Assembly: GCA_035937795.1 (NCBI GenBank)
Contig: DASZHO010000200.1
Span: forward strand, 8,323-72,322
Source of the DNA: Vicinamibacterales bacterium
Lineage (GTDB): Bacteria; Acidobacteriota; Vicinamibacteria; Vicinamibacterales; JAMQPK01
Direction: 5' to 3'
Length of the DNA: 64,000 bases
The position numbers were made by a program, and so were the translations under genes. Numbering within the stretch: position 1 is the first letter of the stretch; each line of letters starts with the position of its first letter. Shown here piece after piece: positions 1-64,000 of this stretch. The notes under the pieces were generated by a model. It saw only the letters and a list, made by a program, of their open reading frames with translations. It did not search any database and was not told where the DNA came from.

Positions 1-602
1 GCCTCCTGCTGGGCCGGATGGAATTCGGTCCCCGCGCCCTCGGCGCCCGTTCCATCATCGGCGATCCCCGATCCCCGCGGATGCAGTCGGTGATGAACCT
101 GAAAATCAAGTTCCGCGAGTCGTTCCGGCCGTTTGCTCCTTCGGTCCTTCGCGAGCATGTGCGCGACTGGTTCGATCTCGACCGGGAAAGTCCCTATATG
201 CTGCTCGTTGCCGACGTGCTGCCGGGAAGGCGGATCCCCGTGCCATCTGAAACGCAGGCATTGTGGGGCATCGAGCAGGTGAACGTACCGCGGTCGACGA
301 TTCCGGCGGTCACGCACGTCGATTACTCGGCTCGGATTCAGACCGTCCGCCGCGAGCTGAACCCGGAGTACTACGACATCATCGACGCGTTCTACCAGCG
401 CACGGGCTGTCCGGTCATCGTTAATACGTCGTTTAATATTCGCGGTGAGCCGATCGTGTGCACGCCGGAGGATGCCTACCGCTGTTTCATGCGAACGAAC
501 ATGGACGCGCTCCTGCTCGGTCGTTTCATTCTTGAGAAAGGGCAGCAGACGCCGCTTGTGGAAGATGATTCGTGGAAGGCGCACCTGACGCATGCGGACT
601 GA
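1..602 (+). CDS. Carbamoyltransferase (NodU/CmcH family), C-terminal part; 5' end lies outside the window
   Basis: Frame is open from the window edge (the ATG at 18 is internal). Translation RMQSVMNLKIKFRESFRPFAPSVL...IPAVTHVDYSARIQTV...GCPVIVNTSFNIRGEPIVCTPEDAYRCF matches the conserved C-terminal carbamoyltransferase domain as I remember it. Confidence 0.85.
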   Translation, partial: LLLGRMEFGPRALGARSIIGDPRSPRMQSVMNLKIKFRESFRPFAPSVLREHVRDWFDLDRESPYMLLVADVLPGRRIPVPSETQALWGIEQVNVPRSTIPAVTHVDYSARIQTVRRELNPEYYDIIDAFYQRTGCPVIVNTSFNIRGEPIVCTPEDAYRCFMRTNMDALLLGRFILEKGQQTPLVEDDSWKAHLTHAD

Positions 603-610
603 TCCGCCGA

Positions 611-1585
611 ATGCCCACCCCATCCTCGCGCACGCACGTCCTGTTCTCAATCGTCTTGCTGCTCTGTTCTCTGGCACTCGCGATTGGTGCCGGCGAGGTG
701 ATCCTGCGCGTCAAGAACAGCTCGATGAAGACCTACGACATCGAGATGTGGCGGTACGCGAAAGACCTCAAGGTTCGCAGCGACGACCCCGCGCTCGATT
801 TCGATCACGTGAAGTCCCGGTCGAGCGTGCTCCAGGGGGTCACGATCCGCCTGAACGAGTGGGGCCTGCGCGGCGGCCCCGTCGAGCCGCTGCCGCCCGG
901 CGGGCGCCGGATCCTGTTTCTCGGTGGGTCGATCGCGCTCGGATGGGGCGTGCCCGAAGACGACACGGTGGAAGCGCGTCTCGAGCGGCATCTGCGCAAG
1001 AGCGGGCAGGCGGTGCAGGTGCTCAATGGCGGAGTGGGCAACTACAATGCCAAGCGCTACGTATCCCGGTTCTTCAAGGAGCTCGCCGGACTGCGGCCCA
1101 CGGACATCGTCGTCCACTACTTTCTTCGTGACGCCGAAGACCTGCCGCCCGGCGGCAACAACGTGGTCCTTCGTAACAGCGAGTTGGCGGTCACCCTGTG
1201 GATCGCGTACCACCGGCTCTTCGACAAGGCCGGTGAGGGGAGCCTGGTGGACCACTATCGATCGGTGTACCAACCCAACGCGCCGGGGTTTATCGAGATG
1301 CAGGCCAGCCTGGCGAAGCTCGCCGAGTACGCGCGGGCCAACAACATCCGGCTCTACCTGGCGATGACGCCCGATGTACACAACCTGGTCGACTACAAGT
1401 TCGGCTTCGTGCACGACACCATGCGCGAGATCGCCCAGCGCGCCGGTTATACCTACATCGACCTCCTGCCGGCCATGATGGGTCGGCCGGCAGAAGGGAT
1501 GTTCGCGATGCCCGGCGACCCTCATCCCAATGCGCTCGGTCATCAGCTGATGGCCGACGCGATCTTTCCCGTGCTTTCGCAGTAG
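611..1585 (+). CDS. SGNH/GDSL-family hydrolase or acyltransferase with N-terminal membrane anchor (AlgJ/AlgX/PatB-like partner of the adjacent MBOAT)
   Basis: ATG at 611 (the ORF opens at GTG 572, overlapping the upstream stop). Hydrophobic N-terminus VLFSIVLLLCSLALAIGAG; ILFLGGSIALGWG (Ser block), GGVGNYN, C-terminal GDPHPNALGH (Asp-x-x-His block). Confidence 0.75.
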   Translation: MPTPSSRTHVLFSIVLLLCSLALAIGAGEVILRVKNSSMKTYDIEMWRYAKDLKVRSDDPALDFDHVKSRSSVLQGVTIRLNEWGLRGGPVEPLPPGGRRILFLGGSIALGWGVPEDDTVEARLERHLRKSGQAVQVLNGGVGNYNAKRYVSRFFKELAGLRPTDIVVHYFLRDAEDLPPGGNNVVLRNSELAVTLWIAYHRLFDKAGEGSLVDHYRSVYQPNAPGFIEMQASLAKLAEYARANNIRLYLAMTPDVHNLVDYKFGFVHDTMREIAQRAGYTYIDLLPAMMGRPAEGMFAMPGDPHPNALGHQLMADAIFPVLSQ

Positions 1586-1589
1586 CCCA

Positions 1590-2987
1590 GTGCTCTTCAG
1601 CTCGCCGACATTTTTCGTCTTCTTCGGCGTCTATCTCTGTTGCCACCTCCTCGTTCCGGCGCGCTATCGGGTCTACCTGATCATCGTCGGCAGCGCGATC
1701 TTCTATTCGTGGTGGAAAGTCTCGTACACGTGGCTGCCTTTCGTGCTGATGGCCACGGCCTACGGAGGGGTGCAGTGGATGGAACACGGCCCCGATCCCT
1801 TGGCCCGCAAGCGACGGGCGGCGGCGACCATCGTCTTGCTGTTCATGCCCTTGCTCATATTCAAGTACACGAACTTCTTCTACCGCGACGTGCTGGGGCC
1901 CCTGTTTGGCTGGCAGGGCACGCTGCTGAACCTGGCACTGCCGCTCGGCGTGTCGTTCGTCACATTCACCTTGACCGCCTTTGTCGTCGACATTTACACG
2001 CGCAAGTACCCGAGCGTGCCGGCCGCATCGACGACGCTGGCATACGTGCTGTTCTTTCCGCACCTGATCGCGGGACCGATCCTGCGTCCCAACGAGCTCG
2101 TGCCACAACTCGAGCATCCGAGGCGCCGGCCGATTCGTAGATTTGCGGTCCCGGTCTCCATCTTCACGCTCGGCCTCGTGAAGAAGCTCGTGTTCGCCGA
2201 CCCGATCGCAGAGGTCGTCGACAGTATCTACGCTCAGTCGAACGGCGCGATCACTGGACCAACCGCGCTGCTCGCGATTTACGGGTTCGCGGTCCAGATC
2301 TATTGTGACTTCAGCGGCTACACCGACATGGCGATCGGGTTGGCCCTTCTACTGGGAGTGCGCCTGCCGAACAACTTCCTCCGCCCTTACGGCGCAGTGT
2401 CGATCGTGGAATTCTGGAGACGGTGGCACATCACGCTGTCGTTCTGGCTCCGTGACTATCTCTACATCCCTCTCGGGGGCAGCCGGAAGGGCCCACTGCT
2501 TCAGGCCCGGAACACCCTGGTCACGATGGTGCTCGGCGGCTTATGGCATGGCGCGAACTGGACATTTGTCGTCTGGGGATTCCTGCACGGCCTCAGTGTG
2601 GCCACCCTTCACATGATCGACGGGATTACCGGGCGGGCCCGCCTGGTGCCGAGGTGGTTCGGCGTCATCCTGACGTTTCACTTCGTCACGATTCTCTGGG
2701 TATTCTTTCGGGCGCCCAATCTGAGACACGCCCTCCAGATCCTGTCGGCGGCGGCCTTTGGTGGCAACTGGACCACGACAGCAACACTCGTGCGGGGCAA
2801 TCTGTTTGTGGTCGGTCTCATCACGCTGTTTGCCTTCGGGCATCGCTTCGACGATCACCGCCGCGTCAGATTGCTGGTGCGCTACCTGCGTCCGGAAGTG
2901 CTATGGCCAATCCTGCTGTTCCTCTGGATAACGGCCATCACCGTCAGCCAGGGGAGTTCCGCGAAGTTCATCTACTTCGACTTCTGA
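1590..2987 (+). CDS. MBOAT-family membrane-bound O-acyltransferase (AlgI/DltB/PatA-like)
   Basis: GTG start gives MLFSSPTFFVFF, a typical MBOAT N-terminus. FWRRWHITLSFWLRDYLYIPLGG and LWHGANWTFVVWGFLHG (conserved His region); polytopic. Confidence 0.9.
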   Translation: MLFSSPTFFVFFGVYLCCHLLVPARYRVYLIIVGSAIFYSWWKVSYTWLPFVLMATAYGGVQWMEHGPDPLARKRRAAATIVLLFMPLLIFKYTNFFYRDVLGPLFGWQGTLLNLALPLGVSFVTFTLTAFVVDIYTRKYPSVPAASTTLAYVLFFPHLIAGPILRPNELVPQLEHPRRRPIRRFAVPVSIFTLGLVKKLVFADPIAEVVDSIYAQSNGAITGPTALLAIYGFAVQIYCDFSGYTDMAIGLALLLGVRLPNNFLRPYGAVSIVEFWRRWHITLSFWLRDYLYIPLGGSRKGPLLQARNTLVTMVLGGLWHGANWTFVVWGFLHGLSVATLHMIDGITGRARLVPRWFGVILTFHFVTILWVFFRAPNLRHALQILSAAAFGGNWTTTATLVRGNLFVVGLITLFAFGHRFDDHRRVRLLVRYLRPEVLWPILLFLWITAITVSQGSSAKFIYFDF

Positions 2988-3104
2988 TCGAAGGACGTGC
3001 GACAGTTCCGGCGATCCACGCCCGATGGCGACGCGTTGATGTATACTCTTTTTTCGCCATCATCGTCGCGTTCCACCAGCGGACCGGCTGCCCCCGCTTG
3101 ACAC

Positions 3105-4280
3105 ATGCCAACTGATTCTCCGAACGCCCTACCCGAACGCTCCGCATGGCGCCGGGTGGCGACCGGCTGTACAACAGCAGCCGTGCTCGCCTGGCTACTG
3201 CTCGTGCTGCGGGATCAGTACGGCGTCAGATCGTTGCAGGCGTTCAACCAGGTCAGCTTCGACGAGCTATTCCTCGCCTCGATCGCCGGGGCAGGAGTCG
3301 CGCGAGCGCTTGCCCGTCGGACCGCCGCCGAGGGCCGCATGTTCGCGCTCCGGCTTGTTCTCCTGGTCGGGATGACCGTCGTCGCACTTGTCTCGACCGA
3401 ATACTTCGCACGATTTCGGTTTCGGCAGGCGCGCACGAGCCAGAATGCTGGAGACTACATCGCGCGGACGAGCGCCTGGTCGCCGGGGCCGTCCAATAGC
3501 CTCGGATTTCGCGACCGGGACGTTCCACCCCGGTCTGCCGCTCGATATCGCATTGTCGTCGTTGGCGACTCGTTCACGTGGGGCCAGGGCATCGAGCGGG
3601 CCGAACGGTTCTCGGATCTGCTCGAGCACTTTCTCGGTCCTCGATACGAGGTGTTCAACTTCGCCCTTCCAGGCGACAAAATGCCCGAGCATTTGACCCG
3701 GCTCACTCAGGCGCTGGCGGTGTCACCCGACTTCGTACTGCTCCAGCTCTACCCCAACGACTTCGAGACACCGGAGATGGAGCGCCCGCGCCCGTATCCG
3801 TTGCTGCCAGACCCCCTCGACAGCCGGCTGGGCGGGGCGTCGCTCCTCTACGGGCTGACGCTCGGCCAGTGGGCACACTTGCAGGAGATTGCCGGGGTTT
3901 CTGAAGGGTACACGCATTACATGGAACGTAATCTCCGCGATGGCAATGCTCCAAATGCCCGCGAAGCGTTCGGTCAGCTCCGCGAATTCTTCGTCCGCGC
4001 GCGCGCCGCCGGCGTGCTGGCTGGCGAGGTCCTGTTTCCCGCGACCGATGCTTCCGGTCCAAACGGGACGGGTTATCCCTTCGGCTACCTGCACGACGCC
4101 GTCCGGCAAGTATGCAAGGATGAAAAAGTGACGTGCCTCGATCTCCTTCCGCTGTTCTCGACCTTTCGCGATCCTCGGGCCGCATGGGTGAGCCCGTTCG
4201 ACGCCCATCCGAATGCCATGGCGAACCGCCGTGCGGCGTACGAGATCTTGAGAGCGTTCGGCTCCGTGTGGCAGCGCTGA
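3105..4280 (+). CDS. SGNH/GDSL-family hydrolase, membrane anchored (second copy)
   Basis: ATG 3105; N-terminal hydrophobic segments; IVVVGDSFTWGQG (Ser block) and FDAHPNAMANR (Asp-x-x-His block). Confidence 0.75.
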   Translation: MPTDSPNALPERSAWRRVATGCTTAAVLAWLLLVLRDQYGVRSLQAFNQVSFDELFLASIAGAGVARALARRTAAEGRMFALRLVLLVGMTVVALVSTEYFARFRFRQARTSQNAGDYIARTSAWSPGPSNSLGFRDRDVPPRSAARYRIVVVGDSFTWGQGIERAERFSDLLEHFLGPRYEVFNFALPGDKMPEHLTRLTQALAVSPDFVLLQLYPNDFETPEMERPRPYPLLPDPLDSRLGGASLLYGLTLGQWAHLQEIAGVSEGYTHYMERNLRDGNAPNAREAFGQLREFFVRARAAGVLAGEVLFPATDASGPNGTGYPFGYLHDAVRQVCKDEKVTCLDLLPLFSTFRDPRAAWVSPFDAHPNAMANRRAAYEILRAFGSVWQR

Positions 4281-4291
4281 TCTGTTGACGC

Positions 4292-6580
4292 GTGTATTTC
4301 TCTAATCGCTCGACACGCGGTCGTGCTCTGCTGGGCGCGGCCACATTGCTGCTCGCCCTCCTCGCAATTCTCCGAGCGCTCGACCCGCTGCCTGAAGGGC
4401 TGTACGCGATCTATTTCTCGGACGCCAACTGGAGTTCGTCCCGGGCACGGTCGCGGATTGAGCCCAGCCCATCCACCGACAGCCTCCTCGAGGCATGGGG
4501 CCCCAGCCGCCCACCTGAGGTGTTCAGCACGATCTGGACTGGCTCCTTCATCGCCTTGCGAGAGGGCACGTATACCTTCGGCACGCGCTCCGATGACGGA
4601 GCGTGGGTCTACGTGGACGGGCAACTGGTCGTCGACGACGGAGGACGGCATTCGGCGCTCGTCGCCACGGGGCGCGTACATCTCGACCAGGGCGTCCATG
4701 CGATTTTCATCAAGTATTTTCAGGATGGCGGGTCGTTCCATTTCGATCTGTTGTGGGCTCGCGACGCGGCTCCGCTCGAGCTGATGCCCGCGTGGGCGCT
4801 GTCGGCACGCCACGTGAATTTCTCACGCTTCCTGGCGAGCGTCGTTGTGAGGCGCGCATGGGCCGCGGTCGTCGTGCTTTGGGTCGTTGGGCTTGCGGTC
4901 GTCGGTGTCGCCTGGCTGCGGCGATTTTTGATGCGATGGATCAGTCTCCGCAAAGATGATCCCGTCTCCCTTGTCCTGGTCGGCGTGATTATCGGCTCGT
5001 GCGCGCTCAATCTCGGGGGCGTCTGGTGGGGTCTCCCAGGCAGCTGGGCCGGCGACGAGTTCGCGTCGCCGGCCGTGCTCGAAGGGTTAGCGAAGCGCTT
5101 CACGGGCGGGTGGTTCGACAAGTATCCGCCATTTCATTTTTACGTCTTGAGCGCGGTGTACAGCCCGTGGCTCCTCCTGAAATCGCTCCGGTTGATTCGC
5201 GTCTCCGATACTTTTGAGTTCGGAGCACTGCTCCTGCTGGGTCGATTGACCAGTGTGATCGCGGGAGCCGGCACTCTGATAGCGGTATACGTGTGCGGTG
5301 CCGATGCCTTCGGCAAACGCGCGGGCCTGTTTGCGGCCGCGACGCTTGCAGTACTGACGCCGTTCCTGTACTTCGCCAAGACGGCGAATGTGGAGGCTCC
5401 GTACGTCTTCTGGTTTGCGTTATCGCTGGTCTTCTACGTGCGGTTCGCGCGCACGGACACTCTCAGAGACGCCGTTCTGTTCTCGGTCGCCACGACGCTG
5501 GCAGTTTGCACCAAGGACCAGGCCTACGGGTTGTACCTGCCGGTGCCATTCGTGATCGCGTATCAGGGCTGGCGGTCGAATTGTGAGCGGCGGCGTTCGC
5601 ACCCCTTGCTGCGAGGCGTGCTCGCCAATGGAAGACTGGGCCTGGCGATGGTCACGGGCGCAGCCCTGTTCGTTGCGTGTTACCAGATACCATTCAATAC
5701 AGCGGGATTCATCAGCCACGTCCGTTACATCACCGGTCCGGGCAGCCAGCCATATCGCATGGTGGAGGGAACGCTTGGCGGACGGCTGACGCTGCTCCGG
5801 TTGGCGGCCGGCCTCGATGAAATGGCGTGGGGCTGGCCGATGTGCCTCGTCTGCCTGATCGGAATGGTCGCGGCCGTAAAGGATTCGCGGACGCGACGAA
5901 GCGCTGTCTACCTGCTGCTCATGGCGATGGGATACTACATCGGCTTTATCGACGTGATCTTGTACGTGTACGATCGGTTTCTCCTTCCGATCTACCTGAT
6001 GCAGTCGCTTTTCGCTGGGATCGCGTTCGATAAATTTCTTCGATCGCCCGGAGGCGTCCGGCAGATCCCGCGCATCGCGCTCGTCGCCACGGTTTTCGTG
6101 TATACGTTCCTGTATGCGGCAACCGTCGACGTGCTCATGATTCGCGACTCCCGCTATACCGTCGAGCGGTTGCTCGCCGCTCGCGTAGGCCCGGATCGTC
6201 TCGTTGGAACGATGTTTCCCGTCACTGTCCTTCCCAGGCTCGGTGGGCTTCACTCGATGGACATCGGCACGATCGACGCCTTGCGGCAGAATGCGCCCGC
6301 CGCGTATATTCTCAATGCCGACTACGCTCGCGCCGTCTCCAGGGACAGTCCGCTTGGCCGCCTCATTGCCGGACTGCAACAGGAGACGCTCGGGTACCGG
6401 CTGGTCTTTCGTTACCGTTCACCGGCGCCGTGGCCGTGGCTGCCGGCTCCGCACCACGATCTGGTTGGCCCGCGCCTCGAGACCGCAGCGTATTCTGAGG
6501 TGCGCAACATCAACCCCACCATCGAGATCTACAGCCGCGAGAGCGGCGGTGCCGTGTCACCACCCACCGCTCAACGCTGA
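4292..6580 (+). CDS. PA14-domain / GT-C-like (PMT_2/ArnT-type) polytopic membrane protein
   Basis: GTG 4292. Signal-anchor LLGAATLLLALLAILRAL, then a PA14-like block (YFSDANW...TIWTGSFIALREGTYTFGTRSDDGAWVYVDGQLVVDDGG...IFIKYFQDGG). More than 10 hydrophobic segments follow, with WAGDEF and FDKYPPFHFY (DKPPL-like loop motif). Function is inference. Confidence 0.65.
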   Translation: MYFSNRSTRGRALLGAATLLLALLAILRALDPLPEGLYAIYFSDANWSSSRARSRIEPSPSTDSLLEAWGPSRPPEVFSTIWTGSFIALREGTYTFGTRSDDGAWVYVDGQLVVDDGGRHSALVATGRVHLDQGVHAIFIKYFQDGGSFHFDLLWARDAAPLELMPAWALSARHVNFSRFLASVVVRRAWAAVVVLWVVGLAVVGVAWLRRFLMRWISLRKDDPVSLVLVGVIIGSCALNLGGVWWGLPGSWAGDEFASPAVLEGLAKRFTGGWFDKYPPFHFYVLSAVYSPWLLLKSLRLIRVSDTFEFGALLLLGRLTSVIAGAGTLIAVYVCGADAFGKRAGLFAAATLAVLTPFLYFAKTANVEAPYVFWFALSLVFYVRFARTDTLRDAVLFSVATTLAVCTKDQAYGLYLPVPFVIAYQGWRSNCERRRSHPLLRGVLANGRLGLAMVTGAALFVACYQIPFNTAGFISHVRYITGPGSQPYRMVEGTLGGRLTLLRLAAGLDEMAWGWPMCLVCLIGMVAAVKDSRTRRSAVYLLLMAMGYYIGFIDVILYVYDRFLLPIYLMQSLFAGIAFDKFLRSPGGVRQIPRIALVATVFVYTFLYAATVDVLMIRDSRYTVERLLAARVGPDRLVGTMFPVTVLPRLGGLHSMDIGTIDALRQNAPAAYILNADYARAVSRDSPLGRLIAGLQQETLGYRLVFRYRSPAPWPWLPAPHHDLVGPRLETAAYSEVRNINPTIEIYSRESGGAVSPPTAQR

Positions 6581-6613
6581 AGTCCATCGACTTGCGCGGG
6601 GCAGCATACGGCG

Positions 6614-7879
6614 TCAGTTCGAGCGCAAGCGCTGCCGCACTTGGAGGCCCAACAGCGTCACGGTCACGGCCTCCGCCAGCACCGTGGCCCATGCCGCGCC
6701 GCGAATACCCCATGGCGAAATGAGCAGCATGTTGAGTGCAACGTTGACGCCGAGGCCGATCACGGTCGTCACGAACAGGCGGCGATCGAGGTTGACTGAG
6801 ATCGCCACCGCATGAAGGATCCATGTGCAGAATACGAACACCGATCCTCCCGCAAGCACGCGGAGCGGAGCCGCAGCCGGCGTGTAGCTCTCGCCGAAGA
6901 GGACGGTGACAGCGAGAGGCGCCCCCCATACCATGGCGGCGCCGAGCAGCACCCCCAGGGCGGCCGAGGCGCCTATTCCCCACATCATCAGCCCACGATG
7001 GGCGCGTCGATCTTGCACGAAGAGGAACGACAACTTTGGGGTCAACACGGCTGCCAGCACCGACGGCGCATAGGTCAGACCTTCGTAGATCCGGTACGAC
7101 GCCGCATACCACCCTGTCTCGGCGTCGCTCCGCATGAGGCCCAGAATGACGGTGTCGATGTAGTTGTACATGTTCAGCGCGAGCATGAAAAAGCCGAGGG
7201 GCAGCGCCGAAGCCTGCAGTCCACGCCACGCCTCGCGATCGAATTGGGGACGCATCGAGCCGAGGGTGGGCCTGAGCAGCACGCCGATGACGAATAACAT
7301 GAGAAGACGCGCTGCAACGAACGCAAGGGCGAGGCCCGTCAAGCCATAGCCCCCCCACAATGCGGACCCGCCGAGGATGAGGAGCAACAGCCGATCGGCG
7401 ACCACGACGACGGCTTCCAGGTCGAACCGATCGAGTCCCTGGAGAAGCCCGCGTGCGGTCAGTAGATAAGAGCGCACCGCGGCTGAAATTCCGAGCAGGT
7501 AACAAAGACGGATGACCACGGGGTCCGACCGCAGGATTGGCGTAATGGCGACGAGGAGAAGCAGAGCCCCCGCCACCCAGACGAGCTTCAGCCCAAGGAC
7601 GTGCCGGAACAACTGCGCGGCTGTTTCCTTCTGCCTCGCCACGGCGCGCGCGGTGACTTGACTCAGACCGACGTCCATGATGGTTTCGAGGATGGTGGTC
7701 AGCGCGAGCGCAAACGAAAAGCGGCCGTAATCAGCCGCATCGAGAAAGCGGCCGGCCGCCATCAACAGGACCAGCAGGAGCACGGCGCTGCCGGCGGTCA
7801 CGGTTGCATAGCCGCTGCTGACGAGAAGCGGAAAGCGATCTCGGATTTTCGCGGCGCTCACGCCTCCGCTCAAGGTCAT
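6614..7879 (-). CDS. Wzx-like oligosaccharide flippase (MOP-superfamily polysaccharide biosynthesis protein)
   Basis: ATG 7879 overlaps the upstream stop (ATGA). About 12 TM segments; N-terminal LLVSSGYATVTAGSAVLLLVLLMAAGRFLDAADYGRFSFALAL is typical of Wzx/RfbX-type flippases. Confidence 0.8.
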   Translation of the reverse strand: MTLSGGVSAAKIRDRFPLLVSSGYATVTAGSAVLLLVLLMAAGRFLDAADYGRFSFALALTTILETIMDVGLSQVTARAVARQKETAAQLFRHVLGLKLVWVAGALLLLVAITPILRSDPVVIRLCYLLGISAAVRSYLLTARGLLQGLDRFDLEAVVVVADRLLLLILGGSALWGGYGLTGLALAFVAARLLMLFVIGVLLRPTLGSMRPQFDREAWRGLQASALPLGFFMLALNMYNYIDTVILGLMRSDAETGWYAASYRIYEGLTYAPSVLAAVLTPKLSFLFVQDRRAHRGLMMWGIGASAALGVLLGAAMVWGAPLAVTVLFGESYTPAAAPLRVLAGGSVFVFCTWILHAVAISVNLDRRLFVTTVIGLGVNVALNMLLISPWGIRGAAWATVLAEAVTVTLLGLQVRQRLRSN

Positions 7880-9126
7880 CTCTTCGCCGGGAGATGTCCC
7901 ATTTCTGTTGATGGTCCTGGTGCTGCCAGACGATCGATGACCTGCGCAAGCCTTCCGAGCACGATGCGCTCGTCGAACAGCTGGGCCGTCACGAGCGCCG
8001 CCGCGCCGAGTCGTCGTCGAAGCTCCTGGTCGGTCAGCAATCGGCGAAGCGCCGTCGTGAGCGCGCCGGTATCCTGAGGTGGAACGACGAGCGCATTGAT
8101 CTCCGTCTCCGCGAAATCGCGAGAGCCCCCGGTGTCTGACGTGACGAGGGGCAGCCCGGTCGCCATGGCCTCGACCGACGAGATTCCAAACGATTCAAAG
8201 TGGGATGGCTGCACGGCGATGTCCGCAATCTGAAGCCAGCTGGCGACCTCGCGCGTCGATTGTCCGCCTGCAAAGCGCACGAGATGCGCAAGGCCCTGGT
8301 CGACGACCAAGCGCCTCGCCTCGGTACCGACATCCCACGGATTGCCGGTCATATCCGGACCAACGATGACAAGGAGCGCGTTCTTCACTGCGGCAGCCTG
8401 CCAGGCACGCACCAACTCCATGACCCCTTTCTCCCGGCTGAGGCGCCCGACGAACACTGCGACCAGAGCCTCAGCGGGCACTCCCAGGGCCGCTCGCCTG
8501 GCGAGCCTGTCCGCGACGGTGGTGGGCGCGAATCGCGCCGTGTCGATCGGGTTCGGGATGTAGTACACAGCGTCCCGGGGCACCCCGCACGCCAGGGCCT
8601 CTTGCTCAATCGCCCGGGAGATGCAGGCGAAGGCATCCGCGTGGCCGTAGAGAAACCGAACAGGCCACGTGATGACGTGCTCAGCCGCGCTGCCAGGCCG
8701 CACGCCTAGCGGCCGCATGCGCTCGCTGAGCCCCGCCCCGCTGAGAACGCCCTCGGTTTGCGCCTGGAACAAGACGGGGACCCGCGCGAGCCGTCCGGCC
8801 AGGAGCGCCGCGAGCCCGACGCCACGATAATCTACGCAGCAAATGATCTGAAACTCTCCACGCCGTCGGGTGACCTCGCGCAGGATCCATGGCAGCGCCA
8901 GCCATTTGCTGCTCGCTCGCCGCTCTCCATGTGGTCCAGTCCGGATGACACGCACGCCCGCGAGTGTCTCCTCGGCCGGATGGTTTAACGAAGTCCGCTT
9001 CGTGACGACGAGGACGGGATGTCCCCGGCGGACGAGAAACGTCGCGAGCCGCTCGGCGGCAGCCTCGGCGCCCCCAAGTTCTGGGGGGTAAAATGTGGTG
9101 ACGATCGCCACGGAGACTTTGGGCAT
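7876..9126 (-). CDS. Glycosyltransferase family 4 (GT-B, group 1)
   Basis: VAIVTTFYPPELGGAEAAAERLATFLVRRGH...; FVGRLSREKGV; PSHFESFGISSVEAMATGLPLVTSDTGGSRDF (EX7E region). Confidence 0.85.
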   Translation of the reverse strand: MPKVSVAIVTTFYPPELGGAEAAAERLATFLVRRGHPVLVVTKRTSLNHPAEETLAGVRVIRTGPHGERRASSKWLALPWILREVTRRRGEFQIICCVDYRGVGLAALLAGRLARVPVLFQAQTEGVLSGAGLSERMRPLGVRPGSAAEHVITWPVRFLYGHADAFACISRAIEQEALACGVPRDAVYYIPNPIDTARFAPTTVADRLARRAALGVPAEALVAVFVGRLSREKGVMELVRAWQAAAVKNALLVIVGPDMTGNPWDVGTEARRLVVDQGLAHLVRFAGGQSTREVASWLQIADIAVQPSHFESFGISSVEAMATGLPLVTSDTGGSRDFAETEINALVVPPQDTGALTTALRRLLTDQELRRRLGAAALVTAQLFDERIVLGRLAQVIDRLAAPGPSTEMGHLPAKR

Positions 9127-9130
9127 GTCT

Positions 9131-10168
9131 TCACAACACCCCGCGAATGATCAACCAGTAACCGTTCAGAAATGAATTCATGACTTTGTAGCCAAACGCG
9201 AGCATCGCCGAGTCAACATACTCCGAGGAAATGAAGATCGACCCGCTTGTCATCAACTCCCTGTCATTCACCAGGCGTTTTGGCTGAATGTGGCGGCGAA
9301 CGCTCAAGATCGACCCGATATTTGCCAGGACATATTTCATGGCCGTTAGATACTGCCGCATCTCGCGTTTCTTCAGAATGAACAAGATCACCGACATTTC
9401 ATAGACGACCAGCGCCGGCGTGCATAGAATGAGCGTCTTCGCCTGGTAAAGCTCCAGCAGAAATCTCCACCGATTCCTCACCGTGCCATAGTACCGCCGC
9501 GCACCCTTCACTCTCTTGTGATAAACAACTGCGGAGGGAATGTGATAACAGAAGTGCCCGGCGAGATTCATCTTGTGGTTGAACTCCCCGTCGTCTCCCC
9601 AACCCATGACGTAGTCTTCACTGAAATTGCCCAGTTCGGCAGCCTGGCGCTTGTCGACTAATTGAACGCCCCAGCCGATGGTCAGCCGAGGTCTATCATC
9701 GGCGTCCTTGAGTGGAAAATCGCGATTGCGCGCCAGACTCGTGCCCACATAGTGAAGCACTTGACCGTCCTGGTAGATCATCGAGGGATCGCGTTCGTAT
9801 AACGTGCGAGGGATGCAAACGGCCGCCTGAGGCAGATTCTTGAGCCCGCCGAGTAACTGATCCAGACAGTCGGGCTTCAAGGTGACATCATTGTCCACCA
9901 GAAAGACGAAGTCTGTCTTGGATTCCTCGAGCGCTCGATTGCGCAGCTTGTTCAGATTGCCGCTGTTGAATCCCAGCTCAACAACACGCACGTGAGGAAA
10001 GAGCTCTCGTACTAGCGCCGGGCTACCGTCTTCGGATCCATCATCGATCATGAGGATTTCACCCGGGGGTGAAGTGAGACCTTGGATCGACTCAAAACAA
10101 TCTTTCACGACTGCAACGCCGTTATAGTTTGAGACTACGACAGTCACGTGTGAAGAACTGAACCTCAT
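9131..10168 (-). CDS. Glycosyltransferase family 2 with C-terminal TM segments
   Basis: VTVVVSNYNG...ILMIDDGSEDGS...FLVDNDV (GT-A DxD); hydrophobic C-terminal third. ATG 10168 is preferred. The ORF track opens at 10291, which would overlap the upstream gene by 19 nt. The gene is visibly lower in G+C than its neighbours. Confidence 0.8.
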   Translation of the reverse strand: MRFSSSHVTVVVSNYNGVAVVKDCFESIQGLTSPPGEILMIDDGSEDGSPALVRELFPHVRVVELGFNSGNLNKLRNRALEESKTDFVFLVDNDVTLKPDCLDQLLGGLKNLPQAAVCIPRTLYERDPSMIYQDGQVLHYVGTSLARNRDFPLKDADDRPRLTIGWGVQLVDKRQAAELGNFSEDYVMGWGDDGEFNHKMNLAGHFCYHIPSAVVYHKRVKGARRYYGTVRNRWRFLLELYQAKTLILCTPALVVYEMSVILFILKKREMRQYLTAMKYVLANIGSILSVRRHIQPKRLVNDRELMTSGSIFISSEYVDSAMLAFGYKVMNSFLNGYWLIIRGVL

Positions 10169-10272
10169 CTCCTTCTCGTCGGTGTGCAATGTTCTATATT
10201 GGCCGTGCGGATGGTGACGTATGAGCTCGACGCATGTGGATTTCGGGCCTTTCGACTTGAAGGACGAACCCT

Positions 10273-11739
10273 TCATGGGGCGCGAACCCACCAGGCGGCC
10301 CCGAGCATCCAGACCGCAAGTAACGGGACGAGGCTCGTTCGGCCGCGGAGCCCAATCCGTTCGCCAAGATTCCAGGCCTGGTGCACTTCCGGATGGTTGC
10401 GGAAAAGCTCTGGATTCCAGCCGTACGTTTCAAACGACTCCTGGTTCACGGACACATCGCCTTCGAGGAATGCAGGCCACCACAGCTGTCTGAACGGGTG
10501 ATCGAAGAGCGAGGGCGGTTGCGGCGTAACGGAAACAGCGATCAGGGTGATGCCGATCCCGCAGGCGCAAATGGCCGCGAGGCCAAAGCGGGCAGGCCGG
10601 CCGGCGGCGTTCCAGAGAGGCGCGAGCGCCAATGCCAGAAATGGCAAGGCCGGTAACATGTGGCGAGGACCGTAGCTCCAGCCGCCCTCCCAATAGAAGT
10701 AGCTGGAATTGAGGAGGAGATAGTACACGGGAATAATCGCCGCGACGGCAAGCGGTTTCCGGTCGGCGGCCGTGCGATACCACACCCAGAACCCCACCGG
10801 CGCAAGGGCGAGCACAGGCGCCAATGGCAGGAGCCCGCGGTACGCGCCGACGAGCAGCTCGCCGATGATCGCCGGCTTCGGATAGGTGAGACCGAAGACG
10901 CCGACATGGAGTTCCCCGAGCGGCGAGTTCGCGACCGCATACCCAAGGCTGAACGGTGAGCCAAATGCTGCCGCGTTGAAAGCAGCAAGCACGGTTGCGC
11001 AGATGATCGCGCCAGCAAACAGGGCGCCAAGGACGGCCAGCCAGTCGTCTCGCTTGGCCAATCGCTCGTTGGCCACGACGAGTGCGGCAATCAAAGCAGC
11101 GGGAACCGCCACTGTGTATTCCGTCACCGTTCCCCACCCGGCGGCGATGCCGACGAGAAAGGCGCAGCGGACGCGCGCGGGTGTCACGGTAAGTGTCGGC
11201 AGCGCCACGGCCGCGCCGAATGCCAAAAGCAGGCACGCTGTCGCCAGCGCATGACCGAAGAACAGCGTGGCGAAGGCCCACGCCGGTGTGGCCAACCCGA
11301 ACGACAAGGCCGCAAACGTCGCTCCCGACTCGTTGCCGAATAGCCACAGGGCAATGAGGCTCAGGCCCACGGCGGCGGCGGCGATCGCTACGCCGTCGAG
11401 GGCCACAGTCGCCGTGTACGTCAACGCGACGATGCCACGTTCGGATTTCGGATCGACGCCGATGCTCCTGAGCGCCACGGTTGCGGCGGCGACGACGGGA
11501 ACAGCCGTCAGCGCCAAACCTGGCGCCTTGTCTGAGTAGACATGCCCGTTGTAGGTGGCCTTGTCACCGGTGTTCTCGTGGAACGCGTCGATCTGCAGCG
11601 TGTGACGCTGGAGGATCGCACGGACGAGATCGAAGCGGCTGTTCTGATTCCACCCGCCGGCCTCATAAAAGTACGCATAAGAGGCGAGCAGCACGAGGCC
11701 GAGAATCAGACGCCGGCTGCCTGGTGAGTGACCGATCAT
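10273..11739 (-). CDS. Polytopic membrane protein, GT-C-like (inference)
   Basis: ATG 11739, 17 nt after the upstream stop (the ORF track opens at 11913 inside the upstream gene). At least 12 hydrophobic segments. The first loop GGWNQNSRFDL...DKATYNGHVYSDKAPGLAL resembles the DKPPL loop of PMT_2/ArnT-like enzymes. Confidence 0.6.
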   Translation of the reverse strand: MIGHSPGSRRLILGLVLLASYAYFYEAGGWNQNSRFDLVRAILQRHTLQIDAFHENTGDKATYNGHVYSDKAPGLALTAVPVVAAATVALRSIGVDPKSERGIVALTYTATVALDGVAIAAAAVGLSLIALWLFGNESGATFAALSFGLATPAWAFATLFFGHALATACLLLAFGAAVALPTLTVTPARVRCAFLVGIAAGWGTVTEYTVAVPAALIAALVVANERLAKRDDWLAVLGALFAGAIICATVLAAFNAAAFGSPFSLGYAVANSPLGELHVGVFGLTYPKPAIIGELLVGAYRGLLPLAPVLALAPVGFWVWYRTAADRKPLAVAAIIPVYYLLLNSSYFYWEGGWSYGPRHMLPALPFLALALAPLWNAAGRPARFGLAAICACGIGITLIAVSVTPQPPSLFDHPFRQLWWPAFLEGDVSVNQESFETYGWNPELFRNHPEVHQAWNLGERIGLRGRTSLVPLLAVWMLGAAWWVRAP

Positions 11740-11755
11740 GGCCGAATTATACCGA

Positions 11756-12862
11756 TCAACGCCATAACCGGCGGCCGCGGCCTGGCAGCGCAAAGAGATA
11801 GCGATTGGGCAGACGCTTGAGCCAGTACGGATGATCACCCGGGCGCACCCCGAGGGCTCCCCGCAACCGATTGGCAAACGCGCTGCGATACCCGAGCCGC
11901 TCGAGCGCTTCAACCGTGTGGCGGCCGGAGACGCCCCAGGGTAGGCAGATGTGATTCACCGACCGGATGGCAAGCCGTTCGTTCAACGTGGCGCGTCCGC
12001 GATCCAGTTCTTCTTCAATTTCTCGACGCTGTTCAGGCTCGCTCTCGAACGGCGTGCGAGTCTTCGCCTCGTTCGCAACGCGGCGCAGGGCGGCGCGCCA
12101 ATCGCCGCGTGAAAAGAACGCGGGGCCGCCCTCACGGGCGACCAGCTTCAGACACTGCTCGTGCACGTCGAGCGGTACCATCGCCCTGAGGCCATCCGAC
12201 ATGCGCGATCGCGCCGCGTACAGAGGCGCGCCGAGCTCGCTCGCGGTCAGGAACCTGAGCGCGGGGCGTGGCACTAGTTGAGGCCTGTTGAGCAGCGGCG
12301 TGCTCGCATAGTCGGGTGTGACAAACCCGCGAGCGTCGCTCGAGGAGAAAACCATCGAATGCGTATCTGTATGGCACTGCACGTCGATGACGCCGGAGAC
12401 GCTGAGCCGGCGCAGCTCGGGCCAGGTGACGAACGGCGAACCCTCCGCCGCCGGCCGGCCCTCATCATCCAGCGTGGGACGGCAGTCGGCGGCATCGACG
12501 ATGCGCGACGGGATGGCGTAAGCGATCGCCCTCATTCCATAGCGCCGCAGGAGCGGCGCGGCCACGGTCCAGAGACTTGCCCATGCATCGTCAAAGCAGA
12601 GGCCTACGAATCGACCCTTGAGCACCGTCTCGCGGCGGGCGTGCGCGGCGATCTCGGAAGAGGTCACCGTCCGGTATCCGTTCTCTGCGAGAAAATTCAG
12701 TTTTGCGTCGAGATCCGCGCGCGCGACCTCGTGAAAATGAAATACCGGCAGCAGATCGCCGGTCGGGCCGCCCAGCAGAAATGCAGGATAACGTCCGGCG
12801 GCCAGGTCGATGACGCCGCGCAGCTTCCCCCCACGCTCCTCGAAGGGCACGCCAGTTGTCAT
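11756..12862 (-). CDS. Polysaccharide deacetylase family protein (NodB-homology/CE4-like)
   Basis: ATG 12862. GLCFDDAWASLWTVAAPLLRRYGMRAIAYAI and HTDTHSMVF resemble NodB-homology motifs. First gene of the minus-strand operon 12862->6614. Confidence 0.75.
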   Translation of the reverse strand: MTTGVPFEERGGKLRGVIDLAAGRYPAFLLGGPTGDLLPVFHFHEVARADLDAKLNFLAENGYRTVTSSEIAAHARRETVLKGRFVGLCFDDAWASLWTVAAPLLRRYGMRAIAYAIPSRIVDAADCRPTLDDEGRPAAEGSPFVTWPELRRLSVSGVIDVQCHTDTHSMVFSSSDARGFVTPDYASTPLLNRPQLVPRPALRFLTASELGAPLYAARSRMSDGLRAMVPLDVHEQCLKLVAREGGPAFFSRGDWRAALRRVANEAKTRTPFESEPEQRREIEEELDRGRATLNERLAIRSVNHICLPWGVSGRHTVEALERLGYRSAFANRLRGALGVRPGDHPYWLKRLPNRYLFALPGRGRRLWR

Positions 12863-12889
12863 GCTGGGTTAACCAATGCCTATCATATT

Positions 12890-12919
12890 ATCTATCCGTG
12901 TCTCATCTATCCGTGTCTC
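12890..12919. repeat. Perfect 15-bp tandem direct repeat ATCTATCCGTGTCTC x2 in a divergent control region
   Basis: Read directly: 12890-12904 and 12905-12919 are identical. The repeat lies in the AT-rich gap between ATG 12862 (minus) and the first plausible plus-strand start, GTG 12913. Confidence 0.9.
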
Positions 12920-14766
12920 GCGCGGTTGGCACGCTGTCGGTCGCCGCCGCGCTCATTGCGATCCTCATCGCCGCAGGATCTGTGGATGTGGCGCGAAGCG
13001 GATTCGGCGTGAAGGGCGACGAAGCCACGTACGCGTCGATGGCTCTCAGCCTCGCGTTCGACCACGACCTGAGTTATCAACGAGCGGACCTCGAGCGCTT
13101 TCGCACGCTGTATGGGCAGGGGCCGGAAGGCATCTTTCTGAAGCGGGGTGAGCAGTGGCATTTCTATATCGACAGCACTCCTCCGTTCGGGCACTTCGAC
13201 AGGGTTCCGGATCCTCCTGATTCCAACCGGCTGTATTTCGGCAAGGCGTTCATCTATTCGTTGTTCGCCGCCCCGTTCGTCCGGCTGTTCGGCCTGAACG
13301 GGTTTCTCATCTTTCATGCGCTCCTGATGTTCGGGGTGATTCTCTGCGGATACGTATTTCTCTCGGCGCGGTCACGGGCCGGCCCCGCCCTCGGCTTTAC
13401 GCTTGCGTTCGTCGGACTGACCGTCGTCCCCATTTACGGGGTCTTCTTCACGTCGGACATTTTCAACTTCGCCCTCGTGTTCTACGCGTACTTTCTGTGG
13501 CTGTACAAGGAAGTCGCGCCCCCGCAGGCCTGGCGATTCCTCCGCTCGGATGGCAGCGACCTCGTCGCGGCAATACTGCTCGGCATCGCGACCTTTTCGA
13601 AACCGATCCCCGTGTTGCTCATCGTCCCACTGGTACTCTTGTTGTGGCGGCGCCGTCGATTCTGGCGTGGGATCGTCGTCGGCGTGGTCTTCGCGCTCAC
13701 AACGGCCGGCCTGTTCGGCGCGAATGCGTGGAGCTCGGGCGAGTTCAACTACCAGGGCGGCGATCGCAATACGTTCTACGGGCGTTTCCCCTTCGACGGG
13801 TCCGGCACCGTGTTCGGTCGCGGCATTCAATCGGCAACCAATGACGCCGACGCGGAAAGCGTGTTGAAGGGGTCCGAGTTCGTCAATCGCTTCGACCACA
13901 ATGTCGAGTATTTCTTCGTCGGCCGTCACTTTGGCTTCGTGCCGTACTTCTTCCCGGGCTTCGTTGGCGTGTGCCTCTGGCTGTTTTCCAGGGAGCGCTT
14001 CACCGCGTGGCGCGTGCTGGCGCTCGTCGCGCTCGTCGTGTCGACGATCGTGTTGCTGATCTTTCTGCCGTATTCGTGGAGCGGGGGCGGCGGGCCGCCC
14101 GGCAATCGGTACTTCTTGAATTTGTACCCGGTCGTGTTCTTCCTTGTCCCACCGCTGCGGTCGATGACGACGCCGGTTGTTGCCGGGATAGGCAGTGCGC
14201 TGTTTACGGCGCATATGCTGATGCATCCGTTCGTGACCGCCAAATACACCTATCTCATGACCGAATCGGGCCCCGCGCGATCTCTTCCGGTCGAGCTGAC
14301 GATGGCCAACGACCTGCCGGTGATGCTGAGTTCGTCGCCGCTGCGCGGCCATATCCCTTACGGCGACGATCCGTTCATGCTGCTCTATTTTCTCGATCAG
14401 AACGCTTTTCCGCCCGAACCGATGGGGATGTGGGTCGGCAACCACCGGGCGGATATCATCGTGAGGACCGAGGATCCGCTCGATCACCTCGTCATCACGG
14501 CCGAATCACCCATCCAGACGACGCTGACGGTATCCGCGGGTGCTGAGGCGGTAACCGTGACAATGGCGCCGAACACGCCGGTGAATTTCAATGTGCCGGT
14601 CCGCGGCGTACGCGGATTTCAGAGTTACGAGTACTTGATGTCGGCCAAAGCGTCCGAAGCCTTTGTTCCGCACCTCCTTGACCCGAAGTCCGGCGATTAT
14701 CGAACCCTCGGAGCGCAGTTGCGGTTCTCCGCGGTCAGAGCCGTCCGCTCTCAGGCCTCCCGATGA
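12913..14766 (+). CDS. Polytopic membrane protein with soluble C-terminal tail, GT-C-like (inference)
   Basis: The ORF opens at TTG 12856, overlapping the divergent gene; GTG 12913 is the first plausible start. Loop motif GDEATYASMALSLAFDHDL is shared with 16466..19108. The C-terminal tail ends FVPHLLDPKSGDYRTLG. Confidence 0.6.
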   Translation: MSRAVGTLSVAAALIAILIAAGSVDVARSGFGVKGDEATYASMALSLAFDHDLSYQRADLERFRTLYGQGPEGIFLKRGEQWHFYIDSTPPFGHFDRVPDPPDSNRLYFGKAFIYSLFAAPFVRLFGLNGFLIFHALLMFGVILCGYVFLSARSRAGPALGFTLAFVGLTVVPIYGVFFTSDIFNFALVFYAYFLWLYKEVAPPQAWRFLRSDGSDLVAAILLGIATFSKPIPVLLIVPLVLLLWRRRRFWRGIVVGVVFALTTAGLFGANAWSSGEFNYQGGDRNTFYGRFPFDGSGTVFGRGIQSATNDADAESVLKGSEFVNRFDHNVEYFFVGRHFGFVPYFFPGFVGVCLWLFSRERFTAWRVLALVALVVSTIVLLIFLPYSWSGGGGPPGNRYFLNLYPVVFFLVPPLRSMTTPVVAGIGSALFTAHMLMHPFVTAKYTYLMTESGPARSLPVELTMANDLPVMLSSSPLRGHIPYGDDPFMLLYFLDQNAFPPEPMGMWVGNHRADIIVRTEDPLDHLVITAESPIQTTLTVSAGAEAVTVTMAPNTPVNFNVPVRGVRGFQSYEYLMSAKASEAFVPHLLDPKSGDYRTLGAQLRFSAVRAVRSQASR

Positions 14767-16454
14767 GCCAGACTGATCGAGCGGTCGGGGAGATCCCCGG
14801 CGGAGGATGGCGCGAATTGCTCGCGGTTCTGGCGGGCGGCACGGCGCTCGCGGTCTGTCTCACATATCCGTTTGCTCTGCGGATGGGCGACGCCGGGCGG
14901 GTCGATTCCACTGACGGCGAGTTCTCGATCTGGAACGTCGCCTGGGTGGCCAGGACGCTGGTGGTCGATCCCCGCCACGTGCTCGACGCCAATATCTTCT
15001 ATCCGCACCTCAGAACGTTGTTGTATTCGGAGACGAACCTCGGCGCCGGCGCGCTTGGCATCCCTGCCTATTGGGCGACCCGCAATCCCATTTTCGCCAC
15101 CAACTTTGTCTTTCTCCTCTCCCTTATTCTGGGCGTCACGGGCGCGTACTATCTGGTTCGTTATCTCGTCCGCGACCGCCGAGGGGCCGCCGTTGCCGCG
15201 ATCTGTTTCGGTTTCTGTCCCTACGTGTTCGCCCACACGCCTCATATCCAACTGTTGATGACGGCAGGTCTGCCGTTCAGCATGCTCGCGTTTCACCGGG
15301 CTGCCGATCTGCCATCGGCACGTCGCGGCATCGTATTGGGTCTGTCGATGGCCGCACAGACGGCGTTTTGTGGATACTACGCGGTATTTGTAATCTTGCT
15401 CGTCGGATTCGCAACGCTGGCCGTTCCAACCCTGCGCGGATCGTGGAGCAACCTGCGTTACTGGAGGATGATCGCGGTCGCGGCGCTGACCGCCGCGCTC
15501 GTCGTGGCACCCCTCGCGGTTCCGTATCTGCAATTTCAGCGCGAGAGCGGGTTTCAACGGGCTCTCGGGGAAGCCACTCGTTACTCCGCCAACTTGACCG
15601 CATATCTGGCGTCCAATGCCATGGCACACGGCTGGATGCTGTCACTCCTTGATCGCTTCGAGCATTGGAGCGAGGTTCTCTTCCCCGGTTTCGTCGCGAC
15701 GCTCGGCGGCGCGGCTGGATTGGTGCTGGCGTGGAGAAGCGGCGGCCGGCTGAGGGAAGTTGGCGTCATTTACGGCACCATCACGCTGCTCGCATTCTGG
15801 GCATCGTTCGGACCGCAAGCCGGGCTCTACACGGTGATGTACTGGGTCATCCCGTTCGTCACCTCGCTGCGGGCGCCGGCGCGTTTTGGCCTCATCGTCG
15901 CGCTCGGACTCGCAGTGTTGACGGGCGTGGCGGTGCGTGAGGGGCTTGCCCGTGTCAAATGGCCATCGGCGGCTGGCGCGCTGCTGGTGATCGTCGCCGC
16001 GGCCGATCTCGCCGTGCCGCTGGGCACGGGCATCATGCGCGAGGTTCCGCCCCTCTCTCCGGCATACTCGCTCATGAGCAAGCTGCCTGCGGGACCGGTC
16101 ATCGAGCTGCCGTTTTGGTCGAGCGGCTCGGAACTGCACGGACACGCCCGGTACATGCGCTATTCAACCTCGCACTGGATGCCGCTCGTCAACGGCTACA
16201 GCGATTACATTCCTCCGGACTTCATCGAATCGGCGGCAAGAGTTCAAGGTTTTCCAAGTCGTGATGCCTTCCAGGCTCTTGCGGCGCGGCACCCCAGGTA
16301 CGCCGTGTTTCACATGCTGGCCTACGGCGACCAGGATCGCGCCGCGGTATCGGCGAAGCTGAATGAATTTGCGCCCTACCTTGCGCCGCTCTATATCGAT
16401 GATGAAACGCGGCTCTATGAGATTCTGAAATTTCCGCCGGCGCCCGCGCCATGA
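14763..16454 (+). CDS. Polytopic membrane protein (family not recognised; GT-C-like by context)
   Basis: ATG 14763 overlaps the upstream stop (ATGA). About 12 hydrophobic segments; loop RVDSTDGEFSIWNVAW. Confidence 0.55.
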   Translation: MSQTDRAVGEIPGGGWRELLAVLAGGTALAVCLTYPFALRMGDAGRVDSTDGEFSIWNVAWVARTLVVDPRHVLDANIFYPHLRTLLYSETNLGAGALGIPAYWATRNPIFATNFVFLLSLILGVTGAYYLVRYLVRDRRGAAVAAICFGFCPYVFAHTPHIQLLMTAGLPFSMLAFHRAADLPSARRGIVLGLSMAAQTAFCGYYAVFVILLVGFATLAVPTLRGSWSNLRYWRMIAVAALTAALVVAPLAVPYLQFQRESGFQRALGEATRYSANLTAYLASNAMAHGWMLSLLDRFEHWSEVLFPGFVATLGGAAGLVLAWRSGGRLREVGVIYGTITLLAFWASFGPQAGLYTVMYWVIPFVTSLRAPARFGLIVALGLAVLTGVAVREGLARVKWPSAAGALLVIVAAADLAVPLGTGIMREVPPLSPAYSLMSKLPAGPVIELPFWSSGSELHGHARYMRYSTSHWMPLVNGYSDYIPPDFIESAARVQGFPSRDAFQALAARHPRYAVFHMLAYGDQDRAAVSAKLNEFAPYLAPLYIDDETRLYEILKFPPAPAP

Positions 16455-16465
16455 CTGGCAGTGAG

Positions 16466-19108
16466 CTATCGCGTGGCGATCCAGACGCCCAGAAATCGGT
16501 CGTCCTGACTCGTGGCGTCGACATCCGACGGACGAAACCCGGAGAGCGACCGAACCGTCAAGGGCGTTCCCGGTCCTTCATGCACTGGAATCTCGATGAC
16601 GCTTTCCTCGCTCGGCGCGAGGTCCAAATTGCGAAGCCAATCCCCGCTTTCCAGGGTGACCTGGTTCTTGACCGCGCCGTTTCGTACGAACAAGTGGAGC
16701 GTTTCGCGAACATCGGGCGCGATCACGAAGTCCGCGTCCGCTCCGCGGCCAATCCAGGTGCCGTCGGGCTCGACCCACACAGGCCCGCTGAGGTGAAACA
16801 TGACCGCAGAGCCATAACGGGCCCCGTGCCCGGCTTCAGAGCCGCTCTCGATTCGATCGCGGGGCGGGAGTACTGACACCGCACGAAGCTCCACATTGCG
16901 CAGGCTGCCTCTTGCGGCCTCATCGAGGTCGAGCTCGAGCGCCGCGACAGCAACCGGAAGCGACACCGTGTTTTTCCAGGTCGTTGAAAGGGATGCAACA
17001 GTCCAATCCCCGATTGCGGGAGAGTCGGGATCGGTCATCACCCGAATTCGTCCAGCCGGATGACCGCGCACGGTACCGGTGATTTCATAGATGCCCGGTG
17101 GCAGGTGCACCATTTTCGACCATTCGCTGCGATTGGCTGTTACAAGCCGCGCCAACGGAATCTCGGCGGGTAAGCTCTGCAACGGGATTCGCCGAAACGG
17201 TCGGTACTCCAGCGCCAGTTGACCGCTGCCGTTGTCGTACTGGCGTAGAACCGAAGCCCCGCCGGAAGATGGGATCGGCGCAGCGGCATGATTGGTGCGC
17301 CAGACGAGCGACACCGCACAGGTAATTGTCACTTGCATGGCGAGGCTCAGAACCACAAGCGAGCTCCCCCAACGCTGGACCGCCATCGTCGCGGCCATCG
17401 CGGCCGCGACCGCGGCGAGCCAGATCGCTGTTTGGCCCACGACGACAGATGGCGGATTCTGGAACAGGCTCGGGAGTGCCCTGGTCAGATCGACCGCCGG
17501 CAGCAGCCACGCAGCCAGGCGTGAGCTGCCATCGCGGAAGTTGAATACCAGCTCGCCGCGAGCGACCCACGTCATCGTGGCGGTAATCAGCACACTCGTG
17601 AACAACGCGCCGACGCCAAACGCTCGCGCGGCCGCTCCGCGTATGTCGGCGAACCACGTCGCTGTCGGGATCGCAAGCACGAGGGTGAGCGGCACCAGGA
17701 ACCTCGCTGGGGCACTGGTGCCGCCCCACCACATATAGAAGAACGTGACGACCACGAAGTACGGCAGCGTGACGATGAGCAACTCCACGGCGAGCCGCCG
17801 CGGACCACGCCACAGCATGACCGCCAGCCCTGCAAACGCACACAAGTAGATCGGCGCATTGGGCAACAATCCGAACTGCTGATCGAACAAGAGACCCGGG
17901 GCCCCGCGCACGATATTGCCGGCGGCGGTTTCCAGCGTTCCGCCATAAGGCGCCGATGGATTCGGAGTTCCATAAATGATTTGGAAAAAACACAGCCAGC
18001 CGACAGCGCTCACCGCGGGTACGGTCACCAGCGCCGCCAGACGTTTGGCGCGGCCGTGTTCGCTGAGTAGCCGGCCGGCAACCACCAGCGCGCAGCAAGC
18101 CGCGAGTATCGCGAACCGCGAGTGAAGCCACGGCAGCATCGCCAGCGCCGCGCCGACGGCAAACAGCCAGCGCGGCTGGCGCGCACGGGCGCTGACGAGC
18201 GGAACGATTCCGGCGAGCACCAGCGCAGCGGCCGGTCCGTCAGGAAACACAGTGCCCGTCAGGAAAAAATACGGCACGGAGAGGCTCACCCCGGCCCACC
18301 CGAACCAGCTGGCGGCCTGATTGCGCGTGACCTGCCAGGCAACATACCAGGCCAGACCGCTGGCGAACGCGCTCAGGGCAAGCAGCGCACCGACCACGCC
18401 ATGATAGCCAAACGCCGCAAAAAACGGCGCGACGAGCAGCGGAAGGCCGGGCGCGTGGATCGAGTAGATGGCGCCGTTTTTTCCGCGAGCCCGATAGTCT
18501 GGCTTCAGGGTGGTCGTCGAGTACGCGCGGTAGTCGCGCTGGAGATGATTGTTTTCAATCTGCAGATCTCGATCCTCGAGCAGGCTCTGCGTGATGATCA
18601 GGTAATGAGGCTCGTCGCCGTTTGGGTGCTGCGGTGCGGTGGCCCAGACACCGAGACCGTATACGACAAGGCCGATTCCTCCAGCCAGGAGCGCTGAACC
18701 TGACGCCGAATGCAATCTGTTTTGCAGCGGGCGGAGCGCTCCCCGAACCAGCGGCGCCGCAAGCATGGCCCCGATCGCAATCCAGACCCACACCGCGACA
18801 TGGCCTGTCCAGACAAACACCGACAACGGCAACCGGACGGGCAGCCACGGCAGCAGGAGCATCCCCGACAGCCACAGGGGAGCCGACCCGCGCGCGGTTG
18901 GGCGCACCTCGTACGCGAGAACCGCGGCCACCAGAAAGGCCGCCAGGAGCCAGATGGGAGCGGGAAGGATGCCAACGTATCGCGCGCGATTGCCGGTGTC
19001 GAGAAACGCGATTGCGCCGAACGAGACCCAGAACGCAGCGGCGGCGCAGACCAGCGCGCAGGTTGCGGCCGCGGAGATGTGTTTACCCGTTGCGTGCAGA
19101 AGAGCCAC
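16466..19108 (-). CDS. Large polytopic membrane protein with ~280-aa C-terminal beta-rich domain, GT-C-like (inference)
   Basis: GTG 19108. N-terminal ~600 aa polytopic with NGDEPHYLIITQSLLEDRDL and YSIHAPGLPLL. The C-terminal soluble region ends FRPSDVDATSQDDRFLGVWI. Confidence 0.6.
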   Translation of the reverse strand: MALLHATGKHISAAATCALVCAAAAFWVSFGAIAFLDTGNRARYVGILPAPIWLLAAFLVAAVLAYEVRPTARGSAPLWLSGMLLLPWLPVRLPLSVFVWTGHVAVWVWIAIGAMLAAPLVRGALRPLQNRLHSASGSALLAGGIGLVVYGLGVWATAPQHPNGDEPHYLIITQSLLEDRDLQIENNHLQRDYRAYSTTTLKPDYRARGKNGAIYSIHAPGLPLLVAPFFAAFGYHGVVGALLALSAFASGLAWYVAWQVTRNQAASWFGWAGVSLSVPYFFLTGTVFPDGPAAALVLAGIVPLVSARARQPRWLFAVGAALAMLPWLHSRFAILAACCALVVAGRLLSEHGRAKRLAALVTVPAVSAVGWLCFFQIIYGTPNPSAPYGGTLETAAGNIVRGAPGLLFDQQFGLLPNAPIYLCAFAGLAVMLWRGPRRLAVELLIVTLPYFVVVTFFYMWWGGTSAPARFLVPLTLVLAIPTATWFADIRGAAARAFGVGALFTSVLITATMTWVARGELVFNFRDGSSRLAAWLLPAVDLTRALPSLFQNPPSVVVGQTAIWLAAVAAAMAATMAVQRWGSSLVVLSLAMQVTITCAVSLVWRTNHAAAPIPSSGGASVLRQYDNGSGQLALEYRPFRRIPLQSLPAEIPLARLVTANRSEWSKMVHLPPGIYEITGTVRGHPAGRIRVMTDPDSPAIGDWTVASLSTTWKNTVSLPVAVAALELDLDEAARGSLRNVELRAVSVLPPRDRIESGSEAGHGARYGSAVMFHLSGPVWVEPDGTWIGRGADADFVIAPDVRETLHLFVRNGAVKNQVTLESGDWLRNLDLAPSEESVIEIPVHEGPGTPLTVRSLSGFRPSDVDATSQDDRFLGVWIATR

Positions 19109-19141
19109 CCTCGGCTTGAATCATAGCCACACCATGCGGCG

Positions 19142-20701
19142 CTAGTCGAGAGGGCAGAAGTAGACGCCGTCGATGATCGGTTTCGCGTCGCCGCAAGCCG
19201 TCCGCGAGATTTTGACGGCCACGTCGCGATGAGAGGCCACTTCCTGGTCGTAGGAATGAATCCGCCGGAAATCGTCAGCGGCCACCACGATTCGCTCGTT
19301 GGTGAAGAACGTGATGTAGTACGCGATCCAATAATCGGACACCGCGTAACGAATATCGCGAGCGTCGAGCGCACGAATGATGAGGATCTTGTCGGCGATT
19401 CGAGGATGATGGCTGTATACACTGTAGATGCGCGCGTGCGCGACGCCCGAGACGAGAGCCCAGCATAGCAGCACGGCGATCTCGGTTCGCCGGATCCACG
19501 GCCGCGATTCCACCGACAAGCCCCAGGCGGCCAGCCCCACGGCGCCCACAAGGGAGAGCAGGTCGTAGCGCAAGACCGTCACATCACCACACCGGCTGAC
19601 CGCGATCGCAAGTGCCGAAATGGCGCCGACCAGGATGAGATACGCGCAGAATTCGTATCGCGTCCACCAGTCGGCGCGCCGGCTCGCGTGCGCGATAATG
19701 CGCGCCGCAAACAGCACCATTGTCGCTCCGAGCACGATTCCGCTCCACGCGAGCCCTTGGCGTGAATCGCTTTCGAGCCCGAGGTCGAGAACGGGCAGTG
19801 GTGCCGTCCCGAACAGCCGTGACCAGTGCACGGTGACAAGGCTCGCCACGCCGCCGAGTACCGTGCCGGGATCGAAACAGAATTTACCGATCGCTTCGAT
19901 CAGGTCGTTTCCGCGTAAGGTGATCATGCTGGCGTCGGTACCGGGTCCGGCGGCCGACGCCCACTGCCGGAGGAATTGCGAGACGAGCCACACCTCGGCG
20001 ACCACGCGCAACACCTGAAAGGCGCCGACGAGCTCGGCCTTGGCTTTGCCGCGCCAGCGTCCGCTGATGAGCTCCAGCAACACAATCGCAAGCGCGCCAT
20101 AGGCGGTGAATTCGCGATGCAGAAAGCCCACGCCGAGTACGACGCCGAACCACACTGGGCGCGTCCGCAGCAGCCAGAGCAGGAGCACGTAGAGGAACGG
20201 CTCGACGTTCCCGCCGCTCGCGGCGAGCAGTTCCGCGGCGGTGCCGGGCGGGGCGAGTACGAAGAACAAGCTGGCGATGAGCGCCAAGGTCGGACTGAGG
20301 CCGCTTTCCCGATACAGCAGCGTGACGAGCAGCAAGCCGATCGCCACGTTGATGACGAGGAGCGGCAATTTGAGCGCCGCCACCGACACGCCGGCGACGA
20401 GAAACACGGGCGCGGCCAGCCAGGCCTCGACCCCCAGAAGGTAGTTCTGCCCGTAGATGAAGAGCGGAAACGCCCGGCCTTGGATGAGATGCTTTGCCAT
20501 AAGACCGATCACGCCCTGATCGGCGTGAAACGCCAGTTGCGGCTGAAACACGATCATCGCCGAGCGGAAGGCGATCAGTACGAACGCCGCGGACCACGCA
20601 AGAACAAGCCCGCGCGGCACGCGAGTGAAGCCTCCAGCGGGATCATCCGATAAGACTCCGTGGGCAGGTACCGTCGCGGCCGGCATGGGCAGGAGAATCA
20701 T
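19142..20701 (-). CDS. Polytopic membrane protein, ArnT/GT39-83-like (inference)
   Basis: ATG 20701 with AAGGAA 7 nt upstream. ADQGVIGLMAKHL...IYGQNYLLGVEAWLAAPVF resembles N-terminal regions of ArnT-type enzymes (from memory, unverified). Confidence 0.6.
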   Translation of the reverse strand: MILLPMPAATVPAHGVLSDDPAGGFTRVPRGLVLAWSAAFVLIAFRSAMIVFQPQLAFHADQGVIGLMAKHLIQGRAFPLFIYGQNYLLGVEAWLAAPVFLVAGVSVAALKLPLLVINVAIGLLLVTLLYRESGLSPTLALIASLFFVLAPPGTAAELLAASGGNVEPFLYVLLLWLLRTRPVWFGVVLGVGFLHREFTAYGALAIVLLELISGRWRGKAKAELVGAFQVLRVVAEVWLVSQFLRQWASAAGPGTDASMITLRGNDLIEAIGKFCFDPGTVLGGVASLVTVHWSRLFGTAPLPVLDLGLESDSRQGLAWSGIVLGATMVLFAARIIAHASRRADWWTRYEFCAYLILVGAISALAIAVSRCGDVTVLRYDLLSLVGAVGLAAWGLSVESRPWIRRTEIAVLLCWALVSGVAHARIYSVYSHHPRIADKILIIRALDARDIRYAVSDYWIAYYITFFTNERIVVAADDFRRIHSYDQEVASHRDVAVKISRTACGDAKPIIDGVYFCPLD

Positions 20702-20712
20702 GCATTAGTTCC

Positions 20713-20741
20713 TTGACAGCCACCAGCCGAACGCGTACTAT
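20713..20741 (+). promoter_or_regulatory. Near-consensus sigma-70-type promoter for the lipoprotein gene at 20866
   Basis: TTGACA (20713-20718), 17-nt spacer, TACTAT (20736-20741). Confidence 0.5.
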
Positions 20742-20812
20742 TTGCCAACCTTCCCGGGCAAGCGACGAGCCTCCCAGCACTGTCGCACGTGATCAGCCGA
20801 GCGGCGTTCCTT

Positions 20813-20834
20813 GTGAAGGCGGAGTCGCCTTCAC
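20813..20834 (+). promoter_or_regulatory. Perfect 9-bp-stem hairpin in the predicted 5' UTR
   Basis: GTGAAGGCG (20813-20821), loop GAGT, CGCCTTCAC (20826-20834). No U-tract follows. Confidence 0.4.
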
Positions 20835-20865
20835 TCACCAACAATTCGTCACACGTTCTCTTGCG

Positions 20866-21921
20866 ATGGGAGCCATGAAACACAAATTTGCGCCCGGCCT
20901 TGTCACGTTTGCGGTGGCGGCGATCACCACCGCGTGCTCGAGCAGCAATCCACTCCAGCCGACGAACTCGTCGGCGGCATCCACGTCGGTCTCATTTGTC
21001 GCGCCGCACGCGACGACGCCGGCAGGCGACTCGCAGATCCCGTGGAGAAGCCAGCCGATCACCATCACGGTCGCCAACGGAGCCGCCACGGCGAGCGGCG
21101 CTTCAACCTACACAATTGAGGTGGCCACCGACGCCGGCTTCAGCAACATCGTCTTCTCGAACGGCAACGTTCCGCAGGGAAGCGGTGGCCAGACGGGTCT
21201 GGCGATCGGCACGCTTCCGGGCGACACCACCTACCACTGGCGAGTCAGAGTAACGACCGGCGGTGTCACCGGTCCGAATTCGGCGGCGAGTGCGTTCTCG
21301 ATCGGAACTCAACCTACCGTGCAGACGCCCGCGCCGTTGTCTCCTGGCCAGAACGGGATGGGCGCGTCCCCAACGACGACACTGACGACGCAGAACGCTC
21401 AGACGTCCGGCCCCGTAGGTGCGATCGTGTATCGATTCCAGGTCGCCGATTCGTCGGCATTCACAAATATTGTGTTTGATAGCACGACTGCGCAGCAGTC
21501 GGGCGACCAGACGTCCATCGCGGTGACCGCCAGATTGACGGAGGGCGCGACATACTACTGGCGCGTTCAGGCCATCGATTCAACTGACGGTATTACGACA
21601 TCCTTCTCGACGGTTTTTGCGTTCCAGATGCCCGTTGGTGTGCTCTTCGATCATCCGTGGACCGGCAGGGTGGAGACCGTCTTACACGATCTGCTCGCCA
21701 GCGGCCTCGCCGGGCCGGATGGTTCGAACGGGCAGGCCGTCGTCGACCAGATGAACGCGATGGGCGGTATTTTTGCGGGCGCTGTCTTCCAGCCGCATCA
21801 CAACGGAATCGGAGACCCCACCTTCGGCTTCGGATGGTTCTACGTGTCGTTCGTTCCGATCGGCAACGGGACAAGCTTCTATCAGATCGTCGAATATGGG
21901 GCGCCGCCATTCGGCGACTAA
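20866..21921 (+). CDS. Lipoprotein P1: Ser/Thr/Pro linker, two 'YYW' repeat modules, conserved C-terminal domain (unknown function)
   Basis: ATG 20866 (the ORF opens at 20713, across the promoter). MGAMKHKFAPGLVTFAVAAITTAC is a signal peptide with a lipobox-like Cys. Two ~95-aa repeats end in TYHWRVRV and TYYWRVQA. The last 93 aa are conserved with 32881..34038. Confidence 0.75.
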   Translation: MGAMKHKFAPGLVTFAVAAITTACSSSNPLQPTNSSAASTSVSFVAPHATTPAGDSQIPWRSQPITITVANGAATASGASTYTIEVATDAGFSNIVFSNGNVPQGSGGQTGLAIGTLPGDTTYHWRVRVTTGGVTGPNSAASAFSIGTQPTVQTPAPLSPGQNGMGASPTTTLTTQNAQTSGPVGAIVYRFQVADSSAFTNIVFDSTTAQQSGDQTSIAVTARLTEGATYYWRVQAIDSTDGITTSFSTVFAFQMPVGVLFDHPWTGRVETVLHDLLASGLAGPDGSNGQAVVDQMNAMGGIFAGAVFQPHHNGIGDPTFGFGWFYVSFVPIGNGTSFYQIVEYGAPPFGD

Positions 21922-21930
21922 CGGAGCCCG

Positions 21931-22009
21931 CGTTCGGGCGGCCGCCTGCTGCGAGCACCTCGCGGCAGACGGCCGGCTCGAACGGCCCGGCGGGATAGAG
22001 ATCGGCGAC
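21931..22009 (-). pseudogene. Relic of a second xylose-isomerase-like TIM-barrel gene (paralogue of 23971..24774)
   Basis: Blocks of 11 nt, 28 nt (21953-21980 identical to 24310-24337) and 17/18 nt are colinear with 24288-24396. The minus-strand translation VADLYPAGPFEPAVCREVLAAGGRPN aligns in frame with VADLHPDLLFLFENHDGASSEPAVCREVLLAADRPN. Confidence 0.6.
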
Positions 22010-22159
22010 CTTCTTTCGACCTGCCTTTCATTTTCTATTTCCATAAAATAAAGGGGCCTTGTGGACATTGTTTCGAAATAATTGCGCCACCCATGATAAT
22101 CCATGCTATCCTTGCGCCATTCGTGGCTTCAGGGTCCTCCTGTTTGACCAGACAACGCA

Positions 22160-22699
22160 TTGGCTTCTGAACAACGGGCGCGAGGATCGCGCCGGCGGGG
22201 ACGGCCTCCGAAGTTCGACCGGCCGAGCCAGCTTGTCGCGCTCACGCTGCCCACGCAAGTGATCCGGGGGCTGCGAAAGGTTCACTCCGATTTGGCGTGG
22301 GCCATCGTGGCGCAATTCGAAAAACGCGCGCCGACGAGCAACGGCAACCCCGGCGCGGAAAGCGGGCTGGTCAGCATCGGGCCACGCGATGCGTTCCTGA
22401 TCGTGATCAATCGAGCGCTCTTCAAGCGGCTTCCCGGCGTGAATATCGTGCCTCTGAGCGCCGATCGCGCGTTTCTGGCTCTTGAGCCCGGATGCGGTTT
22501 CAGCGATTTGGAAGTGGCAGTCAGGGATCGGCTGGAGAGCTCGGCCGTCGCTGCGTCGGAGCGCCGCGCATTGCTGCATTTCCGCAAACAACTTCGCGCG
22601 TGGCGGCGCAATCGGGCACTCCGTTTCCACACTCGCACAATCATCGTAGTCGAGCGCTTACGCTCTCACGAGCGGAGGAGCGAGAGGCAGGAATCATGA
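22160..22699 (+). CDS. Small Arg-rich protein of unknown function, translationally coupled to lipoprotein P2
   Basis: TTG 22160. N-terminus RARGSRRRGRPPKFDRP. Third-position G+C is about 74% in my hand count of the first 50 codons (coding-like). The stop overlaps the downstream ATG (ATGA, 22696-22699). No family recognised. Confidence 0.55.
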   Translation: MASEQRARGSRRRGRPPKFDRPSQLVALTLPTQVIRGLRKVHSDLAWAIVAQFEKRAPTSNGNPGAESGLVSIGPRDAFLIVINRALFKRLPGVNIVPLSADRAFLALEPGCGFSDLEVAVRDRLESSAVAASERRALLHFRKQLRAWRRNRALRFHTRTIIVVERLRSHERRSERQES

Positions 22700-23886
22700 C
22701 GACAGACACTCATTTCATGCGGCGGCGTCCTTTGGCTCCGGTCACGCCTCAGCGCGTCCTGAAGCAAGTCCTCTCTCTGACGGCCGCAGCGTGGTTGCTC
22801 GCGTCGGTGGCCTGTTCGAGCACTCCGTTGGCGCCCGCCGCGTCGGTCTCCACGCCGACCGCGCAGGCGCCGGCAAGCGGCGCGCAGATCGCGAACAGTG
22901 CGCAGCCGGTCACACTGGTCGTGCAAAACGCCACCGTGACCCAGAGCGCCACCGCCGTGACCTACAACTTCGAAGTCGCGGCCGACGCGGCATTCGCCAC
23001 CAAGGTGCAGACCAAACCCGGCGTGGCCGCGGGCAGCGGCGGACAGACCAGCATCACCCTCGATCCCTTGCCCGCGAGCGCGAGTTACTACTGGCACGCG
23101 CAGGCGATTGCCGGCGGCACGACGGGCCCCTTCAGCGCCACCGCTAATTTCACGATTGGGTCGGCGATAACCATCAATGCGCCGGCGGCCGTCGCCCCCG
23201 CGAACGGCTCGACCGTGATCAACCCCCCGACCCTGACCGTCGCCAATGCGATGCGCACGGGGCCGGTCGGCGTACTCGCGTACCGCTTCGATATTTCTAC
23301 GAACGCGGATTTCTCGACCCTCACCACGCAGGGGAGCGTCGGCGAGGGGGCCGGCCAGCAGACCTCATTCACGCCGGGCTCGCCCCTTGCGAACGGTGTG
23401 AAGTTCTACTGGCGCGCGACCGCGATCGACCAGATCAACCTGGTGACGAGCCCGGCGAGCGCCACCGCAACCTTCACGACGATCCAGTTCCCGGGTGTGG
23501 CGGCGGGCATCGCCGCTAGACTGGGTATCCTCCTCTGGCCGGGCGCTGTGCCGACCGGCGTCAATGGGCATGCCTTTCTTGGTAATAACTGCAATGGAAG
23601 CCCTAACTGGGCAATCGCGACCTGTCATTCCCCCACCGCCGGCGTCGACTTCCAGAGTCCGACGATCGAAATGCTCCGGGTTTTCGATCTGCTTGATCGA
23701 GGTTACGATCCACAAAGCGCCATCAATTGGATGTTCAACAACGGCTATCCAACGTCGGCCGCATGGTATCCATATCCGAAGTTCGTCATCGGTTTTCCGT
23801 TTGTCTATATCTCCGCCCGCGACGGGAATTTCGGCACAGGGGGGATTTGGGACGTCCAGATTAGCCTGGGATTGAGAGAGTGGTAG
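22696..23886 (+). CDS. Lipoprotein P2: two 'YYW' repeat modules and a divergent Cys-containing C-terminal domain
   Basis: ATG 22696 preceded by GAGGAGCGAGAGG. ...LTAAAWLLASVAC is a signal peptide with lipobox-like Cys. Repeats end SYYWHAQA and KFYWRATA. Confidence 0.75.
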   Translation: MTTDTHFMRRRPLAPVTPQRVLKQVLSLTAAAWLLASVACSSTPLAPAASVSTPTAQAPASGAQIANSAQPVTLVVQNATVTQSATAVTYNFEVAADAAFATKVQTKPGVAAGSGGQTSITLDPLPASASYYWHAQAIAGGTTGPFSATANFTIGSAITINAPAAVAPANGSTVINPPTLTVANAMRTGPVGVLAYRFDISTNADFSTLTTQGSVGEGAGQQTSFTPGSPLANGVKFYWRATAIDQINLVTSPASATATFTTIQFPGVAAGIAARLGILLWPGAVPTGVNGHAFLGNNCNGSPNWAIATCHSPTAGVDFQSPTIEMLRVFDLLDRGYDPQSAINWMFNNGYPTSAAWYPYPKFVIGFPFVYISARDGNFGTGGIWDVQISLGLREW

Positions 23887-23970
23887 CTGCGGCCTCGACG
23901 AGCGCCAGGCCGGCGCGCACGCGGCCCGGTCCGGCGCCCGCAATCGGGATTGGCCTCGTTTGCGGCCGTC

Positions 23971-24774
23971 TCAGACGACTGCGGCGCCGTCAGAGGGGCT
24001 TGCGAGAGCCGCGACCGTCGCCCTCGCGCATTTCAGGCCTTCGTAGAGCCGCAGCGTCCGGTCGAAGCGTCCTTCGTACTCCGCGGTGAAGCCGCCACGG
24101 TAGCCGCCGGCGATCAGCGCCTTCACCATCGGCTTCAAATCGACGTCGCCGGCCCCAAACTCACAGAAGCCCTCGGCCTCCATTCCCTTGAGGTGGACGT
24201 GGGCGATGAGCGGCCGCAGCATGGTCAAAGCATCCATCGCACGTACGCCGGCGTGCTCGAAATTGATCGGGTCGAAGTTGAGACCGACGTTCGGGCGGTC
24301 GGCCGCCAGGAGCACCTCGCGGCAGACGGCCGGCTCGGACGACGCGCCGTCGTGGTTTTCGAATAGGAAGAGCAGATCGGGATGGAGATCGGCGACTCGT
24401 TGGATGTTGGCCGCGATCGTCTCGCGCGCCGCCTCCGAGTACGCCTCCTTCGTCAGACGGCCGAAAAATAGCCGAAGACGATCGACCCCGAACTGCCGCA
24501 CCAGCGCGACCTGACGCGCGACTGATGTGAACGTCTCTTCGATCTTTGGGGCTGAATCAAAGAAATCACACCAACCGCCCGACACGACCCACACGCGCTG
24601 GCCGTTCGCCTCGAGCGCTCGCACGACCTCCTCTGGCGGTTGCCCGGCCTCGACCATGTGGCTCAGGTTCAAGTCCAGATCGAGCAGACCGAGGCGCGCG
24701 AATATCTCCAGCGTCGGCACGAGTGGTTCGTGTTTGTGCGACGTGGTCGAGGGGAGGACCTGCAGTGGCCGCAT
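23971..24774 (-). CDS. Sugar phosphate isomerase/epimerase (xylose-isomerase-like TIM barrel)
   Basis: ATG 24774 shares one nucleotide with the upstream stop (TGATG); the ORF track opens at 25218 inside the neighbour. FENHDGASSEPAVCREVL...VGLNFDPINFEHAG...AHVHLKG. Confidence 0.8.
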   Translation of the reverse strand: MRPLQVLPSTTSHKHEPLVPTLEIFARLGLLDLDLNLSHMVEAGQPPEEVVRALEANGQRVWVVSGGWCDFFDSAPKIEETFTSVARQVALVRQFGVDRLRLFFGRLTKEAYSEAARETIAANIQRVADLHPDLLFLFENHDGASSEPAVCREVLLAADRPNVGLNFDPINFEHAGVRAMDALTMLRPLIAHVHLKGMEAEGFCEFGAGDVDLKPMVKALIAGGYRGGFTAEYEGRFDRTLRLYEGLKCARATVAALASPSDGAAVV

Positions 24775-26066
24775 CAGACGGGATCGAACTCGAGGCTCTT
24801 GAGATACGCGGAGTTGACCGTCTCGGGCATACCCCAGTACTTGAATTCGGCGTGCCGGCCGACATATCGGAGGTTGGAAATTTTCTTGCCGCGCTCGAGG
24901 TATGCGTAATAGGTCCCGAAAGCCTGCTGGGATTGCTGCGGGTAGGCTTTTTCGGTGAACAGGTTCTGATCGAGCGCGTAGTCGATCGTGTTTTTCGGGA
25001 AGCACTTGGCCGCGCCTGGCAGAACCGGCACTTCGATGAGAATCAGCGTGTCGGGACTCTCGTGCCTGGTGATCGCCTTCATCTCCGTCACACGCGTTTG
25101 AAACTCGCACGACGAATAGTGCAATGACTCCGCGCCTTCGGGAAACGCGCTCTCGAGGCCGGGAATCAGGAGCGGAATCATCATGCGGCCCGTGTAGGGA
25201 AGCGTGTCCTCGCCCCACAGCTCATCGATATCGATCGAGCTGAATACGGTATGGTAGTCGGCGAAGTAGTGTTTCTGGCCGCTCGCCAGCAGCACGTGCG
25301 GCCGTTTGTGCTCGTCCTGGATGCCGACGACGCGATCGCGGACCACCACGCACTTCTCGACCATGGCATTCCAGACCGAGTTCCAGCCGCCTTTGGGATA
25401 GACCTGAAAGCGAATGCCCTTGCCAAGCGTGTGGTCTTCGAACTTGATCGGATCGTACCCGCGCAACCCGCGAGCGGCGGTCTGTTCGCCGCTCTTGGAG
25501 TACGCGTGATGGAACCGATCGGCCCAGACCATGGAGGTCTGAAGCTCGTCGCCGGGGATGTTCCACATCTTCCAGGTATAGTTCATCATGAACTTCCGGT
25601 AGAGCGTCTCACCGATCGCCTCCGTGAAGTAATCGGCGAACGTGCACTGGCCGAGTTCCGGCAACTGGCTGTCGATCAGCTTGTGCGACGCATCACGGTT
25701 CCTGGCGAGCTCGCGATGAATCGTCTCGCGCTCCGGCATCTCCTCAATGTCCTGATAGTGCACCGGATAGCGGTACTTCCGCCGATCGGCCTCGACGTAC
25801 GTGAAAAGTCGGCGATCGATGTAGAACAGCTCGTCGTTGGTGAGCTTGACGATCGTCTGATTGATCGGGTCGTCCTTGCCTCCGGGCCAGAACCAGATGT
25901 GCGGCCCGAACTCGTAGGGATGGCCGCTGTAGTAGCACGTGCGCGCCAGCCCGCCGACTCGGCTGTTCTTCTCGACGAGGGTGATCTCGTAGCCCTTCTC
26001 CGAGAGGTAGAACGCCATCGAGGACCCCGCCACGCCGCCGCCCAGTATCAGTACCTTCTTGTTCAC
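24774..26066 (-). CDS. FAD-dependent UDP-galactopyranose-mutase-like flavoenzyme
   Basis: GTG 26066 with AAGGAAGG 4 nt upstream (the ORF track opens at 26120 inside the upstream gene). KKVLILGGGVAGSSMAFYLSEKGYEITLVEKNSRVGG is a Rossmann FAD motif. YTWKMWNIPGDEL and VGRHAEFKYWGM resemble the Glf family from memory. Confidence 0.7.
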   Translation of the reverse strand: MNKKVLILGGGVAGSSMAFYLSEKGYEITLVEKNSRVGGLARTCYYSGHPYEFGPHIWFWPGGKDDPINQTIVKLTNDELFYIDRRLFTYVEADRRKYRYPVHYQDIEEMPERETIHRELARNRDASHKLIDSQLPELGQCTFADYFTEAIGETLYRKFMMNYTWKMWNIPGDELQTSMVWADRFHHAYSKSGEQTAARGLRGYDPIKFEDHTLGKGIRFQVYPKGGWNSVWNAMVEKCVVVRDRVVGIQDEHKRPHVLLASGQKHYFADYHTVFSSIDIDELWGEDTLPYTGRMMIPLLIPGLESAFPEGAESLHYSSCEFQTRVTEMKAITRHESPDTLILIEVPVLPGAAKCFPKNTIDYALDQNLFTEKAYPQQSQQAFGTYYAYLERGKKISNLRYVGRHAEFKYWGMPETVNSAYLKSLEFDPV

Positions 26067-26077
26067 GCTGCCTTCCT

Positions 26078-27031
26078 TTACGCCAGAGCGAGCTGTTTCA
26101 TCCATTTGACGTTGTAGCACGCCGCCTCGTCCTTGATGCGGCCGCCATGGTAAGCCGCCACCATCTCGCGGATAGCCGTCTCCACATCCTTTTTCGGGTG
26201 AAAGCCCGCCGACAGCAGGCGGTCGGAGCAGATCGCGTACGATCGCGGATCGTCGGACGGGAGCAACTTGACCTCGGCCGACACGTAGCGGCGCACCAGC
26301 GCGGCGATGTCGCTCACCTTCAGATTCTCGAAGCCCGCGTTGTAGATCCCGGCGAGGCGGTGCTCGAGCGCAAATAGATACACATCGACAAGATCATCGA
26401 TGTGGATGTTCGGGCGGGTTTGCTCGCCGCCGAGCACCGTGATGCGGCCCGTTCCGAGCGCCTGCATCGTGAGCAGGTTGACCACGACGTCCAGGCGCAT
26501 TCGTGGCGAATAGCCGCAGACGGTTGCAGGACGGATGATCGTCGTCGTCATGGCGCCGGCATAACTCATGTACACGCGCTCGGCGACCATCTTCGTCTTG
26601 TTGTACTCGGAAAGCGGAAACAATTCGAGATCCTCGGTCACGCGAGGCTCCGATTTCACGCCGTACACGCTCGCCGAGGATGCGAAGACGAACTGTTTCA
26701 CACCGTGGCGCGCAGCCCGGTCGGCCAGGCGCATCCCGGCAAGGACGTTCACGTCCCACGAGAGATAGGGATTGAGATCGACGGACGGATCGTTGGCGAT
26801 GTTGGCCAGGTGAAAGACCGTGTCGAACGTCGAGAGGTCGTAGTCGTCTATCGTGCGCACGTCGGCGGTCCAGAACGTCAACCTTGGATCGGACGGCAGG
26901 TGGTTGCCGAACCATTGCGTGTCCAGAATGGTGACCCGGTGTGGCGTGTGGGCCAGGAGCGCCTGCGTCAGCATCGTGCCGACGTACCCGCAGCCGCCAG
27001 TCACAAGAATGTTCACGGGCGCGCCAATCAA
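26078..27031 (-). CDS. NAD-dependent epimerase/dehydratase (extended SDR)
   Basis: NILVTGGCGYVGTMLTQALL (GxxGxxG) and SEYNKTK (YxxxK). TTG 27031 overlaps the upstream stop (TTGA); GTG 27016 is an alternative. Confidence 0.85.
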   Translation of the reverse strand: MIGAPVNILVTGGCGYVGTMLTQALLAHTPHRVTILDTQWFGNHLPSDPRLTFWTADVRTIDDYDLSTFDTVFHLANIANDPSVDLNPYLSWDVNVLAGMRLADRAARHGVKQFVFASSASVYGVKSEPRVTEDLELFPLSEYNKTKMVAERVYMSYAGAMTTTIIRPATVCGYSPRMRLDVVVNLLTMQALGTGRITVLGGEQTRPNIHIDDLVDVYLFALEHRLAGIYNAGFENLKVSDIAALVRRYVSAEVKLLPSDDPRSYAICSDRLLSAGFHPKKDVETAIREMVAAYHGGRIKDEAACYNVKWMKQLALA

Positions 27032-27612
27032 ATGGCGTCCTGACGGTGGGTGTTCAAGTACTGATCGAACCAGTAGTGGAGAAGGATTTGATGAGCGGAC
27101 TCCGCCCAGCCGTAGCGTTGAAGCGGCACGTAGAAATTCAGATCCCCGAGCCCCCGCGACCGGTTGTCGGGGCGCTGACCCGAAAGCGTCACCACCTCGA
27201 GGCCCATGCCCCGGGCGGTCTCGAGCGCCCGCACAATATTAGGCGAGTTGCCGGAGCTGCTGATGGTGACGAGCAGATCGCCCTTTCGGGCCAACCGCTC
27301 GAGGGGCAGCGAGAACACTTGATCGTAGGAGAGATCGTTGCTCGTGGCGGTGATCATGGCGGCATCGTTCAGCGCCAACGCGCGCAGGTGGCCGTTCTTG
27401 CACGCGTCGGCGGCCATGTGGCTCGCCATCCCTGCGCTTCCGCCGTTGCCTATGATAAAAAGACAGCCGTCGCGTTCGTGCAGCTGATGCGTCATGGCCA
27501 CCCAGCGGCTCAGGGCCACGGGCGGCGACAGGTCGGAGGCTTGGCGATCGGTGACCGCGAGTCCTCTCAGCCCTTGTGCAATCGTCTCGACATACTCGGC
27601 CCAGGTTTCCAT
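27028..27612 (-). CDS. gmhA: SIS-domain phosphoheptose isomerase (GmhA-like)
   Basis: ATG 27612. LFIIGNGGSAGMASHMAADA, LLVTISSSGNSPNIVRALE. 194 aa, typical of D-sedoheptulose-7-phosphate isomerases. Confidence 0.8.
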   Translation of the reverse strand: METWAEYVETIAQGLRGLAVTDRQASDLSPPVALSRWVAMTHQLHERDGCLFIIGNGGSAGMASHMAADACKNGHLRALALNDAAMITATSNDLSYDQVFSLPLERLARKGDLLVTISSSGNSPNIVRALETARGMGLEVVTLSGQRPDNRSRGLGDLNFYVPLQRYGWAESAHQILLHYWFDQYLNTHRQDAI

Positions 27613-27614
27613 CG

Positions 27615-29135
27615 TCAGATGACAATCTTTGCGATCGTGAGGAACTCCTGATCGGAGATGGGCCGCTCATTGCAGCGGCGTTGGGCCATGGCTGCGGCCG
27701 CGATCCCACCCGCCAGCGCCACCATGGATGCCGGCAGACGCAGGCACGCCGCAAGGCTGCTCAGCGCGAAAAGCGCGTCGCCACAGCCGATGGTGTCGAC
27801 CACGCTCGTGCTGAGCGTGGGCAATGTGAACCGATCGCCGTGAATGCGCACCCTCGCGCCATTGGCGCCGTCGCTGACCGATAGTTGGTCGCATTGGAGC
27901 AGCCCGGAGATCCGCTCGAGCAGTTCCGGCAATGCGAGACCCTGTTGGTGCAGACACAGTTCCGCTTCGATTCTGTTCAGGCTGTAATAATCGGCGCCCA
28001 CGTACTTCGTCGGCAAATTGTACCCGTAGTTGCTCGAATTGACCTGCGCCATTGCGGCGACGAACGCGCGGCGGCCGCGCGCGAGCTGTCCATTGAGCAC
28101 GGCAACGTCGAGAAGGCCGTGTCCGAAGTCGGCCAGCAGCACCAGGTCGTAATCGTCGAATGCCGGCAGCCGTTCCCGCGTGACACCCTCGAGAGCCAAC
28201 TGCTTGGACTCGAACAGCGGAAAGCCCGTGTCCTTGTCCACGAACCGCGTCTTCACCAGCGGGCTCGAAGCGAGCGACGTCACTCTCACGTTCGGCGGCA
28301 CGGCCGCTTGATCGAGCGCGTTGGTAAAACAATCCACCGTGGCCGCAAAGCTCGAGAGATGCAGCGCGATGATGCCCGCGCCGCCGATCTGCCGGACCCG
28401 CGCAGTCTCGAGGCCCGCGACACAGCGCGACTTCTGCGAAATGTTCTCGACGGTGACGTCGACCCATTCGTCCACGATTGTCTCGCCGATGAGGCAGACC
28501 CGCAGCCGTCCGGCATCGACCAGAAAGCTCTTCACCTGCTCGAGCGTGAAGCCAAACGCCGAGACGTCCCGGAACATGACGCGGTCGTTTCGCAGCAGCG
28601 GGTTGTCCTGGACCGCTTCGGACGACGACAGCAGGAAATGCGAGAGCTTGGTCGACGAATACGTTTCGCCGGACGTGAAATGGATGCGGCCGCCGAGCGC
28701 TTCGATCAGTTCCTTCTCGTGCGAGATGTTCGACGTCTTGTCGAGGAGCAGGTTCGCGTATTCCGGGCCCTTGATGTACACGTCCGGCTGCAGCGCACGG
28801 ATGGCGTCGAGCGCCGATGGCTCATCCACGATGGCGACATAGTCAACGATTTCCAGCGCCGCGATCTGGCGCGCCCGGGCGTTCTCGTGGAGCGAGACGG
28901 CCCGCTTCTTCGCGATGTGGCTGTCGCTGGTAATCGTGACCACGAGCACGTCGCCCAGCGATTTGGCCTCTTCGAAGTGCGTGAGGTGCCCGATATGCAC
29001 CAGGTCGAAGGCGCCGTGGCAGAGGATGATCTTCTTGTCGCGGAGACGCTCGCGAATCTTCGGGAGCTCCTCGAGCGTCACGATCTTGTCGCGCTGATCG
29101 ACGCGATCGACGGTGCCGGTACGGCTTGGCGTCAT
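27615..29135 (-). CDS. Bifunctional heptose kinase / nucleotidyltransferase (HldE/RfaE-like) with inverted domain order
   Basis: ATG 29135 overlaps the upstream stop (ATGA). The N-terminal block IILCHGAFDLVHIGHLTHFEEAKSLGDVLVVTITSD is cytidylyltransferase-like. The C-terminal block ending DTIGCGDALFA is PfkB/ribokinase-like. Confidence 0.75.
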   Translation of the reverse strand: MTPSRTGTVDRVDQRDKIVTLEELPKIRERLRDKKIILCHGAFDLVHIGHLTHFEEAKSLGDVLVVTITSDSHIAKKRAVSLHENARARQIAALEIVDYVAIVDEPSALDAIRALQPDVYIKGPEYANLLLDKTSNISHEKELIEALGGRIHFTSGETYSSTKLSHFLLSSSEAVQDNPLLRNDRVMFRDVSAFGFTLEQVKSFLVDAGRLRVCLIGETIVDEWVDVTVENISQKSRCVAGLETARVRQIGGAGIIALHLSSFAATVDCFTNALDQAAVPPNVRVTSLASSPLVKTRFVDKDTGFPLFESKQLALEGVTRERLPAFDDYDLVLLADFGHGLLDVAVLNGQLARGRRAFVAAMAQVNSSNYGYNLPTKYVGADYYSLNRIEAELCLHQQGLALPELLERISGLLQCDQLSVSDGANGARVRIHGDRFTLPTLSTSVVDTIGCGDALFALSSLAACLRLPASMVALAGGIAAAAMAQRRCNERPISDQEFLTIAKIVI

Positions 29136-29845
29136 TTGCCGGCGGCTCCCCACTCGAGACCGCACAGCAGCTTCAGCGTTCGCATCACATCGATGGCATT
29201 CTTCATCCGAAAGGCCTTGCTTTCGCCGCGTTCGCGTTCGGTCAGGTCCATGGGCACCTCGATGAACGTTTTCGTCAGGCGCAGAGCCCTGACGAGCACT
29301 TCCGCCTGGAAGCCATAACCGGTCGACTGGATCGTCAGGCTCTTCAGTACTCCGGCTCGGTGAATCTGCAGGCCGTTATAGTACTTCAGTCGGCGGCCGG
29401 TGATCACATTCACGATGAACGTGAACGTCTTGGAGATGACCGTCCGCATCAGCGGGCGCGAATGCCACATATCGCGCGTGTAGCCGATGATGATGTCGGC
29501 ATCTCCGACGTGAGCAAATAGCTCGCCGAGCGTCGCCGCGCCCCAGGCGTTGTCGCCGTGGACCATGACTGCGTGGGCGAGCGACGCGGCCTCCACGCCG
29601 CGGCGGTACGACCAGCCGAAGCCCATGTTCCGTTCGTTCTTCAACAGCTGTACGTTCGAGAAGCGAGACAAAGACGACGCCACGAGATCGGCGGTATTGT
29701 CGCGGCTGCCGTCGTCGATCACCAGGATCTCATAGGGAAGCGATAACGGCGCCAGCGCCGTTGTGACGTTCTCGAGAGTCGCCAGGATGTTTTCGTACTC
29801 GTTGTACGCGGGAATGATCACGGACAGGGACCGTGCCTGGTTCAT
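29132..29845 (-). CDS. Glycosyltransferase family 2, DPM1/GtrB/ArnC-like (candidate polyprenyl-phosphate sugar synthase)
   Basis: ATG 29845. LSVIIPAYNEYENILATLENV...ILVIDDGSRDNT. About 237 aa with no obvious TM segment. Confidence 0.8.
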   Translation of the reverse strand: MNQARSLSVIIPAYNEYENILATLENVTTALAPLSLPYEILVIDDGSRDNTADLVASSLSRFSNVQLLKNERNMGFGWSYRRGVEAASLAHAVMVHGDNAWGAATLGELFAHVGDADIIIGYTRDMWHSRPLMRTVISKTFTFIVNVITGRRLKYYNGLQIHRAGVLKSLTIQSTGYGFQAEVLVRALRLTKTFIEVPMDLTERERGESKAFRMKNAIDVMRTLKLLCGLEWGAAGK

Positions 29846-29981
29846 ATGTCAAATACGACACGATAGCACAGGGCGTCGCCGTTCCTTGATTCAAACGCGG
29901 GCGTTGTGCCACGCTCTCCGGCACGTGAATAGGTTTCCGCGGCGCTTTTGATATCGCAATGACTGTCGTACGCCAGCGGAA

Positions 29982-32735
29982 ATGCTGACGCGATGCCGGC
30001 TGCCGCTGCTGACTCTGCTGACCGGCCTTGTCTTCTGGGCGGCGTCAGGAATCGTGCGTCCGGCCCTGCACGCGGGTGACGGCCTCTCGGCGCGGTATTA
30101 CGACAATCCAAACTGGAGTGGCTGGCCGGTCTTTTCTGCCGTCGACGCCGAGCCATCGACGGCGCAGATCAGGCGCCGCTGGCACGATACGCCGCCGGCG
30201 GCGTTCAGTGTCATCTGGACGGGCTATCTGAGCGTGGCGCGGACCGGTTTCTACAAGTTCGCCACGACGTCCGATGATGGCTCGCGTTTGTTCATCGATG
30301 ACCAGCTGATTGTCGACAACGCCGGTGCTCACGCGAACACCATGCGGTCTGGAGGCGTGCGGTTGAACGCAGGCGCGCACCAGGTCCGCCTGGAATTCTT
30401 CCAGGCCGGCGGTGATTTCGGTCTGAATTGGTCCTGGGCTCGCGACACCGGCAGCTTCAGGAGTATCCCTGCCTGGGCGCTTTCGCAGCGGCGAGTGCAT
30501 TACCGGACAGTGGCGGCCGCACACCTGGTCGATCTTGCCCGTTCAGTCGCTCCTTTCGTGGTGCTCTTCGGAGCCATCTGGTGTGTGGTCGTCATTCTCG
30601 ATCGTGCTGCAGGAGTCACCGCCCTCGAGACAGGTTTGTTCGCTGCGGCGGGATATGCCCTCCCCCTTCTCCTCATCTTCCATTCGATCGGATTCTGGGG
30701 CCGCGGCATCGTGGATCAAGAAGGAGAAGGATTCGTCCTGAACTATCTGGCCAAGCGACCGCTCTTCGCGACCATTTTCGACCCGCGCCTGACGGAATAT
30801 GGCTCGTTTCAGGCTCGTGAACTGAGCTACCTCTTCGACTATGTCGATGCCAGGGTGTTCGCGGCGTTGCTCGACCGGCACGTTCTGTCCTTCATTCCTG
30901 TCAGCGGCGCGCTCGGTATCATTGCGGCTGCCGCGATCTATCTCTACGGCAGCCGCAAAGTCCTCCGCCTCGACGGCATCACCGCTGGTCTGCTGCTTTC
31001 GGTCTTCCTGAGTTCCATCGTCACGCAGGCATCGACGGCAGTCCTATATCGCTCGGCGAAAATTGTGCTCACGGTCGCGCTTCTCGCGTTTCTGTTTCAG
31101 TTGACGTATCTGCTTCGCGAGAACGGGACGCGGCGCAGGTCGGTGGGGCAGCTCGCAAGCCTGTTCCTCCTCGGGTTCGTGATGTCGGTGAGCGATCGAC
31201 AGGGCTTCTTCTATCTCGTGACCGCGACGGGAATCGTCGCAATCTTGTGGATGAAGCAGGACATCCAGGCCGGGCACTCGCAAAGCAGGTACCGATGGGT
31301 CGTTGCGACTGGTGTGTGCGCGATCGCCACCGCGATCCTCTACAACAACCTGCTCGCACCAGTGATCATTCGGTGGACGAACGGGTACGGGCCTGACTTC
31401 TCGTATCAGCACATTCCCTTCAGCCGGCTCGACTGGACGCTGACTCAACACGCCTTTCAGATGTTTACGGCGCAGGTGAGCTTCTTCTTCGGCAATGCGC
31501 CCTTCATCGTCGTGTGCGCCGTGGGCCTCGCGTTTGGCGTCGGCTCCAACAGGCGGCTCTTGGCAAGCGATGCCCTTCTTGTGCTGCTGGCTTCTTCTGC
31601 AGCGTTGGTCGGGCTCCTCGGCCTGATGATCATGCGTCATCCTCCTGTGTACACAATCCCCGATCACGCGCTCTGGTACTACACACTGACCATGCAGGCC
31701 GTCCTCCTGTTTGGCGCCACGCTGTGCGTCAGCCAGGCAAACGGTGCGCGCGACGGGGGGAGAAACCTTGTAGTCTACGTGCTGTTGATGCTGATGATCG
31801 TCAGCAATGTCTTGCATTACGAGGCGCAGCGGAAGGTGATGATCGACTCCATGGAGTGGCTCGGGAGTCAGTACGTCTCATCACAGAGTCTGTCGCGGCA
31901 GTTTGAGGCTACGGAGGGCGGCGAATCGGCCGGCGCCTCGTCGCGGTCGTGGATTCGGCTTGGCCCCGCTGGCGCAACTGCCGAGCTGCCGATTCAACAA
32001 ACAGATTTTCTCGAGATTGTTCGAGTCGCGCACGCCACGCTCGTGGGCCGGCTGCCGCTGGCAGATGCTGGTGGTCCCTACTGGCGCAAGCTCGGTGCCT
32101 TTCTGGCCGGCCCGACCTCGCCGTTGAACGACCCCGCCCAGATCCCGCCGGTCGTGGAAGCATTCCAGTCGATTGGCATTCGCCAGATCGTGCTGGAGCG
32201 AGATCGCTATCAAAATCCGGAGCTGGCACAGGAAACCGCCGAGGCCGCGCTGGCGGCAACCGGGTCGATCCTCAGGACGTGGGACGATGGCAGAGTACTG
32301 ACTCTCGATCTTGTGAATGATCGCGTGGCATGGCCGGATGAGCAGGTCTCGCGCCGTATTCCCCCGCGCGAGTTACAGGTTACCGCCCGGACAGACTCGA
32401 TCCGGATCGACCTCGATCGACCCCACGCTGTGCGCAGTATCCGCATCGAGCTCACGGAACGAGATCTCGTTGGCTACCCGCGCACGCTGATCTACCCGCA
32501 CACGCTCAGCATCGAATCAGTTGACGGGGCGCAGGTTCGAACGCTGACGAATGCGAGTCCGCTCGGGGCAGTCATGAGGGCCCTGCTCATGCAGCCCGTG
32601 CCGGCGTCGATAGAGATCGGACTGCCGCCAAACCGCTGTGGGACGCTCGTGCTGCGGCAGACCGGTCAAGACCGCTCGTGGAACTGGACTGCCCACGAGT
32701 TGATGTTGTTCGAGACAGACGAAAAAGCGCAGTAG
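29982..32735 (+). CDS. PA14-domain / polytopic membrane protein with large soluble C-terminal region (paralogue-type of 4292..6580)
   Basis: ATG 29982. Signal-anchor, then a PA14-like block GLSARYYDNPNWSG...VIWTGYLSVARTGFYKFATTSDDGSRLFIDDQLIVDN...LEFFQAGGDFG. A polytopic body follows, then ~280 non-hydrophobic C-terminal residues. Confidence 0.65.
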   Translation: MLTRCRLPLLTLLTGLVFWAASGIVRPALHAGDGLSARYYDNPNWSGWPVFSAVDAEPSTAQIRRRWHDTPPAAFSVIWTGYLSVARTGFYKFATTSDDGSRLFIDDQLIVDNAGAHANTMRSGGVRLNAGAHQVRLEFFQAGGDFGLNWSWARDTGSFRSIPAWALSQRRVHYRTVAAAHLVDLARSVAPFVVLFGAIWCVVVILDRAAGVTALETGLFAAAGYALPLLLIFHSIGFWGRGIVDQEGEGFVLNYLAKRPLFATIFDPRLTEYGSFQARELSYLFDYVDARVFAALLDRHVLSFIPVSGALGIIAAAAIYLYGSRKVLRLDGITAGLLLSVFLSSIVTQASTAVLYRSAKIVLTVALLAFLFQLTYLLRENGTRRRSVGQLASLFLLGFVMSVSDRQGFFYLVTATGIVAILWMKQDIQAGHSQSRYRWVVATGVCAIATAILYNNLLAPVIIRWTNGYGPDFSYQHIPFSRLDWTLTQHAFQMFTAQVSFFFGNAPFIVVCAVGLAFGVGSNRRLLASDALLVLLASSAALVGLLGLMIMRHPPVYTIPDHALWYYTLTMQAVLLFGATLCVSQANGARDGGRNLVVYVLLMLMIVSNVLHYEAQRKVMIDSMEWLGSQYVSSQSLSRQFEATEGGESAGASSRSWIRLGPAGATAELPIQQTDFLEIVRVAHATLVGRLPLADAGGPYWRKLGAFLAGPTSPLNDPAQIPPVVEAFQSIGIRQIVLERDRYQNPELAQETAEAALAATGSILRTWDDGRVLTLDLVNDRVAWPDEQVSRRIPPRELQVTARTDSIRIDLDRPHAVRSIRIELTERDLVGYPRTLIYPHTLSIESVDGAQVRTLTNASPLGAVMRALLMQPVPASIEIGLPPNRCGTLVLRQTGQDRSWNWTAHELMLFETDEKAQ

Positions 32736-32769
32736 CCCGGCGTGTGGGAGCCACACCCGCCCGAGGCTG

Positions 32770-32778
32770 TGCTATAGT
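32770..32778 (+). promoter_or_regulatory. Extended -10 element (TGcTATAGT) upstream of lipoprotein P3
   Basis: TGC at 32770-32772 followed by TATAGT at 32773-32778. There is no good -35. It lies ~100 nt upstream of ATG 32881. Confidence 0.35.
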
Positions 32779-32880
32779 AGTTGACGCTCGTTCTGCCCGG
32801 GATTGTTCCGGCCCAGGTCCCCAGCCTGGCTTGGTAAAGCGTTTCCACCCTGCATCCGATAGTCAGAAGCACAACCATCG

Positions 32881-34038
32881 ATGAAAAACGTCTTGTGTCT
32901 CCTCGTCGCATTCGCCGCCTTTTCAGCGTTCGCCGGCTGCAGCTTCCAACATTCGAGTAGTTCGCTGCTCCCAACGAATCCGTCCAGTCTGCCGAGCGCA
33001 AGTATCGCGGCCACCATGCCGGCCACCCCGGTCACCGTGTCGTCGGAACCGTCGCTGATGGGCAATTGGGCTTCCCAGAGCATCGCCGCACCGAACCCCA
33101 AATCCTGCAGCAACTTTCAGTGGAGCGTGACAAGCCAGACGACGGCATCGCTCAGCGGCACTTTTTCAGCCGTGTGCGCCGGTGGCGTGACCATCTCCGG
33201 CACGGCTTCGGGGCAGTTGGTCAACACCACAACCGTGCCAATCACGGTCACCGGAAACGCGAGTCTGCCGGCATTCCCGTCCTGTCCGTTTTCGCTGAGC
33301 GGCACGGGTACGATTGAAGACAGCGGCAATACGCTCACCGTGCCGTACACCGGCACGACATGTCTCGGCCCCGTGAGCGGCACTGAAAGGTTGCACCGGC
33401 CGCAGCCCGCAACACCGGTTGTGATCCAGGCCCCGGTCCTCGTTGCGCCCGAGCCGAACGCGATGGTCACGACCCTCCAGCCGCAGCTTGCCGTGACGGA
33501 TGCCGTTCGCACGGGTCCGGCAGGTGCCGTGACGTACCTCTTCGAAGTCGCAACCGACGCACCGTTCTCGAACAAGATAGGGTCGTGGATGACTGCGGAA
33601 CAACCAGGTCAGACGACCTTCATCGTGCCCCAGCCCCTCGCAAGCAACACGGTCTACTACTGGCACGTCCAGGCGCACGACCCGGCGACGGCCGGTCCGT
33701 GGTCGGCGACCCAAGGCTTCCAAACACCGGCGCCGGCGCCCCCGCCGCCACCTGCCGTGCTCTTCGATCATGCGTGGACTGGCACCGTCGAGCTCCAGCT
33801 GCGGGCGCTGCTCGCGAGTGGCCTCGCCAGACCTGACGGTTCGAACGGCCAGGCCGTGGTCGACAGGCTGAACGCGATGGGTGGGATCTACGCGGGTGCT
33901 GAGTTCCAGCCGCATCACAACGGGGTGGGCGACCCGACGTACGGCTTCGGATGGTTCTACGTTTCGTACGTCCCGGTCGGCGCCGGGACGAATTTGTATC
34001 AGATCATCGAGTTTGGAACGCCTCCACCAGGGGACTAG
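32881..34038 (+). CDS. Lipoprotein P3: Cys-containing N-terminal module, one 'YYW' repeat, conserved C-terminal domain
   Basis: MKNVLCLLVAFAAFSAFAGC is a signal peptide with lipobox FAGC. Ser/Pro/Thr-rich linker; repeat ending VYYWHVQA. The last 93 aa are 71/93 identical to P1 by hand alignment. Confidence 0.8.
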   Translation: MKNVLCLLVAFAAFSAFAGCSFQHSSSSLLPTNPSSLPSASIAATMPATPVTVSSEPSLMGNWASQSIAAPNPKSCSNFQWSVTSQTTASLSGTFSAVCAGGVTISGTASGQLVNTTTVPITVTGNASLPAFPSCPFSLSGTGTIEDSGNTLTVPYTGTTCLGPVSGTERLHRPQPATPVVIQAPVLVAPEPNAMVTTLQPQLAVTDAVRTGPAGAVTYLFEVATDAPFSNKIGSWMTAEQPGQTTFIVPQPLASNTVYYWHVQAHDPATAGPWSATQGFQTPAPAPPPPPAVLFDHAWTGTVELQLRALLASGLARPDGSNGQAVVDRLNAMGGIYAGAEFQPHHNGVGDPTYGFGWFYVSYVPVGAGTNLYQIIEFGTPPPGD

Positions 34039-35218
34039 ACCTCACTTGCGTCTGGACCTCCAGGGCATGCTCCGCCGCGTAAGGCAGCGTGACGAGCACG
34101 AGAAACAACATCAGGAATTCCGAGTCGCCGAAATTGTATTCGAACAATCCGGCGGCCAACATCGCCGCCAGGGCTGCCACTGCGGCGGCTGGAAACATCG
34201 GCTCTGCTGCGCGTCGTAGTTTTTTCGTCAGATCCAGAGCCAGCGAGAGCACGAACCACAGCCAGGCGCCAAGAGCGGGCAAGCCCCGCTCGGCCGCGAT
34301 CTGGACCAGCACGTTGTGGAGATGCTGGTTGTTGTGGAAAGGATCGGTCGGGGCACGGTATTCAGCGTAACGTTCCTCGACCATGTTGGGGCCAAGGCCC
34401 ACCAGCGGATGCGCCGCGACCATGCGCGCCCCCTCGCGCAGCATGGCGATCCGTTCGATATTGGTCACATCTACGGGATCGAAGATCGAATAGAAGCGAT
34501 GCGTGACGCCGTGGGGGGCGAGCGCGAAGAACGCCGCCGCCAGAAATGGAAGGACGACGAGCAGCCGGACGTCCTTCAGGCTGAGTAACACTCCGAGTCC
34601 GGCGAGCGTCCCAATCCAGGCGCTGCGGGTAAAGGTCAGCGTCAGGGCGACGAGCAGCAGCGACAGACTCAGCGCCGGCCAGAGTCGCCGTCGGCCGAAC
34701 AACAGCTGGGCGGCCGCCGCGCAAACGACGAGCATCATCAGCCCGGAGTAGGTCATGTAGTGGCCCATGACGCCGTGGGGTCTCCGGGCCAGATTGTCGT
34801 ATCCCATCAGGGCGTACTGCAGAATTCCGATCGTCGCGCTGGCCGCGCCCACGACAATGATCACCGTGAGCACCGCCCTGGCGCGCCGTCCTCTGGCAAG
34901 CTGATACACCGCCGGGACCACCAGAAAGAGCACAAGCTGCTTGCACGCCATGAGGCTCACGCGCGGGTCGCTGGAGAAACCGGTCGACACCACCGTCGCG
35001 ACAGCGTAGGCAATCAGCGGAACGAACATCGCCGGGGCCTCGATTCGCCGGCGTTCCCCGAACAGCCAGATCACCCAGAGCACGAGCAGCACCGCCAGCA
35101 GGAGTTCTGCGGCAGCAATCGAGACCTGGACCGCCGCCGCGAAACCGAGGAGCACCCCGGCCCTCGCGAGCTCGAATCTGTCCTGATAAGGCGCGTCTGT
35201 GTTGGCTGTGTGCATCAA
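34004..35218 (-). CDS. O-antigen ligase / Wzy_C-family membrane protein
   Basis: 10-12 TM segments. LTFTRSAWIGTLAGLGVLL resembles the Wzy_C loop motif. Start is TTG 35218 or ATG 35215. The 3' end overlaps the convergent P3 gene by 35 nt. Confidence 0.75.
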   Translation of the reverse strand: MMHTANTDAPYQDRFELARAGVLLGFAAAVQVSIAAAELLLAVLLVLWVIWLFGERRRIEAPAMFVPLIAYAVATVVSTGFSSDPRVSLMACKQLVLFLVVPAVYQLARGRRARAVLTVIIVVGAASATIGILQYALMGYDNLARRPHGVMGHYMTYSGLMMLVVCAAAAQLLFGRRRLWPALSLSLLLVALTLTFTRSAWIGTLAGLGVLLSLKDVRLLVVLPFLAAAFFALAPHGVTHRFYSIFDPVDVTNIERIAMLREGARMVAAHPLVGLGPNMVEERYAEYRAPTDPFHNNQHLHNVLVQIAAERGLPALGAWLWFVLSLALDLTKKLRRAAEPMFPAAAVAALAAMLAAGLFEYNFGDSEFLMLFLVLVTLPYAAEHALEVQTQVRSSPLVEAFQTR

Positions 35219-35242
35219 ATCCTGGGTTCAACCCGTATTGGC

Positions 35243-36226
35243 TCAGTCCGGCGAGGCCGATGGGATCGGCTGCGGCGCGGGCCCGAGGTAGTAGAGAGCC
35301 CCGGGAAGGTTGGCGAGAATCCCCAGCGCCACAAAGAGCACCGAGAGCGCGAACGCCTCGGCGCCGGACGTGCCGGCTCGCCTGAACAGCCAGACGAACG
35401 CCGCCTGACTCGTACCGATGCCATTGGCGGTGATCGGCAGGAACATGATCAGAAGAATCAGCGGAATGAAGGCGAAATAGGTGAGGCTGGGCTGCTGAAT
35501 CCCGAGCGCCACTCCGAGGTAATACGCCTGGAGCACGCGCAGGATTTGCACGGTCACCGAGCCGACGAGCACCGCGCTGAGCGCGTCGTGGTGCTTCGCA
35601 TACCGTCTGATAGAGGCAATCAGCGAGCCCGCCGCCTGGCGCAGCCGCACCCACGGAATTCGCGCAAACAGGAGTTCCGCGAACGCATCGGCCGCGTTGC
35701 TGAAAATCAGCAGCGCCGCAATCACGCACGCGGCGCTCGTGACGCCCAGCGCCAGCATCACGCCGGGGTTCGCAGCCAGATCGCGGGCGATGGCCAGGCC
35801 GGCCAGCGCCATGATCAACACCGACAGGACGCCGAGCATCCGGTCCACGAAGACCGACGCCATGGCGTCGGCGATGGGAACGCGGTGATTGGACAGGCTG
35901 TACGCGCGAACGGCGTCGCCGCCGATACTCGCCGGCAGAAATGTCCCGACGAACGTGCTGACAAAGAAAATTCGAAGCACGGCGCGCCATGGGGGAAAGT
36001 GCCCTCCTTCGAGCGGCCGCAGGAGGACAAACCAGCGATACGCCATCAACGTGCGATCGGCGAGAACCAGCAGAACCGCGACGAGCAGTGGCGCGACCGA
36101 GGCTTGCGTGCAGATCCGCCACACATCCTGGGGATTGCTTTTCCAGAGGGTGTAGCCGACAAGAACAGCCGCGAAGATGAGGCGAGAAATACCGTTGAGG
36201 GTTGGCCGCTTCACACGCCGCCGCAT
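35243..36226 (-). CDS. UPF0104 / MprF-type flippase-like transmembrane protein
   Basis: ATG 36226; polytopic, 327 aa. FAAVLVGYTLWKSNPQDVW...LADRTLMAYRWFVLLRP is typical of the lysyl-PG-synthase TM (flippase-like) family, from memory. Confidence 0.7.
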   Translation of the reverse strand: MRRRVKRPTLNGISRLIFAAVLVGYTLWKSNPQDVWRICTQASVAPLLVAVLLVLADRTLMAYRWFVLLRPLEGGHFPPWRAVLRIFFVSTFVGTFLPASIGGDAVRAYSLSNHRVPIADAMASVFVDRMLGVLSVLIMALAGLAIARDLAANPGVMLALGVTSAACVIAALLIFSNAADAFAELLFARIPWVRLRQAAGSLIASIRRYAKHHDALSAVLVGSVTVQILRVLQAYYLGVALGIQQPSLTYFAFIPLILLIMFLPITANGIGTSQAAFVWLFRRAGTSGAEAFALSVLFVALGILANLPGALYYLGPAPQPIPSASPD

Positions 36227-36259
36227 AGTAGCACGAAACCTGGGCTACAATCGGCGTGG

Positions 36260-37462
36260 ATGCACATCCTGATGATCGCGCCCGAGCCGTTCTTCGAGCC
36301 GCGCGGCACTCCATTCAGCGAGTATCACCGCATCCGGGCGCTCGCCGATCTCGGGCACACCATCGACCTCGTCACCTATCCCTTTGGAAGCGACGTGGAG
36401 TTGCCGGGGCTCAGGATTTTTCGCGCCGCGCGCCCGCCATTCGTCACGCGCGTGAAGATCGGCCCGTCGGCGGCGAAGCTCTTTCTCGACCTGACGCTGG
36501 CGTGGACGGCGCTGAATCAAGCACGACGCGGACGCTACCACGCGGTGCACTCGCACGAAGAAGGCGCCGCCATCGGCATCCCGATCTCGGCGGCGCTCGG
36601 CATCCCGCATCTCTACGACATGCACTCGAGTCTGCCGCAGCAGCTCGAGAACTTCGCCTTCAGCGACTCGGCCGTGTTGCGCTGGCTGTTCGCGCGCCTG
36701 GAGCGGATCGCGGTTCGCCGTTCGCGCGTCACGATTGTGATTTGCCCCCACCTCCAGGAAACCGCCAGAAAAGTCGCGCCGGATGCGCAGACCATCCTGA
36801 TTGAGAATGCGCCGGGATCGGGGGACATGCCGGAGGCCGGCGCCGGCCTTCATGTCCGGCGTTCGTTCGGCGTCGGCGACTCGGCGCCGATGGTGTTGTA
36901 CACCGGCACCTTCGAGTCTTATCAGGGACTCGACTTGCTGTTCGCGGCGGCGAAAGCGGTGCTCGCCGATCGCCCTGACGTGAGGTTCGTGCTCGCCGGC
37001 GGGAAGCCCGAGCAGGTGGCGCGCGCCAGAGCGCAGGCCGCCGGACTGGGCGCCGAGGGGATCATCTTCGCAGGAGAGCAACCCTCGGAGGCGATTCCCG
37101 GCTTCCTGGATGCCGCCGACGTGCTCGTCTCGCCCCGTCGAACGGGGACGAACACTCCGCTGAAAATCTATCAATACTTGCGATCGGGCCGGGTCATTGT
37201 GGCCACGCGGCTGCTCACCCACACTCAGGTCCTGTCGGATGAGGTGGCGATTCTTACCGACCCCGCGCCGGCCGACTTCGCACGAGGCATCCTGCGCGCC
37301 GTCAATGAACCGGAGCTCGCAGCACGGCTCGGCCAGGCAGCCAGGCGCCTCGCGGAGACGCGCTACACCTACGACGCCTATCTCCAGCGGACGCGCGAAG
37401 CGTGCGCCGCGTTGAGCCTCCCAATCAAAAGGGGACGGGAGTCGTTTTCCCGCGCGCTGTGA
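36260..37462 (+). CDS. Glycosyltransferase family 4
   Basis: ATG 36260 (the 900-aa ORF 34760..37462 is open upstream only because of high GC). MHILMIAPEPFFEPRGTPFS...; VSPRRTGTNTPLKIYQYLRSGRVIVAT. Confidence 0.85.
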   Translation: MHILMIAPEPFFEPRGTPFSEYHRIRALADLGHTIDLVTYPFGSDVELPGLRIFRAARPPFVTRVKIGPSAAKLFLDLTLAWTALNQARRGRYHAVHSHEEGAAIGIPISAALGIPHLYDMHSSLPQQLENFAFSDSAVLRWLFARLERIAVRRSRVTIVICPHLQETARKVAPDAQTILIENAPGSGDMPEAGAGLHVRRSFGVGDSAPMVLYTGTFESYQGLDLLFAAAKAVLADRPDVRFVLAGGKPEQVARARAQAAGLGAEGIIFAGEQPSEAIPGFLDAADVLVSPRRTGTNTPLKIYQYLRSGRVIVATRLLTHTQVLSDEVAILTDPAPADFARGILRAVNEPELAARLGQAARRLAETRYTYDAYLQRTREACAALSLPIKRGRESFSRAL

Positions 37463-38217
37463 AGCGGGGCCCGGAACCTGCCTCTCATTATTCATACACC
37501 GCGTATGCCGATCCGGCGATGGCGTCCGGCTTCGATGCGGGGCGCTTCGGCGGACCCATCGGCCGGCTGCTGCTCGAAGACCAGGAACGCGCGCTCTTCG
37601 CGTTCCTCGGCGAGGTGTCCGGACGGCGCGTGCTCGACGTCGGCACCGGGACCGGACGCGCAGCCATCGCGTTGTCGAAGCGTGGCGCAACGGTCACCGG
37701 CGTCGACGCCTCGGGCGAGATGTTGAAGGTTGCGAGGCGGCGTGCGGCCGAGGAAGGGGTCTCGATCGAATTTCTTGAAGGCGATGCCCATGCACTGGCC
37801 TGGCCGGACCGCGCCTTCGACGCCGTCGTCTGCTTCCGCCTGCTGATGCACGTGCCGGCGTGGCGGACCGCCATGGCCGAGCTCTGCCGCGTCGCAGACA
37901 GAGGGGTGATCTTCGATTACCCGTCGATCGCGAGTATCGCGGCTCTGCAAGCCCTGTGGCGCCGCGCGGCGCTGAAAATGGGCAGCCACGTGGAAGCCTA
38001 CCGGGTGTTCAGCGCGGGCGAGGTCCGCGACGAGCTGGCGTCCCATGGCTTTCGGATTGTCGGCGTCGAGCGTCAATTCGTGTTGCCGATCGCGCTGCAC
38101 AAGCTGGTTGGATCGCCGCGTTTCACTCGAAGTGTCGAAGGCGCATTGTCCGCCGGCGGGTTGCTCCGCGTGGCGGGTTCGCCGGTTACCGTGGCGGCCG
38201 AGCGGTGCGCGTCCTAG
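37459..38217 (+). CDS. Class I SAM-dependent methyltransferase
   Basis: GTG 37459 overlaps the upstream stop (GTGA). VLDVGTGTGRAAIALSKRG (motif I); FDAVVCFRLLMHV. Confidence 0.8.
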   Translation: MKRGPEPASHYSYTAYADPAMASGFDAGRFGGPIGRLLLEDQERALFAFLGEVSGRRVLDVGTGTGRAAIALSKRGATVTGVDASGEMLKVARRRAAEEGVSIEFLEGDAHALAWPDRAFDAVVCFRLLMHVPAWRTAMAELCRVADRGVIFDYPSIASIAALQALWRRAALKMGSHVEAYRVFSAGEVRDELASHGFRIVGVERQFVLPIALHKLVGSPRFTRSVEGALSAGGLLRVAGSPVTVAAERCAS

Positions 38218-39185
38218 TCACAGGGGCGACCGGGTTTACCGGAGGTCATCTCGCCAGAAGCCTTGCGCGGCGCGGATACCAGGTCCGCGGCCTCGCACGA
38301 ACCGCGCCGGCGGCGGCGGATCTGAGTGCCGCGGGCATCGAGCCGGCCGTCGGGGTGCTGGAGGACGGCGCCGCTGTGGCGCGTGCAGTCAAGGACGTTG
38401 ATGTCGTCTATCACATCGCCGCGATTTACAGGCAGGCGGGGATTCCCGCCGCGCGGTACCGCGCCGTCAACGTGACGGCGGTAAGCGATCTGATTGACCT
38501 GGCTGCCGCGGCCGGCGTGACGCGTCTGGTGCACTGCAGCACCGTCGGGGTCCACGGCGACGTCGAGCATCCGCCGGCCGGCGAAGAGGCGCCGCTCAAT
38601 CCGGGCGACGTGTATCAGCGCACCAAGGTCGAAGGCGAGCGCGTCGCGCGCGCTGCCGCGGCGCGGACCGGTCTGGCGGTCACCATCGCGCGACCGACCG
38701 GAATCTACGGACCCGGCGATCGGCGGCTCCTCAAACTGTTCAGGGGCGTGTCTCGGAGGCGCTTTGTCATCCTCGGGTCTGGAGACATCTTCTATCATCT
38801 GACGTACATCGACGATCTCGTGGAAGGCCTCCGGCTGTGTGGGGAAGTGCCGGCTGCCGCCAACCGCACCTACATCCTGGCTGGAGGAGAGGTCACCACG
38901 CTGAACGAGCTCGTCGCCATCATCGCCGAGCAAGCCCACGTCGCGCCGCCGTCTCTGAAGCTGCCCGTGTGGCCCGTGTGGCTTGCCGGCGCCGCCTGCG
39001 AGGCGATCTGCGTCCCGTTCGGAGTCGAGCCGCCCCTCTATCGCCGTCGCGTGGACTTCTTTACGAAAAGCCGCGCCTTCGATATCACGCGCGCGCGGCG
39101 GGAGCTGGGGTACGCTCCGCAGGTCGGGCTGCGCGAGGGGATCCGCAAAACCTTGGAATGGTACCGGGAGCATCGATGGCTGTGA
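38205..39185 (+). CDS. NAD-dependent epimerase/dehydratase (extended SDR)
   Basis: GTG 38205. VLVTGATGFTGGHLARSL; DVYQRTK (YxxxK). The ORF track opens far upstream at 37860. Confidence 0.85.
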   Translation: MRVLVTGATGFTGGHLARSLARRGYQVRGLARTAPAAADLSAAGIEPAVGVLEDGAAVARAVKDVDVVYHIAAIYRQAGIPAARYRAVNVTAVSDLIDLAAAAGVTRLVHCSTVGVHGDVEHPPAGEEAPLNPGDVYQRTKVEGERVARAAAARTGLAVTIARPTGIYGPGDRRLLKLFRGVSRRRFVILGSGDIFYHLTYIDDLVEGLRLCGEVPAAANRTYILAGGEVTTLNELVAIIAEQAHVAPPSLKLPVWPVWLAGAACEAICVPFGVEPPLYRRRVDFFTKSRAFDITRARRELGYAPQVGLREGIRKTLEWYREHRWL

Positions 39186-39907
39186 CCGGCGTCCCGCGGG
39201 CGCAGGACGATCTGTTCAAGCCGGGGATGACCGCGCGCCAGAGATATTCCGCGCTCGTCGTCGGTAAGAGCGGCTGGCTCGACCTGCTCGCTTACGAGGC
39301 CGTCGTGCTGATGACGCAGAGCGTCCCGGGTGCGCTCGGCCTCGCGCTGCGCCAGACCTTCTATCCGTCGCTCCTCGGATCGTGCGGGCGCAATGTGGTC
39401 TTCGGTCAGAATGTCGTGCTGCGGCACCCGCACAAGGTTCGCATCGGCGACAACGTGGTCATTGACGACAACTGCCTCGTCGACGCAAAAGGATCGACCA
39501 ACTCGGGCATTCGGATTGGAACGGGCGTGTTCATCGGCCGGAATTCGATCCTTTCCTGCAAGAACGGCGACATCGAGATCGGCGACGGCGCGAACATCGG
39601 CTTCAATTGCGAGATCTTTTCCGCCAGCCGGGTGACGATCGGCGAACGGACGCTGATAGCCGCCTACTGCTACCTGGTAGGGGGAGATCACGATTTTGCC
39701 GATCCGGGGAAACCGATACTCGACCAGCCGCGGACATCGGCGGGGATCAGCCTGGGAGCCGGCGCGTGGCTGGGGGCCGGCGTGACCGTGCTGGACGGTG
39801 TCACGATCGGATCGGGCGCTGTCGTCGGCGCGGCGGCCCTGGTGCGCGAGTCGGTGCCCGACAACGCCACCGCGGCGGGTATCCCGGCGCGGATTATTCG
39901 CCCATGA
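39176..39907 (+). CDS. Left-handed beta-helix (hexapeptide-repeat) acetyltransferase
   Basis: ATG 39176. Hexapeptide repeats IGDNVVIDDNCLV, IGTGVFIGRNSIL, IGDGANIGFNCEI, LGAGAWLGAGVTVLDGVTIGSGAVVGAAALV. Confidence 0.8.
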   Translation: MAVTGVPRAQDDLFKPGMTARQRYSALVVGKSGWLDLLAYEAVVLMTQSVPGALGLALRQTFYPSLLGSCGRNVVFGQNVVLRHPHKVRIGDNVVIDDNCLVDAKGSTNSGIRIGTGVFIGRNSILSCKNGDIEIGDGANIGFNCEIFSASRVTIGERTLIAAYCYLVGGDHDFADPGKPILDQPRTSAGISLGAGAWLGAGVTVLDGVTIGSGAVVGAAALVRESVPDNATAAGIPARIIRP

Positions 39908-40947
39908 GCCGAGTCGCGGTCGTGACATCCAGCCCGTTGTTTGTGGAGGGTGGCCATCTGGTGATGGCGCGTTCGCTTGTTCGGGCGCTTCGCGAAGCCG
40001 GCCATGAATCGCAGCTCGTGATCACGCCACAGAACCGGTTCGGCCGTCAGGCGTCTGCGTACCTCGCAGCCTGGCTGACCGATCTGGGCGTCGGCCACGA
40101 TGGGCAGAAAGTCAACCAGGTTATCTCCCTGCGCTATCCGAGCTACGCCGTGCGTCACCCGTTCCATGTCTGCTGGCTCAACCACACCATGCGCGAGTAC
40201 TACGATCAGTGGGACGCCTTCAGCGCGCCCCTGAGCTGGAAGGGGCGGCTGAAGGAGAGCGCGCGCCGGCTGCTCATCCACCGGGTCGATCGACGGCTCC
40301 TCACGAAGAACGTGCGGAAGCTGTTCACGCTCTCTCGCACCGTGCAGGCCCGGCTGACGCGCTGGGGGTCGATCGGCTCCGAGGTGCTGTATCCTCCGCC
40401 GCCGCAGCGAGCCTACCGGTGCGAGGCTTACGGTGACTATATTTTTGCCGTTTCCCGTCTCGCGCCACTCAAGCGGCTGTCGCTCCTGATAGAGGCGCTG
40501 GCCGATCCGGCGGCGGAAGGGATTCGCTGCGTGATTGCCGGAGAAGGCGAAGAGCGCGCTATCCTGGAGCAGGCGATCTCCGCGCGAGGCCTGTCGCCGC
40601 GGGTCAAGTTGATCGGCCGTATAGACGACCATCAGCTTGTCGACCATCTGTCGCGGTGCCGGGCCGTGTGTTTCCCCCCCTTTGATGAAGACTACGGATT
40701 CGTGACCGTCGAGGCGTTCGCGTCGCGCAAACCGGTCATTACCTGTACCGACAGCGGCGGCGCCGCCGAGCTGGTCGCGGACGGCGTGACCGGCAGAGTG
40801 TGCGCGCCGCGGCCGCAGGCGCTCGCCGTGGCGCTGCGTGAGGTGATGGAGGATGCCGGCCTGGCGGAGCGGATGGGGGGCGCCGGCCTCGAGCGCGCGT
40901 CCCGATTGACGTGGCCTGCCGCGCTCGGCCAACTACTGATGGAGTGA
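39904..40947 (+). CDS. Glycosyltransferase family 4
   Basis: ATG 39904 overlaps the upstream stop (ATGA). FPPFDEDYGFVTVEAFASRKPVITCTDSGGAAELV (EX7E region). Confidence 0.8.
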   Translation: MSRVAVVTSSPLFVEGGHLVMARSLVRALREAGHESQLVITPQNRFGRQASAYLAAWLTDLGVGHDGQKVNQVISLRYPSYAVRHPFHVCWLNHTMREYYDQWDAFSAPLSWKGRLKESARRLLIHRVDRRLLTKNVRKLFTLSRTVQARLTRWGSIGSEVLYPPPPQRAYRCEAYGDYIFAVSRLAPLKRLSLLIEALADPAAEGIRCVIAGEGEERAILEQAISARGLSPRVKLIGRIDDHQLVDHLSRCRAVCFPPFDEDYGFVTVEAFASRKPVITCTDSGGAAELVADGVTGRVCAPRPQALAVALREVMEDAGLAERMGGAGLERASRLTWPAALGQLLME

Positions 40948-40949
40948 AC

Positions 40950-41761
<812 letters not shown>

Positions 41762-41765
<4 letters not shown>

Positions 41766-42211
41766 AGGCCGTCATTCAGCGCGTGTCTTCCGCGCAGGTT
41801 CGAGTCGCCCAGCGCGTCGTCGGTGAAATCGACAAGGGTCTTCTTCTGTTTGCCGGAGTTGAGAAGACCGACGGTCCAGACGACGTTCGATACATCGCAG
41901 GAAAGGTGCGCGACCTCCGGATCTTCGAAGACGCTCGGGGAAAGATGAACGTGCCCGTCGGCGATGCGGGCGGCGCCGTGCTGGTGGTGTCGCAATTCAC
42001 GCTATGCGGCGACTGCCGGCGCGGACGCCGGCCGTCGTTCGACGAAGCCGCAGCGCCGGAGGCGGCGCGGCCGATTTACGAGCAGCTGATTGCGGCGCTC
42101 CGCACGTCGCAGCTTGAGGTTCAGACCGGCGAATTTCAGGCCCACATGGATGTCGAGCTCGTCAACGACGGTCCGGTGACGATCTTGCTCGATAGCCGGC
42201 GCCGCTTCTGA
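41762..42211 (+). CDS. dtd: D-aminoacyl-tRNA deacylase
   Basis: ATG 41762 overlaps the ttcA stop (ATGA). [15 protein letters not shown]...[10 protein letters not shown]...RGRRPSF...NDGPVTILL. Confidence 0.9.
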
Positions 42212-42234
42212 AAGGGCGCGTTTCAGGAGATGTG

Positions 42235-43074
42235 ATGAGACTTCGAGATGCGATCTGCGGCGCCATGGTCCTCTCGGCGCTCGCGCCGGCCGGCGCACGT
42301 GCCCAGCAGCGGCCGCTGGTGACTGAAGATCCGGAAACGGTGGGCGTCAACCGCGTGCTCGTCGAAGGCGGGATGGAGTTCGACCGGGACCAGCTGTATT
42401 CGGCATACGGTCTGAAGGGCGACACCACGCATGGGCCCACCTTCGGCGTCAGCGTGGGCCTCGGCCCCAGCACCGAAATTCATGTCGATGCCGGCCTGTT
42501 GCAGCGCCTCCATGTCAACACGCGCACACCAGCGCCTCTTTCCCAGGTCCTTGATTTCACTACCGGCACCTCGTCGAGCCTCGAAGACTTCACCGTCGCG
42601 ACGAAGATTCGCCTCGCGGGGGAGCACGAGGGCCACCCGGCGTTCGGCGTTCGCTTCGGCACCAAGCTGCCGACGGCCAGGCGCGAGAGTGGCATGGGGC
42701 TCGGCACGACTGACTTTTTTGCGGCGTTTCTCGTCGGCAAGACCGTCGAGTCTGTCCGCACCGTCGGCAATGTCGGCTTGTTGGTGCTGGGCAATCCGAT
42801 CAGCGCGCAGCAACCGGTCCGCGCGCTCGCGTTGGGGCTGTCGGTCGCGCGCGCGCTGACCAACGACTTCGAGGTGGTCGGCGAAGTCAACGGTCATCTG
42901 GATCCGATGGGCCCCGCTCCTCCGCCAGGCACGGAGGGCCGGGGCATCCTGCGGCTCGCCGGCCGTTACACGCACGGGCTGCTCCGCCTGGACCTCGGCA
43001 TTCTGGTCGGCATTACCCCGCGCGACCCGGCGTTCGGCATCTCTGCGGGCGCCACCTACGTGATCGGCAAGTGA
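42235..43074 (+). CDS. Putative outer-membrane beta-barrel protein (family not recognised)
   Basis: AGGAGA 4 nt upstream of ATG 42235. Signal peptide MRLRDAICGAMVLSALAPAGARAQQ. Alternating hydrophobic, Gly/Thr-rich strand-like pattern. Confidence 0.5.
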   Translation: MRLRDAICGAMVLSALAPAGARAQQRPLVTEDPETVGVNRVLVEGGMEFDRDQLYSAYGLKGDTTHGPTFGVSVGLGPSTEIHVDAGLLQRLHVNTRTPAPLSQVLDFTTGTSSSLEDFTVATKIRLAGEHEGHPAFGVRFGTKLPTARRESGMGLGTTDFFAAFLVGKTVESVRTVGNVGLLVLGNPISAQQPVRALALGLSVARALTNDFEVVGEVNGHLDPMGPAPPPGTEGRGILRLAGRYTHGLLRLDLGILVGITPRDPAFGISAGATYVIGK

Positions 43075-43077
43075 GCG

Positions 43078-44535
43078 TCATCCGATTTCGTAGAAGTTCT
43101 TGACGGCGGCGATCTCCGAGGCGGTGCGATCGGCGGACCAGCCAAGAATCTGCTGCATACTGCTGCCGTACCTCGCGACGAGCTCATCGCCGGGATAGCC
43201 GGCGGCGCCCACGCCGGTGCGGCGAATCACGACGTCGGCCAGCGTCTGCGCCATCTCCACGTCGATCGCCCGGCGCATCGGATCGCCGGCAGGCGCGTCC
43301 TCGATTCCCGCGGTCGGCAGCTCCAATTCAGCCGTCCGGCACGCCACGGCAGGACGGCGGAGCTTCTTCAGGATCAGATCGACGGCCTGCTGCGCAACCG
43401 CGCGCGCTGTCGTGTACTTCACGCCGACGATCGACATCACGCCGGGCAAGCCGTCCTGGGCGTGGTCGATGATCTGCGAATGGCCCAGCAGCGTGAGCCG
43501 GCGGTCGCGCTTCGCTGCGGGAACGATTCCTCGATGCACCAGCGTCACTTCGGAGGCATCGAGATCGAGGCCTCGAAAAGCTTCGTTCACTTCGGCGAGA
43601 AACGAGGCCACTTCGCCGCTGTCTGCTCCCCGATCGTCCGGAGCATGCTCACGGGCCGATTCGCTGGTGCCGACCAGCGAGCGGCCTTGCCACGGGAGCA
43701 GGACGAACGCCCGTCCGCTTTTTGCCGGCGCGACGAGTGCAGCCGGGCGTGCCGGACGCGACGTCACGAGATTCATCGCCTTCAGCAGCGGCCACGAACG
43801 CGTCACCCCTGATTGCGCAAGAAGCGACGACACCCACGGTCCGGCCGCGTTCACGACCAGCCGTGCCCGGACTTCGAAGCCGGCGTTCGTCCGCACATCG
43901 CGCGCGGGGATCCGTTTGACGCCGTCGTGATCTTTGACCGGTCCCAACGCCTCGGCGTAGTTCGCCAGCACCGCGCCGCCCTCGGCCGCGCCCAGCGCGA
44001 ACGCGAGCGTGAGCCGATCGTTATGTACGGCTTCGTAGTCGTACCACATGGCACCGGCGCCGAGGTGTCCGGTCTCGAGACCCTCGAAGAACGTCCGGCA
44101 CTCCGAGGCAGGCACGAGCCGGCCTGGCGGCAGATGAAGCCTCGGCTCGAGTCCCCGGTTGCGGTCCGACGCAATCACGGCGTCAATTGCAAGCGCGGCC
44201 CGCATTGCGAGCGGATTCCTGGTGAGCGTCGGCGACGTCGGCATGACGAAAGGAAGCGGCGCCACAAATCGCGGCGCTATCCGCGCGAAGGCGCGCCGCT
44301 CGCGAATCGCCTCGCGCATGCGGCGCACGTCGGCGGTCTGCAGGTAGCGAAGCCCGCCGTGGATCGTTTTCAGATGATTGAAGGAGGTCGCCCCGCCAAA
44401 ATCGCCCCGTTCGACCAGCGCAACCGCGAGCCCGCGCTGCGCCGCGTCGTAGGCGGCCGACAGGCCGTAGATGCCGCCGCCGACGATGAGGAGGTCGAAC
44501 AGAGTGGAGGAGAGACGCGGAAGATCTCTGATCAC
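43078..44535 (-). CDS. glpD: FAD-dependent glycerol-3-phosphate dehydrogenase
   Basis: GTG 44535. FDLLIVGGGIYGLSAAYDAAQRGLAVALVERGDFGGATSFNHLKTIHGGLRYL. Confidence 0.85.
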   Translation of the reverse strand: MIRDLPRLSSTLFDLLIVGGGIYGLSAAYDAAQRGLAVALVERGDFGGATSFNHLKTIHGGLRYLQTADVRRMREAIRERRAFARIAPRFVAPLPFVMPTSPTLTRNPLAMRAALAIDAVIASDRNRGLEPRLHLPPGRLVPASECRTFFEGLETGHLGAGAMWYDYEAVHNDRLTLAFALGAAEGGAVLANYAEALGPVKDHDGVKRIPARDVRTNAGFEVRARLVVNAAGPWVSSLLAQSGVTRSWPLLKAMNLVTSRPARPAALVAPAKSGRAFVLLPWQGRSLVGTSESAREHAPDDRGADSGEVASFLAEVNEAFRGLDLDASEVTLVHRGIVPAAKRDRRLTLLGHSQIIDHAQDGLPGVMSIVGVKYTTARAVAQQAVDLILKKLRRPAVACRTAELELPTAGIEDAPAGDPMRRAIDVEMAQTLADVVIRRTGVGAAGYPGDELVARYGSSMQQILGWSADRTASEIAAVKNFYEIG

Positions 44536-44561
44536 GCCGGAGATATCTTATAGTAGGCGTC

Positions 44562-45341
44562 GTGTCGAAACCTTCGCCGCCGATCGCGTCCCAGCGCTCG
44601 GTCCGCCAGTACTGGGAAGAGCACATTCACGATCTCGACGTCACGCGTCACCCGCCCGGGTCGCCGGGATTTTTCGCCGACCTCGAGCAATACCATTTCG
44701 AGAAGCTCCACCATCTGCCGCGGCTGGTGCCCTTCGATCAGTACCGTGGCCGGCGCGTGCTGGAGGTGGGATGCGGTGCCGGCACCGACCTGATTCGATT
44801 CGCGCGAAACGGCGCGCGCGTCACCGGCGTCGACATGGCCGCCTCGGCCGTCAAACTGGCCGCCGGCAATTTCTCGATCGAAGGACGGAAGGCGGGTCTG
44901 CTGGTGGCCGACGGTGAAGCCCTGCCGTTCGCCGATCACAGCTTCGATCTCGTCTACGCTCACGGCGTCGTGCAGTACACAACCAGCGATCGCGCGCTGG
45001 TACAGGAATGCCGCCGCGTCCTCAATCCCGGCGGCCTGGCGATTTTTCAGGTCTACAACCGGATTTCCTGGCTGAACGCCTTGTCGCGCGTGACCAAGGT
45101 CGACCTCGAGCACACCGACGCGCCGGTCCTCGGGAAATATTCAATCGGCGAGTTCAAGAGCCTCCTCAAAGACTTTTCGCGGGTGCGGATCGTGCCCGAG
45201 CGGTTTCCCGTCAAGACGCGGCTGCACGGCGGGTTGAAAGGCTTGATCTACAACACATGCTTCGTGGGGCTGTTCAATGCCATGCCGAGATCGCTGGTGC
45301 GCCGGTACGGCTGGCATCTGCTGGCGTTCTGTGAGGCTTAG
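44562..45341 (+). CDS. Class I SAM-dependent methyltransferase
   Basis: GTG 44562. VLEVGCGAGTDLIRFARNGARVTGVD; FDLVYAHGVVQY. Confidence 0.8.
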   Translation: MSKPSPPIASQRSVRQYWEEHIHDLDVTRHPPGSPGFFADLEQYHFEKLHHLPRLVPFDQYRGRRVLEVGCGAGTDLIRFARNGARVTGVDMAASAVKLAAGNFSIEGRKAGLLVADGEALPFADHSFDLVYAHGVVQYTTSDRALVQECRRVLNPGGLAIFQVYNRISWLNALSRVTKVDLEHTDAPVLGKYSIGEFKSLLKDFSRVRIVPERFPVKTRLHGGLKGLIYNTCFVGLFNAMPRSLVRRYGWHLLAFCEA

Positions 45342-46157
45342 GTGAGGCCGAAGGGTATTCCGGTCGTGAAGGGCCACGCTTACGGAAACGACTTTCTGCT
45401 CGTGCCGCAATCGGCCGTGGCGGGGCTCGATCTCGGACCGTTGTCGCGCGCGATGTGCCATCGGCAGACCGGCATCGGCGGCGACGGCCTTGTCACCTAC
45501 AGGTTCGACGGCGGGCACGGCGCGGACGCGTCCTTCCGTCTCTTCAACGCGGACGGAAGCCCTTCGGAGATGTCGGGCAACGGCATCCGGTGTCTGGCGG
45601 CGCTCTTGGGCCGCGAAAATCCGGAGATGTCGACCGTCACGATCGACACGCCCGCCGGGCTGAAAGTGCTCGAGTTGATGGGAGATGCGGAAGACGCGCG
45701 CACGTTCAGGGCGTCGATGGGCGCGCCAACCGATATTCGCGTGCTCACGCTCGAGGCCGCCGGCGAGCGTGTGCGGGTGGTCGCCTTGTCGGTCGGCAAT
45801 CCGCAATGCGTGCTGCTGGAGAATTCCCTGGATGAGTCGCGGCTTCACCGGCTCGGGCCCGCGCTCGAACACCATCCGCAGTTTCCCCACCGCACCAACG
45901 TCTCGTTTGCGCATGTTGAAACGCCGGACCGCATTCGTATCCTGATCTGGGAGCGCGGGGCCGGGCCGACGCTGGCGAGCGGCACGGGCGCCTGCGGCGC
46001 AGCGGTGGCCGCCGCTGCCCATGGCGGGGCGGCGCGCGATGTCGAAGTGGTGTCTCCGGGCGGCAGCCAGCGCGTCGAGTGGCGCGAAGACGGCCTCTAT
46101 CTTACCGGCTGGGCAAAGCTGGTGTTCGAAGGCGTCTGGCTTGGACCTGTGGTCTAG
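45342..46157 (+). CDS. dapF: Diaminopimelate epimerase
   Basis: KGHAYGNDFLLV, EMSGNGIRCLAA (first catalytic Cys), GNPQCV, ERGAGPTLASGTGACGAAVAA (second Cys). Confidence 0.9.
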   Translation: MRPKGIPVVKGHAYGNDFLLVPQSAVAGLDLGPLSRAMCHRQTGIGGDGLVTYRFDGGHGADASFRLFNADGSPSEMSGNGIRCLAALLGRENPEMSTVTIDTPAGLKVLELMGDAEDARTFRASMGAPTDIRVLTLEAAGERVRVVALSVGNPQCVLLENSLDESRLHRLGPALEHHPQFPHRTNVSFAHVETPDRIRILIWERGAGPTLASGTGACGAAVAAAAHGGAARDVEVVSPGGSQRVEWREDGLYLTGWAKLVFEGVWLGPVV

Positions 46158-46170
46158 TGGGGTCTAGTGG
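46151..46170. repeat. Perfect 10-bp tandem direct repeat GGTCTAGTGG x2 spanning the dapF stop codon
   Basis: Read directly: 46151-46160 and 46161-46170 are identical. Confidence 0.9.
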
Positions 46171-46197
46171 GCCACTAAGATTAGGTGGCAGTTTTCA
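46171..46197 (+). terminator. Candidate intrinsic terminator after dapF
   Basis: GCCAC (46171-46175) pairs with GTGGC (46185-46189); extendable with one bulge to GCCACTAA/TTAGGTGGC. AGTTTTC follows. A second perfect palindrome, CTGCGCCGCGGCGCAG, lies at 46210-46225. Confidence 0.4.
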
Positions 46198-46282
46198 AAG
46201 TCGCCGGCCCTGCGCCGCGGCGCAGTTTCGACGTCCCTCGGCCCTCCCTTCAGCCTCGCGCTTCCTGTCTCGAGGCCGGCGG

Positions 46283-46873
46283 CTAACGCTTCGGACGCGG
46301 GCCGCGACCGCCATTCAGCCCATCCAGCTGAGCAATCACGAGGCGCAACTGGGCCGCGGTGTCGGAAAGCTGTTGCTGGCTGGCCTGATAGTCTCCGTCG
46401 TTGATCTGCGTGCCCGCTTTTTGCAGAGACGTATCGGCGCTGGCAATCGCCGCGCGCTGCGCGTTCAGCGATCGCCGTGGAACGTGCGCCGCCTCCACCG
46501 CGGCGAGCCGCCCATTGGCCTGCGCGAGCAGCGCCGTCACCTCGCTCAGGCGCCGTTCGGCGCCGCTGCGGAGAGCGACCTGCTGGTCGGCGGCCTGCTT
46601 GGCGGCCGCTTGCGCGCGTTCGCGGCTGTCGAGCGCATGGTTGAGCGCCAGCCGGTAGTCACGCTGGTCGACGGCGTCCTGCGCCTGCTTCAACGCGTCG
46701 ACCGCGGCTTGATATTCCTCGGTGGCGTACCGATCGGCGCCGGCGGCGCGGGCGGCATCGATGGCCCCTTGCGCCTGATCCATTTCGCGGGTTGGCGGTG
46801 TCCCGCACGCCGAGCTGAAGAGCGCAACGCAGAAAATGAGTACAGTCGCCACCAACGACAGGCGATCGAACAT
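46283..46873 (-). CDS. DUF4398-like coiled-coil lipoprotein
   Basis: ATG 46873 (the ORF track opens at 47074). MFDRLSLVATVLIFCVALFSSAC is a signal peptide with lipobox-like Cys. The Ala/Gln-rich REMDQAQGAIDAARAAGADRYATEEYQAAVDALKQA pattern is typical of DUF4398. Confidence 0.65.
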   Translation of the reverse strand: MFDRLSLVATVLIFCVALFSSACGTPPTREMDQAQGAIDAARAAGADRYATEEYQAAVDALKQAQDAVDQRDYRLALNHALDSRERAQAAAKQAADQQVALRSGAERRLSEVTALLAQANGRLAAVEAAHVPRRSLNAQRAAIASADTSLQKAGTQINDGDYQASQQQLSDTAAQLRLVIAQLDGLNGGRGPRPKR

Positions 46874-46901
46874 CACGCTGAGTATACCCCGCCACGCACA
46901 T

Positions 46902-47570
46902 ATGAAAGCGCTGTCGCCGGACGATCGGCCACGCGAAAAACTCCTCCGTTTGGGCGCCGCCGGATTGGGCGACAACGAGCTCGTCGCGATTGTGGTGGGC
47001 AGCGGCTCGCGTCGGGCCAACGCGCTGGCGCTGGCGAACCAGATTCTGGAAAATGCCGGCGGGCTGCACGGCATTCCCAGGAGCGGCGTCGACGACCTCC
47101 GGCGCCTCGACGGGATGGGGCTCGCGAAGGCGGCGCAGGTGCTCGCCGCGGTGGAGCTGGGCCGCCGGACGTTGCTGCGCTGCCCGCCCGTGCGCGTGAA
47201 ATTCAGTCACCCGCGCGACGTCGCCGGCTACCTGCTGCCGCAATTCGGCTCGCGGCCCGTCGAACAGTTTGGCCTCGTGATGCTCGACACCAAGCATCGG
47301 CTGCTGCGCACGTCGGTGATTTCGGTCGGCACGCTCGACTCCAGCCCGGCCCACCCCCGCGAAATTTTTCGCGAGGCGGCCTCCGCCTCCGCAGCCTGCA
47401 TCGTGCTGTTCCACAACCATCCGTCTGGCGATCCGACGCCGAGCGTCGACGACGTCGACTTGACGAGGCGGCTCGTGGCGGCAGGCGAGTTGATGGGCAT
47501 CGATGTGGTCGACCATTTGATTCTGGCCGACACGCGTTACTTCAGCTTCAAAGAGGCTGGTAGACTATAG
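46902..47570 (+). CDS. radC: RadC-family JAB/MPN-domain protein
   Basis: ATG 46902. MKALSPDDRPREKLLRLGAAGLGDNELVAIVVGSG...; HNHPSGDPTPS (JAMM motif). Confidence 0.85.
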   Translation: MKALSPDDRPREKLLRLGAAGLGDNELVAIVVGSGSRRANALALANQILENAGGLHGIPRSGVDDLRRLDGMGLAKAAQVLAAVELGRRTLLRCPPVRVKFSHPRDVAGYLLPQFGSRPVEQFGLVMLDTKHRLLRTSVISVGTLDSSPAHPREIFREAASASAACIVLFHNHPSGDPTPSVDDVDLTRRLVAAGELMGIDVVDHLILADTRYFSFKEAGRL

Positions 47571-47584
47571 GGCTTCGGGCTGCC

Positions 47585-47612
47585 CTGAGCCCTGAGCCCT
47601 GAGCTTTGAGCC
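47585..47612 (+). repeat. Heptamer tandem array CTGAGCC CTGAGCC CTGAGCT TTGAGCC
   Basis: Read directly. It begins 15 nt after the radC stop, and the last unit supplies the TTG start of larC. Confidence 0.85.
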
Positions 47613-48925
47613 GAATTCTCTACTTCGATTGTTTCTCCGGCGCCTCCGGCGATATGGTGCTGGGCGCGTTGCTCGATGCCGGGCTGCCGCTCGAGGAGCT
47701 TCGCGCGGCGCTCGGCAGCCTTGCCGTCGAGGGCGTCTCGGTGTCGGCTGCGAAGGTACTGCGCGCGGGGGTGTCAGCCACGAAGTTTTCCGTTCACGAA
47801 AACGGCCGGTACGGTCATCCGCATGACCATGCGCATTCGCACGATCACGACGAGCGCCATCTCCACGATCACCCGCGCGAGCAGGCAACCGCGCACACGC
47901 ACGATCACTCCGCCGCAGCGGTCGCCCAGGCGCATGGCCACCGGAGCCTCCCGGAGATTAACGCCCTCATCGAGCGGTCGGCGTTGTCGGGGTCCGCGAA
48001 GTCGCGCGCCGGCCAGCTGTTTCAGCGGCTGGGCGAGGTCGAGGCGGCCATCCACCAGATTCCTGTCGAGACCATTCACCTTCACGAGGTCGGCGCCCTC
48101 GACTCGATTATCGACATCGTCGGCGCGGTGTTCGCCCTCGAGTGGTTCAAGGCCGATCGCATCGTTTCCTCGCCGTTGAACGTCGGCGGAGGAATGGTGA
48201 TGTCCGCTCACGGCCGGTTTCCGGTGCCCGCGCCTGCGACTCTGAAGCTGCTCGAAGGGATTCCGATGTACTCGTCAGGCGCCGAGCGGGAGCTGGTCAC
48301 GCCCACCGGCGCGTTGCTGGTGTCTTCCTACGCAACGGCGTTTGGTCCGACGCCCGCGATGACCGTCGATAGGATAGGTTACGGCGCCGGCGATCGCGAC
48401 CCGTCGGACACGCCGAACGTGCTGCGCGTGATGATTGGCGAGAGCGCCGGGCACGCGGGCACCGAGCAGATCGTCGTGGTCGAGTGCGAGATCGACGACA
48501 TGAACCCGCAGCTGTTCGGATCGGTGATGGACAGGTTGTATGCCGCCGGAGCGCTGGAAGTCTATTTCGCGGCCGTCCAGATGAAAAAGAACCGGCCCGG
48601 CACGCTGCTCACGATCCTGGCGCGCCCCGAGCAGCGCGGGAGTCTCGTGTCGATCGTGTTTCGAGAGACGACGACAATTGGCGTGCGGTATCACGAGGTC
48701 ACGCGAGAGCGGCTGGAGCGCGAAATCGTTCGTGTGGAAACGCCTCTCGGCCCCATTCGTTTCAAAGTTGCCCGGCTTTGCGGGGAGGTGGTGAACGCGT
48801 CGCCCGAGTTCGAAGACTGCCTACGCGTTGCTGCCGGCGAGGCGATGCCCGTCAAGGAAGTGCAGGCGATCGCCGTGAAGGCTTACCTGGACCGGGAGAA
48901 CGCCGGGCGCAACCCTCAGGGCTGA
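47606..48925 (+). CDS. larC: LarC-family nickel insertion protein (DUF111)
   Basis: TTG start gives MSRILYFDCFSGASGDMVLGALLDAGL, a typical LarC N-terminus. His-rich tract HENGRYGHPHDHAHSHDHDERHLHDH. Confidence 0.85.
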   Translation: MSRILYFDCFSGASGDMVLGALLDAGLPLEELRAALGSLAVEGVSVSAAKVLRAGVSATKFSVHENGRYGHPHDHAHSHDHDERHLHDHPREQATAHTHDHSAAAVAQAHGHRSLPEINALIERSALSGSAKSRAGQLFQRLGEVEAAIHQIPVETIHLHEVGALDSIIDIVGAVFALEWFKADRIVSSPLNVGGGMVMSAHGRFPVPAPATLKLLEGIPMYSSGAERELVTPTGALLVSSYATAFGPTPAMTVDRIGYGAGDRDPSDTPNVLRVMIGESAGHAGTEQIVVVECEIDDMNPQLFGSVMDRLYAAGALEVYFAAVQMKKNRPGTLLTILARPEQRGSLVSIVFRETTTIGVRYHEVTRERLEREIVRVETPLGPIRFKVARLCGEVVNASPEFEDCLRVAAGEAMPVKEVQAIAVKAYLDRENAGRNPQG

Positions 48926-48942
48926 CGAACCGCTCAAACACC

Positions 48943-50862
48943 GTGTCCTTCTACATCACCACGCCCATCTACTACGTCAATGCGGAGCCTCATCTGGGAC
49001 ACGCATACACCACCGTCGTGGCTGATGCGATTGCCCGGTCAAGACGCTTGCTGGGCGGGGATGTCTTCTTCCTTACCGGTACGGATGAGCACGGCCAGAA
49101 AGTGGAACGCGCCGCCAGGGCCCGGGGAATGACGCCGCAGGCGTTTGCCGATCTGATTTCGAGCTCCTTCCGCGAACTGTTCAGCCACCTGAACATTACG
49201 AACGACGATTTCATCCGCACGACTGAACCACGGCACATCCGCGCCGCACAGGCTCTCTGGCGGCGGGTCAGAGAGAGAGATGAGAGTCTTCTCTACAAGG
49301 CGATGTACGAGGGGTGGTATTGCACCGTGGATGAAGTCTTCGTTCCGGAAACGCAGCTGGTGGACGGGAAATGCCCCGACTGCGGCAATCCCGTCGAACG
49401 GCTCAGCGAGGAGAGCTACTTCTTCAAGCTCTCGGCGTTTCAGGATCGCCTGCTGGAGCACTACGCAAGACATCCGGATTTCGTGACCCCGGAGAGCCGC
49501 CTGAACGAGATCACGGCGTTCGTCAAATCAGGACTCAAGGATCTCAGCGTCAGTCGAACATCATTCAACTGGGGGATTCCGGTCCCGGACGATCCGCGCC
49601 ATGTGATGTACGTCTGGTTTGACGCGCTCACGAATTACCTGACCGCCGCTGGTTTCCCGGACGACCAGGCGCGCCTGCAGAGGTATTGGCCCGCCGACGT
49701 TCACCTGATGGGGAAGGAAATCATCAGGCAACATGCTGTCTACTGGCCGGCTTTTTTGATGGCGGCGGGCCTCGAGGTGCCCAGACGGATAGTGGGCCAC
49801 GGATGGTGGCTGATGAACGAAGCCAAGATGTCCAAATCGCTCGGCAACGTCGTTCGCCCGCAGGCGTACACTCGCGTGTTCGGTGTCGATGGGTTCCGGT
49901 ATTTCCTCCTGCGCGAGATGACGCTCGGCCACGATGCGAATTTCAGCGATGAGGCATTCCTGACGCGCTACAACGCCGATCTCGCCAACGATCTCGGGAA
50001 TCTCGTCAGCAGATCGACGACGATGATTCATCGGTATTGTGAGGGCCGGGTGCCTCCATCCAGTTCTCGGTACGAAGATGCGGCGCTGGCTCAAAAACTC
50101 GACGATGTGTTCGCGCTTGCGAAAACGCGGATGAGTGAGTCCTATCTGTTCTCCCTTGCACTGCGCGATATCTGGGAGCTCATCGGGGTGACCAACAAGT
50201 ACATCGCGACCAGAGAGCCATGGGCGCTGGCCCGGGACGACAGCAGGCGGGAGGAGTTGCACGAGGTTCTCCGTCAAAGCGCGAACGTGCTGCGCGTCGT
50301 CGCAGGATTGATTGAACCGGTCATGCCGGCCACCGCCGGGCGAATTCGAACGATGCTCGGAATTCAACCCGAGACGTGGCACCAGCTTCAGAAGAAGAGA
50401 ATCGAAGAAGGCACACGGCTCGGGACCGTGGAGCCTCTGTTTCCAAGAATCGACCAGAGCGTCGAGGAGTTGCGAAAAATGTCCGATCCGGTTGTTCCAG
50501 GCCAAACGCCGGCCGAAGCGCCACAGGTTGCGCCGGGCGATGCAAGAATTTCTATCGATGATTTCATGAAGGTCGAGCTGCGCGTCGCCAGAATCGTCGC
50601 GGCGGAGGCCGTGCCGAAGTCGAAGAAGCTCCTGAAGCTCCAGGTGGATCTCGGAACCGAGCAGCGCACGATCGTCGCAGGCATCGCCGAGGCCTACGCA
50701 CCCGAGACGCTGGCCGGCCGCACCATCGTGGTCGTCGCGAATCTCAAGGCCGCGAAGCTGATGGGCATCGAGTCCAACGGCATGGTGCTGGCGGCAAGCA
50801 CCGACGCCGGCAAGCCCATCCTTCTGAGCGTGGAAGGGGAGCCGGGAATGCGGGTGCGGTAA
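48943..50862 (+). CDS. metG: Methionine--tRNA ligase with C-terminal tRNA-binding (EMAP/Trbp111-like) domain
   Basis: GTG 48943 (the ORF track opens at 48484 inside larC). FYITTPIYYVNAEPHLGHAYTT (HIGH), KMSKSLGN (KMSKS), Cys knuckle CPDCGNP. C-terminal VELRVARIVAAEAVPKSKKLLKLQVDLG. Confidence 0.92.
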   Translation: MSFYITTPIYYVNAEPHLGHAYTTVVADAIARSRRLLGGDVFFLTGTDEHGQKVERAARARGMTPQAFADLISSSFRELFSHLNITNDDFIRTTEPRHIRAAQALWRRVRERDESLLYKAMYEGWYCTVDEVFVPETQLVDGKCPDCGNPVERLSEESYFFKLSAFQDRLLEHYARHPDFVTPESRLNEITAFVKSGLKDLSVSRTSFNWGIPVPDDPRHVMYVWFDALTNYLTAAGFPDDQARLQRYWPADVHLMGKEIIRQHAVYWPAFLMAAGLEVPRRIVGHGWWLMNEAKMSKSLGNVVRPQAYTRVFGVDGFRYFLLREMTLGHDANFSDEAFLTRYNADLANDLGNLVSRSTTMIHRYCEGRVPPSSSRYEDAALAQKLDDVFALAKTRMSESYLFSLALRDIWELIGVTNKYIATREPWALARDDSRREELHEVLRQSANVLRVVAGLIEPVMPATAGRIRTMLGIQPETWHQLQKKRIEEGTRLGTVEPLFPRIDQSVEELRKMSDPVVPGQTPAEAPQVAPGDARISIDDFMKVELRVARIVAAEAVPKSKKLLKLQVDLGTEQRTIVAGIAEAYAPETLAGRTIVVVANLKAAKLMGIESNGMVLAASTDAGKPILLSVEGEPGMRVR

Positions 50863-50938
50863 TCATCGTTGCTCAACCCGCCCGGCGCGGATTCCTCGCG
50901 CCGTGCGCTATAATCCCGCCCACTTCGGATCATCAATA

Positions 50939-52057
50939 ATGTTTCCAGCGGCTCCTCGCCGGCGGCTCGGGAATCCTTTTTTGCGGGGGCTCTTTGCGCT
51001 TTGCGTGCTGGCCCGTCCCATGCCGGCGGCGGCGCATCCGGTGCCCTTCAGCTATCTCGACCTGCGCCTCCAGCCGGGCCCGGCGGACGAGATCGACGGC
51101 TCGCTGGTCATCCATATTTTCGACCTGGCTCACGATCTCAATATCGATCCGCCCGAACGGCTGCTCGACCCGCGGCTGGTTGATCAAGAGGCCTCCGCGA
51201 TCGTTCGGCTCCTGAGTCCAAGACTCACAATCTCATCCGGCGGCCGCCCGTTGCGGGCGGAGTGGTCGCGGGTCGAGATCCTCGCCGAGCGGCAATCGCT
51301 GCGGGTGCATGTGCGATATCCGCTGGCGGCTGCGCCGGGGGCCCTGACGGTCCTTGCCGCGATGTTTCCCTACGACCCTGCGCACCAGACATTCATCAAT
51401 ATTTATGAGGGCGGGGCCCTCACCCAGGCGATTGTCGACGGCAGCCACCCGCGGTTTGAATACTTCGCAGGCACCGGTCAGGGGGCGCTCGCGGTGATGC
51501 GCAAGTTCATTCCCGCCGGCATTCACCATATCTTGATCGGTCCCGACCATCTGCTGTTTCTCTTCGGGCTCTTGCTGCTGGGCGGCAGCATCCGGCAGCT
51601 CGCCGTGGTCGTGACCTCCTTCACCGTTGCCCACAGCCTGACGCTGTCGCTCGCGGCGCTCAATATCGTGACGCCGCCCGTGCGGATCATCGAGCCGGCC
51701 ATTGCACTCAGCATCGTGTATGTCGGCGCCGACAACTTGCTGGTTCGTGACGGCCGCGACGTGCGCGCGTGGATTGCGTTCGGCTTCGGATTCATTCATG
51801 GCTTCGGCTTCGCGAACGTGCTGCGCGAAATGGACCTCCCGGCTCGCGCGCTCGGTTGGTCGCTGTTCTCTTTCAACGTGGGCGTGGAGATCGGCCAGCT
51901 CCTCGTCGTGGTCGCCGTCGCGTCCATGTTGAGGATAGTGAGCGCGCGCAGCGAAGCCGCCGGTCGGCGGGTCGCGTTTGCCGGTTCGATTGTCGTGATC
52001 GCGGCGGGAGCATTCTGGTTCGTTCAACGTGTCTTCTTTCCTGGAGGATGGTCATGA
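50939..52057 (+). CDS. HupE/UreJ-family membrane protein with N-terminal periplasmic extension
   Basis: ATG 50939 (the ORF opens at GTG 50903, across a TATAAT hexamer at 50909-50914). HHILIGPDHLLFLFGLLLLGG, FTVAHSLTLSLAAL, GFIHGFGFA. Confidence 0.75.
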   Translation: MFPAAPRRRLGNPFLRGLFALCVLARPMPAAAHPVPFSYLDLRLQPGPADEIDGSLVIHIFDLAHDLNIDPPERLLDPRLVDQEASAIVRLLSPRLTISSGGRPLRAEWSRVEILAERQSLRVHVRYPLAAAPGALTVLAAMFPYDPAHQTFINIYEGGALTQAIVDGSHPRFEYFAGTGQGALAVMRKFIPAGIHHILIGPDHLLFLFGLLLLGGSIRQLAVVVTSFTVAHSLTLSLAALNIVTPPVRIIEPAIALSIVYVGADNLLVRDGRDVRAWIAFGFGFIHGFGFANVLREMDLPARALGWSLFSFNVGVEIGQLLVVVAVASMLRIVSARSEAAGRRVAFAGSIVVIAAGAFWFVQRVFFPGGWS

Positions 52058-52971
52058 GACGAGGAATCCTGCTCGCGACGCTGACAGCGGTCGGAGGTTT
52101 GACGGTGGCGGCAGCGGCTTTCCAGGCGCCGGCCCGGGGACTGTCGCCGACGGCGGTCGCGGCGGTGCGAATTGAAAAGGTGCGGGACAACTTGTACATG
52201 GTCACCGGGGCGGAGAACCCGGCAGGTCCCGAAGGGTTCGCCGGCGGCAACACCGGGGTGTTCGTCACCAACGCTGGCGTGGTTGTGGTCGATACGAAGC
52301 TGACGGGGTGGGGCCAGGTGATTCTTGACAAGATCAAGACCGTTACCGACAAGCCGGTCGTGAGAATCGTCAACACCCACACGCACGGCGATCACACCGG
52401 CAGCAACAACATGTTCCCTGCAACGGTCGACATCGTCGCCCAGGAAAACACCAAGGCCAACATGCAGAAGATGGACGCGTTCAAGGGCGACAACGCGAAG
52501 TTCCTTCCGAAGCAGACATTCGCCGACAGGCTGACGCTCGGCAGCGGCAAGGATCGGATGGAGCTGTATTATTTCGGCCGCGGCCACACCAACGGCGACG
52601 CCTGGATCGTGTATCCGGCGGTTCGCGTGATGCAGACGGGCGACATGTTTGCGTGGAAGGATGCGCCGACGCTCGACCGCAATAATGGTGGCAGCGGGGT
52701 TGAATACGCCGCGACGGTCGGCAAGGCGCTGGCCACCGTGAAGAACGTCGATACGCTGATTGTCGGCCACAGTCCGCTGCGGACCATTCCCGAGCTGCGT
52801 GAATATCAGCAGTTCATGACCGACTTCGTCGCCGCCGTCAAACAGGCAAAGGCGGCGGGTAAGAGCGTGGACGACGCGACAGCGTCGATCGATTTGACAA
52901 CGAAGTACAAGGGCTACACGAAAGACCGCTACAAGGGAGCCATTCAGGCGATTTACGATGAGTTGAAATGA
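52054..52971 (+). CDS. Secreted MBL-fold metallo-hydrolase (copy 1)
   Basis: ATG 52054 overlaps the upstream stop (ATGA), with GGAGG 5 nt upstream; ATG 52048 is an alternative. Signal peptide; NTHTHGDHTGSN (HxHxDH). Confidence 0.8.
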   Translation: MRRGILLATLTAVGGLTVAAAAFQAPARGLSPTAVAAVRIEKVRDNLYMVTGAENPAGPEGFAGGNTGVFVTNAGVVVVDTKLTGWGQVILDKIKTVTDKPVVRIVNTHTHGDHTGSNNMFPATVDIVAQENTKANMQKMDAFKGDNAKFLPKQTFADRLTLGSGKDRMELYYFGRGHTNGDAWIVYPAVRVMQTGDMFAWKDAPTLDRNNGGSGVEYAATVGKALATVKNVDTLIVGHSPLRTIPELREYQQFMTDFVAAVKQAKAAGKSVDDATASIDLTTKYKGYTKDRYKGAIQAIYDELK

Positions 52972-52984
52972 ACACGGAGGCGTT

Positions 52985-53890
52985 ATGAAACGAGGCATCG
53001 TCTTGGGCGCGTTGATCGCGGTCGGAGCGCTGTCGCTCGCGGTCGCGGCATACCAGGCGCCGGCGCAGGCGCCGAAGGTCATTCAGGTCGACAAGCTGAA
53101 GGACAACCTGTACGTCCTCAAGGGAGGCGGAGGCAACACCGCCGTATTCCTCACCGCGAACGGCGTCGTCGTCGTTGACGCCAAGAATCCGGGATGGGGT
53201 CAGCCGATCCTCGACAAGATCAAGGAGCTGACGCCCAAGCCGATCTCGATGTTGATCAATACGCACACGCACGGCGACCACGTCAGCGGCAATGTGGAGT
53301 TTCCCGCGACGATCGATATCGTGACGCAGGAAAACACCAAGGCCAACATGGAGAAGATGGACATCTTCAAGCAGAGCGGCGGCAAGGGCCTGCCGAAGCG
53401 GACGTTCAAGGACAAGATGACCATCGGACGCGGGGCCGACCAGATCGATTTGTATTATTTCGGCCCGGGTCATACCAACGGCGACGCGTGGGTGGTCTTC
53501 CCGGCGCTGCGCACCGTGCACGCGGCCGATCTGTTCGCCAACAAGGGACTCCCGAACATCGACACCGATAACGGCGGCAGCGTGCTGCATTACCCCGACA
53601 CGCTCAACAAGGCTTACAACGGGATCAAGAACGTAGACACGGTGATTAACGGCCACAACAACACGACGACGACCTGGCCGGATCTGAAGACATATGCGGA
53701 GTTCAATCAGGATTTCCTCGTGTGGGCGCAGGCGGAATTGAAGGCTGGAAAGACCCCGGAGCAGGCCGCGGGTGAATGGAAGCTTCCCGAGAAGTACCAG
53801 ACCCTGGGCTATTCAGCGACCGCTCCGACGCTGTTCGGTGGTCTGGCGGGGCGGATCAAACTCCTTACTGATGAGATGAAAAAGAGGTAG
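52985..53890 (+). CDS. Secreted MBL-fold metallo-hydrolase (copy 2, tandem paralogue)
   Basis: ATG 52985 with GGAGG 4 nt upstream. Signal peptide MKRGIVLGALIAVGALSLAVAAYQAPA; NTHTHGDHVSGN. Confidence 0.85.
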   Translation: MKRGIVLGALIAVGALSLAVAAYQAPAQAPKVIQVDKLKDNLYVLKGGGGNTAVFLTANGVVVVDAKNPGWGQPILDKIKELTPKPISMLINTHTHGDHVSGNVEFPATIDIVTQENTKANMEKMDIFKQSGGKGLPKRTFKDKMTIGRGADQIDLYYFGPGHTNGDAWVVFPALRTVHAADLFANKGLPNIDTDNGGSVLHYPDTLNKAYNGIKNVDTVINGHNNTTTTWPDLKTYAEFNQDFLVWAQAELKAGKTPEQAAGEWKLPEKYQTLGYSATAPTLFGGLAGRIKLLTDEMKKR

Positions 53891-53908
53891 GCGGCCGATA
53901 ATCAGACC

Positions 53909-54634
53909 GTGAGAGTCTCCGTCATCGTTCCTGCATACAATGAGGAGCGCCTTTTAGCGGTAACGTTGCGCAGTATTTGTGAGGCGGCAAAGGAGTTCGA
54001 CCGGCAAGGCTGGTCGTCGGAAGTCATCGTGTGTGACAACAACTCCACGGACCGCACCCCGGAAATCGCCGCACAGGCCGGCGCGAAGGTCGTGTTCGAG
54101 CCGCTCAATCAGATCGCCCGCGCGCGCAATACCGGGGCCGCTCATGCCAATGGTGAATGGCTGATCTTTGTCGATGCGGACTGTTATCCAACCCCTGAGC
54201 TCTTTGCCGACATGGCCCGGACCATCCGGCAGGCGCGCTGCCTGGCCGGCGGCAGCACTGTTTCGGTGGAAGGAGCTCATCCGCTCATGAGCGCCGGGGT
54301 CTCGATCTGGAACGCGTTGAGCAGGATCAATAAATGGGCCGCCGGTTCATGTATCTTTTGTGAAGCGTCGGCGTTCCGCGAGGTGGGTGGGTTCAATCAG
54401 GCGATGTACGCGGGCGAGGAGATCGATCTGTTCCGGCGCTTGAAGCGTCTGGCCCGGCTGAAAGGTCGGATCATCGTTGTGCTCCATCGGCATCCGTTAC
54501 GGACGAGCGACCGCAAGGCCCGGCTTTACACATCGTGGGAACTGTTGACCTTCTTCGGTCGAACCATCGTGAGTGGAGGGCGGACACTGCGGAGCGCCGA
54601 GGCGTGCTACGCATGGTATGACGGCAGGCGATGA
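53909..54634 (+). CDS. Glycosyltransferase family 2 (small, soluble)
   Basis: GTG 53909. VSVIVPAYNEERLL...VIVCDNNSTDRT...FVDADC. Confidence 0.8.
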   Translation: MRVSVIVPAYNEERLLAVTLRSICEAAKEFDRQGWSSEVIVCDNNSTDRTPEIAAQAGAKVVFEPLNQIARARNTGAAHANGEWLIFVDADCYPTPELFADMARTIRQARCLAGGSTVSVEGAHPLMSAGVSIWNALSRINKWAAGSCIFCEASAFREVGGFNQAMYAGEEIDLFRRLKRLARLKGRIIVVLHRHPLRTSDRKARLYTSWELLTFFGRTIVSGGRTLRSAEACYAWYDGRR

Positions 54635-54635
54635 T

Positions 54636-54724
54636 GGGCTCAAGGATAGGGGTCTGGTGTTGTGTCATGCGGTCGATCTCTGACTGGTCACGGCACAGGG
54701 CTCAAGGCTCGGGGCTTGACAGCC
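54636..54724 (-). repeat. Weak reverse-orientation copies of the YTGAGCC motif
   Basis: GGGCTCAAGG at 54636-54645 and 54698-54707. The reverse complement of 54685-54724 reads ...CGAGCC TTGAGCC CTGTGCC GTGACC. Confidence 0.5.
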
Positions 54725-54791
54725 TGTGGTGAAAGTCGGCGCATAACGACGTGCGATACCGCGATGGAAATCGTGGCGAGCGATTTGCGAT

Positions 54792-55742
54792 TCAGAACAC
54801 GTCAAGATCCTGTCCGATGACAACCTTTCCGCGATAGATCCGCCGAATCTCCGCCAAGTATTGCTCGTCGGAGATCTCGTGACCCGGTGGACCCACGCCA
54901 CGGTGATAGACGATCAGAACTCCTGGCAGTGTCTTGTTCGCAATCTCCGCGAGCTGGGTGGTTGTCGTGTGGTACTTCGGCCGGTACTGCAGCCAGTTCA
55001 GCATGTCGGCGGGCCTGTAATCTTCGGAGAATGCCTCATGTATGAGGACGTCGCATTTTTGGCAGCTCTCGATCAGCGCAGGGCTGGGGCTCGTATCGCC
55101 TGAGATCACGACCGTGCGATCAGGCGTCTGGAATCGGTAGCCGTACGCCTGCAACTCCCCGTGCGAGACCGGAAACGCCGTCACTTTGACGCGGGAGTCT
55201 TGGTAGATCAGGCCAGGCTTCACATCGTGCGCCTCGACGGCGAGCCCGCTGGTACTGCGCTGCTCCAGACCCTTGGTCCGAACGCCGATGTCGACTTGCC
55301 ACGCGAGCATGATGTACTTCGTCATCGCCTCGAGACCTGTGGGACCGTACACTTTCAGCGGTCCGCGTCGGCCTTGCACCCATGTCGTGAAGATCAAATC
55401 GGGATAGCCGACCGTGTGGTCGGAATGCAGATGGGTGATAAATGCGGTTTGCAGGTTCACGACCGCGAGGCCTTTGATGCCTTTGTCGTAGGCGGCAGCC
55501 GCGCGTCGGACGATTCCAGGTCCCGCGTCGACGAGGTAGGGCGTGTCGTTGACGACGATGGCCGTGGCCGGTCCTGAGCGTTGCGGGTCGGCCCGTGGCG
55601 TTCCAGTCCCGAGCAGCACGACCTGTGTGTGACTCGCTGCCGGCGGCGTGGGGACCTGACGTCCGACCGCGGAATACGACGTAACGACCGTGAGCAATAG
55701 GAAGACTGCAGACACGCTGAGGAGGTGAAGTCGACTCCGCAT
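54792..55742 (-). CDS. Secreted MBL-fold metallo-hydrolase (RNase Z/beta-lactamase-fold type)
   Basis: ATG 55742. Signal peptide MRSRLHLLSVSAVFLLLTVV; VVLLGTGTPRADPQRSG; THLHSDHTVGY. Confidence 0.8.
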   Translation of the reverse strand: MRSRLHLLSVSAVFLLLTVVTSYSAVGRQVPTPPAASHTQVVLLGTGTPRADPQRSGPATAIVVNDTPYLVDAGPGIVRRAAAAYDKGIKGLAVVNLQTAFITHLHSDHTVGYPDLIFTTWVQGRRGPLKVYGPTGLEAMTKYIMLAWQVDIGVRTKGLEQRSTSGLAVEAHDVKPGLIYQDSRVKVTAFPVSHGELQAYGYRFQTPDRTVVISGDTSPSPALIESCQKCDVLIHEAFSEDYRPADMLNWLQYRPKYHTTTTQLAEIANKTLPGVLIVYHRGVGPPGHEISDEQYLAEIRRIYRGKVVIGQDLDVF

Positions 55743-55831
55743 ACTGTTCTCTGGTTCGCCATTCTACCAATGCATCGTGAATGGCGTATCGTCGGAACCT
55801 CAGGCGTCGCGCCGTGTACGACAATGCTTGT

Positions 55832-56050
55832 ATGGCCATGGGTACGCGTGAGCATGAACAGCCGCCGTTGTGGCCCCGGACCACTCGACGATTTCGCGGA
55901 CGCGGCGCCCGAGCGACGTGGATACGCATCGCGCCGTGTTTACCTGGGTGCAGCAACGGCTGGTCGAGGCCGGACTCCTGAAGGGCAAGACCGTCGCGAT
56001 CGACGCGACGACGGTGGAAGCGAATGCGGCGATGCGCAGCGGCGCAAAAT
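55832..56050 (+). mobile_element. Frameshifted, truncated relic of an IS5/IS1182-type (DUF772) transposase gene
   Basis: Homology is spread over three frames: MAMGTREHEQPPLW, GPLDDFADAAPE, and APDHSTISRTRRPSDVDTHRAVFTWVQQRLVEAGLLKGKTVAIDATTVEANAAMRS. The last block matches the conserved transposase N-terminal region from memory. No catalytic DDE part and no inverted repeats were seen. Confidence 0.6.
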
Positions 56051-56141
56051 CGATACTCCGTGAGGGATCCCAGCTGGATATTGAAGCAATTACAGTCGCT
56101 AGCAGTGGTTGGACGGTGTAACATCTGCAACTCTTCGCGCC

Positions 56142-56187
56142 ATGAGCCCTTCGCCTTGAGCCTTCGCCCTTAGCTCTGAGCCCTGAA
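56142..56187 (+). repeat. 7-nt-period array ATGAGCC CTTCGCC TTGAGCC TTCGCCC TTAGCTC TGAGCCC TGAA
   Basis: Read directly. It ends exactly at the tatD ATG (56188). Confidence 0.7.
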
Positions 56188-56967
56188 ATGATCGACTCCC
56201 ATTGCCACCTGGCCGATGACGCCTTTGCCGCTGATCTGGGCGCCGTGATCGATCGCGCGAAAGCCGCCGGGCTGACGCACGCGCTCTGCATTCTCGCCGC
56301 AGGCAACGCGACCGAAGCCGAGCGGGCGGCTCGTGCCCGGACGCTGTGGCCGGGCGTTCGGACGGCCGTAGGCGTGCATCCCCATCAGGCGGGCGAATAC
56401 GAGGACCGCGAGGACGACCTCGCGGTCATGGTCAAAAGCCAGATCTCGGGAGATCCGGCCGCGCGCGCGGTTGGCGAGATCGGCCTCGACTATCACTACG
56501 ACTTGGCGGCGAAGGAAACGCAGCGGCGTGTCTTCCGCGCGCAGATTCAGGTCGCTCGCGACATCGATCTGCCTGTCGTGATCCACACCCGCGAAGCCGA
56601 AGACGACACGCTCGCCATCTTGCGCGAGGAAGCTGCCGGCGGCTTGCGCGGTGTGCTGCATTGCTTCACCGGTACCCGCGCGTTGGCCGAGGAGGCGCTC
56701 GCCCTTGGATTACACATTTCGTTCGCCGGCATCGTCACCTTCCCCAAGGCAGGGGCGCTGAGGGATATTGCGCCCGCGGTGCCTGAAAACCGGTTGTTGT
56801 GCGAGACTGACAGTCCGTATCTCGCACCCACGCCGTACCGTGGGAAGCGCAACGAGCCCGCATGGGTGATCCGCATCGCCGAAGAACTCGCGGCGCTCCG
56901 ACAGGTGTCCGCAGACGAACTTCGGGAGCGGATGGCGGAGAATTTCGCCGCGCTGTTTCGCCCGTAA
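56188..56967 (+). CDS. tatD: TatD-family metal-dependent hydrolase/DNase
   Basis: MIDSHCHL, EIGLDYHYD, VVIHTREAEDD, GVLHCFTG, ETDSPYLAPTPYRGKRNEPAWV. Confidence 0.9.
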   Translation: MIDSHCHLADDAFAADLGAVIDRAKAAGLTHALCILAAGNATEAERAARARTLWPGVRTAVGVHPHQAGEYEDREDDLAVMVKSQISGDPAARAVGEIGLDYHYDLAAKETQRRVFRAQIQVARDIDLPVVIHTREAEDDTLAILREEAAGGLRGVLHCFTGTRALAEEALALGLHISFAGIVTFPKAGALRDIAPAVPENRLLCETDSPYLAPTPYRGKRNEPAWVIRIAEELAALRQVSADELRERMAENFAALFRP

Positions 56968-57031
56968 CGCTGCGCAAGGCAAGCGCCCGTTCGTTGACAC
57001 CCTCTCGGGAGTATGGTCTGATCATCTCGCT

Positions 57032-58039
57032 TTGAAGCACGCCGTCGAGCAACATCCGTCGTACGCCACGCTCGTCCAGATGTTCGAACCGATCCGGGCC
57101 GACCTGGAAAAGGTCGAGACCGAGTTCTACCGTCACGTCGAATCCCAGGTCGATCTCATTCCGAAAATCGGACGCTACATCCAGAACGGCGGCGGCAAGC
57201 GCGTCCGGCCGGCCGTGCTCCTGATGGCGGCAAGACTGACGGGCTACACGGGAGAGCTCGCCGTTCTTTACGCGGCGGTTGTCGAGTTCATCCACACCGC
57301 CACGCTCGTGCACGACGACATCATCGACGACTCGAAGTGGCGGCGCGGCCAACCCTCGGTGCATTCGCGATGGGGAAGCGACGTCACCGTGCTGCTTGGC
57401 GACTACCTGTACATCAAATCGATGGGGTTGGCGTTGACGCCTGACCGGCTCGATATCGTCCGCCAGCTCTGCGACGTGACGCTGCGGATGATTGAAGGCG
57501 AGCTGTATCAGCTTTCCAAGAAGGGCGACCTCGCGCTCACGGAAGACGAGCATCTGGAGATCGTCCGGCGCAAGACGGCGTATCTGTTCGGGGGCTGCGC
57601 GCGCATCGGCGGCGTGCTGGGCAACGCGAAACCGGAACAGGAACGTGCGCTGCAGGAATACGGCATCAGCCTCGGCATGTCGTTCCAGCTCATCGACGAT
57701 CTGCTGGATTTTTCAGGCGACCAGTCGGCGCTCGGCAAGCCGGTGGGCGGCGATCTTCGCGAAGGCAAGGTCACGCTGCCGATGATCCGGCTGCTTCAGC
57801 ACGCCGACGCCGACACGACCGAGATGATCACCGCAGTCGTGCGCGACGGCCTCGTGACGCCGGAAGGATGGCGCGAGTTGTGCCGCCTGCTTCACGAAAC
57901 GCGCTCGGTGGAGTACGCGATGGAGAAGGCGCAGCAATTCGCCGACGCCGCCAAGAAGCACCTGTGCGTGTTTCCGCCGTCTCCCGAGCGGGACGCGCTG
58001 ATGGCGCTTCCGGATTACATCCTCGCCAGAGATCGATAG
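57032..58039 (+). CDS. Long-chain polyprenyl diphosphate synthase (IspB-like)
   Basis: GGKRVRPAVLL; LVHDDIIDD (first DDxxD); FQLIDDLLD (second DDxxD). Start is TTG 57032 or ATG 57080. Chain length cannot be judged. Confidence 0.85.
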   Translation: MKHAVEQHPSYATLVQMFEPIRADLEKVETEFYRHVESQVDLIPKIGRYIQNGGGKRVRPAVLLMAARLTGYTGELAVLYAAVVEFIHTATLVHDDIIDDSKWRRGQPSVHSRWGSDVTVLLGDYLYIKSMGLALTPDRLDIVRQLCDVTLRMIEGELYQLSKKGDLALTEDEHLEIVRRKTAYLFGGCARIGGVLGNAKPEQERALQEYGISLGMSFQLIDDLLDFSGDQSALGKPVGGDLREGKVTLPMIRLLQHADADTTEMITAVVRDGLVTPEGWRELCRLLHETRSVEYAMEKAQQFADAAKKHLCVFPPSPERDALMALPDYILARDR

Positions 58040-60079
<2,040 letters not shown>

Positions 60080-60091
60080 TCACTAGGATTC

Positions 60092-61648
60092 ATGTCCCGG
60101 CCCTTTGTATTCGTGACGCTCGCGCTCACCGCGGCGATATCCTTCATGGTCGGTCTCCTGGTCGCCGTATCGGTAGTGCCGGCGTCAGCCCCGTCAGCCC
60201 CAATGACCGGCAGCCGCGCATGGGACCGGGCTCCATCTGCATCGCAGCCGCAGGCGCCGACGGCCGGCTTGGCGGCGGTCGTCCACGCCGGCAAGGCGGC
60301 GACGCCTCCGGTCACGGGCCTGGTGAATTTTGCCGACGTCGCCGAAAGCATCAACCCGGCCGTCGTCAACATCGAAGCCACCGCGCGGCCAGGAGAATCA
60401 GCGAACCGCCGCCGGCGCCCCCAGCCTGATTCGGGGCTCCTGGATGAAGGCGCACCCGGCCTGCAGAACATGCCGCCGCTTCATCCCCAGTCGGGCAGCG
60501 GGTTCGTGATCGAAAAGAACGGCCAGATCCTGACCAACTATCACGTGATACAGGGGGCCGAACGCATCACGGTGAAGTTTTCGGACGGCCGCAATCTGGT
60601 TGCCCGGGTGCTCGGCATTGATCCCGACACCGACATTGCCCTCATCAGAGTCGACGGCACGAATTTTCCTGTTGCTCCCCTCGGCAATTCTGATGCGCTG
60701 CGCGTCGGCGAATGGGTGTGCGCCATCGGCAATCCGCTCGCGTACGAGCACACGGTGACGGTGGGCGTGGTCAGCTATCTTGGCCGGAAGCTTTTCGACA
60801 GCAGCCTGGACAATTACATCCAGACCGACGCCGCGATCAACTTCGGCAACAGCGGCGGGCCGTTGATCAACAGCAGGGGCGAAGTGGTGGGCATCAACGC
60901 GGCCATCAGCCAGCGCGCGAGCAGCATCGGGTTCGCCGTGCCCATCAATGAGGCCACCGCGATTCTCCCGCAACTGAAGAGCGACGGCCGGGTCTCGCGC
61001 GGGTTCATGGGCGTGGGGCTCACCGACGTCGATCCGGATCTGCAACGTTCGCTGAGGCTCGGCTCGGTGCGCGGCGCACTGGTGCAGGACGTGTCTGCGG
61101 GATCCCCGGGCGAACGCGCGGGCTTGCGGCCTTACGACCTCATTACCGCCATTGAGGGCAGGGGCGTGGCCACCAACGACGAGATTATTCGCGAAGTGGC
61201 GCGCCGCGGGCCCGGCACGGTGGCTCGCCTCGAGATTGTGCGCGACGGCCAGCCGCAGGTGCTGACGGTGCGACTGGGAGAGAGGCCGAGCCGCCAGCCC
61301 CCTGATCCAGCCGAAGGCAGAGGTCACGCGATCTTGCAGGCCTCCGCCGGCATGCCCCTCGGGCTTGACGTGCGCGATCTCGACCGCGATCTCGTCCGGC
61401 GACTCCGTCTGCCGGGCGGCATGCGGGGCGTGGTGGTGACGCGCGTCGACCCCTTGAGCGCTGCGTGGGACGCCGGCATCCAGCGCGATTACGTCGTGTT
61501 GGAAATCAATCGGCGTCCCGTGACGTCTGTGGACGGTTACAACCGGCTTGCCCGAGCCGCGCGCCCCGGCGACGTCGTTGCGGTGTATGTCTATGTTCCC
61601 GGCCTCGAACAGCGCGCCATACGGGGCGTCCGCGTCGACGCGCGCTAG
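60092..61648 (+). CDS. htrA: HtrA/DegP/DegQ-family periplasmic serine protease with two PDZ domains
   Basis: TNYHVI (His), DIALIRV (Asp), GNSGGPLIN (Ser), followed by two PDZ-like regions. Confidence 0.88.
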   Translation: MSRPFVFVTLALTAAISFMVGLLVAVSVVPASAPSAPMTGSRAWDRAPSASQPQAPTAGLAAVVHAGKAATPPVTGLVNFADVAESINPAVVNIEATARPGESANRRRRPQPDSGLLDEGAPGLQNMPPLHPQSGSGFVIEKNGQILTNYHVIQGAERITVKFSDGRNLVARVLGIDPDTDIALIRVDGTNFPVAPLGNSDALRVGEWVCAIGNPLAYEHTVTVGVVSYLGRKLFDSSLDNYIQTDAAINFGNSGGPLINSRGEVVGINAAISQRASSIGFAVPINEATAILPQLKSDGRVSRGFMGVGLTDVDPDLQRSLRLGSVRGALVQDVSAGSPGERAGLRPYDLITAIEGRGVATNDEIIREVARRGPGTVARLEIVRDGQPQVLTVRLGERPSRQPPDPAEGRGHAILQASAGMPLGLDVRDLDRDLVRRLRLPGGMRGVVVTRVDPLSAAWDAGIQRDYVVLEINRRPVTSVDGYNRLARAARPGDVVAVYVYVPGLEQRAIRGVRVDAR

Positions 61649-61674
61649 CCTCCCTGTTTACGCCCACATTGGCC

Positions 61675-63069
61675 ATGAAGCCTCGAATTCTCGTGATTGA
61701 TGACGATGCGGGGATCCGCGAGTCGGTAAGACGCACGTTGGAATACCAGGGGTATCAGTTCGTGGGTGCTGCCACCGGCCCCGAAGGGCTGGCGCTGATC
61801 GAGCGCGACACTCCCGACCTCGTGTTCCTCGATATCAAGATGCCCGGCATGGATGGCCTCGAAGTGCTCGAGCGGATCAAGACATCCAATCCCGCGCTGC
61901 CGGTGGTGATGGTCTCGGGGCACGGCACCACGCAAACCGGCTTTGAGGCGCGCGACAGGGGAGCGTCGGGATTCATCGAAAAGCCCTTCTCGGAGGCGGT
62001 GCTCATCGAGCGGGTCCAGAAGGAGCTGAGTGAAAACCGCACGCAAACCGCTTACCGGGCGCTCCGCCAGGAGATTGACTCCCGTTATCAGATGGTCGGC
62101 AACGGCCCGGCGCTCCAGAAAGTGCAGGACGCCATTCACAAAGCGGGGCCCAGCAAGGCCACCGTGCTCCTGCAGGGTGAGAGCGGCGTTGGCAAAGAGC
62201 TGGTGGCGCGGACCATCCATCGCAACAGCCCGCGCAGCCGCGAGCGCTTTGTTCAGGTCAATTGCGCCGCGATTCCCGAAGATCTCATCGAGTCGGAATT
62301 GTTCGGCCACGAAAAGGGCTCCTTCACCGGAGCCACCGAACGGCAAGTGGGCAAGTTCGAGCAGGCCGACCGCGGCACGATCTTTCTCGATGAAGTCGGC
62401 GATATGAGCCTGAAGACGCAGGCCAAAGTGCTCCGCGTGCTCCAGGAAGGCGAAGTGGAGAGGCTTGGTTCGGCGAAGACCGCAACGGTGGACGTCCGCG
62501 TGATTGCCGCCACCAACAAGAACCTTGAAGAGGAAATCGAAAAGGGCAATTTTCGCGAGGACTTGTATTTCCGGCTCGCCGTCATCCCGATTTACGTGCC
62601 GCCGCTGCGCGAGCGCCCCGAAGATATCCCGCTGCTGCTAAAGCATTTCCTGGACACGTTGAGCCGCGAGAACAACCAGAAGCCCAAGCGCATGACGCCG
62701 GCAGCCATCGAAGCGTTCAAGCGTCACCGCTGGCGCGGCAATATCCGCGAGCTGAGAAACACCGTCGAGCGGCTCATCATCATGAGCTCGGGCGACATGA
62801 TCGACCTGCCCGACCTGCCCGAATCGCTGCGCTCCGACAAGGCCGCGCCGCGGCCCGCGGTCACGGGCGCTCCGGCGGTCTCGAGCGGCACGGCGGATGC
62901 CGGCACGCTGCGGCAATTCAAAGAGTCGGCCGAGCGGGCCTATCTGGTCGAGAAACTGCGCGAGAACGCGTGGAATATTTCGAAGACCGCGGAGGTGATC
63001 GGCACGCCGCGCAGCAATCTCTACAAGAAGCTGGAGCAGTACGCGATCCGGCAGGAAACCGACGGATAG
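61675..63069 (+). CDS. Sigma-54-dependent response regulator (NtrC/Fis family enhancer-binding protein)
   Basis: ATG 61675. REC domain ILVIDDD...LVFLDIKMPGMDG; AAA+ GESGVGKE; GAFTGA-type loop EKGSFTGA; C-terminal HTH WNISKTAEVIGTPRSNLYKKLEQY. Confidence 0.88.
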   Translation: MKPRILVIDDDAGIRESVRRTLEYQGYQFVGAATGPEGLALIERDTPDLVFLDIKMPGMDGLEVLERIKTSNPALPVVMVSGHGTTQTGFEARDRGASGFIEKPFSEAVLIERVQKELSENRTQTAYRALRQEIDSRYQMVGNGPALQKVQDAIHKAGPSKATVLLQGESGVGKELVARTIHRNSPRSRERFVQVNCAAIPEDLIESELFGHEKGSFTGATERQVGKFEQADRGTIFLDEVGDMSLKTQAKVLRVLQEGEVERLGSAKTATVDVRVIAATNKNLEEEIEKGNFREDLYFRLAVIPIYVPPLRERPEDIPLLLKHFLDTLSRENNQKPKRMTPAAIEAFKRHRWRGNIRELRNTVERLIIMSSGDMIDLPDLPESLRSDKAAPRPAVTGAPAVSSGTADAGTLRQFKESAERAYLVEKLRENAWNISKTAEVIGTPRSNLYKKLEQYAIRQETDG

Positions 63070-63084
63070 GAACGGGACCAAGCC

Positions 63085-63158
63085 TTGGGCCCTGAGGCTT
63101 GAGAGCCCTGCTTGAGCCCTGAGCTTGAGCCCTGAGCCTTGAGCCCTGAGCCCTTTTG
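63085..63158 (+). repeat. Largest YTGAGCC heptamer tandem array (about 10 units)
   Basis: Read directly: TTGGGCC CTGAGGC TTGAGAGCC CTGC TTGAGCC CTGAGC TTGAGCC CTGAGCC TTGAGCC CTGAGCC CTTTTGAG. It lies between the activator stop (63069) and rnpB. Confidence 0.9.
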
Positions 63159-63188
63159 AGTCACACTGTGGGTTCGTTCTTTGACAAC

Positions 63189-63694
63189 ACCGCCGCAGTC
63201 GGCCAGACGATCGCTGCCGGTGAAGGCGACCTCGTTTTCACTGGGAGAGGAAAGTCCGAACTCCGCAGGGCAGTGCGCCGGGTAACGCCCGGTCAGGGTG
63301 ACCTGAAGGACAGTGGCACAGAAAATATACCGCCCGCCTGTACGCTTCGCGCCAGGCGTTGCCGGCCCGCAAGGGCTTGCGGCGCCGAAGCCGGAGACGA
63401 AGGCGGGTAAGGGTGAAAAGGTGCGGTAAGAGCGCACCGCGTCTGCCGTAAGGCAGATGGCAGGCAAAACCCCGCACGGAGCAAGACCAAATAGGGAAGC
63501 GACGCGCTCGCTCGCGAGCGTCGAAAGGACGGCCCGTCCCAGGCTTCCGGGTAGGTCGCTTGAGTCCGCCAGCGATGGCGGAGCTAGAGGAATGATCGTC
63601 TCCCGAGGCGCGGCTCTCGTGCGCGCGACATCGCGTGCGTGGTGAGCTTCGCGGAGGGAACAGAATTCGGCTTACGGTCCGGCTGCGGCGCTTT
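63189..63694 (+). ncRNA. rnpB: RNase P RNA, bacterial type A
   Basis: GAGGAAAGTCCG (63247-63258), GGGTAACGCCCGG, GTAAGGGTGAAAAGGTGCGGTAAGAGCGCACC (63407-63438), ACAGAATTCGGCTTA (63659-63674). P1 pairing: CGCCGCAGTCGG near 63191 with CCGGCTGCGGCG near 63679-63690. The ends are approximate (+/-5 nt). Confidence 0.9.
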
Positions 63695-63702
63695 TTGGCT
63701 CT

Positions 63703-63765
63703 CAACTTTTTACTTTTAACTTTCAACTTTTAACTTTTTACTTTCAACTTTTAACTCTTTACTTT
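63703..63765 (+). repeat. AT-rich heptamer tandem array (NNACTTT) x9
   Basis: Read directly: CAACTTT TTACTTT TAACTTT CAACTTT TAACTTT TTACTTT CAACTTT TAACTCT TTACTTT. It ends 2 nt before ATG 63768. There is no G on the + strand from 63699 to 63769. Confidence 0.9.
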
Positions 63766-63767
63766 CC

Positions 63768-64000
63768 ATGACCTATCTCGTCACCGGCGGAGCCGGCTTC
63801 ATCGGCTCCCACCTTGCTGAAGAGCTGAGCCGCCGCGGAGAGCGCGTCCGCGTGGTCGACAGCTTCATCACCGGCAAGCGCCAGAATCTGACGCATCTAT
63901 CCAACGTCGAGCTGATCGAAGGCGATCTCGCGGACCTGAAGATCGCGCAGGCCGCGGTAGCCGGCATCGACTACGTGCTCCACCAGGCGGCGATCCCGTC
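63768..64000 (+). CDS. NAD-dependent epimerase/dehydratase (extended SDR), N-terminal part; runs off the window
   Basis: My own translation: MTYLVTGGAGFIGSHLAEELSRRGERVRVVDSFITGKRQNLTHLSNVELIEGDLADLKIAQAAVAGIDYVLHQAAIP (GxxGxxG Rossmann motif). It is absent from the ORF track because there is no stop inside the window. Confidence 0.8.
   Translation, partial: MTYLVTGGAGFIGSHLAEELSRRGERVRVVDSFITGKRQNLTHLSNVELIEGDLADLKIAQAAVAGIDYVLHQAAIP

Follow-up and report, generated by a model that had tools for sequence, protein, structure and literature searches.

GT-C glycosyltransferases have their catalytic residues just after the first core helix, and accessory sugar-binding domains on such enzymes have precedents in EmbC, AftD, and GT136 (PMC11127046); O-antigen ligases have been assigned to the GT-C(B) subclass (PMC10920833). 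We analyzed 64,000 nucleotides of DNA (hereafter, the window) from a soil acidobacterium of the order Vicinamibacterales and find a 41-kb cell-surface sugar locus (Table 1), which is best explained as an envelope-glycan locus. On the basis of the observed gene content, family and fold assignments, and synteny, we favor, with a probability of about 0.65, a reading in which several Gtr/Arn-type modules are stacked on a Wzx-type glycan pathway to give an envelope-glycan locus of three elements.

Table 1. Features of the locus, by position in the window, with strand and principal evidence.
Feature	Position	Strand	Evidence
Carbamoyltransferase, C-terminal part (gene cut at window start)	18..602	+	Carbam_trans_C 6.3e-67
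Membrane-anchored SGNH/GDSL hydrolase	572..1585	+	Lipase_GDSL_2 1.5e-11; one N-terminal hydrophobic segment
MBOAT membrane O-acyltransferase	1590..2987	+	Pfam MBOAT 3.2e-33
Second membrane-anchored SGNH/GDSL hydrolase	3105..4280	+	Lipase_GDSL_2 2.7e-13
A: PA14 lectin-like domain fused to PMT_2-type GT-C glycosyltransferase	4292..6580	+	Pfam PA14 1.7e-17; PMT_2 39.1 bits (cutoff 26.1)
Wzx-type flippase (MOP family)	6614..7879	-	Polysacc_synt 1.3e-25
Cytoplasmic GT4 glycosyltransferase	7876..9126	-	Glycos_transf_1 7.9e-34
Generic GT2, one C-terminal hydrophobic segment	9131..10168	-	Glycos_transf_2 2.3e-21
B: polytopic, B/C/E superfamily; probable GT-C	10273..11739	-	NF047440 1e-4; hhalign
Polysaccharide deacetylase family protein	11756..12862	-	Polysacc_deac_1 6.3e-12; PgaB N-terminal domain 5e-19 (below cutoff)
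C: polytopic, B/C/E superfamily, C-terminal beta-sandwich domain; probable GT-C	12913..14766	+	hhalign; NF047440 1.8e-9; PMT_2 17.7 bits (below cutoff)
D: predicted GT-C-fold protein, unannotated family	14763..16454	+	AlphaFold2 and Foldseek
E: 880-aa polytopic protein, B/C/E superfamily, C-terminal beta-sandwich domain; probable GT-C	16466..19108	-	NF047440 1.6e-14 (below cutoff); profiles
F: predicted GT-C-fold protein, unannotated family	19142..20701	-	AlphaFold2 and Foldseek
Lipoprotein 1, Ig/fn3-like repeats; probable start near 20866	20713..21921	+	Ig_Rha78A_N 2.3e-9; lipobox-like ITTAC (read from sequence)
Lipoprotein 2, family of lipoproteins 1 and 3; probable start near 22700	22492..23886	+	Lipobox-like ASVAC
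Xylose-isomerase-like TIM-barrel protein, last cassette gene	23971..24750	-	AP_endonuc_2 7.9e-18
UDP-galactopyranose-mutase-like flavoenzyme	24774..26120	-	GLF 3.2e-9; NAD_binding_8; TIGR00031 1e-19 (below cutoff)
NAD-dependent sugar epimerase/dehydratase	26078..27031	-	Epimerase 5.5e-37
GmhA-like SIS-domain sugar-phosphate isomerase	27028..27612	-	SIS_2 4.6e-16; gmhA 6e-25 (below cutoff)
HldE-like bifunctional nucleotidyltransferase and sugar kinase	27615..29165	-	rfaE_dom_II 1.7e-25 (residues 40-172); rfaE_dom_I 9e-10 (333-478); both below cutoff
GT2b: soluble ArnC/DPM1-like GT2; candidate polyprenyl-phosphate sugar synthase	29132..29845	-	NCBIfam
G: PA14, unannotated polytopic core, C-terminal discoidin-like domain; candidate transferase	29982..32735	+	PA14 5e-22
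Lipoprotein 3	32881..34038	+	Lipobox FAGC
H: Wzy_C protein; O-antigen ligase, polymerase, or O-oligosaccharyltransferase class	34004..35218	-	Wzy_C 6e-19, 68.7 bits (cutoff 31.7)
I: LPG_synthase_TM / TIGR00374 flippase-like membrane protein	35243..36226	-	Pfam 9.8e-35; TIGR00374 74 bits (cutoff 43.2)
GT4 glycosyltransferase	36260..37462	+	Glycos_transf_1 3.9e-20; kept in core synteny
SAM-dependent methyltransferase	37402..38217	+	Methyltransf_25 4.2e-25
NAD-dependent epimerase, HpnA-like (below cutoff)	37860..39185	+	Epimerase 4.7e-36; TIGR03466 158 bits (cutoff 368)
GT4 glycosyltransferase, last locus gene	39607..40947	+	Glycos_transf_1 1.1e-31

All eight large polytopic open reading frames claimed in an earlier, sequence-only reading of this DNA (A to H) were found, at the coordinates claimed. 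A crude hydropathy scan with 19-residue windows, in which overlapping windows were counted separately, gave 9 to 19 hydrophobic windows for each; their GC3, 0.74-0.79, is typical for real genes (window GC 63%); and public gene calls match the starts proposed for C (617 aa, start 12913) and D (563 aa), both on JGI contig L001, for F (519 aa, P0121, 100% identical), and for G (917 aa, P0241, 99%). The 41 kb hold about 30 genes, including seven polytopic proteins of ~490-920 aa, and the remaining 23 kb of the window contain no comparable polytopic protein except one HupE/UreJ protein. We conclude that the clustering of polytopic genes is not due to chance; the arrangement is partly syntenic in dozens of genomes. 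We place the end of the locus at about position 40947, because the protein of 40911-41765 scores above the NCBIfam cutoff for the tRNA thiolase TtcA. The long open reading frame 36245-37690 on the minus strand was rejected as an Arg-rich antisense frame, the real gene being the plus-strand GT4 at ~36260-37462. Pfam scans of every large open reading frame in the 64 kb detected no initiating phosphoglycosyltransferase, Wzz, or Wza, consistent with the absence claimed earlier.

The same reading had described the eight polytopic proteins as GT-C-like, and a GT-C type holds for most of them, with support from Pfam for A, from predicted structure for D and F, from a merged profile for B, C, and E, and from Wzy_C class for H, but not for the core of G. 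Protein A is assigned to PMT_2 by Pfam's own threshold, has orthologues of 42-48% identity in related loci, and has a distant homologue (32% identity, contig L002) that also bears Pfam PMT. For D and F, sequence family searches gave no match, and the AlphaFold2 models (pLDDT 80.8 and pTM 0.85 for D; pLDDT 88.6 and pTM 0.88 for F) were compared with the PDB by use of Foldseek, a check proposed with the claim. Only GT-C enzymes stand at the top of the match lists: the best 23 matches of D (among them DPY19, STT3, AglB, AftD [TMq 0.57], ArnT, AftA, and PglB) and the best 28 matches of F (among them PglB, AglB, STT3, ArnT, ALG12 [TMq 0.53, TMt 0.57], AftB, and Emb) are without exception GT-C-type membrane enzymes, each with a probability of at least 0.99, and any transporters rank far lower on the lists, with probabilities no higher than 0.35. 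The predicted structures thus identify D (>2700 homologues) and F (>1200 homologues, without Pfam match) as GT-C proteins.

Profile comparisons assign B, C, and E to one unannotated superfamily (hhalign probabilities of 98.4-98.8% for B vs. E and 98.8% for C vs. E). Pfam matches are absent from the B family (15 members scanned) and, at E<=0.01, from 24 members of the E family; 52 further E-family members gave only scattered sub-threshold matches at E<=0.05, and E homologues form 4025 representative clusters at E<=1e-3. When the three are merged into one profile, ~300 colinear columns align with the D family (85.7%, P 5.4e-6) and with the A family (71%, P 3.7e-5), and the YSIHAPG of E falls on the invariant YSE.N of D. 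B, C, and E are probably GT-C proteins on this evidence, in which the links to A and D are hhalign matches below 95%; a point against is that B lacks the DE motif, having NQNSRF in place of the GDExxY of C and E while retaining YSDKAPG.

The loop motifs quoted in the earlier reading are present (FDKYPP at A 275, SDKAPG at B 127, IHAPG at E 217), as are GDE loops at A 254, C 54, and E 164; in A, these correspond to GDEF at 254 and DKYPP at 276. In every family, invariant or near-invariant acidic or polar residues lie just past the first core helix: D165/E166 in E (D165, P167, and Y169 are invariant in 102 sequences), D55 in C (invariant, with Y59), D51 in D and D61 in F (both invariant), a D/E cluster in G, and N89-R93 plus D117/D128 in B. 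The strict conservation of the acidic loop residues argues for active enzymes.

The membrane core of G gave no Pfam, NCBIfam, PDB, or hhalign match, including to any GT-C. Its PA14 domain, like that of A, agrees with the claim of two lectin fusions, and its C-terminus matches the F5/8 type C (discoidin) domain of AftD (9.5e-5). Context and the conserved D/E residues in the loop past the first core helices make G a candidate transferase. These results bear on the hypothesis that the locus is an ordinary Wzx/Wzy EPS or O-antigen cluster in which most polytopic proteins are not glycosyltransferases but polymerases, acyltransferases, transporters, or inactive relatives. In its favor are the presence of Wzx and Wzy_C, the lack of a curated family assignment for B to G, and a loose fit of the conserved Arg/Asp/His residues and long early loop of G to the GT-C3 polysaccharide-polymerase clan (PMC10920833). 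However, A passes PMT_2, D and F match GT-C enzymes acting on lipid-P-sugars and lipid-PP-glycans rather than transporters, the B/C/E profile links to A and D, and the conserved loop residues point to activity; we consider the hypothesis very improbable.

Of the associated functions claimed earlier, the Wzx flippase, the O-antigen-ligase-like protein H, and the flippase-like protein I, which passes the cutoff of TIGR00374 ("flippase-like domain"), are borne out by their family matches (Table 1). The GT2 at 9131-10168, read as DPM1/GtrB/ArnC-like, proved to be a generic GT2, with MftF and PgaC its best NCBIfam matches, all far below cutoffs. The first SGNH/GDSL protein and the MBOAT protein form a candidate periplasmic glycan O-acetylation set, and the deacetylase is without an obvious signal peptide. 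No GtrA, ArnE/F, or MATE flippase is present, a point against the Gtr/Arn-type reading.

The lipoproteins are, as claimed, a related family (34-51% identity among three members; 51% over 208 aa for lipoproteins 1 and 3); the lipobox is canonical in one and replaced by lipobox-like Cys motifs in two. Wzy_C is common to WaaL ligases and PglL/PilO O-oligosaccharyltransferases, and all three lipoproteins have S/T/P-rich stretches directly past the lipobox Cys. An alternative that we consider unlikely, though less so than an ordinary cluster, is dedicated periplasmic protein O-glycosylation, in which a lipid-carried glycan, extended by GT-C enzymes, would be transferred by H as a PglL-type O-oligosaccharyltransferase, or sugar would be transferred directly by PMT-like A, to the Ser/Thr/Pro-rich linkers of the co-encoded lipoproteins. 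The Wzy_C match of H, the PMT_2 type of A, and the recurrence of lipoprotein homologues next to the sugar cassette and next to D in other genomes are consistent with this alternative. However, H could as well be a WaaL ligase or a Wzy polymerase, many lipoproteins have S/T/P-rich linkers, and lipoproteins of the Ig-like kind might just as well bind glycans or serve as scaffolds.

The sugar cassette includes GT2b, for which a polyprenyl-phosphate-sugar-synthase-like role had been claimed and which does match enzymes of this kind: ArnC is the best NCBIfam match (1.4e-15; 27% identity to E. coli ArnC over 221 aa, E 1e-16), and PpgS, AglJ, and Dol-P-hexose transferase also match. Every heptose-pathway and ArnC-type match, those of GT2b included, is below its curated NCBIfam cutoff, and the domain order of the HldE-like protein is the reverse of that in E. 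coli HldE. The block of GT2b, HldE-like, GmhA-like, epimerase, GLF-like, and TIM-barrel genes, the last conserved together with the cassette, is shared, at 60-85% identity, by 50-80 soil metagenome contigs. A polytopic open reading frame of 650-934 aa adjoins GT2b in 16 of the 18 contigs with enough upstream sequence; partners other than G include the families X1 and X2, of which X2 is a B/C/E superfamily member (96%, P 4.7e-9). In the locus, G and GT2b are divergently transcribed; in 7 of 33 metagenome loci, the gene immediately upstream of the GT2b homologue encodes a homologue of I (44-58% identity). One complete three-component module of Gtr/Arn style, at least, can be recognized, made up of the GT2b cassette, I, and G: the cassette would make an activated heptose-like sugar, GT2b would load it onto polyprenyl phosphate, I would be a candidate flippase (assuming that LPG_synthase_TM proteins flip polyprenyl-P-sugars), and G would be a candidate GT-C consuming the GT2b donor.

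Gene-neighborhood comparison, also proposed as a check, shows that the core order [A] B Wzx GT4 GT2 deacetylase C D recurs in ~15-19 Vicinamibacterales genomes, and that most related genomes have two to four of these polytopic families within 10 kb of D. The locus is accordingly no one-off: Vicinamibacterales normally have several such genes clustered, and the window shows this trait of the lineage in enlarged form. It is a composite of modules found separately elsewhere: ABCD-type and ED-type neighborhoods occur in separate genomes, and a 16-kb insert relative to related loci, containing the cassette, lies between E and I. The proposal of one expanded system is too simple. The composite structure raises the possibility that the locus is a mosaic of independent neighboring systems, for example an EPS/O-antigen Wzx pathway, an ArnT-like lipid A/core modification, a PMT-like protein O-glycosylation, and a heptose side-chain module, such that the number of GT-C proteins does not mirror one assembly line. 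The separate neighborhoods, the insert, the cassette's other partners, and the existence of G homologues that are orphan genes outside glycan loci all favor this possibility. However, the ABCD core, with interleaved Wzx, GT4, GT2, and deacetylase genes, is syntenic across many species, which argues that at least A, B, C, and D share one pathway, and the modules are contiguous and all glycan-related, with no unrelated genes in between. We regard independent systems as doubtful, although the most credible of the alternatives.

According to the preferred reading of stacked Gtr/Arn-type modules, three GT4s, the GT2, and Wzx would build and flip a lipid-linked oligosaccharide, initiated by an enzyme presumably encoded outside the window; an extracytoplasmic stage of unusual size would involve as many as seven GT-C or GT-C-like enzymes (A to G), which would transfer sugars from polyprenyl-phosphate-sugar donors at the periplasmic face; and the product would be finished through O-acylation by the MBOAT and SGNH proteins, possibly carbamoylation, and polymerization or ligation by H. 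Carbohydrate-binding-type domains (PA14, discoidin, and beta-sandwich, function unassigned) are on or near several of A to G. We infer the donor type, the order of steps, the periplasmic site, and the action of all modules on one glycan; since modules are separate in other genomes, they may serve different acceptors. The presence of seven large membrane glycosyltransferase-like proteins, mostly of unannotated families, suggests that much of the surface glycan of this bacterium is built outside the cytoplasm.

The sequence-only reading held that the locus is built around eight GT-C-like polytopic proteins. All eight ORFs (A to H in the table) were recovered at the coordinates it had named, the loop motifs it had quoted are present in the sequences, and each ORF contains 9-19 hydrophobic 19-residue windows (crude hydropathy scan; overlaps unmerged). 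The GC3 of the eight ORFs, 0.74-0.79, fits genuine genes of the window, which has a GC content of ~63%, and the start positions of four agree with public gene calls: C (617 aa) and D (563 aa) on JGI contig L001, F (519 aa; public homologue P0121, 100% identical), and G (917 aa; public homologue P0241, 99% identical).

Coordinates of features in the window
Feature	Coordinates	Strand	Assignment
A	4292-6580	+	PMT_2 polytopic protein
B	10273-11739	-	probable GT-C, B/C/E superfamily
C	12913-14766	+	probable GT-C, B/C/E superfamily
C, beta-sandwich	13840-14766	+	C-terminal domain
D	14763-16454	+	GT-C fold (AlphaFold2 model)
E	16466-19108	-	probable GT-C, B/C/E superfamily
E, beta-sandwich	16466-16820	-	C-terminal domain
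F	19142-20701	-	GT-C fold (AlphaFold2 model)
Small ORF	22160-22699	+	
Sugar cassette	29845 to 23971	-	GT2b to TIM-barrel gene
HldE-like	27615-29165	-	nucleotidyltransferase and PfkB kinase domains
GT2b	29132-29845	-	ArnC/DPM1-like GT2
G	29982-32735	+	candidate GT-C
H	34004-35218	-	Wzy_C protein
I	35243-36226	-	LPG_synthase_TM/TIGR00374, candidate flippase
Four-gene block	35243-39185		I, GT4, methyltransferase, NAD-epimerase
Rejected ORF	36245-37690	-	shadow ORF
GT4b	~36260-37462	+	GT4
PP-loop gene	40911-41765		TtcA; outside the locus
Second small GT2	53909-54634	+	DPM1/ArnC-sized GT2

Pfam (PMT_2, PF13231; GT39/GT83-type) supports the proposed kinship for A, which scores 39.1 bits against a gathering threshold of 26.1 bits; C scores 17.7 bits, under that threshold, and B, D, E, F and G give no match to PMT_2. 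D and F give no match to any Pfam or NCBIfam model. In BLAST comparisons among the polytopic proteins, the sole matches are that of the PA14 domains of A and G and a weak one between B and E; the proteins, being nearly unrelated by BLAST, are thus not recent paralogues. D has >2700 homologues and F >1200, mostly in Vicinamibacterales and other Acidobacteriota. AlphaFold2 models of D and F, built on alignments of 45 and 50 sequences, respectively, have pLDDT 80.8 and pTM 0.85 (D) and pLDDT 88.6 and pTM 0.88 (F), and both consist of a helical bundle with a small C-terminal alpha/beta domain. In Foldseek searches of the PDB with the model of D, the top 23 matches are all GT-C enzymes (probability 0.99-1.00, TMq up to 0.57), including DPY19, STT3, AglB, AftD, ArnT, AftA, Pmt4, and PglB, and the best TM-score among significant matches is with AftD. 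With the model of F, every one of the top 28 matches is a GT-C-type membrane enzyme (probability 0.99-1.00, TMq up to 0.53), including PglB, AglB, STT3, DPY19, ArnT, ALG12, AftB, Emb, AftA, and PIG-M, and the best TM-score is with ALG12 (TMq 0.53, TMt 0.57). Transporters appear in the two lists only at probability <=0.35. The catalytic acid of GT-C enzymes usually lies at the start of the first helix past TM1, and in the two models an invariant Asp (D51 of D, D61 of F) begins the first helix after TM1. We conclude, at the level of predicted structure, that D and F have the GT-C fold.

Acidic residues at the corresponding place recur across the other families. Invariant or near-invariant acidic residues follow the first core helix in E (D165/E166), C (D55), D (D51), and F (D61); the same loop region holds GDEF in A and a D/E cluster in G; and B has N89-Q90-N91 in place of the acidic motif, together with invariant D117 and D128. 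These conserved acidic loops are presumably extracytoplasmic, that is, periplasmic. Profile comparison by hhalign gives no match between F, as a single family, and the other families; that F is a GT-C by predicted structure yet negative by hhalign makes a negative hhalign result uninformative for these families. Compared with the single sequence of E. coli ArnT, every family scores <=1.6%, even A, which is positive by Pfam.

B, C, and E, as judged from sequence profiles, are one superfamily: their family profiles match one another with 98-99% hhalign probability, and their HMMs cross-match. NCBIfam NF047440, which describes the putative glycosyltransferases LA_3751/LA_3752 of Leptospira, matches the membrane cores of all three (B, 1e-4; C, 1.8e-9; E, 1.6e-14), with scores of 21.2, 37.0, and 53.6 bits against a curated cutoff of 200 bits, so that they are distant relatives of NF047440, not members. 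Among 111 members of the B, C, and E families, Pfam gives no meaningful match except the sub-threshold PMT_2 match of C. For E, 4025 clusters at 50% identity match at E<=1e-3, and, of ten representatives looked up, four carry a name, in each case 'hypothetical protein', and six carry none. A profile merged from the membrane cores of B, C, and E is colinear with the D family over 304 columns (85.7%, P 5.4e-6), placing 'IYSIHAPGL' of E on the invariant 'YSE.N' of D, and aligns with the A family over 283 columns (71%, P 3.7e-5). The motif pair GDExxY ... (K/H)APG resembles PDETRY ... FEKP of E. coli ArnT, a likeness at the level of motifs only; the best local ArnT match of both E and the merged profile, at a score of <=1.6%, is residues 28-51, which hold the ArnT DE motif. 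We conclude from the merged-profile matches to D and A, which lie below 95%, that B, C, and E are probably GT-C enzymes.

Searches of the PDB with the B, C, and E family alignments matched only the C-terminal beta-sandwich domain. C and E have this domain in common (hhalign 98.8%); among PDB sequences it matches nothing but de novo designed Ig-like proteins, and it is possibly an undescribed carbohydrate-binding module. A tblastn search of plasmids with the core of E yielded one match, a 'hypothetical protein' on the Thermomicrobium roseum megaplasmid (NC_011961.1, 418014-419036; 34.7% identity, E 1e-21), which extends the E family to Chloroflexota; the same search with the core of G yielded nothing.

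The membrane core of G defines a small unannotated family (82 matches) that has no match in Pfam, NCBIfam, or PDB sequences and that scores <=3.1% in hhalign comparisons with families A to F. G carries an N-terminal PA14 domain, a loop with conserved acidic residues that follows its first core helices, and a C-terminal discoidin-like domain. The last is the only part matched in PDB profile searches with the family alignment, and it matches best the F5/8 type C module of AftD, a GT-C enzyme. One G homologue lies in another glycan locus, beside a GT9 heptosyltransferase and a Wzy_C gene, and two others are orphan genes. We regard G as a candidate GT-C enzyme, not one established as such. H is a Wzy_C protein for which hhalign comparison with all of the families shows no relation; O-antigen ligases have been placed in the GT-C(B) subclass, with lipid-PP-oligosaccharide donors (PMC10920833).

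The remaining genes are those of an envelope-glycan locus. Pfam scans confirm PA14 in both A and G, Wzy_C in H, and LPG_synthase_TM in I, and they also find Wzx, GT4, GT2, polysaccharide deacetylase, an MBOAT protein between two SGNH proteins, a truncated carbamoyltransferase, a sugar-activation set, more GT4s, a methyltransferase, and an epimerase. Hallmarks of Wzx/Wzy-type systems are thereby present (Polysacc_synt, 1.3e-25; Wzy_C of H, 6e-19). An initiating phosphoglycosyltransferase, Wzz, and Wza, reported as missing before any database search, were likewise not found by Pfam in the large ORFs of the 64 kb, nor was a Wza/Wzc export pair; these functions may be encoded elsewhere in the genome. 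Three Ig-like proteins are paralogues, one with a canonical lipobox and two with lipobox-like Cys motifs, and in all three an S/T/P-rich linker follows the lipobox Cys. Between the first two of their genes lies a 179-aa ORF with coding-like GC3 (0.72) and no Pfam match, which overlaps a long upstream extension of the second lipoprotein ORF. We place the end of the locus at ~40947 because the next gene, the PP-loop gene, which we rejected as a locus member, encodes the tRNA thiolase TtcA; beyond TtcA come housekeeping genes. A 481-aa minus-strand ORF was also rejected: it is Arg-rich, lacks hydrophobic segments, and lies antisense to GT4b, and it is a high-GC shadow ORF. A second small GT2 gene (241 aa) lies 13 kb past the locus, among genes for metallo-beta-lactamase-fold proteins.

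A sugar-donor cassette with a changing polytopic partner emerged from metagenome comparisons. The cassette comprises, in order, GT2b, HldE-like, GmhA-like, epimerase, GLF-like, and TIM-barrel genes. Of the 80 contigs that the HldE-like protein brought up in a metagenome scan, 50 have an adjoining GT2b homologue (63-76% identity), and the rest of the cassette is present wherever contig sequence allowed, making it a conserved unit (60-85% amino-acid identity, 50-80 soil metagenome contigs). Homologues of the Ig-like lipoproteins recur beside it. Among the 18 informative contigs, that is, those with >=4 kb upstream of GT2b, 16 have a polytopic ORF of 650-934 aa beside GT2b. These neighbours fall into two families, X1, divergent from the cassette, and X2, co-directional with it; X2 belongs to the B/C/E superfamily (96%, P 4.7e-9). 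Both are absent from the window, where G fills the polytopic slot, 137 bp away from GT2b and divergently oriented.

GT2b is 27% identical to E. coli ArnC. The NCBIfam models that it matches best describe polyprenyl-phosphate glycosyl synthases, namely ArnC (57 bits; cutoff, 529), PpgS, AglJ, and Dol-P-hexose transferase, and it scores below the cutoff of each; having no membrane helix, it resembles a soluble Ppm1/PpgS-type enzyme. The matches to HldE, GmhA, and heptose epimerase all fall under NCBIfam cutoffs, so that the activated sugar is maybe not standard ADP-heptose, and a furanose form is hinted at by the GLF-like mutase of the operon. In the HldE-like protein the nucleotidyltransferase domain is N-terminal and the PfkB kinase domain C-terminal, the reverse of E. 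coli HldE. Neither the Pfam scans nor inspection of small ORFs in the gene gaps found a GtrA, SMR (ArnE/F), or MATE flippase. A close homologue of I (44-58% identity) lies directly upstream of GT2b in 7/33 contigs. The I of the window is nearer to these cassette-associated homologues than to those of core loci (25-29%).

Related genomes show how the locus is composed. The D alignment, scanned against GTDB species representatives, gave 278 loci, the best 80 of which are nearly all from MAGs of Vicinamibacterales/Acidobacteriota. Inside 10 kb of D, approximately 15-19 genomes keep the gene series [A], B, Wzx, GT4, GT2, deacetylase, C, D; as a rule, LPG_synthase_TM, GT4, methyltransferase, and epimerase genes come next, and then TtcA. 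In a second group of genomes, E is divergent from D. The window joins both locus types and adds, between E and GT4b, a 16-kb insert with F, two lipoprotein genes, the sugar cassette, G, the third lipoprotein gene, H, and I. Related genomes have 2-4 of these families no more than 10 kb from D, and the window has seven; the recurrence of clusters of 2-4 families marks them as a lineage trait. The four-gene block that begins with I is kept beside D in many genomes (related loci L003, L010, L012, and others), and its NAD-epimerase and LPG_synthase_TM protein have sub-cutoff matches to models of the hopanoid-associated HpnA and HpnL. Downstream of D in L003/L004 (11753-14092, minus strand) is a 779-aa ORF, with no Pfam match and unassigned by the A-G family HMMs at E<1e-15, that may represent another unannotated family of these loci. 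D homologues of 45-49% identity also occur on four contigs (L036, L069, L044, and L048) from MAGs labelled Bifidobacterium breve, Bifidobacteriaceae, Acidimicrobiia, and Gemmatimonadetes; mis-binning of acidobacterial DNA probably accounts for these contigs.

The gene content suggests the following pathway. Cytoplasmic GT4 and GT2 enzymes would make a lipid-linked oligosaccharide that Wzx would flip; the GT-C enzymes A-F, and probably G, would extend it in the periplasm from polyprenyl-P-sugars. The cassette would supply one donor, a heptose-related sugar that GT2b would load and I might flip. O-acylation of the product would fall to the MBOAT and SGNH proteins, and H would polymerise or ligate it. 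The growing glycan could be held by the PA14 and discoidin domains and by the C-terminal beta-sandwiches too, perhaps. The modules may, alternatively, serve different acceptors.

The closest known systems are the Gtr (GtrA/GtrB/GtrC), Arn (ArnC/ArnD/ArnE-F/ArnT), and GT136 three-component modules, together with the multi-GT-C arabinogalactan/lipoarabinomannan machinery of Corynebacterineae. The logic of a three-component system, set out by Kelly et al., 2024 (PMC11127046), whose work covers the GT136 pentofuranose systems, agrees with what is seen for GT2b and its neighbours. Like these modules, the locus has a GT2 (GT2b) with kinship to ArnC and other polyprenyl-P-sugar synthases, a flippase candidate (I), and polytopic transferases of GT-C or GT-C-like type, of which some bear carbohydrate-binding-type domains; its module is also portable, the polytopic partner being swapped between genomes. 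However, the prototypes have a single GT-C per module (PMC11127046), whereas the locus has up to seven GT-C-like genes, mostly of unannotated families; the Gtr/Arn flippase is GtrA, SMR, or MATE, whereas the candidate here is an LPG_synthase_TM/TIGR00374 protein; and the apparent source of the donor sugar here is a heptose-pathway-like cassette that includes a GLF-like mutase.

In the Corynebacterineae machinery (EmbA/B/C, AftA-D, MptA-D, and PimE, with Ppm1/DPPR synthase), a single envelope heteropolysaccharide is elaborated by several GT-Cs that act outside the cytoplasm and draw on polyprenyl-P-sugars, as the genes suggest here. EmbC and AftD have lectin-like modules, and the C-terminus of G matches the AftD discoidin domain; the Foldseek matches include AftD for D, and AftB, AftA, and Emb for F. 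Carbohydrate-binding modules of EmbC, AftD, and GT136 have been described as holding the growing glycan (PMC11127046). The locus differs in coming from a different phylum and a presumably diderm host, in having Wzx and Wzy_C genes, and in showing no detectable sequence similarity to the Emb, Aft, and Mpt families; no DPPR synthase/UbiA or DprE1/E2 genes were found in it. Full-text searches returned no paper on LA_3751 or on PA14 domains with GT-C enzymes, and literature searches on GT-C in Acidobacteria and on Vicinamibacter glycosyltransferase found nothing relevant to the locus.

A third parallel, in pathway logic only and without orthology, is with extension of lipid-linked oligosaccharides in the ER lumen, where ALG3/9/12/6/8/10 act with DPM1/ALG5, RFT1, and then STT3: cytoplasmic GT4-type enzymes, a MOP-family flippase, several GT-Cs using polyprenol-P-monosaccharides from a DPM1-like GT2, and en bloc transfer. 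A reading that we think unlikely takes this parallel literally: Vicinamibacterales would have a bacterial counterpart of the ER-lumenal pathway, in which at least five mutually unrelated GT-C families extend the glycan, dedicated polyprenyl-P-sugar cassettes feed them, and the Wzy_C protein transfers the product en bloc. In the same reading, four or five of the GT-C families would be undescribed, and the S/T/P-rich lipoproteins of the locus would possibly be the en bloc acceptors. Were this counterpart real, periplasmic GT-C chemistry would be the main builder, not the decorator, of a diderm envelope glycan.

Relative to known systems, what distinguishes the locus is the number and diversity of its unannotated GT-C(-like) families in one diderm locus, the PA14 fusions, the LPG_synthase_TM flippase candidate, and the portable heptose-like donor cassette. 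GT-Cs in well-studied diderms mostly make single decorations, such as side-chain glucosylation by Gtr systems and lipid A modification by ArnT, and polymer-building arrays of GT-Cs are known mainly from mycobacteria and their relatives. The analysis yields a fold-level assignment of two families, the union of three more in one superfamily, and a portable sugar-donor cassette. The results indicate that the envelope-glycan loci of an abundant, barely cultured soil order bring together several polytopic GT-C(-like) enzymes, seven of them in the window, each fold-confirmed, probable, or candidate, and of families unannotated in curated databases. If a periplasmic assembly line of the kind proposed operates in these bacteria, it would broaden what is known of glycan synthesis outside the cytoplasm and would supply new GT-C families for CAZy and for glycoengineering.

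Follow-up and report, generated by a model that had tools for sequence, protein, structure and literature searches.

A common N-terminal PA14 cassette ahead of a GT-C glycosyltransferase in Vicinamibacteria-type Acidobacteriota

The window, which is the whole stretch of 64,000 nucleotides that we analyzed and comes from an uncultured Vicinamibacterales-like bacterium of the Acidobacteriota, has near its start a plus-strand gene at 4292..6580 for a PA14-cassette GT-C glycosyltransferase of 762 aa with a GTG start. The stop codon of the upstream SGNH gene ends at 4280. An earlier note on this DNA had drawn attention to a peptide at nt 4403-4802, which corresponds to aa 38-170 and is in frame with this ORF. 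Full-length homologues number in the hundreds, at 47-72% identity. We set aside as practically impossible that this is a chance resemblance or an ORF that is not a gene, given E-values of 1e-17 to 1e-30, a confident fold and the hundreds of homologues.

Hydropathy places an N-terminal export helix (TM1) at aa 12-30 (4325..4381), with three arginines ahead of it (R6, R9 and R11); in the AlphaFold2 (AF2) model the helix runs from residue 2 to 30. Judged from the sequence, TM1 may stay in place as a signal anchor or may be a signal peptide that is cleaved off, with a candidate site near A29. A soluble stretch (aa 31-190) separates it from the return helix TM2 (aa 191-209, 4862..4918), which in the model lies inside a long helix at 177-220. 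After TM2 there is a loop with 5 K/R (aa 210-224) that is probably cytoplasmic by its charge, then TM3 (aa 225-243) and many further helices. The GT-C membrane body covers aa 224-631 (4961..6184) and corresponds to the entire length of homologues that have no PA14 domain. It is followed by what the AF2 secondary structure indicates to be a periplasmic alpha/beta domain (aa 632-750, 6185..6541), and ArnT/PglB-type GT-C enzymes have comparable domains after the last TM helix. The model of the whole protein has a mean pLDDT of 87.9 and a pTM of 0.82. All of these features are on the plus strand.

The soluble stretch contains a PA14 domain (PF07691), a beta-sandwich at aa 35-158 (4394..4765, plus strand), as the earlier note had claimed. 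The Pfam match has an E-value of 1.7e-17 and 64 bits, where the curated gathering cut-off is 24 bits, and it covers model positions 3-136 of 147. A profile of the family also matched solved PA14 structures, with E=6e-30 for RsgI3 (6qe7) and E=6e-10 for domain 1 of anthrax PA. The pLDDT across the domain is 82-97. With the AF2 model as query, Foldseek matched PA14 lectin structures: MpPA14 (6x7j/6x7z) at a target TM-score of 0.65-0.69 and an rmsd of 3.4 A, and the RsgI PA14 domains at an rmsd of 2.4-3.4 A. Further matches were the PA14 domains of anthrax PA, Lap, GH3 and GH31. The description of PA14 as a module of secreted proteins proved too narrow, since the domain is also found in membrane-anchored RsgI and in Golgi B4GALNT3 (PMC6852018, PMC13018970, PMC11254600).

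The body is an inner-membrane GT-C glycosyltransferase of the COG1807/PMT_2 type (GT39/GT83-like), in line with the GT-C-like enzyme that had been proposed. The match to PMT_2 (PF13231) lies at aa 317-429 and scores 39.1 bits (E=1.1e-9), above the gathering cut-off of 26.1 bits. Foldseek returned the GT-C enzymes STT3, ALG9/12, AglB, PglB, ArnT, Pmt4 and EmbA/B at a probability of 1.00 and with E-values from 3e-8 (STT3) to 5e-5; the target TM-scores were 0.60 for ALG12 and 0.52 for Pmt4. We base the GT-C assignment on Pfam and fold comparison because searching the PDB by sequence and by profile, even at E<=10, returned matches to the PA14 domain only and none to the body. The first periplasmic loop of the body (aa 248-280, 5033..5131, plus strand) has the motif W252-A-G-D255-E256, in which W252-x-x-D255-E256 lies 5-9 residues past the helix at 224-247. 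E256 is conserved in 46 of 46 family sequences and D255 in 37 of 46, and W-x-x-D-E is also found in every distant and PA14-less member that we compared. We consider E256 a candidate catalytic acid; the DE motif resembles its counterpart in loop 1 of the PMTs.

Export helix, PA14 domain and return TM helix together make up an N-terminal cassette of ~215 aa that sits ahead of the canonical TM1 of GT-C enzymes. The PA14-less homologues (520-570 aa) occur in other phyla, including Aminicenantes, cyanobacteria and other groups, and they begin at most about 10 residues from aa 216 of the query. Because they begin there, the cassette is an add-on before the GT-C core and not, as the earlier note had it, a domain inserted after the first helix of that core. 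Because they exist as apparently complete enzymes, the fold of the body is independent of PA14. The two extra membrane passes would preserve the canonical GT-C topology and leave PA14 facing the periplasm. This predicted topology, which agrees with the earlier note, is based on hydropathy, fold analogy and the charge bias (the three arginines before TM1 and the 5 K/R of the 210-224 loop), and on the fact that exactly two TM helices separate PA14 from the first GT-C loop with its invariant acidic motif. PA14, E256 of the first loop and the C-terminal periplasmic domain would then share one face of the membrane.

In an alignment with the PA14A domain of RsgI3, residues D101-D102 (4592..4597, plus strand) fall on D86/D87 and are a candidate DcisD motif for binding Ca2+ and sugar. 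Q144 aligns with Q130 and begins a candidate calcium-binding loop 2 (CBL2), Q144-D-G-G-S148 (4721..4735, plus strand). In RsgI3 PA14A, D86, D87 and Q130 bind the ligand Ca2+, and loss of the DD pair abolishes the binding of both Ca2+ and pectin (PMC6852018). Lectin-type PA14 domains, such as those of Flo5/Epa1, RsgI and MpPA14, are recognized by two consecutive Asp (strand 5/CBL1) together with an Asn or Gln in CBL2, which ligate the Ca2+ of the sugar site, and at the sequence level the PA14 domain of the 762-aa protein has this DcisD-N/Q combination. D101 is kept in all 46 of the family sequences, D102 in 44 and Q144 in 40 (with N in another 3). Within the candidate CBL2, G146 is kept in 42/46 and G147 in 43/46, while positions 145 and 148 are variable. 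This suggests that the domain is a Ca2+-dependent lectin. Conservation of these Ca2+/sugar-site residues makes it plausible that PA14 couples the recognition of an acceptor to catalysis, as the earlier note proposed. In several distant cassette-bearing members the DcisD pair is gone (it is 'ED' in L029 and 'AD' in L065, and L076 has none), and Ca2+-dependent sugar binding is therefore not the universal role of this PA14 domain.

These distant members, which retain PA14 without the pair, would suit a domain that is a structural part of the enzyme, with no lectin function of its own: it could cover or line the active site as a lid or wall, or provide a protein-protein contact. The whole-chain pTM may likewise point to a fixed domain arrangement. 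In B4GALNT3, deletion of PA14 abolishes activity on all substrates, and the authors of that work regard PA14 as part of the catalytic region. There is also the case of a yeast GH3 beta-glucosidase, in which a PA14 insert shapes the catalytic pocket; the GH3 structures 3abz/3ac0 are among our fold matches. However, D101, D102 and Q144 are near-invariant in the close family, the PA14-less bodies appear to be complete enzymes in other phyla, and the cassette also heads unrelated bodies. We consider a structural role quite unlikely.

Downstream of the gene there is a minus-strand block (6614..12862) with a Wzx-type flippase (6614-7879), a GT4 (7876-9126), a GT2 (9131-10291), a membrane protein without a Pfam match (10273-11913) and a CE4/PgaB-like deacetylase (11756-12862), all classified with Pfam/NCBIfam. 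In 12 related loci, homologues of these genes lie close to the PA14-GT-C gene, and Wzx, GT4, GT2 and CE4 deacetylase are found there with further membrane proteins. In the window, the neighbors of the gene are Wzx, GT4, GT2, CE4, SGNH and MBOAT, with no arn genes. We rejected the upstream SGNH-MBOAT-SGNH block as a functional partner, as it is kept with the gene in no related locus. Comparing the PA14-GT-C profile by hhalign with the neighboring Pfam-less membrane proteins (o636 and o519) gave no relationship to either.

From the Wzx/GT4/GT2/CE4 neighbors in the 12 loci, the acceptor of the enzyme is probably a glycan. We also considered that the enzyme could be a PMT-like protein O-glycosyltransferase, with PA14 recognizing a protein or glycoprotein and not a polysaccharide. 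The PMT_2 match, the PF02366 listing for a minority of homologues, the PMT-like DE motif of loop 1 and Pmt4 among the fold matches would all fit this. However, Pfam found neither PF02366 nor MIR in the 762-aa protein, the conserved neighbors belong to polysaccharide assembly, and the PMT_2 family is broad enough to take in ArnT-like transferases that act on lipids and glycans. We judge a protein acceptor to be very unlikely.

A candidate maker of a lipid-linked donor is a small GT2 of 237 aa on the minus strand (29132..29845). This protein is like the polyprenyl-/dolichyl-phosphate sugar synthases at the level of class only, with resemblance to ArnC, PpgS, Dol-P hexose transferase and AglJ that is in each case under the NCBIfam equivalog cut-off. 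It is 23 kb from the PA14-GT-C gene, and none of this type sits beside that gene in the window. In 7 loci, however, a ~240-aa GT2 (best matches AglJ, PpgS, ArnC and Dol-P hexose transferase) comes directly after the PA14-GT-C gene, and a polyprenyl-phosphate-type GT2 also comes directly after the PA14-less homologue in L072. The window has a flippase-like protein at 35243-36226 (TIGR00374, 74 bits against a cut-off of 43), and no GtrA-type flippase was identified in it. Both the small GT2 and the flippase-like protein are near a second cassette protein and not the first. This genomic association suggests that the GT-C body may use a polyprenyl-phosphate-linked donor.

We favor the reading that the 762-aa protein is a lectin-tethered, periplasmic, glycan-decorating GT-C enzyme in a Wzx/Wzy-type polysaccharide locus, to which we give a probability of roughly 0.55. 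A small GT2 would put a monosaccharide on polyprenyl phosphate on the cytoplasmic side, and the lipid-linked sugar would be flipped to the periplasmic face. The GT-C body would then move the sugar onto a glycan acceptor from the surrounding Wzx/Wzy-type locus. PA14, acting as a Ca2+-dependent lectin through D101-D102 and Q144, would hold or select the polymer and in this way target or regulate sugar transfer.

The pairing of PA14 with a GT-C body in one polypeptide is real, but it is not a rare insertion: in this Acidobacteriota lineage it is a common cassette that is already annotated automatically. More than 300 clusters at 90% identity have PF07691 and nearly all of them also have PF13231. 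Some members are already named by JGI/NCBI as PA14-domain proteins or as 'PA14 domain/Dolichyl-phosphate-mannose-protein mannosyltransferase', and 'ArnT-like' is the JGI name of some homologues. The loci of about 40 GTDB species in our survey make up one Acidobacteriota clade. We collected them by two peptide patterns, CTKDQAY[GA] and F[IV][ND][VT][IV][LR]Yx[YF]D, which miss relatives without them, and conservation of these two motifs among the surveyed loci is by construction. The cassette is retained through one large clade, down to ~31% identity of the body, and its degree of conservation is close to that of the body. A library search with aa 1-222 gave 15,856 matches, but the top of these is dominated by multi-repeat PA14 proteins with summed stretch scores, so the count is no measure of the fusion; only about two dozen of the best 150 matches belong to the PA14-GT-C family, with its single N-terminal stretch. 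A literature search, for which most subscription journals were out of reach, found no published description of a fusion between PA14 and GT-C.

The cassette is not confined to this enzyme. The second cassette protein in the window (917 aa, 29982..32735, plus strand) has a PA14 domain at aa 33-161 (Pfam E=5e-22), a return TM helix, a ~10-TM body and a ~300-aa C-terminal domain. Its candidate signal-peptide cleavage site is 'LHA|G' near aa 31. Its cassette is 39% identical to the first over 165 aa, and a cassette HMM scores 193 bits on the protein. The two proteins match in full-length profile-profile comparison with a probability of 99.6%, but the match is carried by the cassette. Comparing the bodies only gave an hhalign probability of 2.2% (E=0.022), and we rejected remote homology between the two as unproven. 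Foldseek on the model of the 917-aa protein returned EmbA/B alone, at a TM-score of ~0.2. Elsewhere the cassette is found on another PMT_2 protein (L063), at the head of a TMEM260-like GT-C (P0146) and of an SGNH hydrolase (P0161), and in triplicate in P0134.

It is plausible that this spread over unrelated bodies reflects a targeting module. The same spread, with one cassette on several unrelated catalytic bodies per genome or locus, fits one common ligand, for example the cell's own polysaccharide, over enzyme-specific acceptors. This would suit a PA14 domain that does not clamp the acceptor but serves as a regulatory or localizing sensor. Its ligand would be an envelope glycan that is finished or modified in a different way, or else some other polymer, and binding would inhibit the enzyme, activate it or confine it in space. 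There are parallels in B4GALNT3, where the sulfated glycans that are PA14 ligands inhibit activity toward glycoproteins, and in RsgI, where the PA14 modules are sensors and not enzyme modules. However, no signaling partner is evident, and the conserved sugar-site residues suit sensing and tethering equally. We regard a sensor as unlikely, though well worth keeping in mind, and continue to favor lectin tethering of the enzyme to its acceptor.

An extension of lectin tethering, which we offer as a tentative idea and would not yet bet on, is that export helix, PA14 and return TM form a portable unit for targeting, which would be specific to the Vicinamibacteria-type Acidobacteriota and attached to a whole range of glycan-tailoring enzymes that face the periplasm. 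Enzymes with the cassette would dock on the same nascent exopolysaccharide and work as a lectin-organized line for its decoration in the periplasm. The carriers in such a line would be at least two families of PMT_2 GT-C enzymes, together with a TMEM260-like GT-C, an SGNH hydrolase and a ~10-TM body of no assigned class.

How GT-C enzymes find the polymeric acceptors of bacterial surface glycans outside the cytoplasm is, to our knowledge, mostly unknown. A lectin-type module fused to a GT-C enzyme makes this question directly testable, and the PA14-less counterparts and the other bodies with the cassette are natural comparison sets. In Vicinamibacteria-type Acidobacteriota, a group with polysaccharides that are largely uncharacterized as far as we know, the gene family also flags candidate genes for the tailoring of exopolysaccharide. 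The finding is bioinformatically clear and conceptually incremental, the latter because PMT-MIR, the Emb/AftD modules and B4GALNT3-PA14 are known and annotation pipelines flag this domain pair. Secreted glycoside hydrolases that have carbohydrate-binding modules are a familiar case of targeting by a modular lectin; our literature search found no description of a modular cassette that targets integral-membrane biosynthetic enzymes in this way.

Among known systems, the solved structures most closely related to the PA14 domain are the PA14 dyads of RsgI3 and RsgI4 from Clostridium thermocellum and C. clariflavum (6qe7, 6qdi), which have the DcisD pair and the CBL2 Gln in common with the 762-aa protein. 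The RsgI domains are membrane-tethered and extracytoplasmic and bind polysaccharide through Ca2+, a placement and binding that we predict for the 762-aa protein. However, the RsgI proteins are single-pass signaling anti-sigma factors with two PA14 modules and no enzyme, whereas here one PA14 domain is fused to a multi-pass glycosyltransferase. The animal Golgi LacdiNAc synthases B4GALNT3 and B4GALNT4 also combine a glycosyltransferase with a non-catalytic PA14 domain in one polypeptide, a likeness that we compared at the level of the PA14 fold. In B4GALNT3 this domain is a lectin on which activity toward glycoproteins depends (PMC13018970, PMC11254600). These enzymes differ in that they are eukaryotic, cross the membrane once in type II orientation, have a soluble catalytic domain that is not GT-C and use a nucleotide-sugar donor.

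On the side of the body, the likeness to ArnT/COG1807 (GT83) is in the PMT_2-type body and the ArnT fold match. However, the 762-aa protein has no NCBIfam match to ArnT, there is no arn operon around its gene and a lipid A acceptor is unsupported. The operonic polyprenyl-phosphate sugar synthase-like GT2 of related loci is reminiscent of three-component extracytoplasmic glycosylation systems of the GtrA/GtrB/GtrC kind, which combine a polyprenyl-phosphate GT2, a flippase and a GT-C enzyme, but no small GtrA-type flippase adjoins the PA14-GT-C gene. PA14 is absent from both ArnT and GtrC. Other GT-C enzymes do have sugar-binding domains outside the cytoplasm: PMT1/2 have the MIR beta-trefoil, and EmbA/B/C and AftD have C-terminal carbohydrate-binding modules. 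These share with our protein a multi-pass GT-C body and a lectin-like domain outside the cytoplasm, and they depend on a polyprenyl-phosphate sugar, as our protein may do. They differ in the position of the accessory domain, which is in an internal loop for the MIR of PMT, C-terminal for Emb/AftD and N-terminal here. PA14 also has a different fold from the MIR and Emb/AftD modules, and it depends on an export helix and a return TM helix of its own.

The PA14-GT-C gene lies at 4292..6580 on the forward strand and encodes 762 aa from a GTG start, and the peptide quoted in the earlier note is in its frame; the stop codon of the SGNH gene upstream ends at 4280. Pfam found PA14 (PF07691) at aa 35-158 (E=1.7e-17, 64 bits against a cut-off of 24) and PMT_2 (PF13231) at aa 317-429 (E=1.1e-9, 39.1 bits against a cut-off of 26.1). 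NCBIfam gave sub-threshold matches only, to the Fibro_Slime domain, archaeal STT3 and Agl23. A family profile of 46 members matched RsgI3 in the PDB (6qe7, E=6e-30; 6qdi, E=6e-23), domain 1 of anthrax protective antigen (E about 6e-10), the PA14 structure of Vip4, and the lectin domains of the adhesins Lap and MpIBP. We made an AF2 model from the same alignment (mean pLDDT 87.9, pTM 0.82). With Foldseek, the first part of the model matched PA14 lectins (MpPA14 at a target TM-score of 0.65-0.69 and rmsd 3.4 A, RsgI at rmsd 2.4-3.4 A), and the second part matched the GT-C enzymes STT3, ALG12, ALG9, AglB, PglB, ArnT, Pmt4 and EmbA/B (E 3e-8 to 5e-5). By these tests the protein belongs to both the PA14 and the PMT_2/GT-C families, as the earlier note had proposed from the sequence, and it is neither a PMT sensu stricto nor ArnT.

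We read the topology from hydropathy and from the AF2 model, and the two agree. TM1 (aa 12-30, with R6, R9 and R11 ahead of it) leads into the beta domain (aa 37-157), followed by a long helix (aa 177-220) that contains TM2 (aa 191-209), a short loop with five K/R (aa 210-224) and a helix (aa 224-247). The next loop, aa 248-280, has the motif W252-A-G-D255-E256, and after the remaining helices there is a C-terminal alpha/beta domain (aa 632-750). GT-C enzymes have a catalytic acidic residue in the first extracytoplasmic loop after TM1. Here E256 is invariant in the family alignment (46/46) and D255 is present in 37/46, and we found the W-x-x-D-E motif in all distant members inspected, including those that have no PA14. 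Since PA14 is two membrane passes from the loop at aa 248-280, it is predicted to be on the same face as E256, the periplasmic one, and the charge bias agrees; the suggestion that the domain faces the periplasm therefore holds up. TM1 could be a signal anchor or a signal peptide that is cleaved off, and PA14 would be exported in both cases.

PA14 had also been thought to be inserted after the first GT-C helix, and this we had to revise. A scan of GTDB species genomes gave 126 relatives (loci numbered with L below). Acidobacteriota/Vicinamibacterales MAGs and one Moduliflexus match the query over residues ~5-750, and matches starting at ~210-243 come from Aminicenantes, several cyanobacteria, 'Eubacteriales' MAGs, Ignavibacteriaceae, Desulfatirhabdiaceae and Marinacidobacterales. 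The PA14-less homologues are ORFs of 520-570 aa whose starts fall no more than about 10 residues from query aa 216, before the canonical TM1, so the GT-C body is a free-standing family. The first ~215 aa are a cassette of export helix, PA14 and return TM helix that precedes the canonical GT-C TM1, which is a minimal way of giving a periplasmic N-terminal domain to a protein with a cytoplasmic N-terminus. In a neighbour-joining tree of the bodies, about 40 cassette-bearing loci form one large clade and 36 cassette-less loci the other, with L030 as the sole exception. The cassette is conserved to a similar degree as the body, which points to long-term retention under selection. A six-frame HMM search found the cassette in frame in L063. 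The same search placed cassette and body in different frames in L021, L025, L026 and L064 (around locus positions 9700-10750), implying frameshifts, which mean either that these are pseudogenes or that the MAG assemblies contain indel errors. In L075 the frame of a PA14-less homologue continues without a stop from 9680 onward into sequence that, to our eye, resembles an Asp/Glu racemase ('DSGLGG', 'GCNTLS'); either a gene fusion or an artefact of assembly or frame could explain this.

The window has exactly two copies of the cassette by its HMM. The second is in a 917-aa protein (29982..32735, forward strand; PA14 at aa 33-161, E=5e-22), which scored 193 bits with the cassette HMM of the first family versus 79 bits with the generic Pfam PA14. 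The two cassettes are 39% identical over 165 residues, a stretch that covers PA14 (TSDDG, FQAGG), a 'WARD..PAWALS' linker and the return TM. The ~10-TM body and ~300-aa C-terminal domain of the second protein had no match in Pfam or NCBIfam. Its family has members with and without the cassette, D245/E247 are invariant in the first loop of the body, and the ~300-aa region is an F5/8 type C domain in some homologues. The model (pLDDT 87.0) found only EmbA/B in Foldseek, at a TM-score of ~0.2. We considered homology between the second body and the GT-C body and rejected it as unproven: the full-length profile match looked significant, but the bodies alone gave 2.2% probability (E=0.022). Only the cassette is demonstrably shared by the two proteins. 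It is also found on another PMT_2 protein (L063 16144-18285), on a TMEM260-like GT-C (P0146, like the next two a protein from the cassette search), on an SGNH hydrolase behind two PA14 domains (P0161), and on a PMT_2/PMT body behind three (P0134). The evidence allows the reading that the cassette is portable. In four loci a second cassette-bearing protein is encoded only a few kb away from the homologue of the PA14-GT-C gene: L063 (the protein just mentioned, with a different PMT_2 body), L064 (~16093-18291), L030 (7651-8118) and L022 (15280-12251, reverse strand). The one in L022 is a homologue of the 917-aa protein and is adjacent to the PA14-GT-C homologue, tail to tail.

We found at least 315 clusters of homologues of the PA14-GT-C protein. 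The best 120 of these are all about 640-820 aa and all have PF07691; PF13231 is present in nearly every one, identities are 47-72%, and we give chance or artefact practically no weight. Some genomes have two copies (L009 and L015 from one MAG, L006 and L018 from another). Database names include 'fibro-slime domain-containing protein', 'ArnT-like glycosyltransferase' and 'GT39 [Acidobacteria]', and some already mention the domain ('PA14 domain/Dolichyl-phosphate-mannose-protein mannosyltransferase', 'PA14 domain-containing protein [Vicinamibacterales]'). No description of PA14 on a GT-C enzyme was found in the literature searched. The combination is widespread, flagged by annotation pipelines and, as far as we found, uncharacterised.

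RsgI3 PA14A coordinates its ligand-binding Ca2+ through D86 and D87 (the DcisD pair, on strand 5) and Q130 of calcium-binding loop 2, and the sister module, with N-G in place of D-D, shows no binding of Ca2+ or of pectin (PMC6852018). In the HMMER alignment these residues correspond to D101, D102 and Q144 of our protein, conserved in 46/46, 44/46 and 40/46 members (with Asn in another 3/46 at Q144). The glycines of the loop Q144-D-G-G-S148 are conserved and positions 145 and 148 vary, the kind of variation that sets specificity among RsgI modules. At the level of sequence, then, this is a lectin-type PA14. Among distant cassette-bearing members, L030 and L058 have DD, L029 has ED, L065 has AD and L076 has neither; all of them still score as PA14, L076 with a score under the Pfam cut-off (19.6 vs 24 bits). 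Because L029, L065 and L076 do not have the pair, the possible roles of the domain cannot be limited to Ca2+-dependent sugar binding. A structural lid or contact with no lectin function is an improbable explanation for the family, in which D101 is invariant.

A ~240-aa GT2 directly follows the PA14-GT-C gene on the same strand in L001, L002, L007, L012, L016, L017 and L024, and a 306-aa GT2 follows the cassette-less homologue in L072. The best NCBIfam matches of those from L002, L017 and L072 are AglJ, PpgS, ArnC, dolichyl-phosphate hexose transferase and PgfS, all of them polyprenyl-phosphate sugar synthases; every match is below its equivalog cut-off, so a polyprenyl-phosphate donor is suggested at class level. 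In the window, a small GT2 of similar kind (ArnC, PpgS, Dol-P hexose transferase; 29132-29845, reverse strand) adjoins the second cassette protein. Together with a Wzy_C/O-antigen-ligase family protein (34004-35218, reverse, E 6e-19) and an MprF-type flippase-like protein (35243-36226, reverse, TIGR00374, 74 bits against a cut-off of 43), which also flank that protein, it looks like a lipid-linked-sugar supply and polymerase/ligase module. The PA14-GT-C gene itself adjoins genes for a Wzx-type flippase, a GT4, a GT2, a membrane protein with no Pfam match and a CE4 deacetylase of PgaB-like type, and homologues of these neighbours and of further membrane proteins (o636, o563 and o880) are near the gene in 12 related loci.

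We somewhat favor (at a probability of roughly 0.55) a periplasm-facing GT-C that would transfer a monosaccharide from polyprenyl phosphate to the glycan of the surrounding Wzx/Wzy-type locus, with a Ca2+-dependent PA14 lectin tethered beside the active face that would capture or select the polymer. A protein O-glycosyltransferase, which would act on a protein acceptor in the midst of these polysaccharide genes, seems quite improbable. PA14 as a regulatory or localising sensor has parallels in B4GALNT3 feedback and RsgI sensing, and we regard it as doubtful.

Directly upstream of the PA14-GT-C gene (18-4280, forward strand) are a carbamoyltransferase-like C-terminal fragment, seen only by reading the translation, an SGNH/GDSL gene, a DltB/AlgI-like MBOAT (PF03062, E 3e-33) and a second SGNH, which are probably polysaccharide O-acylation and carbamoylation genes. 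The SGNH-MBOAT-SGNH block was absent from all related loci examined and is not conserved with the PA14-GT-C gene. Five large multi-TM ORFs at 10273-20701 had no Pfam match at E<=1e-4. Three have weaker matches: 10273-11913 (reverse) to a Leptospira LA_3751/3752 putative glycosyltransferase family (E 1e-4), 12856-14766 (forward) to PMT_2 (E 0.004) and 16466-19108 (reverse) to Wzy_C (E 0.017); the others are 14763-16454 (forward) and 19142-20701 (reverse). The last was matched in L011 only, and several of the related loci have the other four conserved beside their PA14-GT-C gene. The group may consist of glycan polymerases or transferases of unclassified type. Three forward-strand ORFs dispersed in the glycan locus, 20713-21921, 22492-23886 and 32881-34038, have weak Ig_Rha78A_N-like (and PhoD_N-like) matches, and KD predicted no TM helix in any of them; 20713-21921 and 22492-23886 are paralogues with 34% identity. 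In an HldE-like bifunctional protein (27615-29165, reverse), the adenylyltransferase (rfaE domain II, aa 40-172) comes before the kinase (rfaE domain I / PfkB, aa 333-478), in swapped order compared with E. coli HldE. This protein and the adjacent epimerase (26078-27031) are a hint that a pathway for heptose or a related nucleotide sugar supplies the locus. Positions 41-64 kb hold housekeeping genes and a bacterial class A RNase P RNA (63195-63690, forward, Rfam RF00010, 274.8 bits), which at 496 nt against a 367-position model must have sizeable insertions. According to ARAGORN, the window contains no tRNA gene.

Several known systems share a part of this design. In the PA14 dyads of RsgI the lectin subtype and the membrane tethering are as here, but there is no enzyme part. 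B4GALNT3/4 have PA14 within a glycosyltransferase, where it is a shown lectin and required for activity (PMC13018970, PMC11254600); its fold class is different from ours, and its donor from the one proposed here. PMT-MIR and the carbohydrate-binding modules of Emb/AftD likewise combine GT-C with a lectin-like domain, although the accessory fold and its position differ. ArnT and the three-component systems have the same body type and the donor logic proposed here, without PA14.

Follow-up and report, generated by a model that had tools for sequence, protein, structure and literature searches.

Surface glycan-binding lipoproteins of the SusE/SusF type, found in Bacteroidetes, combine a lipid anchor with an N-terminal Ig/FN3-like spacer and with distal carbohydrate-binding domains that vary from locus to locus, and are encoded in loci dedicated to glycans. 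They belong to catabolic PULs, together with SusC and SusD, and their distal domains display recognisable CBM-like folds. Acidobacteriota such as Vicinamibacterales are abundant in soil and, to our knowledge, little is known of how they build their envelope and exopolysaccharides.

Two other described systems are relevant. The biofilm matrix scaffold RbmA of Vibrio cholerae binds exopolysaccharide directly, through its FnIII-2 domain (PMC5605196). Among the O-oligosaccharyltransferases (O-OTases) PglL, PglS, TfpO and TfpM, every known enzyme has a Wzy_C domain, and the gene for the acceptor protein lies immediately upstream (PMC9829042).

The DNA analysed here is a single stretch of 64,000 nucleotides (‘the window’), in which an earlier note had placed three lipoprotein genes, P1, P2 and P3, within a glycan locus. 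All three are open reading frames on the plus strand at exactly those positions (Table 1), and the setting is as described: the window encodes GT2 and GT4 enzymes, a Wzx-like flippase, Wzy_C and LPG_synthase_TM proteins, GmhA-like SIS, HldE-like and UGM-like proteins, epimerases and a deacetylase.

Table 1. Positions of the lipoprotein genes, their domains and neighbouring genes in the window
Feature	Positions	Strand	Description or basis
Polytopic membrane proteins of 880 aa (16466-19108) and 519 aa (19142-20701), both encoded divergently from P1	16466..20701	-	ORFs
P1	20866..21921	+	ORF; 351-aa lipoprotein: signal peptide/lipobox, tether, FN3, FN3, CTD-A
P1 leader, lipobox Cys24 (codon 20935-20937) and Ser/Thr/Pro-rich tether (residues 25-48)	20866..21009	+	Sequence; Cys conservation in alignment A4; low pLDDT over 1-35
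P1 FN3 module 1 (residues 49-148)	21010..21309	+	Pfam fn3/PhoD_N; seven-strand pattern in model; tandem-FN3 Foldseek matches
P1 FN3 module 2 (residues 151-256)	21316..21633	+	Pfam Ig_Rha78A_N 1.5e-9, residues 189-255; model; Foldseek; module alignment
P1 CTD-A head (residues 257-351)	21634..21918	+	Alignments A4 and A5; AlphaFold model
ORF179	22160..22699	+	ORF between P1 and P2; Arg-rich; no Pfam match
P2	22696..23886	+	ORF; 396-aa lipoprotein: signal peptide/lipobox (C40), tether, FN3, FN3, CTD-B
P2 FN3 modules 1 and 2 (residues 51-156, 158-263)	22846..23484	+	Pfam; model strands; tandem-FN3 Foldseek matches including RbmA; module alignment
P2 CTD-B head (residues 264-396, 133 aa)	23485..23883	+	Alignments A3 and A6; AlphaFold model
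Small GT2 (29132-29845, minus) and 917-aa PA14 polytopic membrane protein (29982-32735, plus), directly upstream of P3	29132..32735		Pfam; hydropathy
P3	32881..34038	+	ORF; 385-aa lipoprotein: signal peptide/lipobox (C20), tether, N domain, FN3, Pro linker, CTD-A
P3 N domain (residues 56-178, about 120 aa)	33046..33414	+	A1 consensus; domain classification
P3 FN3 module (residues 181-283)	33421..33729	+	Pfam Ig_Rha78A_N 6e-4; module alignment
P3 CTD-A head (residues 291-385)	33751..34035	+	76% identical to P1 CTD-A
Wzy_C (O-antigen ligase/polymerase/O-OTase superfamily) membrane protein	34004..35218	-	Pfam Wzy_C 6e-19

Anchors and stalks

Each protein begins, as had been noted, with a hydrophobic leader ending in a cysteine, followed by a linker that is about 60% Ser/Thr/Pro over 25-39 residues. 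The leader of P3 ends in ‘FAGC’ and fits the lipobox [LVI][ASTVI][GAS]C; those of P1 (‘TTAC’) and P2 (‘SVAC’) depart from it at position -3. The cysteine is kept in all P1-family rows of alignment A4 that retain the N-terminus, in the alignment of the P2 family C40 is conserved to 90% or more, and a lipobox-like cysteine follows a hydrophobic run in 262 of 334 homologues. The NCBI gene models start at M4 for P1 (VGZ27_20160), giving 348 aa, and at M46 for P3 (VGZ27_20210), which leaves out the leader. On sequence grounds the three proteins are best read as extracytoplasmic, membrane-anchored predicted lipoproteins, and four conserved cysteines in the N domain of P3 (A1 consensus) were counted toward that location; whether they face the periplasm or the cell surface can only be inferred.

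In the family searches P1 is a 100% match to P0001 and P2 to P0121. Their AlphaFold models have a mean pLDDT of 85.3 (P1; residues 1-35 disordered, with values below 50) and 88.9 (P2; residues 1-42 mostly low), and are otherwise confident.

The ‘YYW’ modules from which the earlier note had drawn its consensus number five (two each in P1 and P2, one in P3), measure about 95-100 aa, are 32-43% identical in pairs (E values of 1e-8 to 1e-23) and all align at the motifs Y-x-F-[EQ]-V-A..D..F, GQT and YYW[RH]; a tblastn search found no sixth copy in the window. The ‘generic FN3/Ig-like feel’ attributed to them was well judged. P1 scores 38.5 bits against Pfam Ig_Rha78A_N (PF25788, gathering score 27.4) and 33.2 bits against PhoD_N (PF16655, cut-off 30), and the modules are also matched by fn3 and Pur_ac_phosph_N. 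The PF25788-type scores of P2 and P3 (20.9 and 20.5 bits) lie under the cut-off, although pairwise identity between their modules and the P1 modules is 32-43%. In the models of P1 and P2 each module forms seven strands, with pLDDT mostly above 90, and the best Foldseek matches of both models are tandem FN3 pairs from crystal structures, at a probability of 1.0. The ‘YYW’ modules are ordinary FN3 domains, requiring neither a new fold nor a new name; they are a generic stalk, and the informative parts of these proteins are their C-terminal heads.

P3 has in addition its four-cysteine N domain, which the earlier note did not set apart. In Pfam it has only a weak Big_2 match (E 0.062), and, by domain classification, 67 of the 334 homologues have it as an alternative module of the stalk.

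Heads

It had also been proposed that each protein ends in a related C-terminal domain. For P1 and P3 this is so, as they have CTD-A in common; the CTD-B of P2 is unrelated to it (no BLASTP similarity; hhalign probability 2.3%), and by hhalign the heads A, B and C are mutually unrelated. In the P1 model, CTD-A consists of 95 aa arranged as two helices followed by four strands (pLDDT 77-92 across the block, falling to 50 at the last residue). Its invariant residues, in P1 numbering, are F261 D262 H263 W265 G267 E270 ... F308 Q309 H312 ... W324 F325 Y326 V327 Y339 (alignments A4 and A5). The domain is both rare, with about 24 genuine clusters among 1.84 billion representatives in an exhaustive search, and tightly conserved, at 60-78% identity. 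The C-terminus of most CTD-A proteins in alignment A4 reads ...PPxG[DN], and the remainder have short C-terminal extensions. CTD-A was also encountered in a MAG binned as Elusimicrobia. The CTD-B of P2 is a mixed helix/strand domain (pLDDT 84-98 over most of the block) with many invariant Trp and Tyr and a ‘FDLLDRGxDP’ motif. The invariant residues of both heads are mainly Trp, Tyr and Phe together with Asp, His, Glu and Arg; CTD-B has almost none of catalytic type (Trp/Tyr, Asp and Arg only).

No relative of known function was found for the heads in Pfam, NCBIfam, PHROGs, PADLOC or PDB sequences. In Pfam and among PDB sequences none of them has a relative of any kind. Pfam and profile searches gave no CBM family, and the heads do not resemble LysM, SPOR, OmpA_C, PG_binding or SH3 families, any enzyme family, or any toxin or defence family (PADLOC had no match for P1, ORF179, P2 or P3).

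A large family with exchanged heads

The three proteins had been called a ‘private family’, a description that does not survive a wider search: P1, P2 and P3 gave at least 163, 205 and 152 matches, respectively, with 8000 candidates scored at most in each search, and belong to a large modular family of soil bacteria, in which every homologue with a source name comes from Vicinamibacterales (Acidobacteriota). Among the 334 homologues, three stalk types (FN3-FN3, N and N-FN3) are combined with at least four unrelated head families; M-M stalks carry A, B, C, D, E, F and G heads, and N or N-M stalks carry A, C, D, F and G heads. As judged from these domain arrangements, heads have demonstrably been exchanged between stalks during evolution. 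Several loci contain two or three family members.

CTD-A is also found outside the lipoproteins, in three phage-like regions. In a T4-like baseplate cluster it ends an endolysin-like protein (phrog_894; P0092), encoded between a gp5-like hub/lysozyme and gp25-gp6-gp7-gp8; elsewhere it ends the last open reading frame of a phage block with a head-maturation protease and a tail/hydrolase gene. It also ends leaderless proteins, whose N-terminal halves look like carboxypeptidase-regulatory-type sandwiches and match no family.

Linkage to glycan genes

The earlier note would have given up the link to a glycan system if homologues were never found near glycan loci elsewhere; they are found there, and the link passes that check. 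At 8 of the 11 independent loci, the neighbours of family genes are glycan genes or encode polytopic GT-C/Wzy_C-type membrane proteins, a proportion judged without a genome-wide background; these neighbours are PMT_2, PA14+PMT_2, Wzy_C, DUF6311-like or orthologous polytopic proteins, small GT2 enzymes, or the same GT4-methyltransferase-epimerase trio. GT-C/PMT_2, Wzy_C, DUF6311-like or GT2 neighbours, or a syntenic glycan locus, were seen at L001, L002, L008, L010, L011 and L014, and no glycan genes lie near the family members at L004, L005 and L012. In the window, the 880-aa membrane protein divergent from P1 has a weak Wzy_C match and an orthologue in L002, and the PA14 domain of the 917-aa protein upstream of P3 matches that of a PA14+PMT_2 protein whose gene is divergent from the gene of the homologue P0010. 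At L008, in the same MAG, an M-M-A paralogue lies 51 nt upstream of a co-oriented gene for a 680-aa Wzy_C protein, with a 239-aa GT2 and a PMT_2 protein on its other side. That co-oriented arrangement is absent from L010, L011 and L012, and the Wzy_C gene of the window is convergent with P3 and overlaps its end.

The stop codon of ORF179 overlaps the start of P2 (ATGA), and its product, which has no Pfam or PADLOC match, is probably cytoplasmic. Its homologues adjoin B-type lipoprotein genes in two other loci and track B-type genes; their orientation to A-type genes varies. The JGI annotation starts ORF179 at 22292, giving 135 aa.

Proposed function and alternatives

The reading that is tentatively preferred, on an analysis of architecture and context, is that each protein is a stalk anchored in the envelope, whose head binds a ligand, probably a glycan, and acts together with the glycan machinery. 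The lipid anchor and the disordered Ser/Thr/Pro tether would hold the protein at the membrane; one or two FN3 domains, with or without the four-Cys N domain, would act as a rigid and generic stalk; and the small C-terminal head would carry the specificity. By analogy and composition the heads may bind cell-envelope carbohydrate, the ligand perhaps being peptidoglycan, or else something that the neighbouring GT-C/Wzy_C machinery makes, as its product or as a lipid-linked intermediate, so that the lipoproteins would hold, position or retain glycan at a fixed distance from the membrane. The case for carbohydrate draws on analogy and composition because the Foldseek searches used whole models and their output was dominated by FN3 matches. 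The earlier note had offered ‘substrates, scaffolds or glycan-binding components’; that phage tail and lysis genes reuse CTD-A speaks for binding rather than for a substrate role.

The main alternative, though an unlikely one, is that the lipoproteins are dedicated acceptors, whose Ser/Thr/Pro/Ala-rich tethers and linkers are glycosylated by Wzy_C-type O-oligosaccharyltransferases or PMT_2-type GT-C enzymes, for which the adjacent small GT2 would provide the sugars by way of a polyprenyl-phosphate carrier. The acceptor-enzyme gene order described for known O-OTases is reproduced at L008, P3 lies against a Wzy_C gene, with a GT2 and a PA14 membrane protein encoded ahead of it, P0010 is divergent from its PA14+PMT_2 neighbour, and the tethers are about 60% Ser/Thr/Pro. 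However, Ser/Thr/Pro tethers are common among lipoproteins generally, P3 and its Wzy_C neighbour form no operon, the linker ahead of CTD-A is nearly absent from P1, and CTD-A proteins end in G-D/N rather than in the C-terminal Ser/Thr of TfpO/TfpM. Glycosylation of tethers would also leave unexplained both the swapping of heads on constant stalks and the conservation of CTD-A, including its reuse in tether-less phage baseplate and lysis proteins.

Somewhat less probable again is the proposal that the heads act as small enzymes of the periplasm, such as metal-dependent ones that modify glycan or peptidoglycan, set at the proper height by the stalk in order to process the polymer of the locus. 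The invariant D262-H263, E270, Q309 and H312 of CTD-A might just as well bind a metal or form a catalytic site, the phage-like proteins P0092 and P0345 pair CTD-A with enzyme-like N-terminal parts, and FN3 domains of the Ig_Rha78A_N, PhoD_N and Pur_ac_phosph_N types normally flank catalytic domains, according to their family descriptions. Against this, CTD-A would be very small for an enzyme, CTD-B offers hardly any candidate active-site residues, neither head resembles an enzyme family, and P0092 already has a separate lysin domain, which leaves CTD-A in the position of a targeting domain.

That same C-terminal position, usual for cell-wall-binding domains, can be taken to mean that the heads bind peptidoglycan and that the lipoproteins tether the outer membrane to the cell wall, as functional analogues of Lpp, Pal and OmpA whose place in glycan loci is incidental. 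We regard this as improbable. A universal ligand would fit the extreme conservation of CTD-A across Vicinamibacterales lipoproteins, the Elusimicrobia-binned MAG and phage-like regions, and three loci are devoid of glycan genes. Against this, the same stalks carry at least four head families that are unrelated to one another, which points to a variety of ligands; an incidental position is difficult to reconcile with family genes recurring in synteny among those of orthologous polytopic membrane proteins; and the heads are unlike the LysM, SPOR, OmpA_C, PG_binding and SH3 families.

The idea of polymorphic toxin- or bacteriocin-like lipoproteins, each with an immunity gene, would account for variable C-termini on a constant delivery scaffold and for the small open reading frames after P1 (ORF179) and after one L004 homologue, but is largely refuted by context and very improbable, as no conserved downstream partner gene was seen in the window and the loci examined (P2 and P3 have none), ORF179 homologues follow B-type genes, no toxin or defence family is matched, and the heads (95-190 aa, aromatic-rich and highly conserved) are not diversifying.

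A broader form of the preferred, glycan-binding reading is conceivable, though distinctly more doubtful: the heads, of which there are at least four unrelated families, may together make up a hitherto overlooked set of small ‘reader’ domains for envelope glycans, shuffled over FN3 or N-domain stalks in step with GT-C/Wzy_C ‘writer’ enzymes and borrowed by phages to target the same host surface structures. If this were true, the heads would offer direct access, through sequence, to glycan specificity and to phage receptors in a soil phylum that is largely uncultured. If they do read glycans, the heads could be used as probes of the envelope polymers of these bacteria and, because one head is common to phage tail genes, as markers for phage-host matching. 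If the lipoproteins were acceptors instead, they would mark a protein O-glycosylation system, and we know of none of that type described for Acidobacteriota. In any case the family offers small extracytoplasmic domains that have yet to be characterised and are modelled with confidence, a design in which stalk and head are clearly distinct, and a repeated genetic linkage to unannotated polytopic glycosyltransferase-like proteins.

Comparison with known systems

The best sequence matches to the ‘YYW’ modules are the N-terminal domains of Rha78A rhamnosidases, PhoD and purple acid phosphatases (PF25788, PF16655 and PF16656), and the Y-Y-W-R-V stretch is a strand common to those FN3-like families and to the modules. 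In those enzymes the domain precedes a large catalytic domain, whereas here it precedes a head of 95-190 aa that bears no signature of a catalytic family. Another point of reference is provided by phage endolysins and tail proteins whose targeting domain is C-terminal, as CTD-A likewise stands C-terminally, after a lysin-like domain, in the baseplate cluster; unlike them, P1 and P3 are chromosomal lipoproteins without a lytic domain, and CTD-A matches no known cell-wall-binding family.

The PilA-TfpO, pilin-TfpM and ComP-PglS pairs (PMC9829042) resemble L008 in that a gene for a secreted protein lies directly upstream of one for a Wzy_C enzyme, a pairing that is not universal across the loci examined here. 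Their acceptors, type IV pilins, carry either a Ser/Thr at the C-terminus or a disulfide-flanked sequon, whereas these are FN3 lipoproteins; alignment A4 reveals no pilin-like sequence and neither type of C-terminal site in CTD-A proteins.

RbmA appears among the Foldseek matches of the P2 model (ranks 17, 41, 43 and 46), and resembles the present proteins in having tandem FN3 domains encoded inside an exopolysaccharide/glycan locus. It is a secreted, soluble dimer with no lipid anchor and no head, and binds through FnIII-2, whereas P1, P2 and P3 have a lipobox and a head. Homology by sequence was rejected, at 11-13% identity and with a poor alignment to the whole model (rmsd of about 19 Å).

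From the SusE/SusF-type lipoproteins the present family differs in that its locus is biosynthetic and its heads match nothing, and no SusC/SusD or TonB-dependent receptor was found among the window neighbours scanned. What the two have in common is the plan of the protein and its setting: an anchor, an Ig/FN3-like spacer and variable distal domains, encoded within a glycan locus.

Domain architecture of the family

The proteins encoded by P1, P2 and P3, three lipoprotein genes of the window, belong to a family that is combinatorial in its construction, in which stalks carry interchangeable C-terminal domains ('heads'). When the 334 retrieved proteins were sorted by domain, a stalk of two FN3 domains (FN3-FN3) was found with heads A (30), B (134), C (74), D (5), E (4), F (2) and G (5); a stalk formed by the P3-type N-terminal domain ('N') with heads A (1), C (27), D (1), F (11) and G (11); and an N-FN3 stalk with heads A (1), C (5) and F (6). 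An earlier note, made by a model from the sequence of the window, had described the family as private. Searches with P1, P2 and P3 instead returned at least 163, 205 and 152 proteins, respectively, and all source-named proteins among the matches listed originate from Vicinamibacterales. The same note had assigned a related C-terminal domain to each protein, which is true of P1 and P3 (95 residues of head A, or CTD-A, 76% identical) but not of P2, whose 133-residue head B (CTD-B) is unrelated to it (hhalign probability 2.3%). It had not noticed that P3 alone possesses a separate N-terminal domain of approximately 120 residues with four conserved cysteines; in the full-length alignment for P3, non-homologous tails were forced onto the domains of that protein.

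Profile-profile comparison revealed no mutual relationship among heads A, B and C, and placed heads D, E, F and G in a single superfamily. No head matched Pfam, NCBIfam, PHROGs or PADLOC, and a profile search of heads A, B, C and D-G against PDB sequences gave nothing credible (the best matches being HLA-DR beta, E 0.07, and ribosomal eL18, E 0.6); the heads are uncharacterised domains. Head C, the second commonest among the 334 (approximately 180 residues, in 106 proteins such as P0031, P0039, P0085 and P0115), displays the motifs 'WPD', 'QYTLW..N.NG.W' and 'ERSNVV', and is found on both FN3-FN3 and N stalks; L001 and L002, both of them syntenic glycan loci, encode it as well. No literature on an FN3-stalk lipoprotein family in Vicinamibacter or Acidobacteria was found.

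The repeat modules, in turn, are ordinary FN3 domains. Five modules of approximately 100 residues (a pair each in P1 and P2, a single one in P3) are 32-43% identical in pairs (E 1e-8 to 1e-23) and align over the motifs originally listed for them; tblastn found no additional copies in the window. Pfam matches (Ig_Rha78A_N in P1, at 38.5 bits against a cut-off of 27.4, together with PhoD_N, fn3 and Pur_ac_phosph_N), AlphaFold2 models and Foldseek all identify them as FN3-type beta-sandwiches, bearing out an initial impression of something 'generic FN3/Ig-like', and no new module name is therefore needed. The models, built from clean family alignments, have mean pLDDT values of 88.9 (P2) and 85.3 (P1), with disorder limited to the leader and tether. 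Foldseek aligned them with tandem FN3 pairs in the PDB at probability 1.0 (for example LAR, NCAM, DCC and neogenin), and also with V. cholerae RbmA and the Fn3 modules of C. thermocellum CbhA; when the complete models of P1 and P2 were compared by fold with the PDB and BFVD, all matches were to FN3. The 'YYW[RH]V' motif is a strand common to these FN3-like families.

The genes and their leaders

The window (G+C approximately 63%) matches a Vicinamibacterales (Acidobacteriota) metagenome-assembled genome in which P1 is VGZ27_20160 and P3 is VGZ27_20210. ORF calling recovered all three genes where they had been claimed, and their translations agree with the leader, cysteine and linker attributed to them: a hydrophobic stretch is closed by C24 (P1), C40 (P2) or C20 (P3), and Ser, Thr and Pro make up approximately 60% of the following 25-39 residues. 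The cysteine is kept in at least 90% of the P2-family alignment and in all P1-family rows that retain an N-terminus, and 262 of the 334 homologues have a lipobox-like cysteine after a hydrophobic run. The leaders are predicted to be lipoprotein leaders with a conserved lipobox-like cysteine. The NCBI annotation of P3 starts at M46 (340 residues) and loses both leader and 'FAGC' lipobox; the upstream start (385 residues) regains the lipobox, consistent with N-domain homologues, which have a conserved cysteine after a hydrophobic leader.

Directly upstream of P2 lies a small gene, ORF179, whose stop codon overlaps the P2 start (ATGA) and for which the JGI call is 135 residues from 22292. Its N-terminus, GRPPKFDRPSQLVALTLPTQVIRGLRKV, looks to us like a putative ribbon-helix-helix DNA-binding motif. 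Homologues adjoin genes for B-type lipoproteins in L011 and in L014, the L014 homologue being 53% identical over 154 residues. The window, L011 and L014 all contain a trio of CTD-A protein, ORF179-like gene and FN3-FN3-B lipoprotein.

Positions and content of the features and loci discussed (M, FN3 module; A and B, heads)
Feature	Location	Position	Strand	Content
P1	window	20866..21921		ORF
P2	window	22696..23886		ORF
P3	window	32881..34038		ORF
ORF179	window	22160..22699	+	Arg-rich, no Pfam match; 179 aa from TTG
Polytopic proteins (six)	window	10273..20701; 29982..32735		519-917 aa; 7-17 hydrophobic segments
SIS protein and fusion	window	27028..29165	-	GmhA-like; 516 aa
L001	7-Mb genome			two family members in syntenic glycan locus
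L002				GT2 and orthologues of window proteins of 546, 563 and 880 aa, with three family members interspersed
L006	Elusimicrobia-labelled MAG (CAZRIP01)	175..11028		CTD-A among several PHROG families
L007	Elusimicrobia-labelled MAG (CAZRIP01)	2518..10282		head-maturation protease (phrog_53, 1e-57), tail/hydrolase gene; CTD-A gene ends block
L008	second locus, same MAG as window			in order: PMT_2, GT2 (239 aa), M-M-A lipoprotein, Wzy_C protein (680 aa)
L010				PMT_2 gene three genes from family member
L011				PA14+PMT_2 protein divergent from M-M-A gene; M-M-B gene two genes off
L013 baseplate cluster	contig Ga0613232_00764	2720..9822		gp27-like (phrog_350), gp5-like hub/lysozyme (phrog_430), P0092, gp25, gp6-like
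L014				CTD-A protein and M-M-B lipoprotein beside GT4-methyltransferase-epimerase trio matching window 36200-39185

Head A in host and phage proteins

The most interesting observation is that CTD-A is common to host and phage. When 1.84 billion representatives were scanned exhaustively with HMMER, only about 24 genuine clusters emerged, all 44-75% identical and almost all carrying the domain at their very C-terminus, with no tail of more remote relatives. The alignments contain invariant aromatic (F261, W265, F308, W324, F325, Y326 and Y339) and polar (D262, H263, E270, Q309 and H312) residues, and the P1 model predicts two helices and, after them, a sheet of four strands.

CTD-A is also present in non-lipoproteins. 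In P0092, a retrieved homologue, it follows an endolysin-like segment (phrog_894, E 3.4e-7); an assignment of this N-terminal part to peptidase M15, guessed from sequence, found no Pfam support, the phrog_894 'endolysin' being the sole match. The P0092 gene is part of a T4-like baseplate cluster, where it comes immediately after the gp27-like and gp5-like genes and ahead of gp25, gp6, gp7 and gp8 homologues, a position that we take, from our reading of T4 gene order, to be that of the small gp5.x genes. Across 185,579 GTDB species representatives, a scan whose patterns came from CTD-A alone, and which bears on the distribution of that domain and not on that of the FN3 stalks, found only two loci (L006 and L007), in one Elusimicrobia-labelled genome. 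Both look phage-derived, each holding several PHROG families to which no function is assigned, and the taxonomic label of their carrier may therefore reflect the phage rather than its host. From these occurrences it follows that CTD-A is a portable C-terminal module of host lipoproteins and of phage tail or lysis proteins, in which a C-terminal position is usually that of a targeting domain. The baseplate cluster is a possible lead to phages that infect Vicinamibacterales-like hosts.

The glycan-assembly setting

The gene content of the window confirms it as a glycan-assembly locus: a Wzx-like flippase, GT2, GT4, deacetylase, GmhA-like, HldE-like, UGM-like flavoenzyme, epimerase, Wzy_C and LPG_synthase_TM genes are present. 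Its six polytopic proteins, which have orthologues in related loci, give hardly any signal in Pfam (PMT_2 at E 0.004 in one and Wzy_C at E 0.017 in another, both below cut-offs; a PA14 domain is found on a third), and the label 'GT-C' is weakly supported for them; they are candidate unannotated GT-C-like enzymes. In the 880- and 917-residue proteins, C-terminal regions of approximately 270-300 residues extend past the last hydrophobic segment. Separately, a GmhA-like SIS protein adjoins a fusion with a cytidylyltransferase-like N-terminus and a PfkB kinase C-terminus (the reverse of the domain order of E. coli HldE), which suggests that a nucleotide-heptose or related sugar pathway supplies the locus.

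Glycan-type neighbours were found in eight of the 11 independent loci examined, and no glycan genes were found near family members in L004, L005 and L012. Linkage of the family to GT-C/Wzy_C-like genes is suggestive, and not a statistic, because these 11 loci come without a genome-wide background. Several family members outside glycan loci (L010, L012 and L005) adjoin PadR regulators and permeases of the MacB_PCD/FtsX type, a neighbourhood that may be a second functional context or may simply follow from the abundance of such permeases in Acidobacteria.

Possible roles of the lipoproteins

We tentatively favor a role in which the heads would bind a cell-envelope carbohydrate, the rigid FN3 (and/or N) stalk would fix their distance from the membrane, and the lipoproteins would thereby hold or organise the product of the locus or its intermediates. 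That P1-P3 are instead dedicated acceptors of O-glycosylation seems unlikely: in pilin O-OTase systems the acceptor gene lies upstream of a Wzy_C gene (PMC9829042), a layout seen in L008, but this explanation does not account for head conservation, head swapping or reuse by phage, and the C-termini are G-D/N rather than Ser/Thr. Less probable again is that the heads are small enzymes, a reading based on the invariant polar residues of CTD-A. A function as peptidoglycan tethers is improbable, and one as polymorphic toxins, for which a conserved immunity-like partner gene is missing, can be largely set aside.

With carbohydrate-binding heads as the preferred reading, the architecture is a variant of a known design, in which a glycan-locus-encoded lipoprotein presents a distal specificity domain on a spacer. 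The proposed role resembles that of SusE/F-type lipoproteins, which bind glycans at the cell surface. It likewise resembles that of RbmA, in which tandem FN3 domains, an arrangement also present in P1 and P2, bind Vibrio polysaccharide (PMC5605196).
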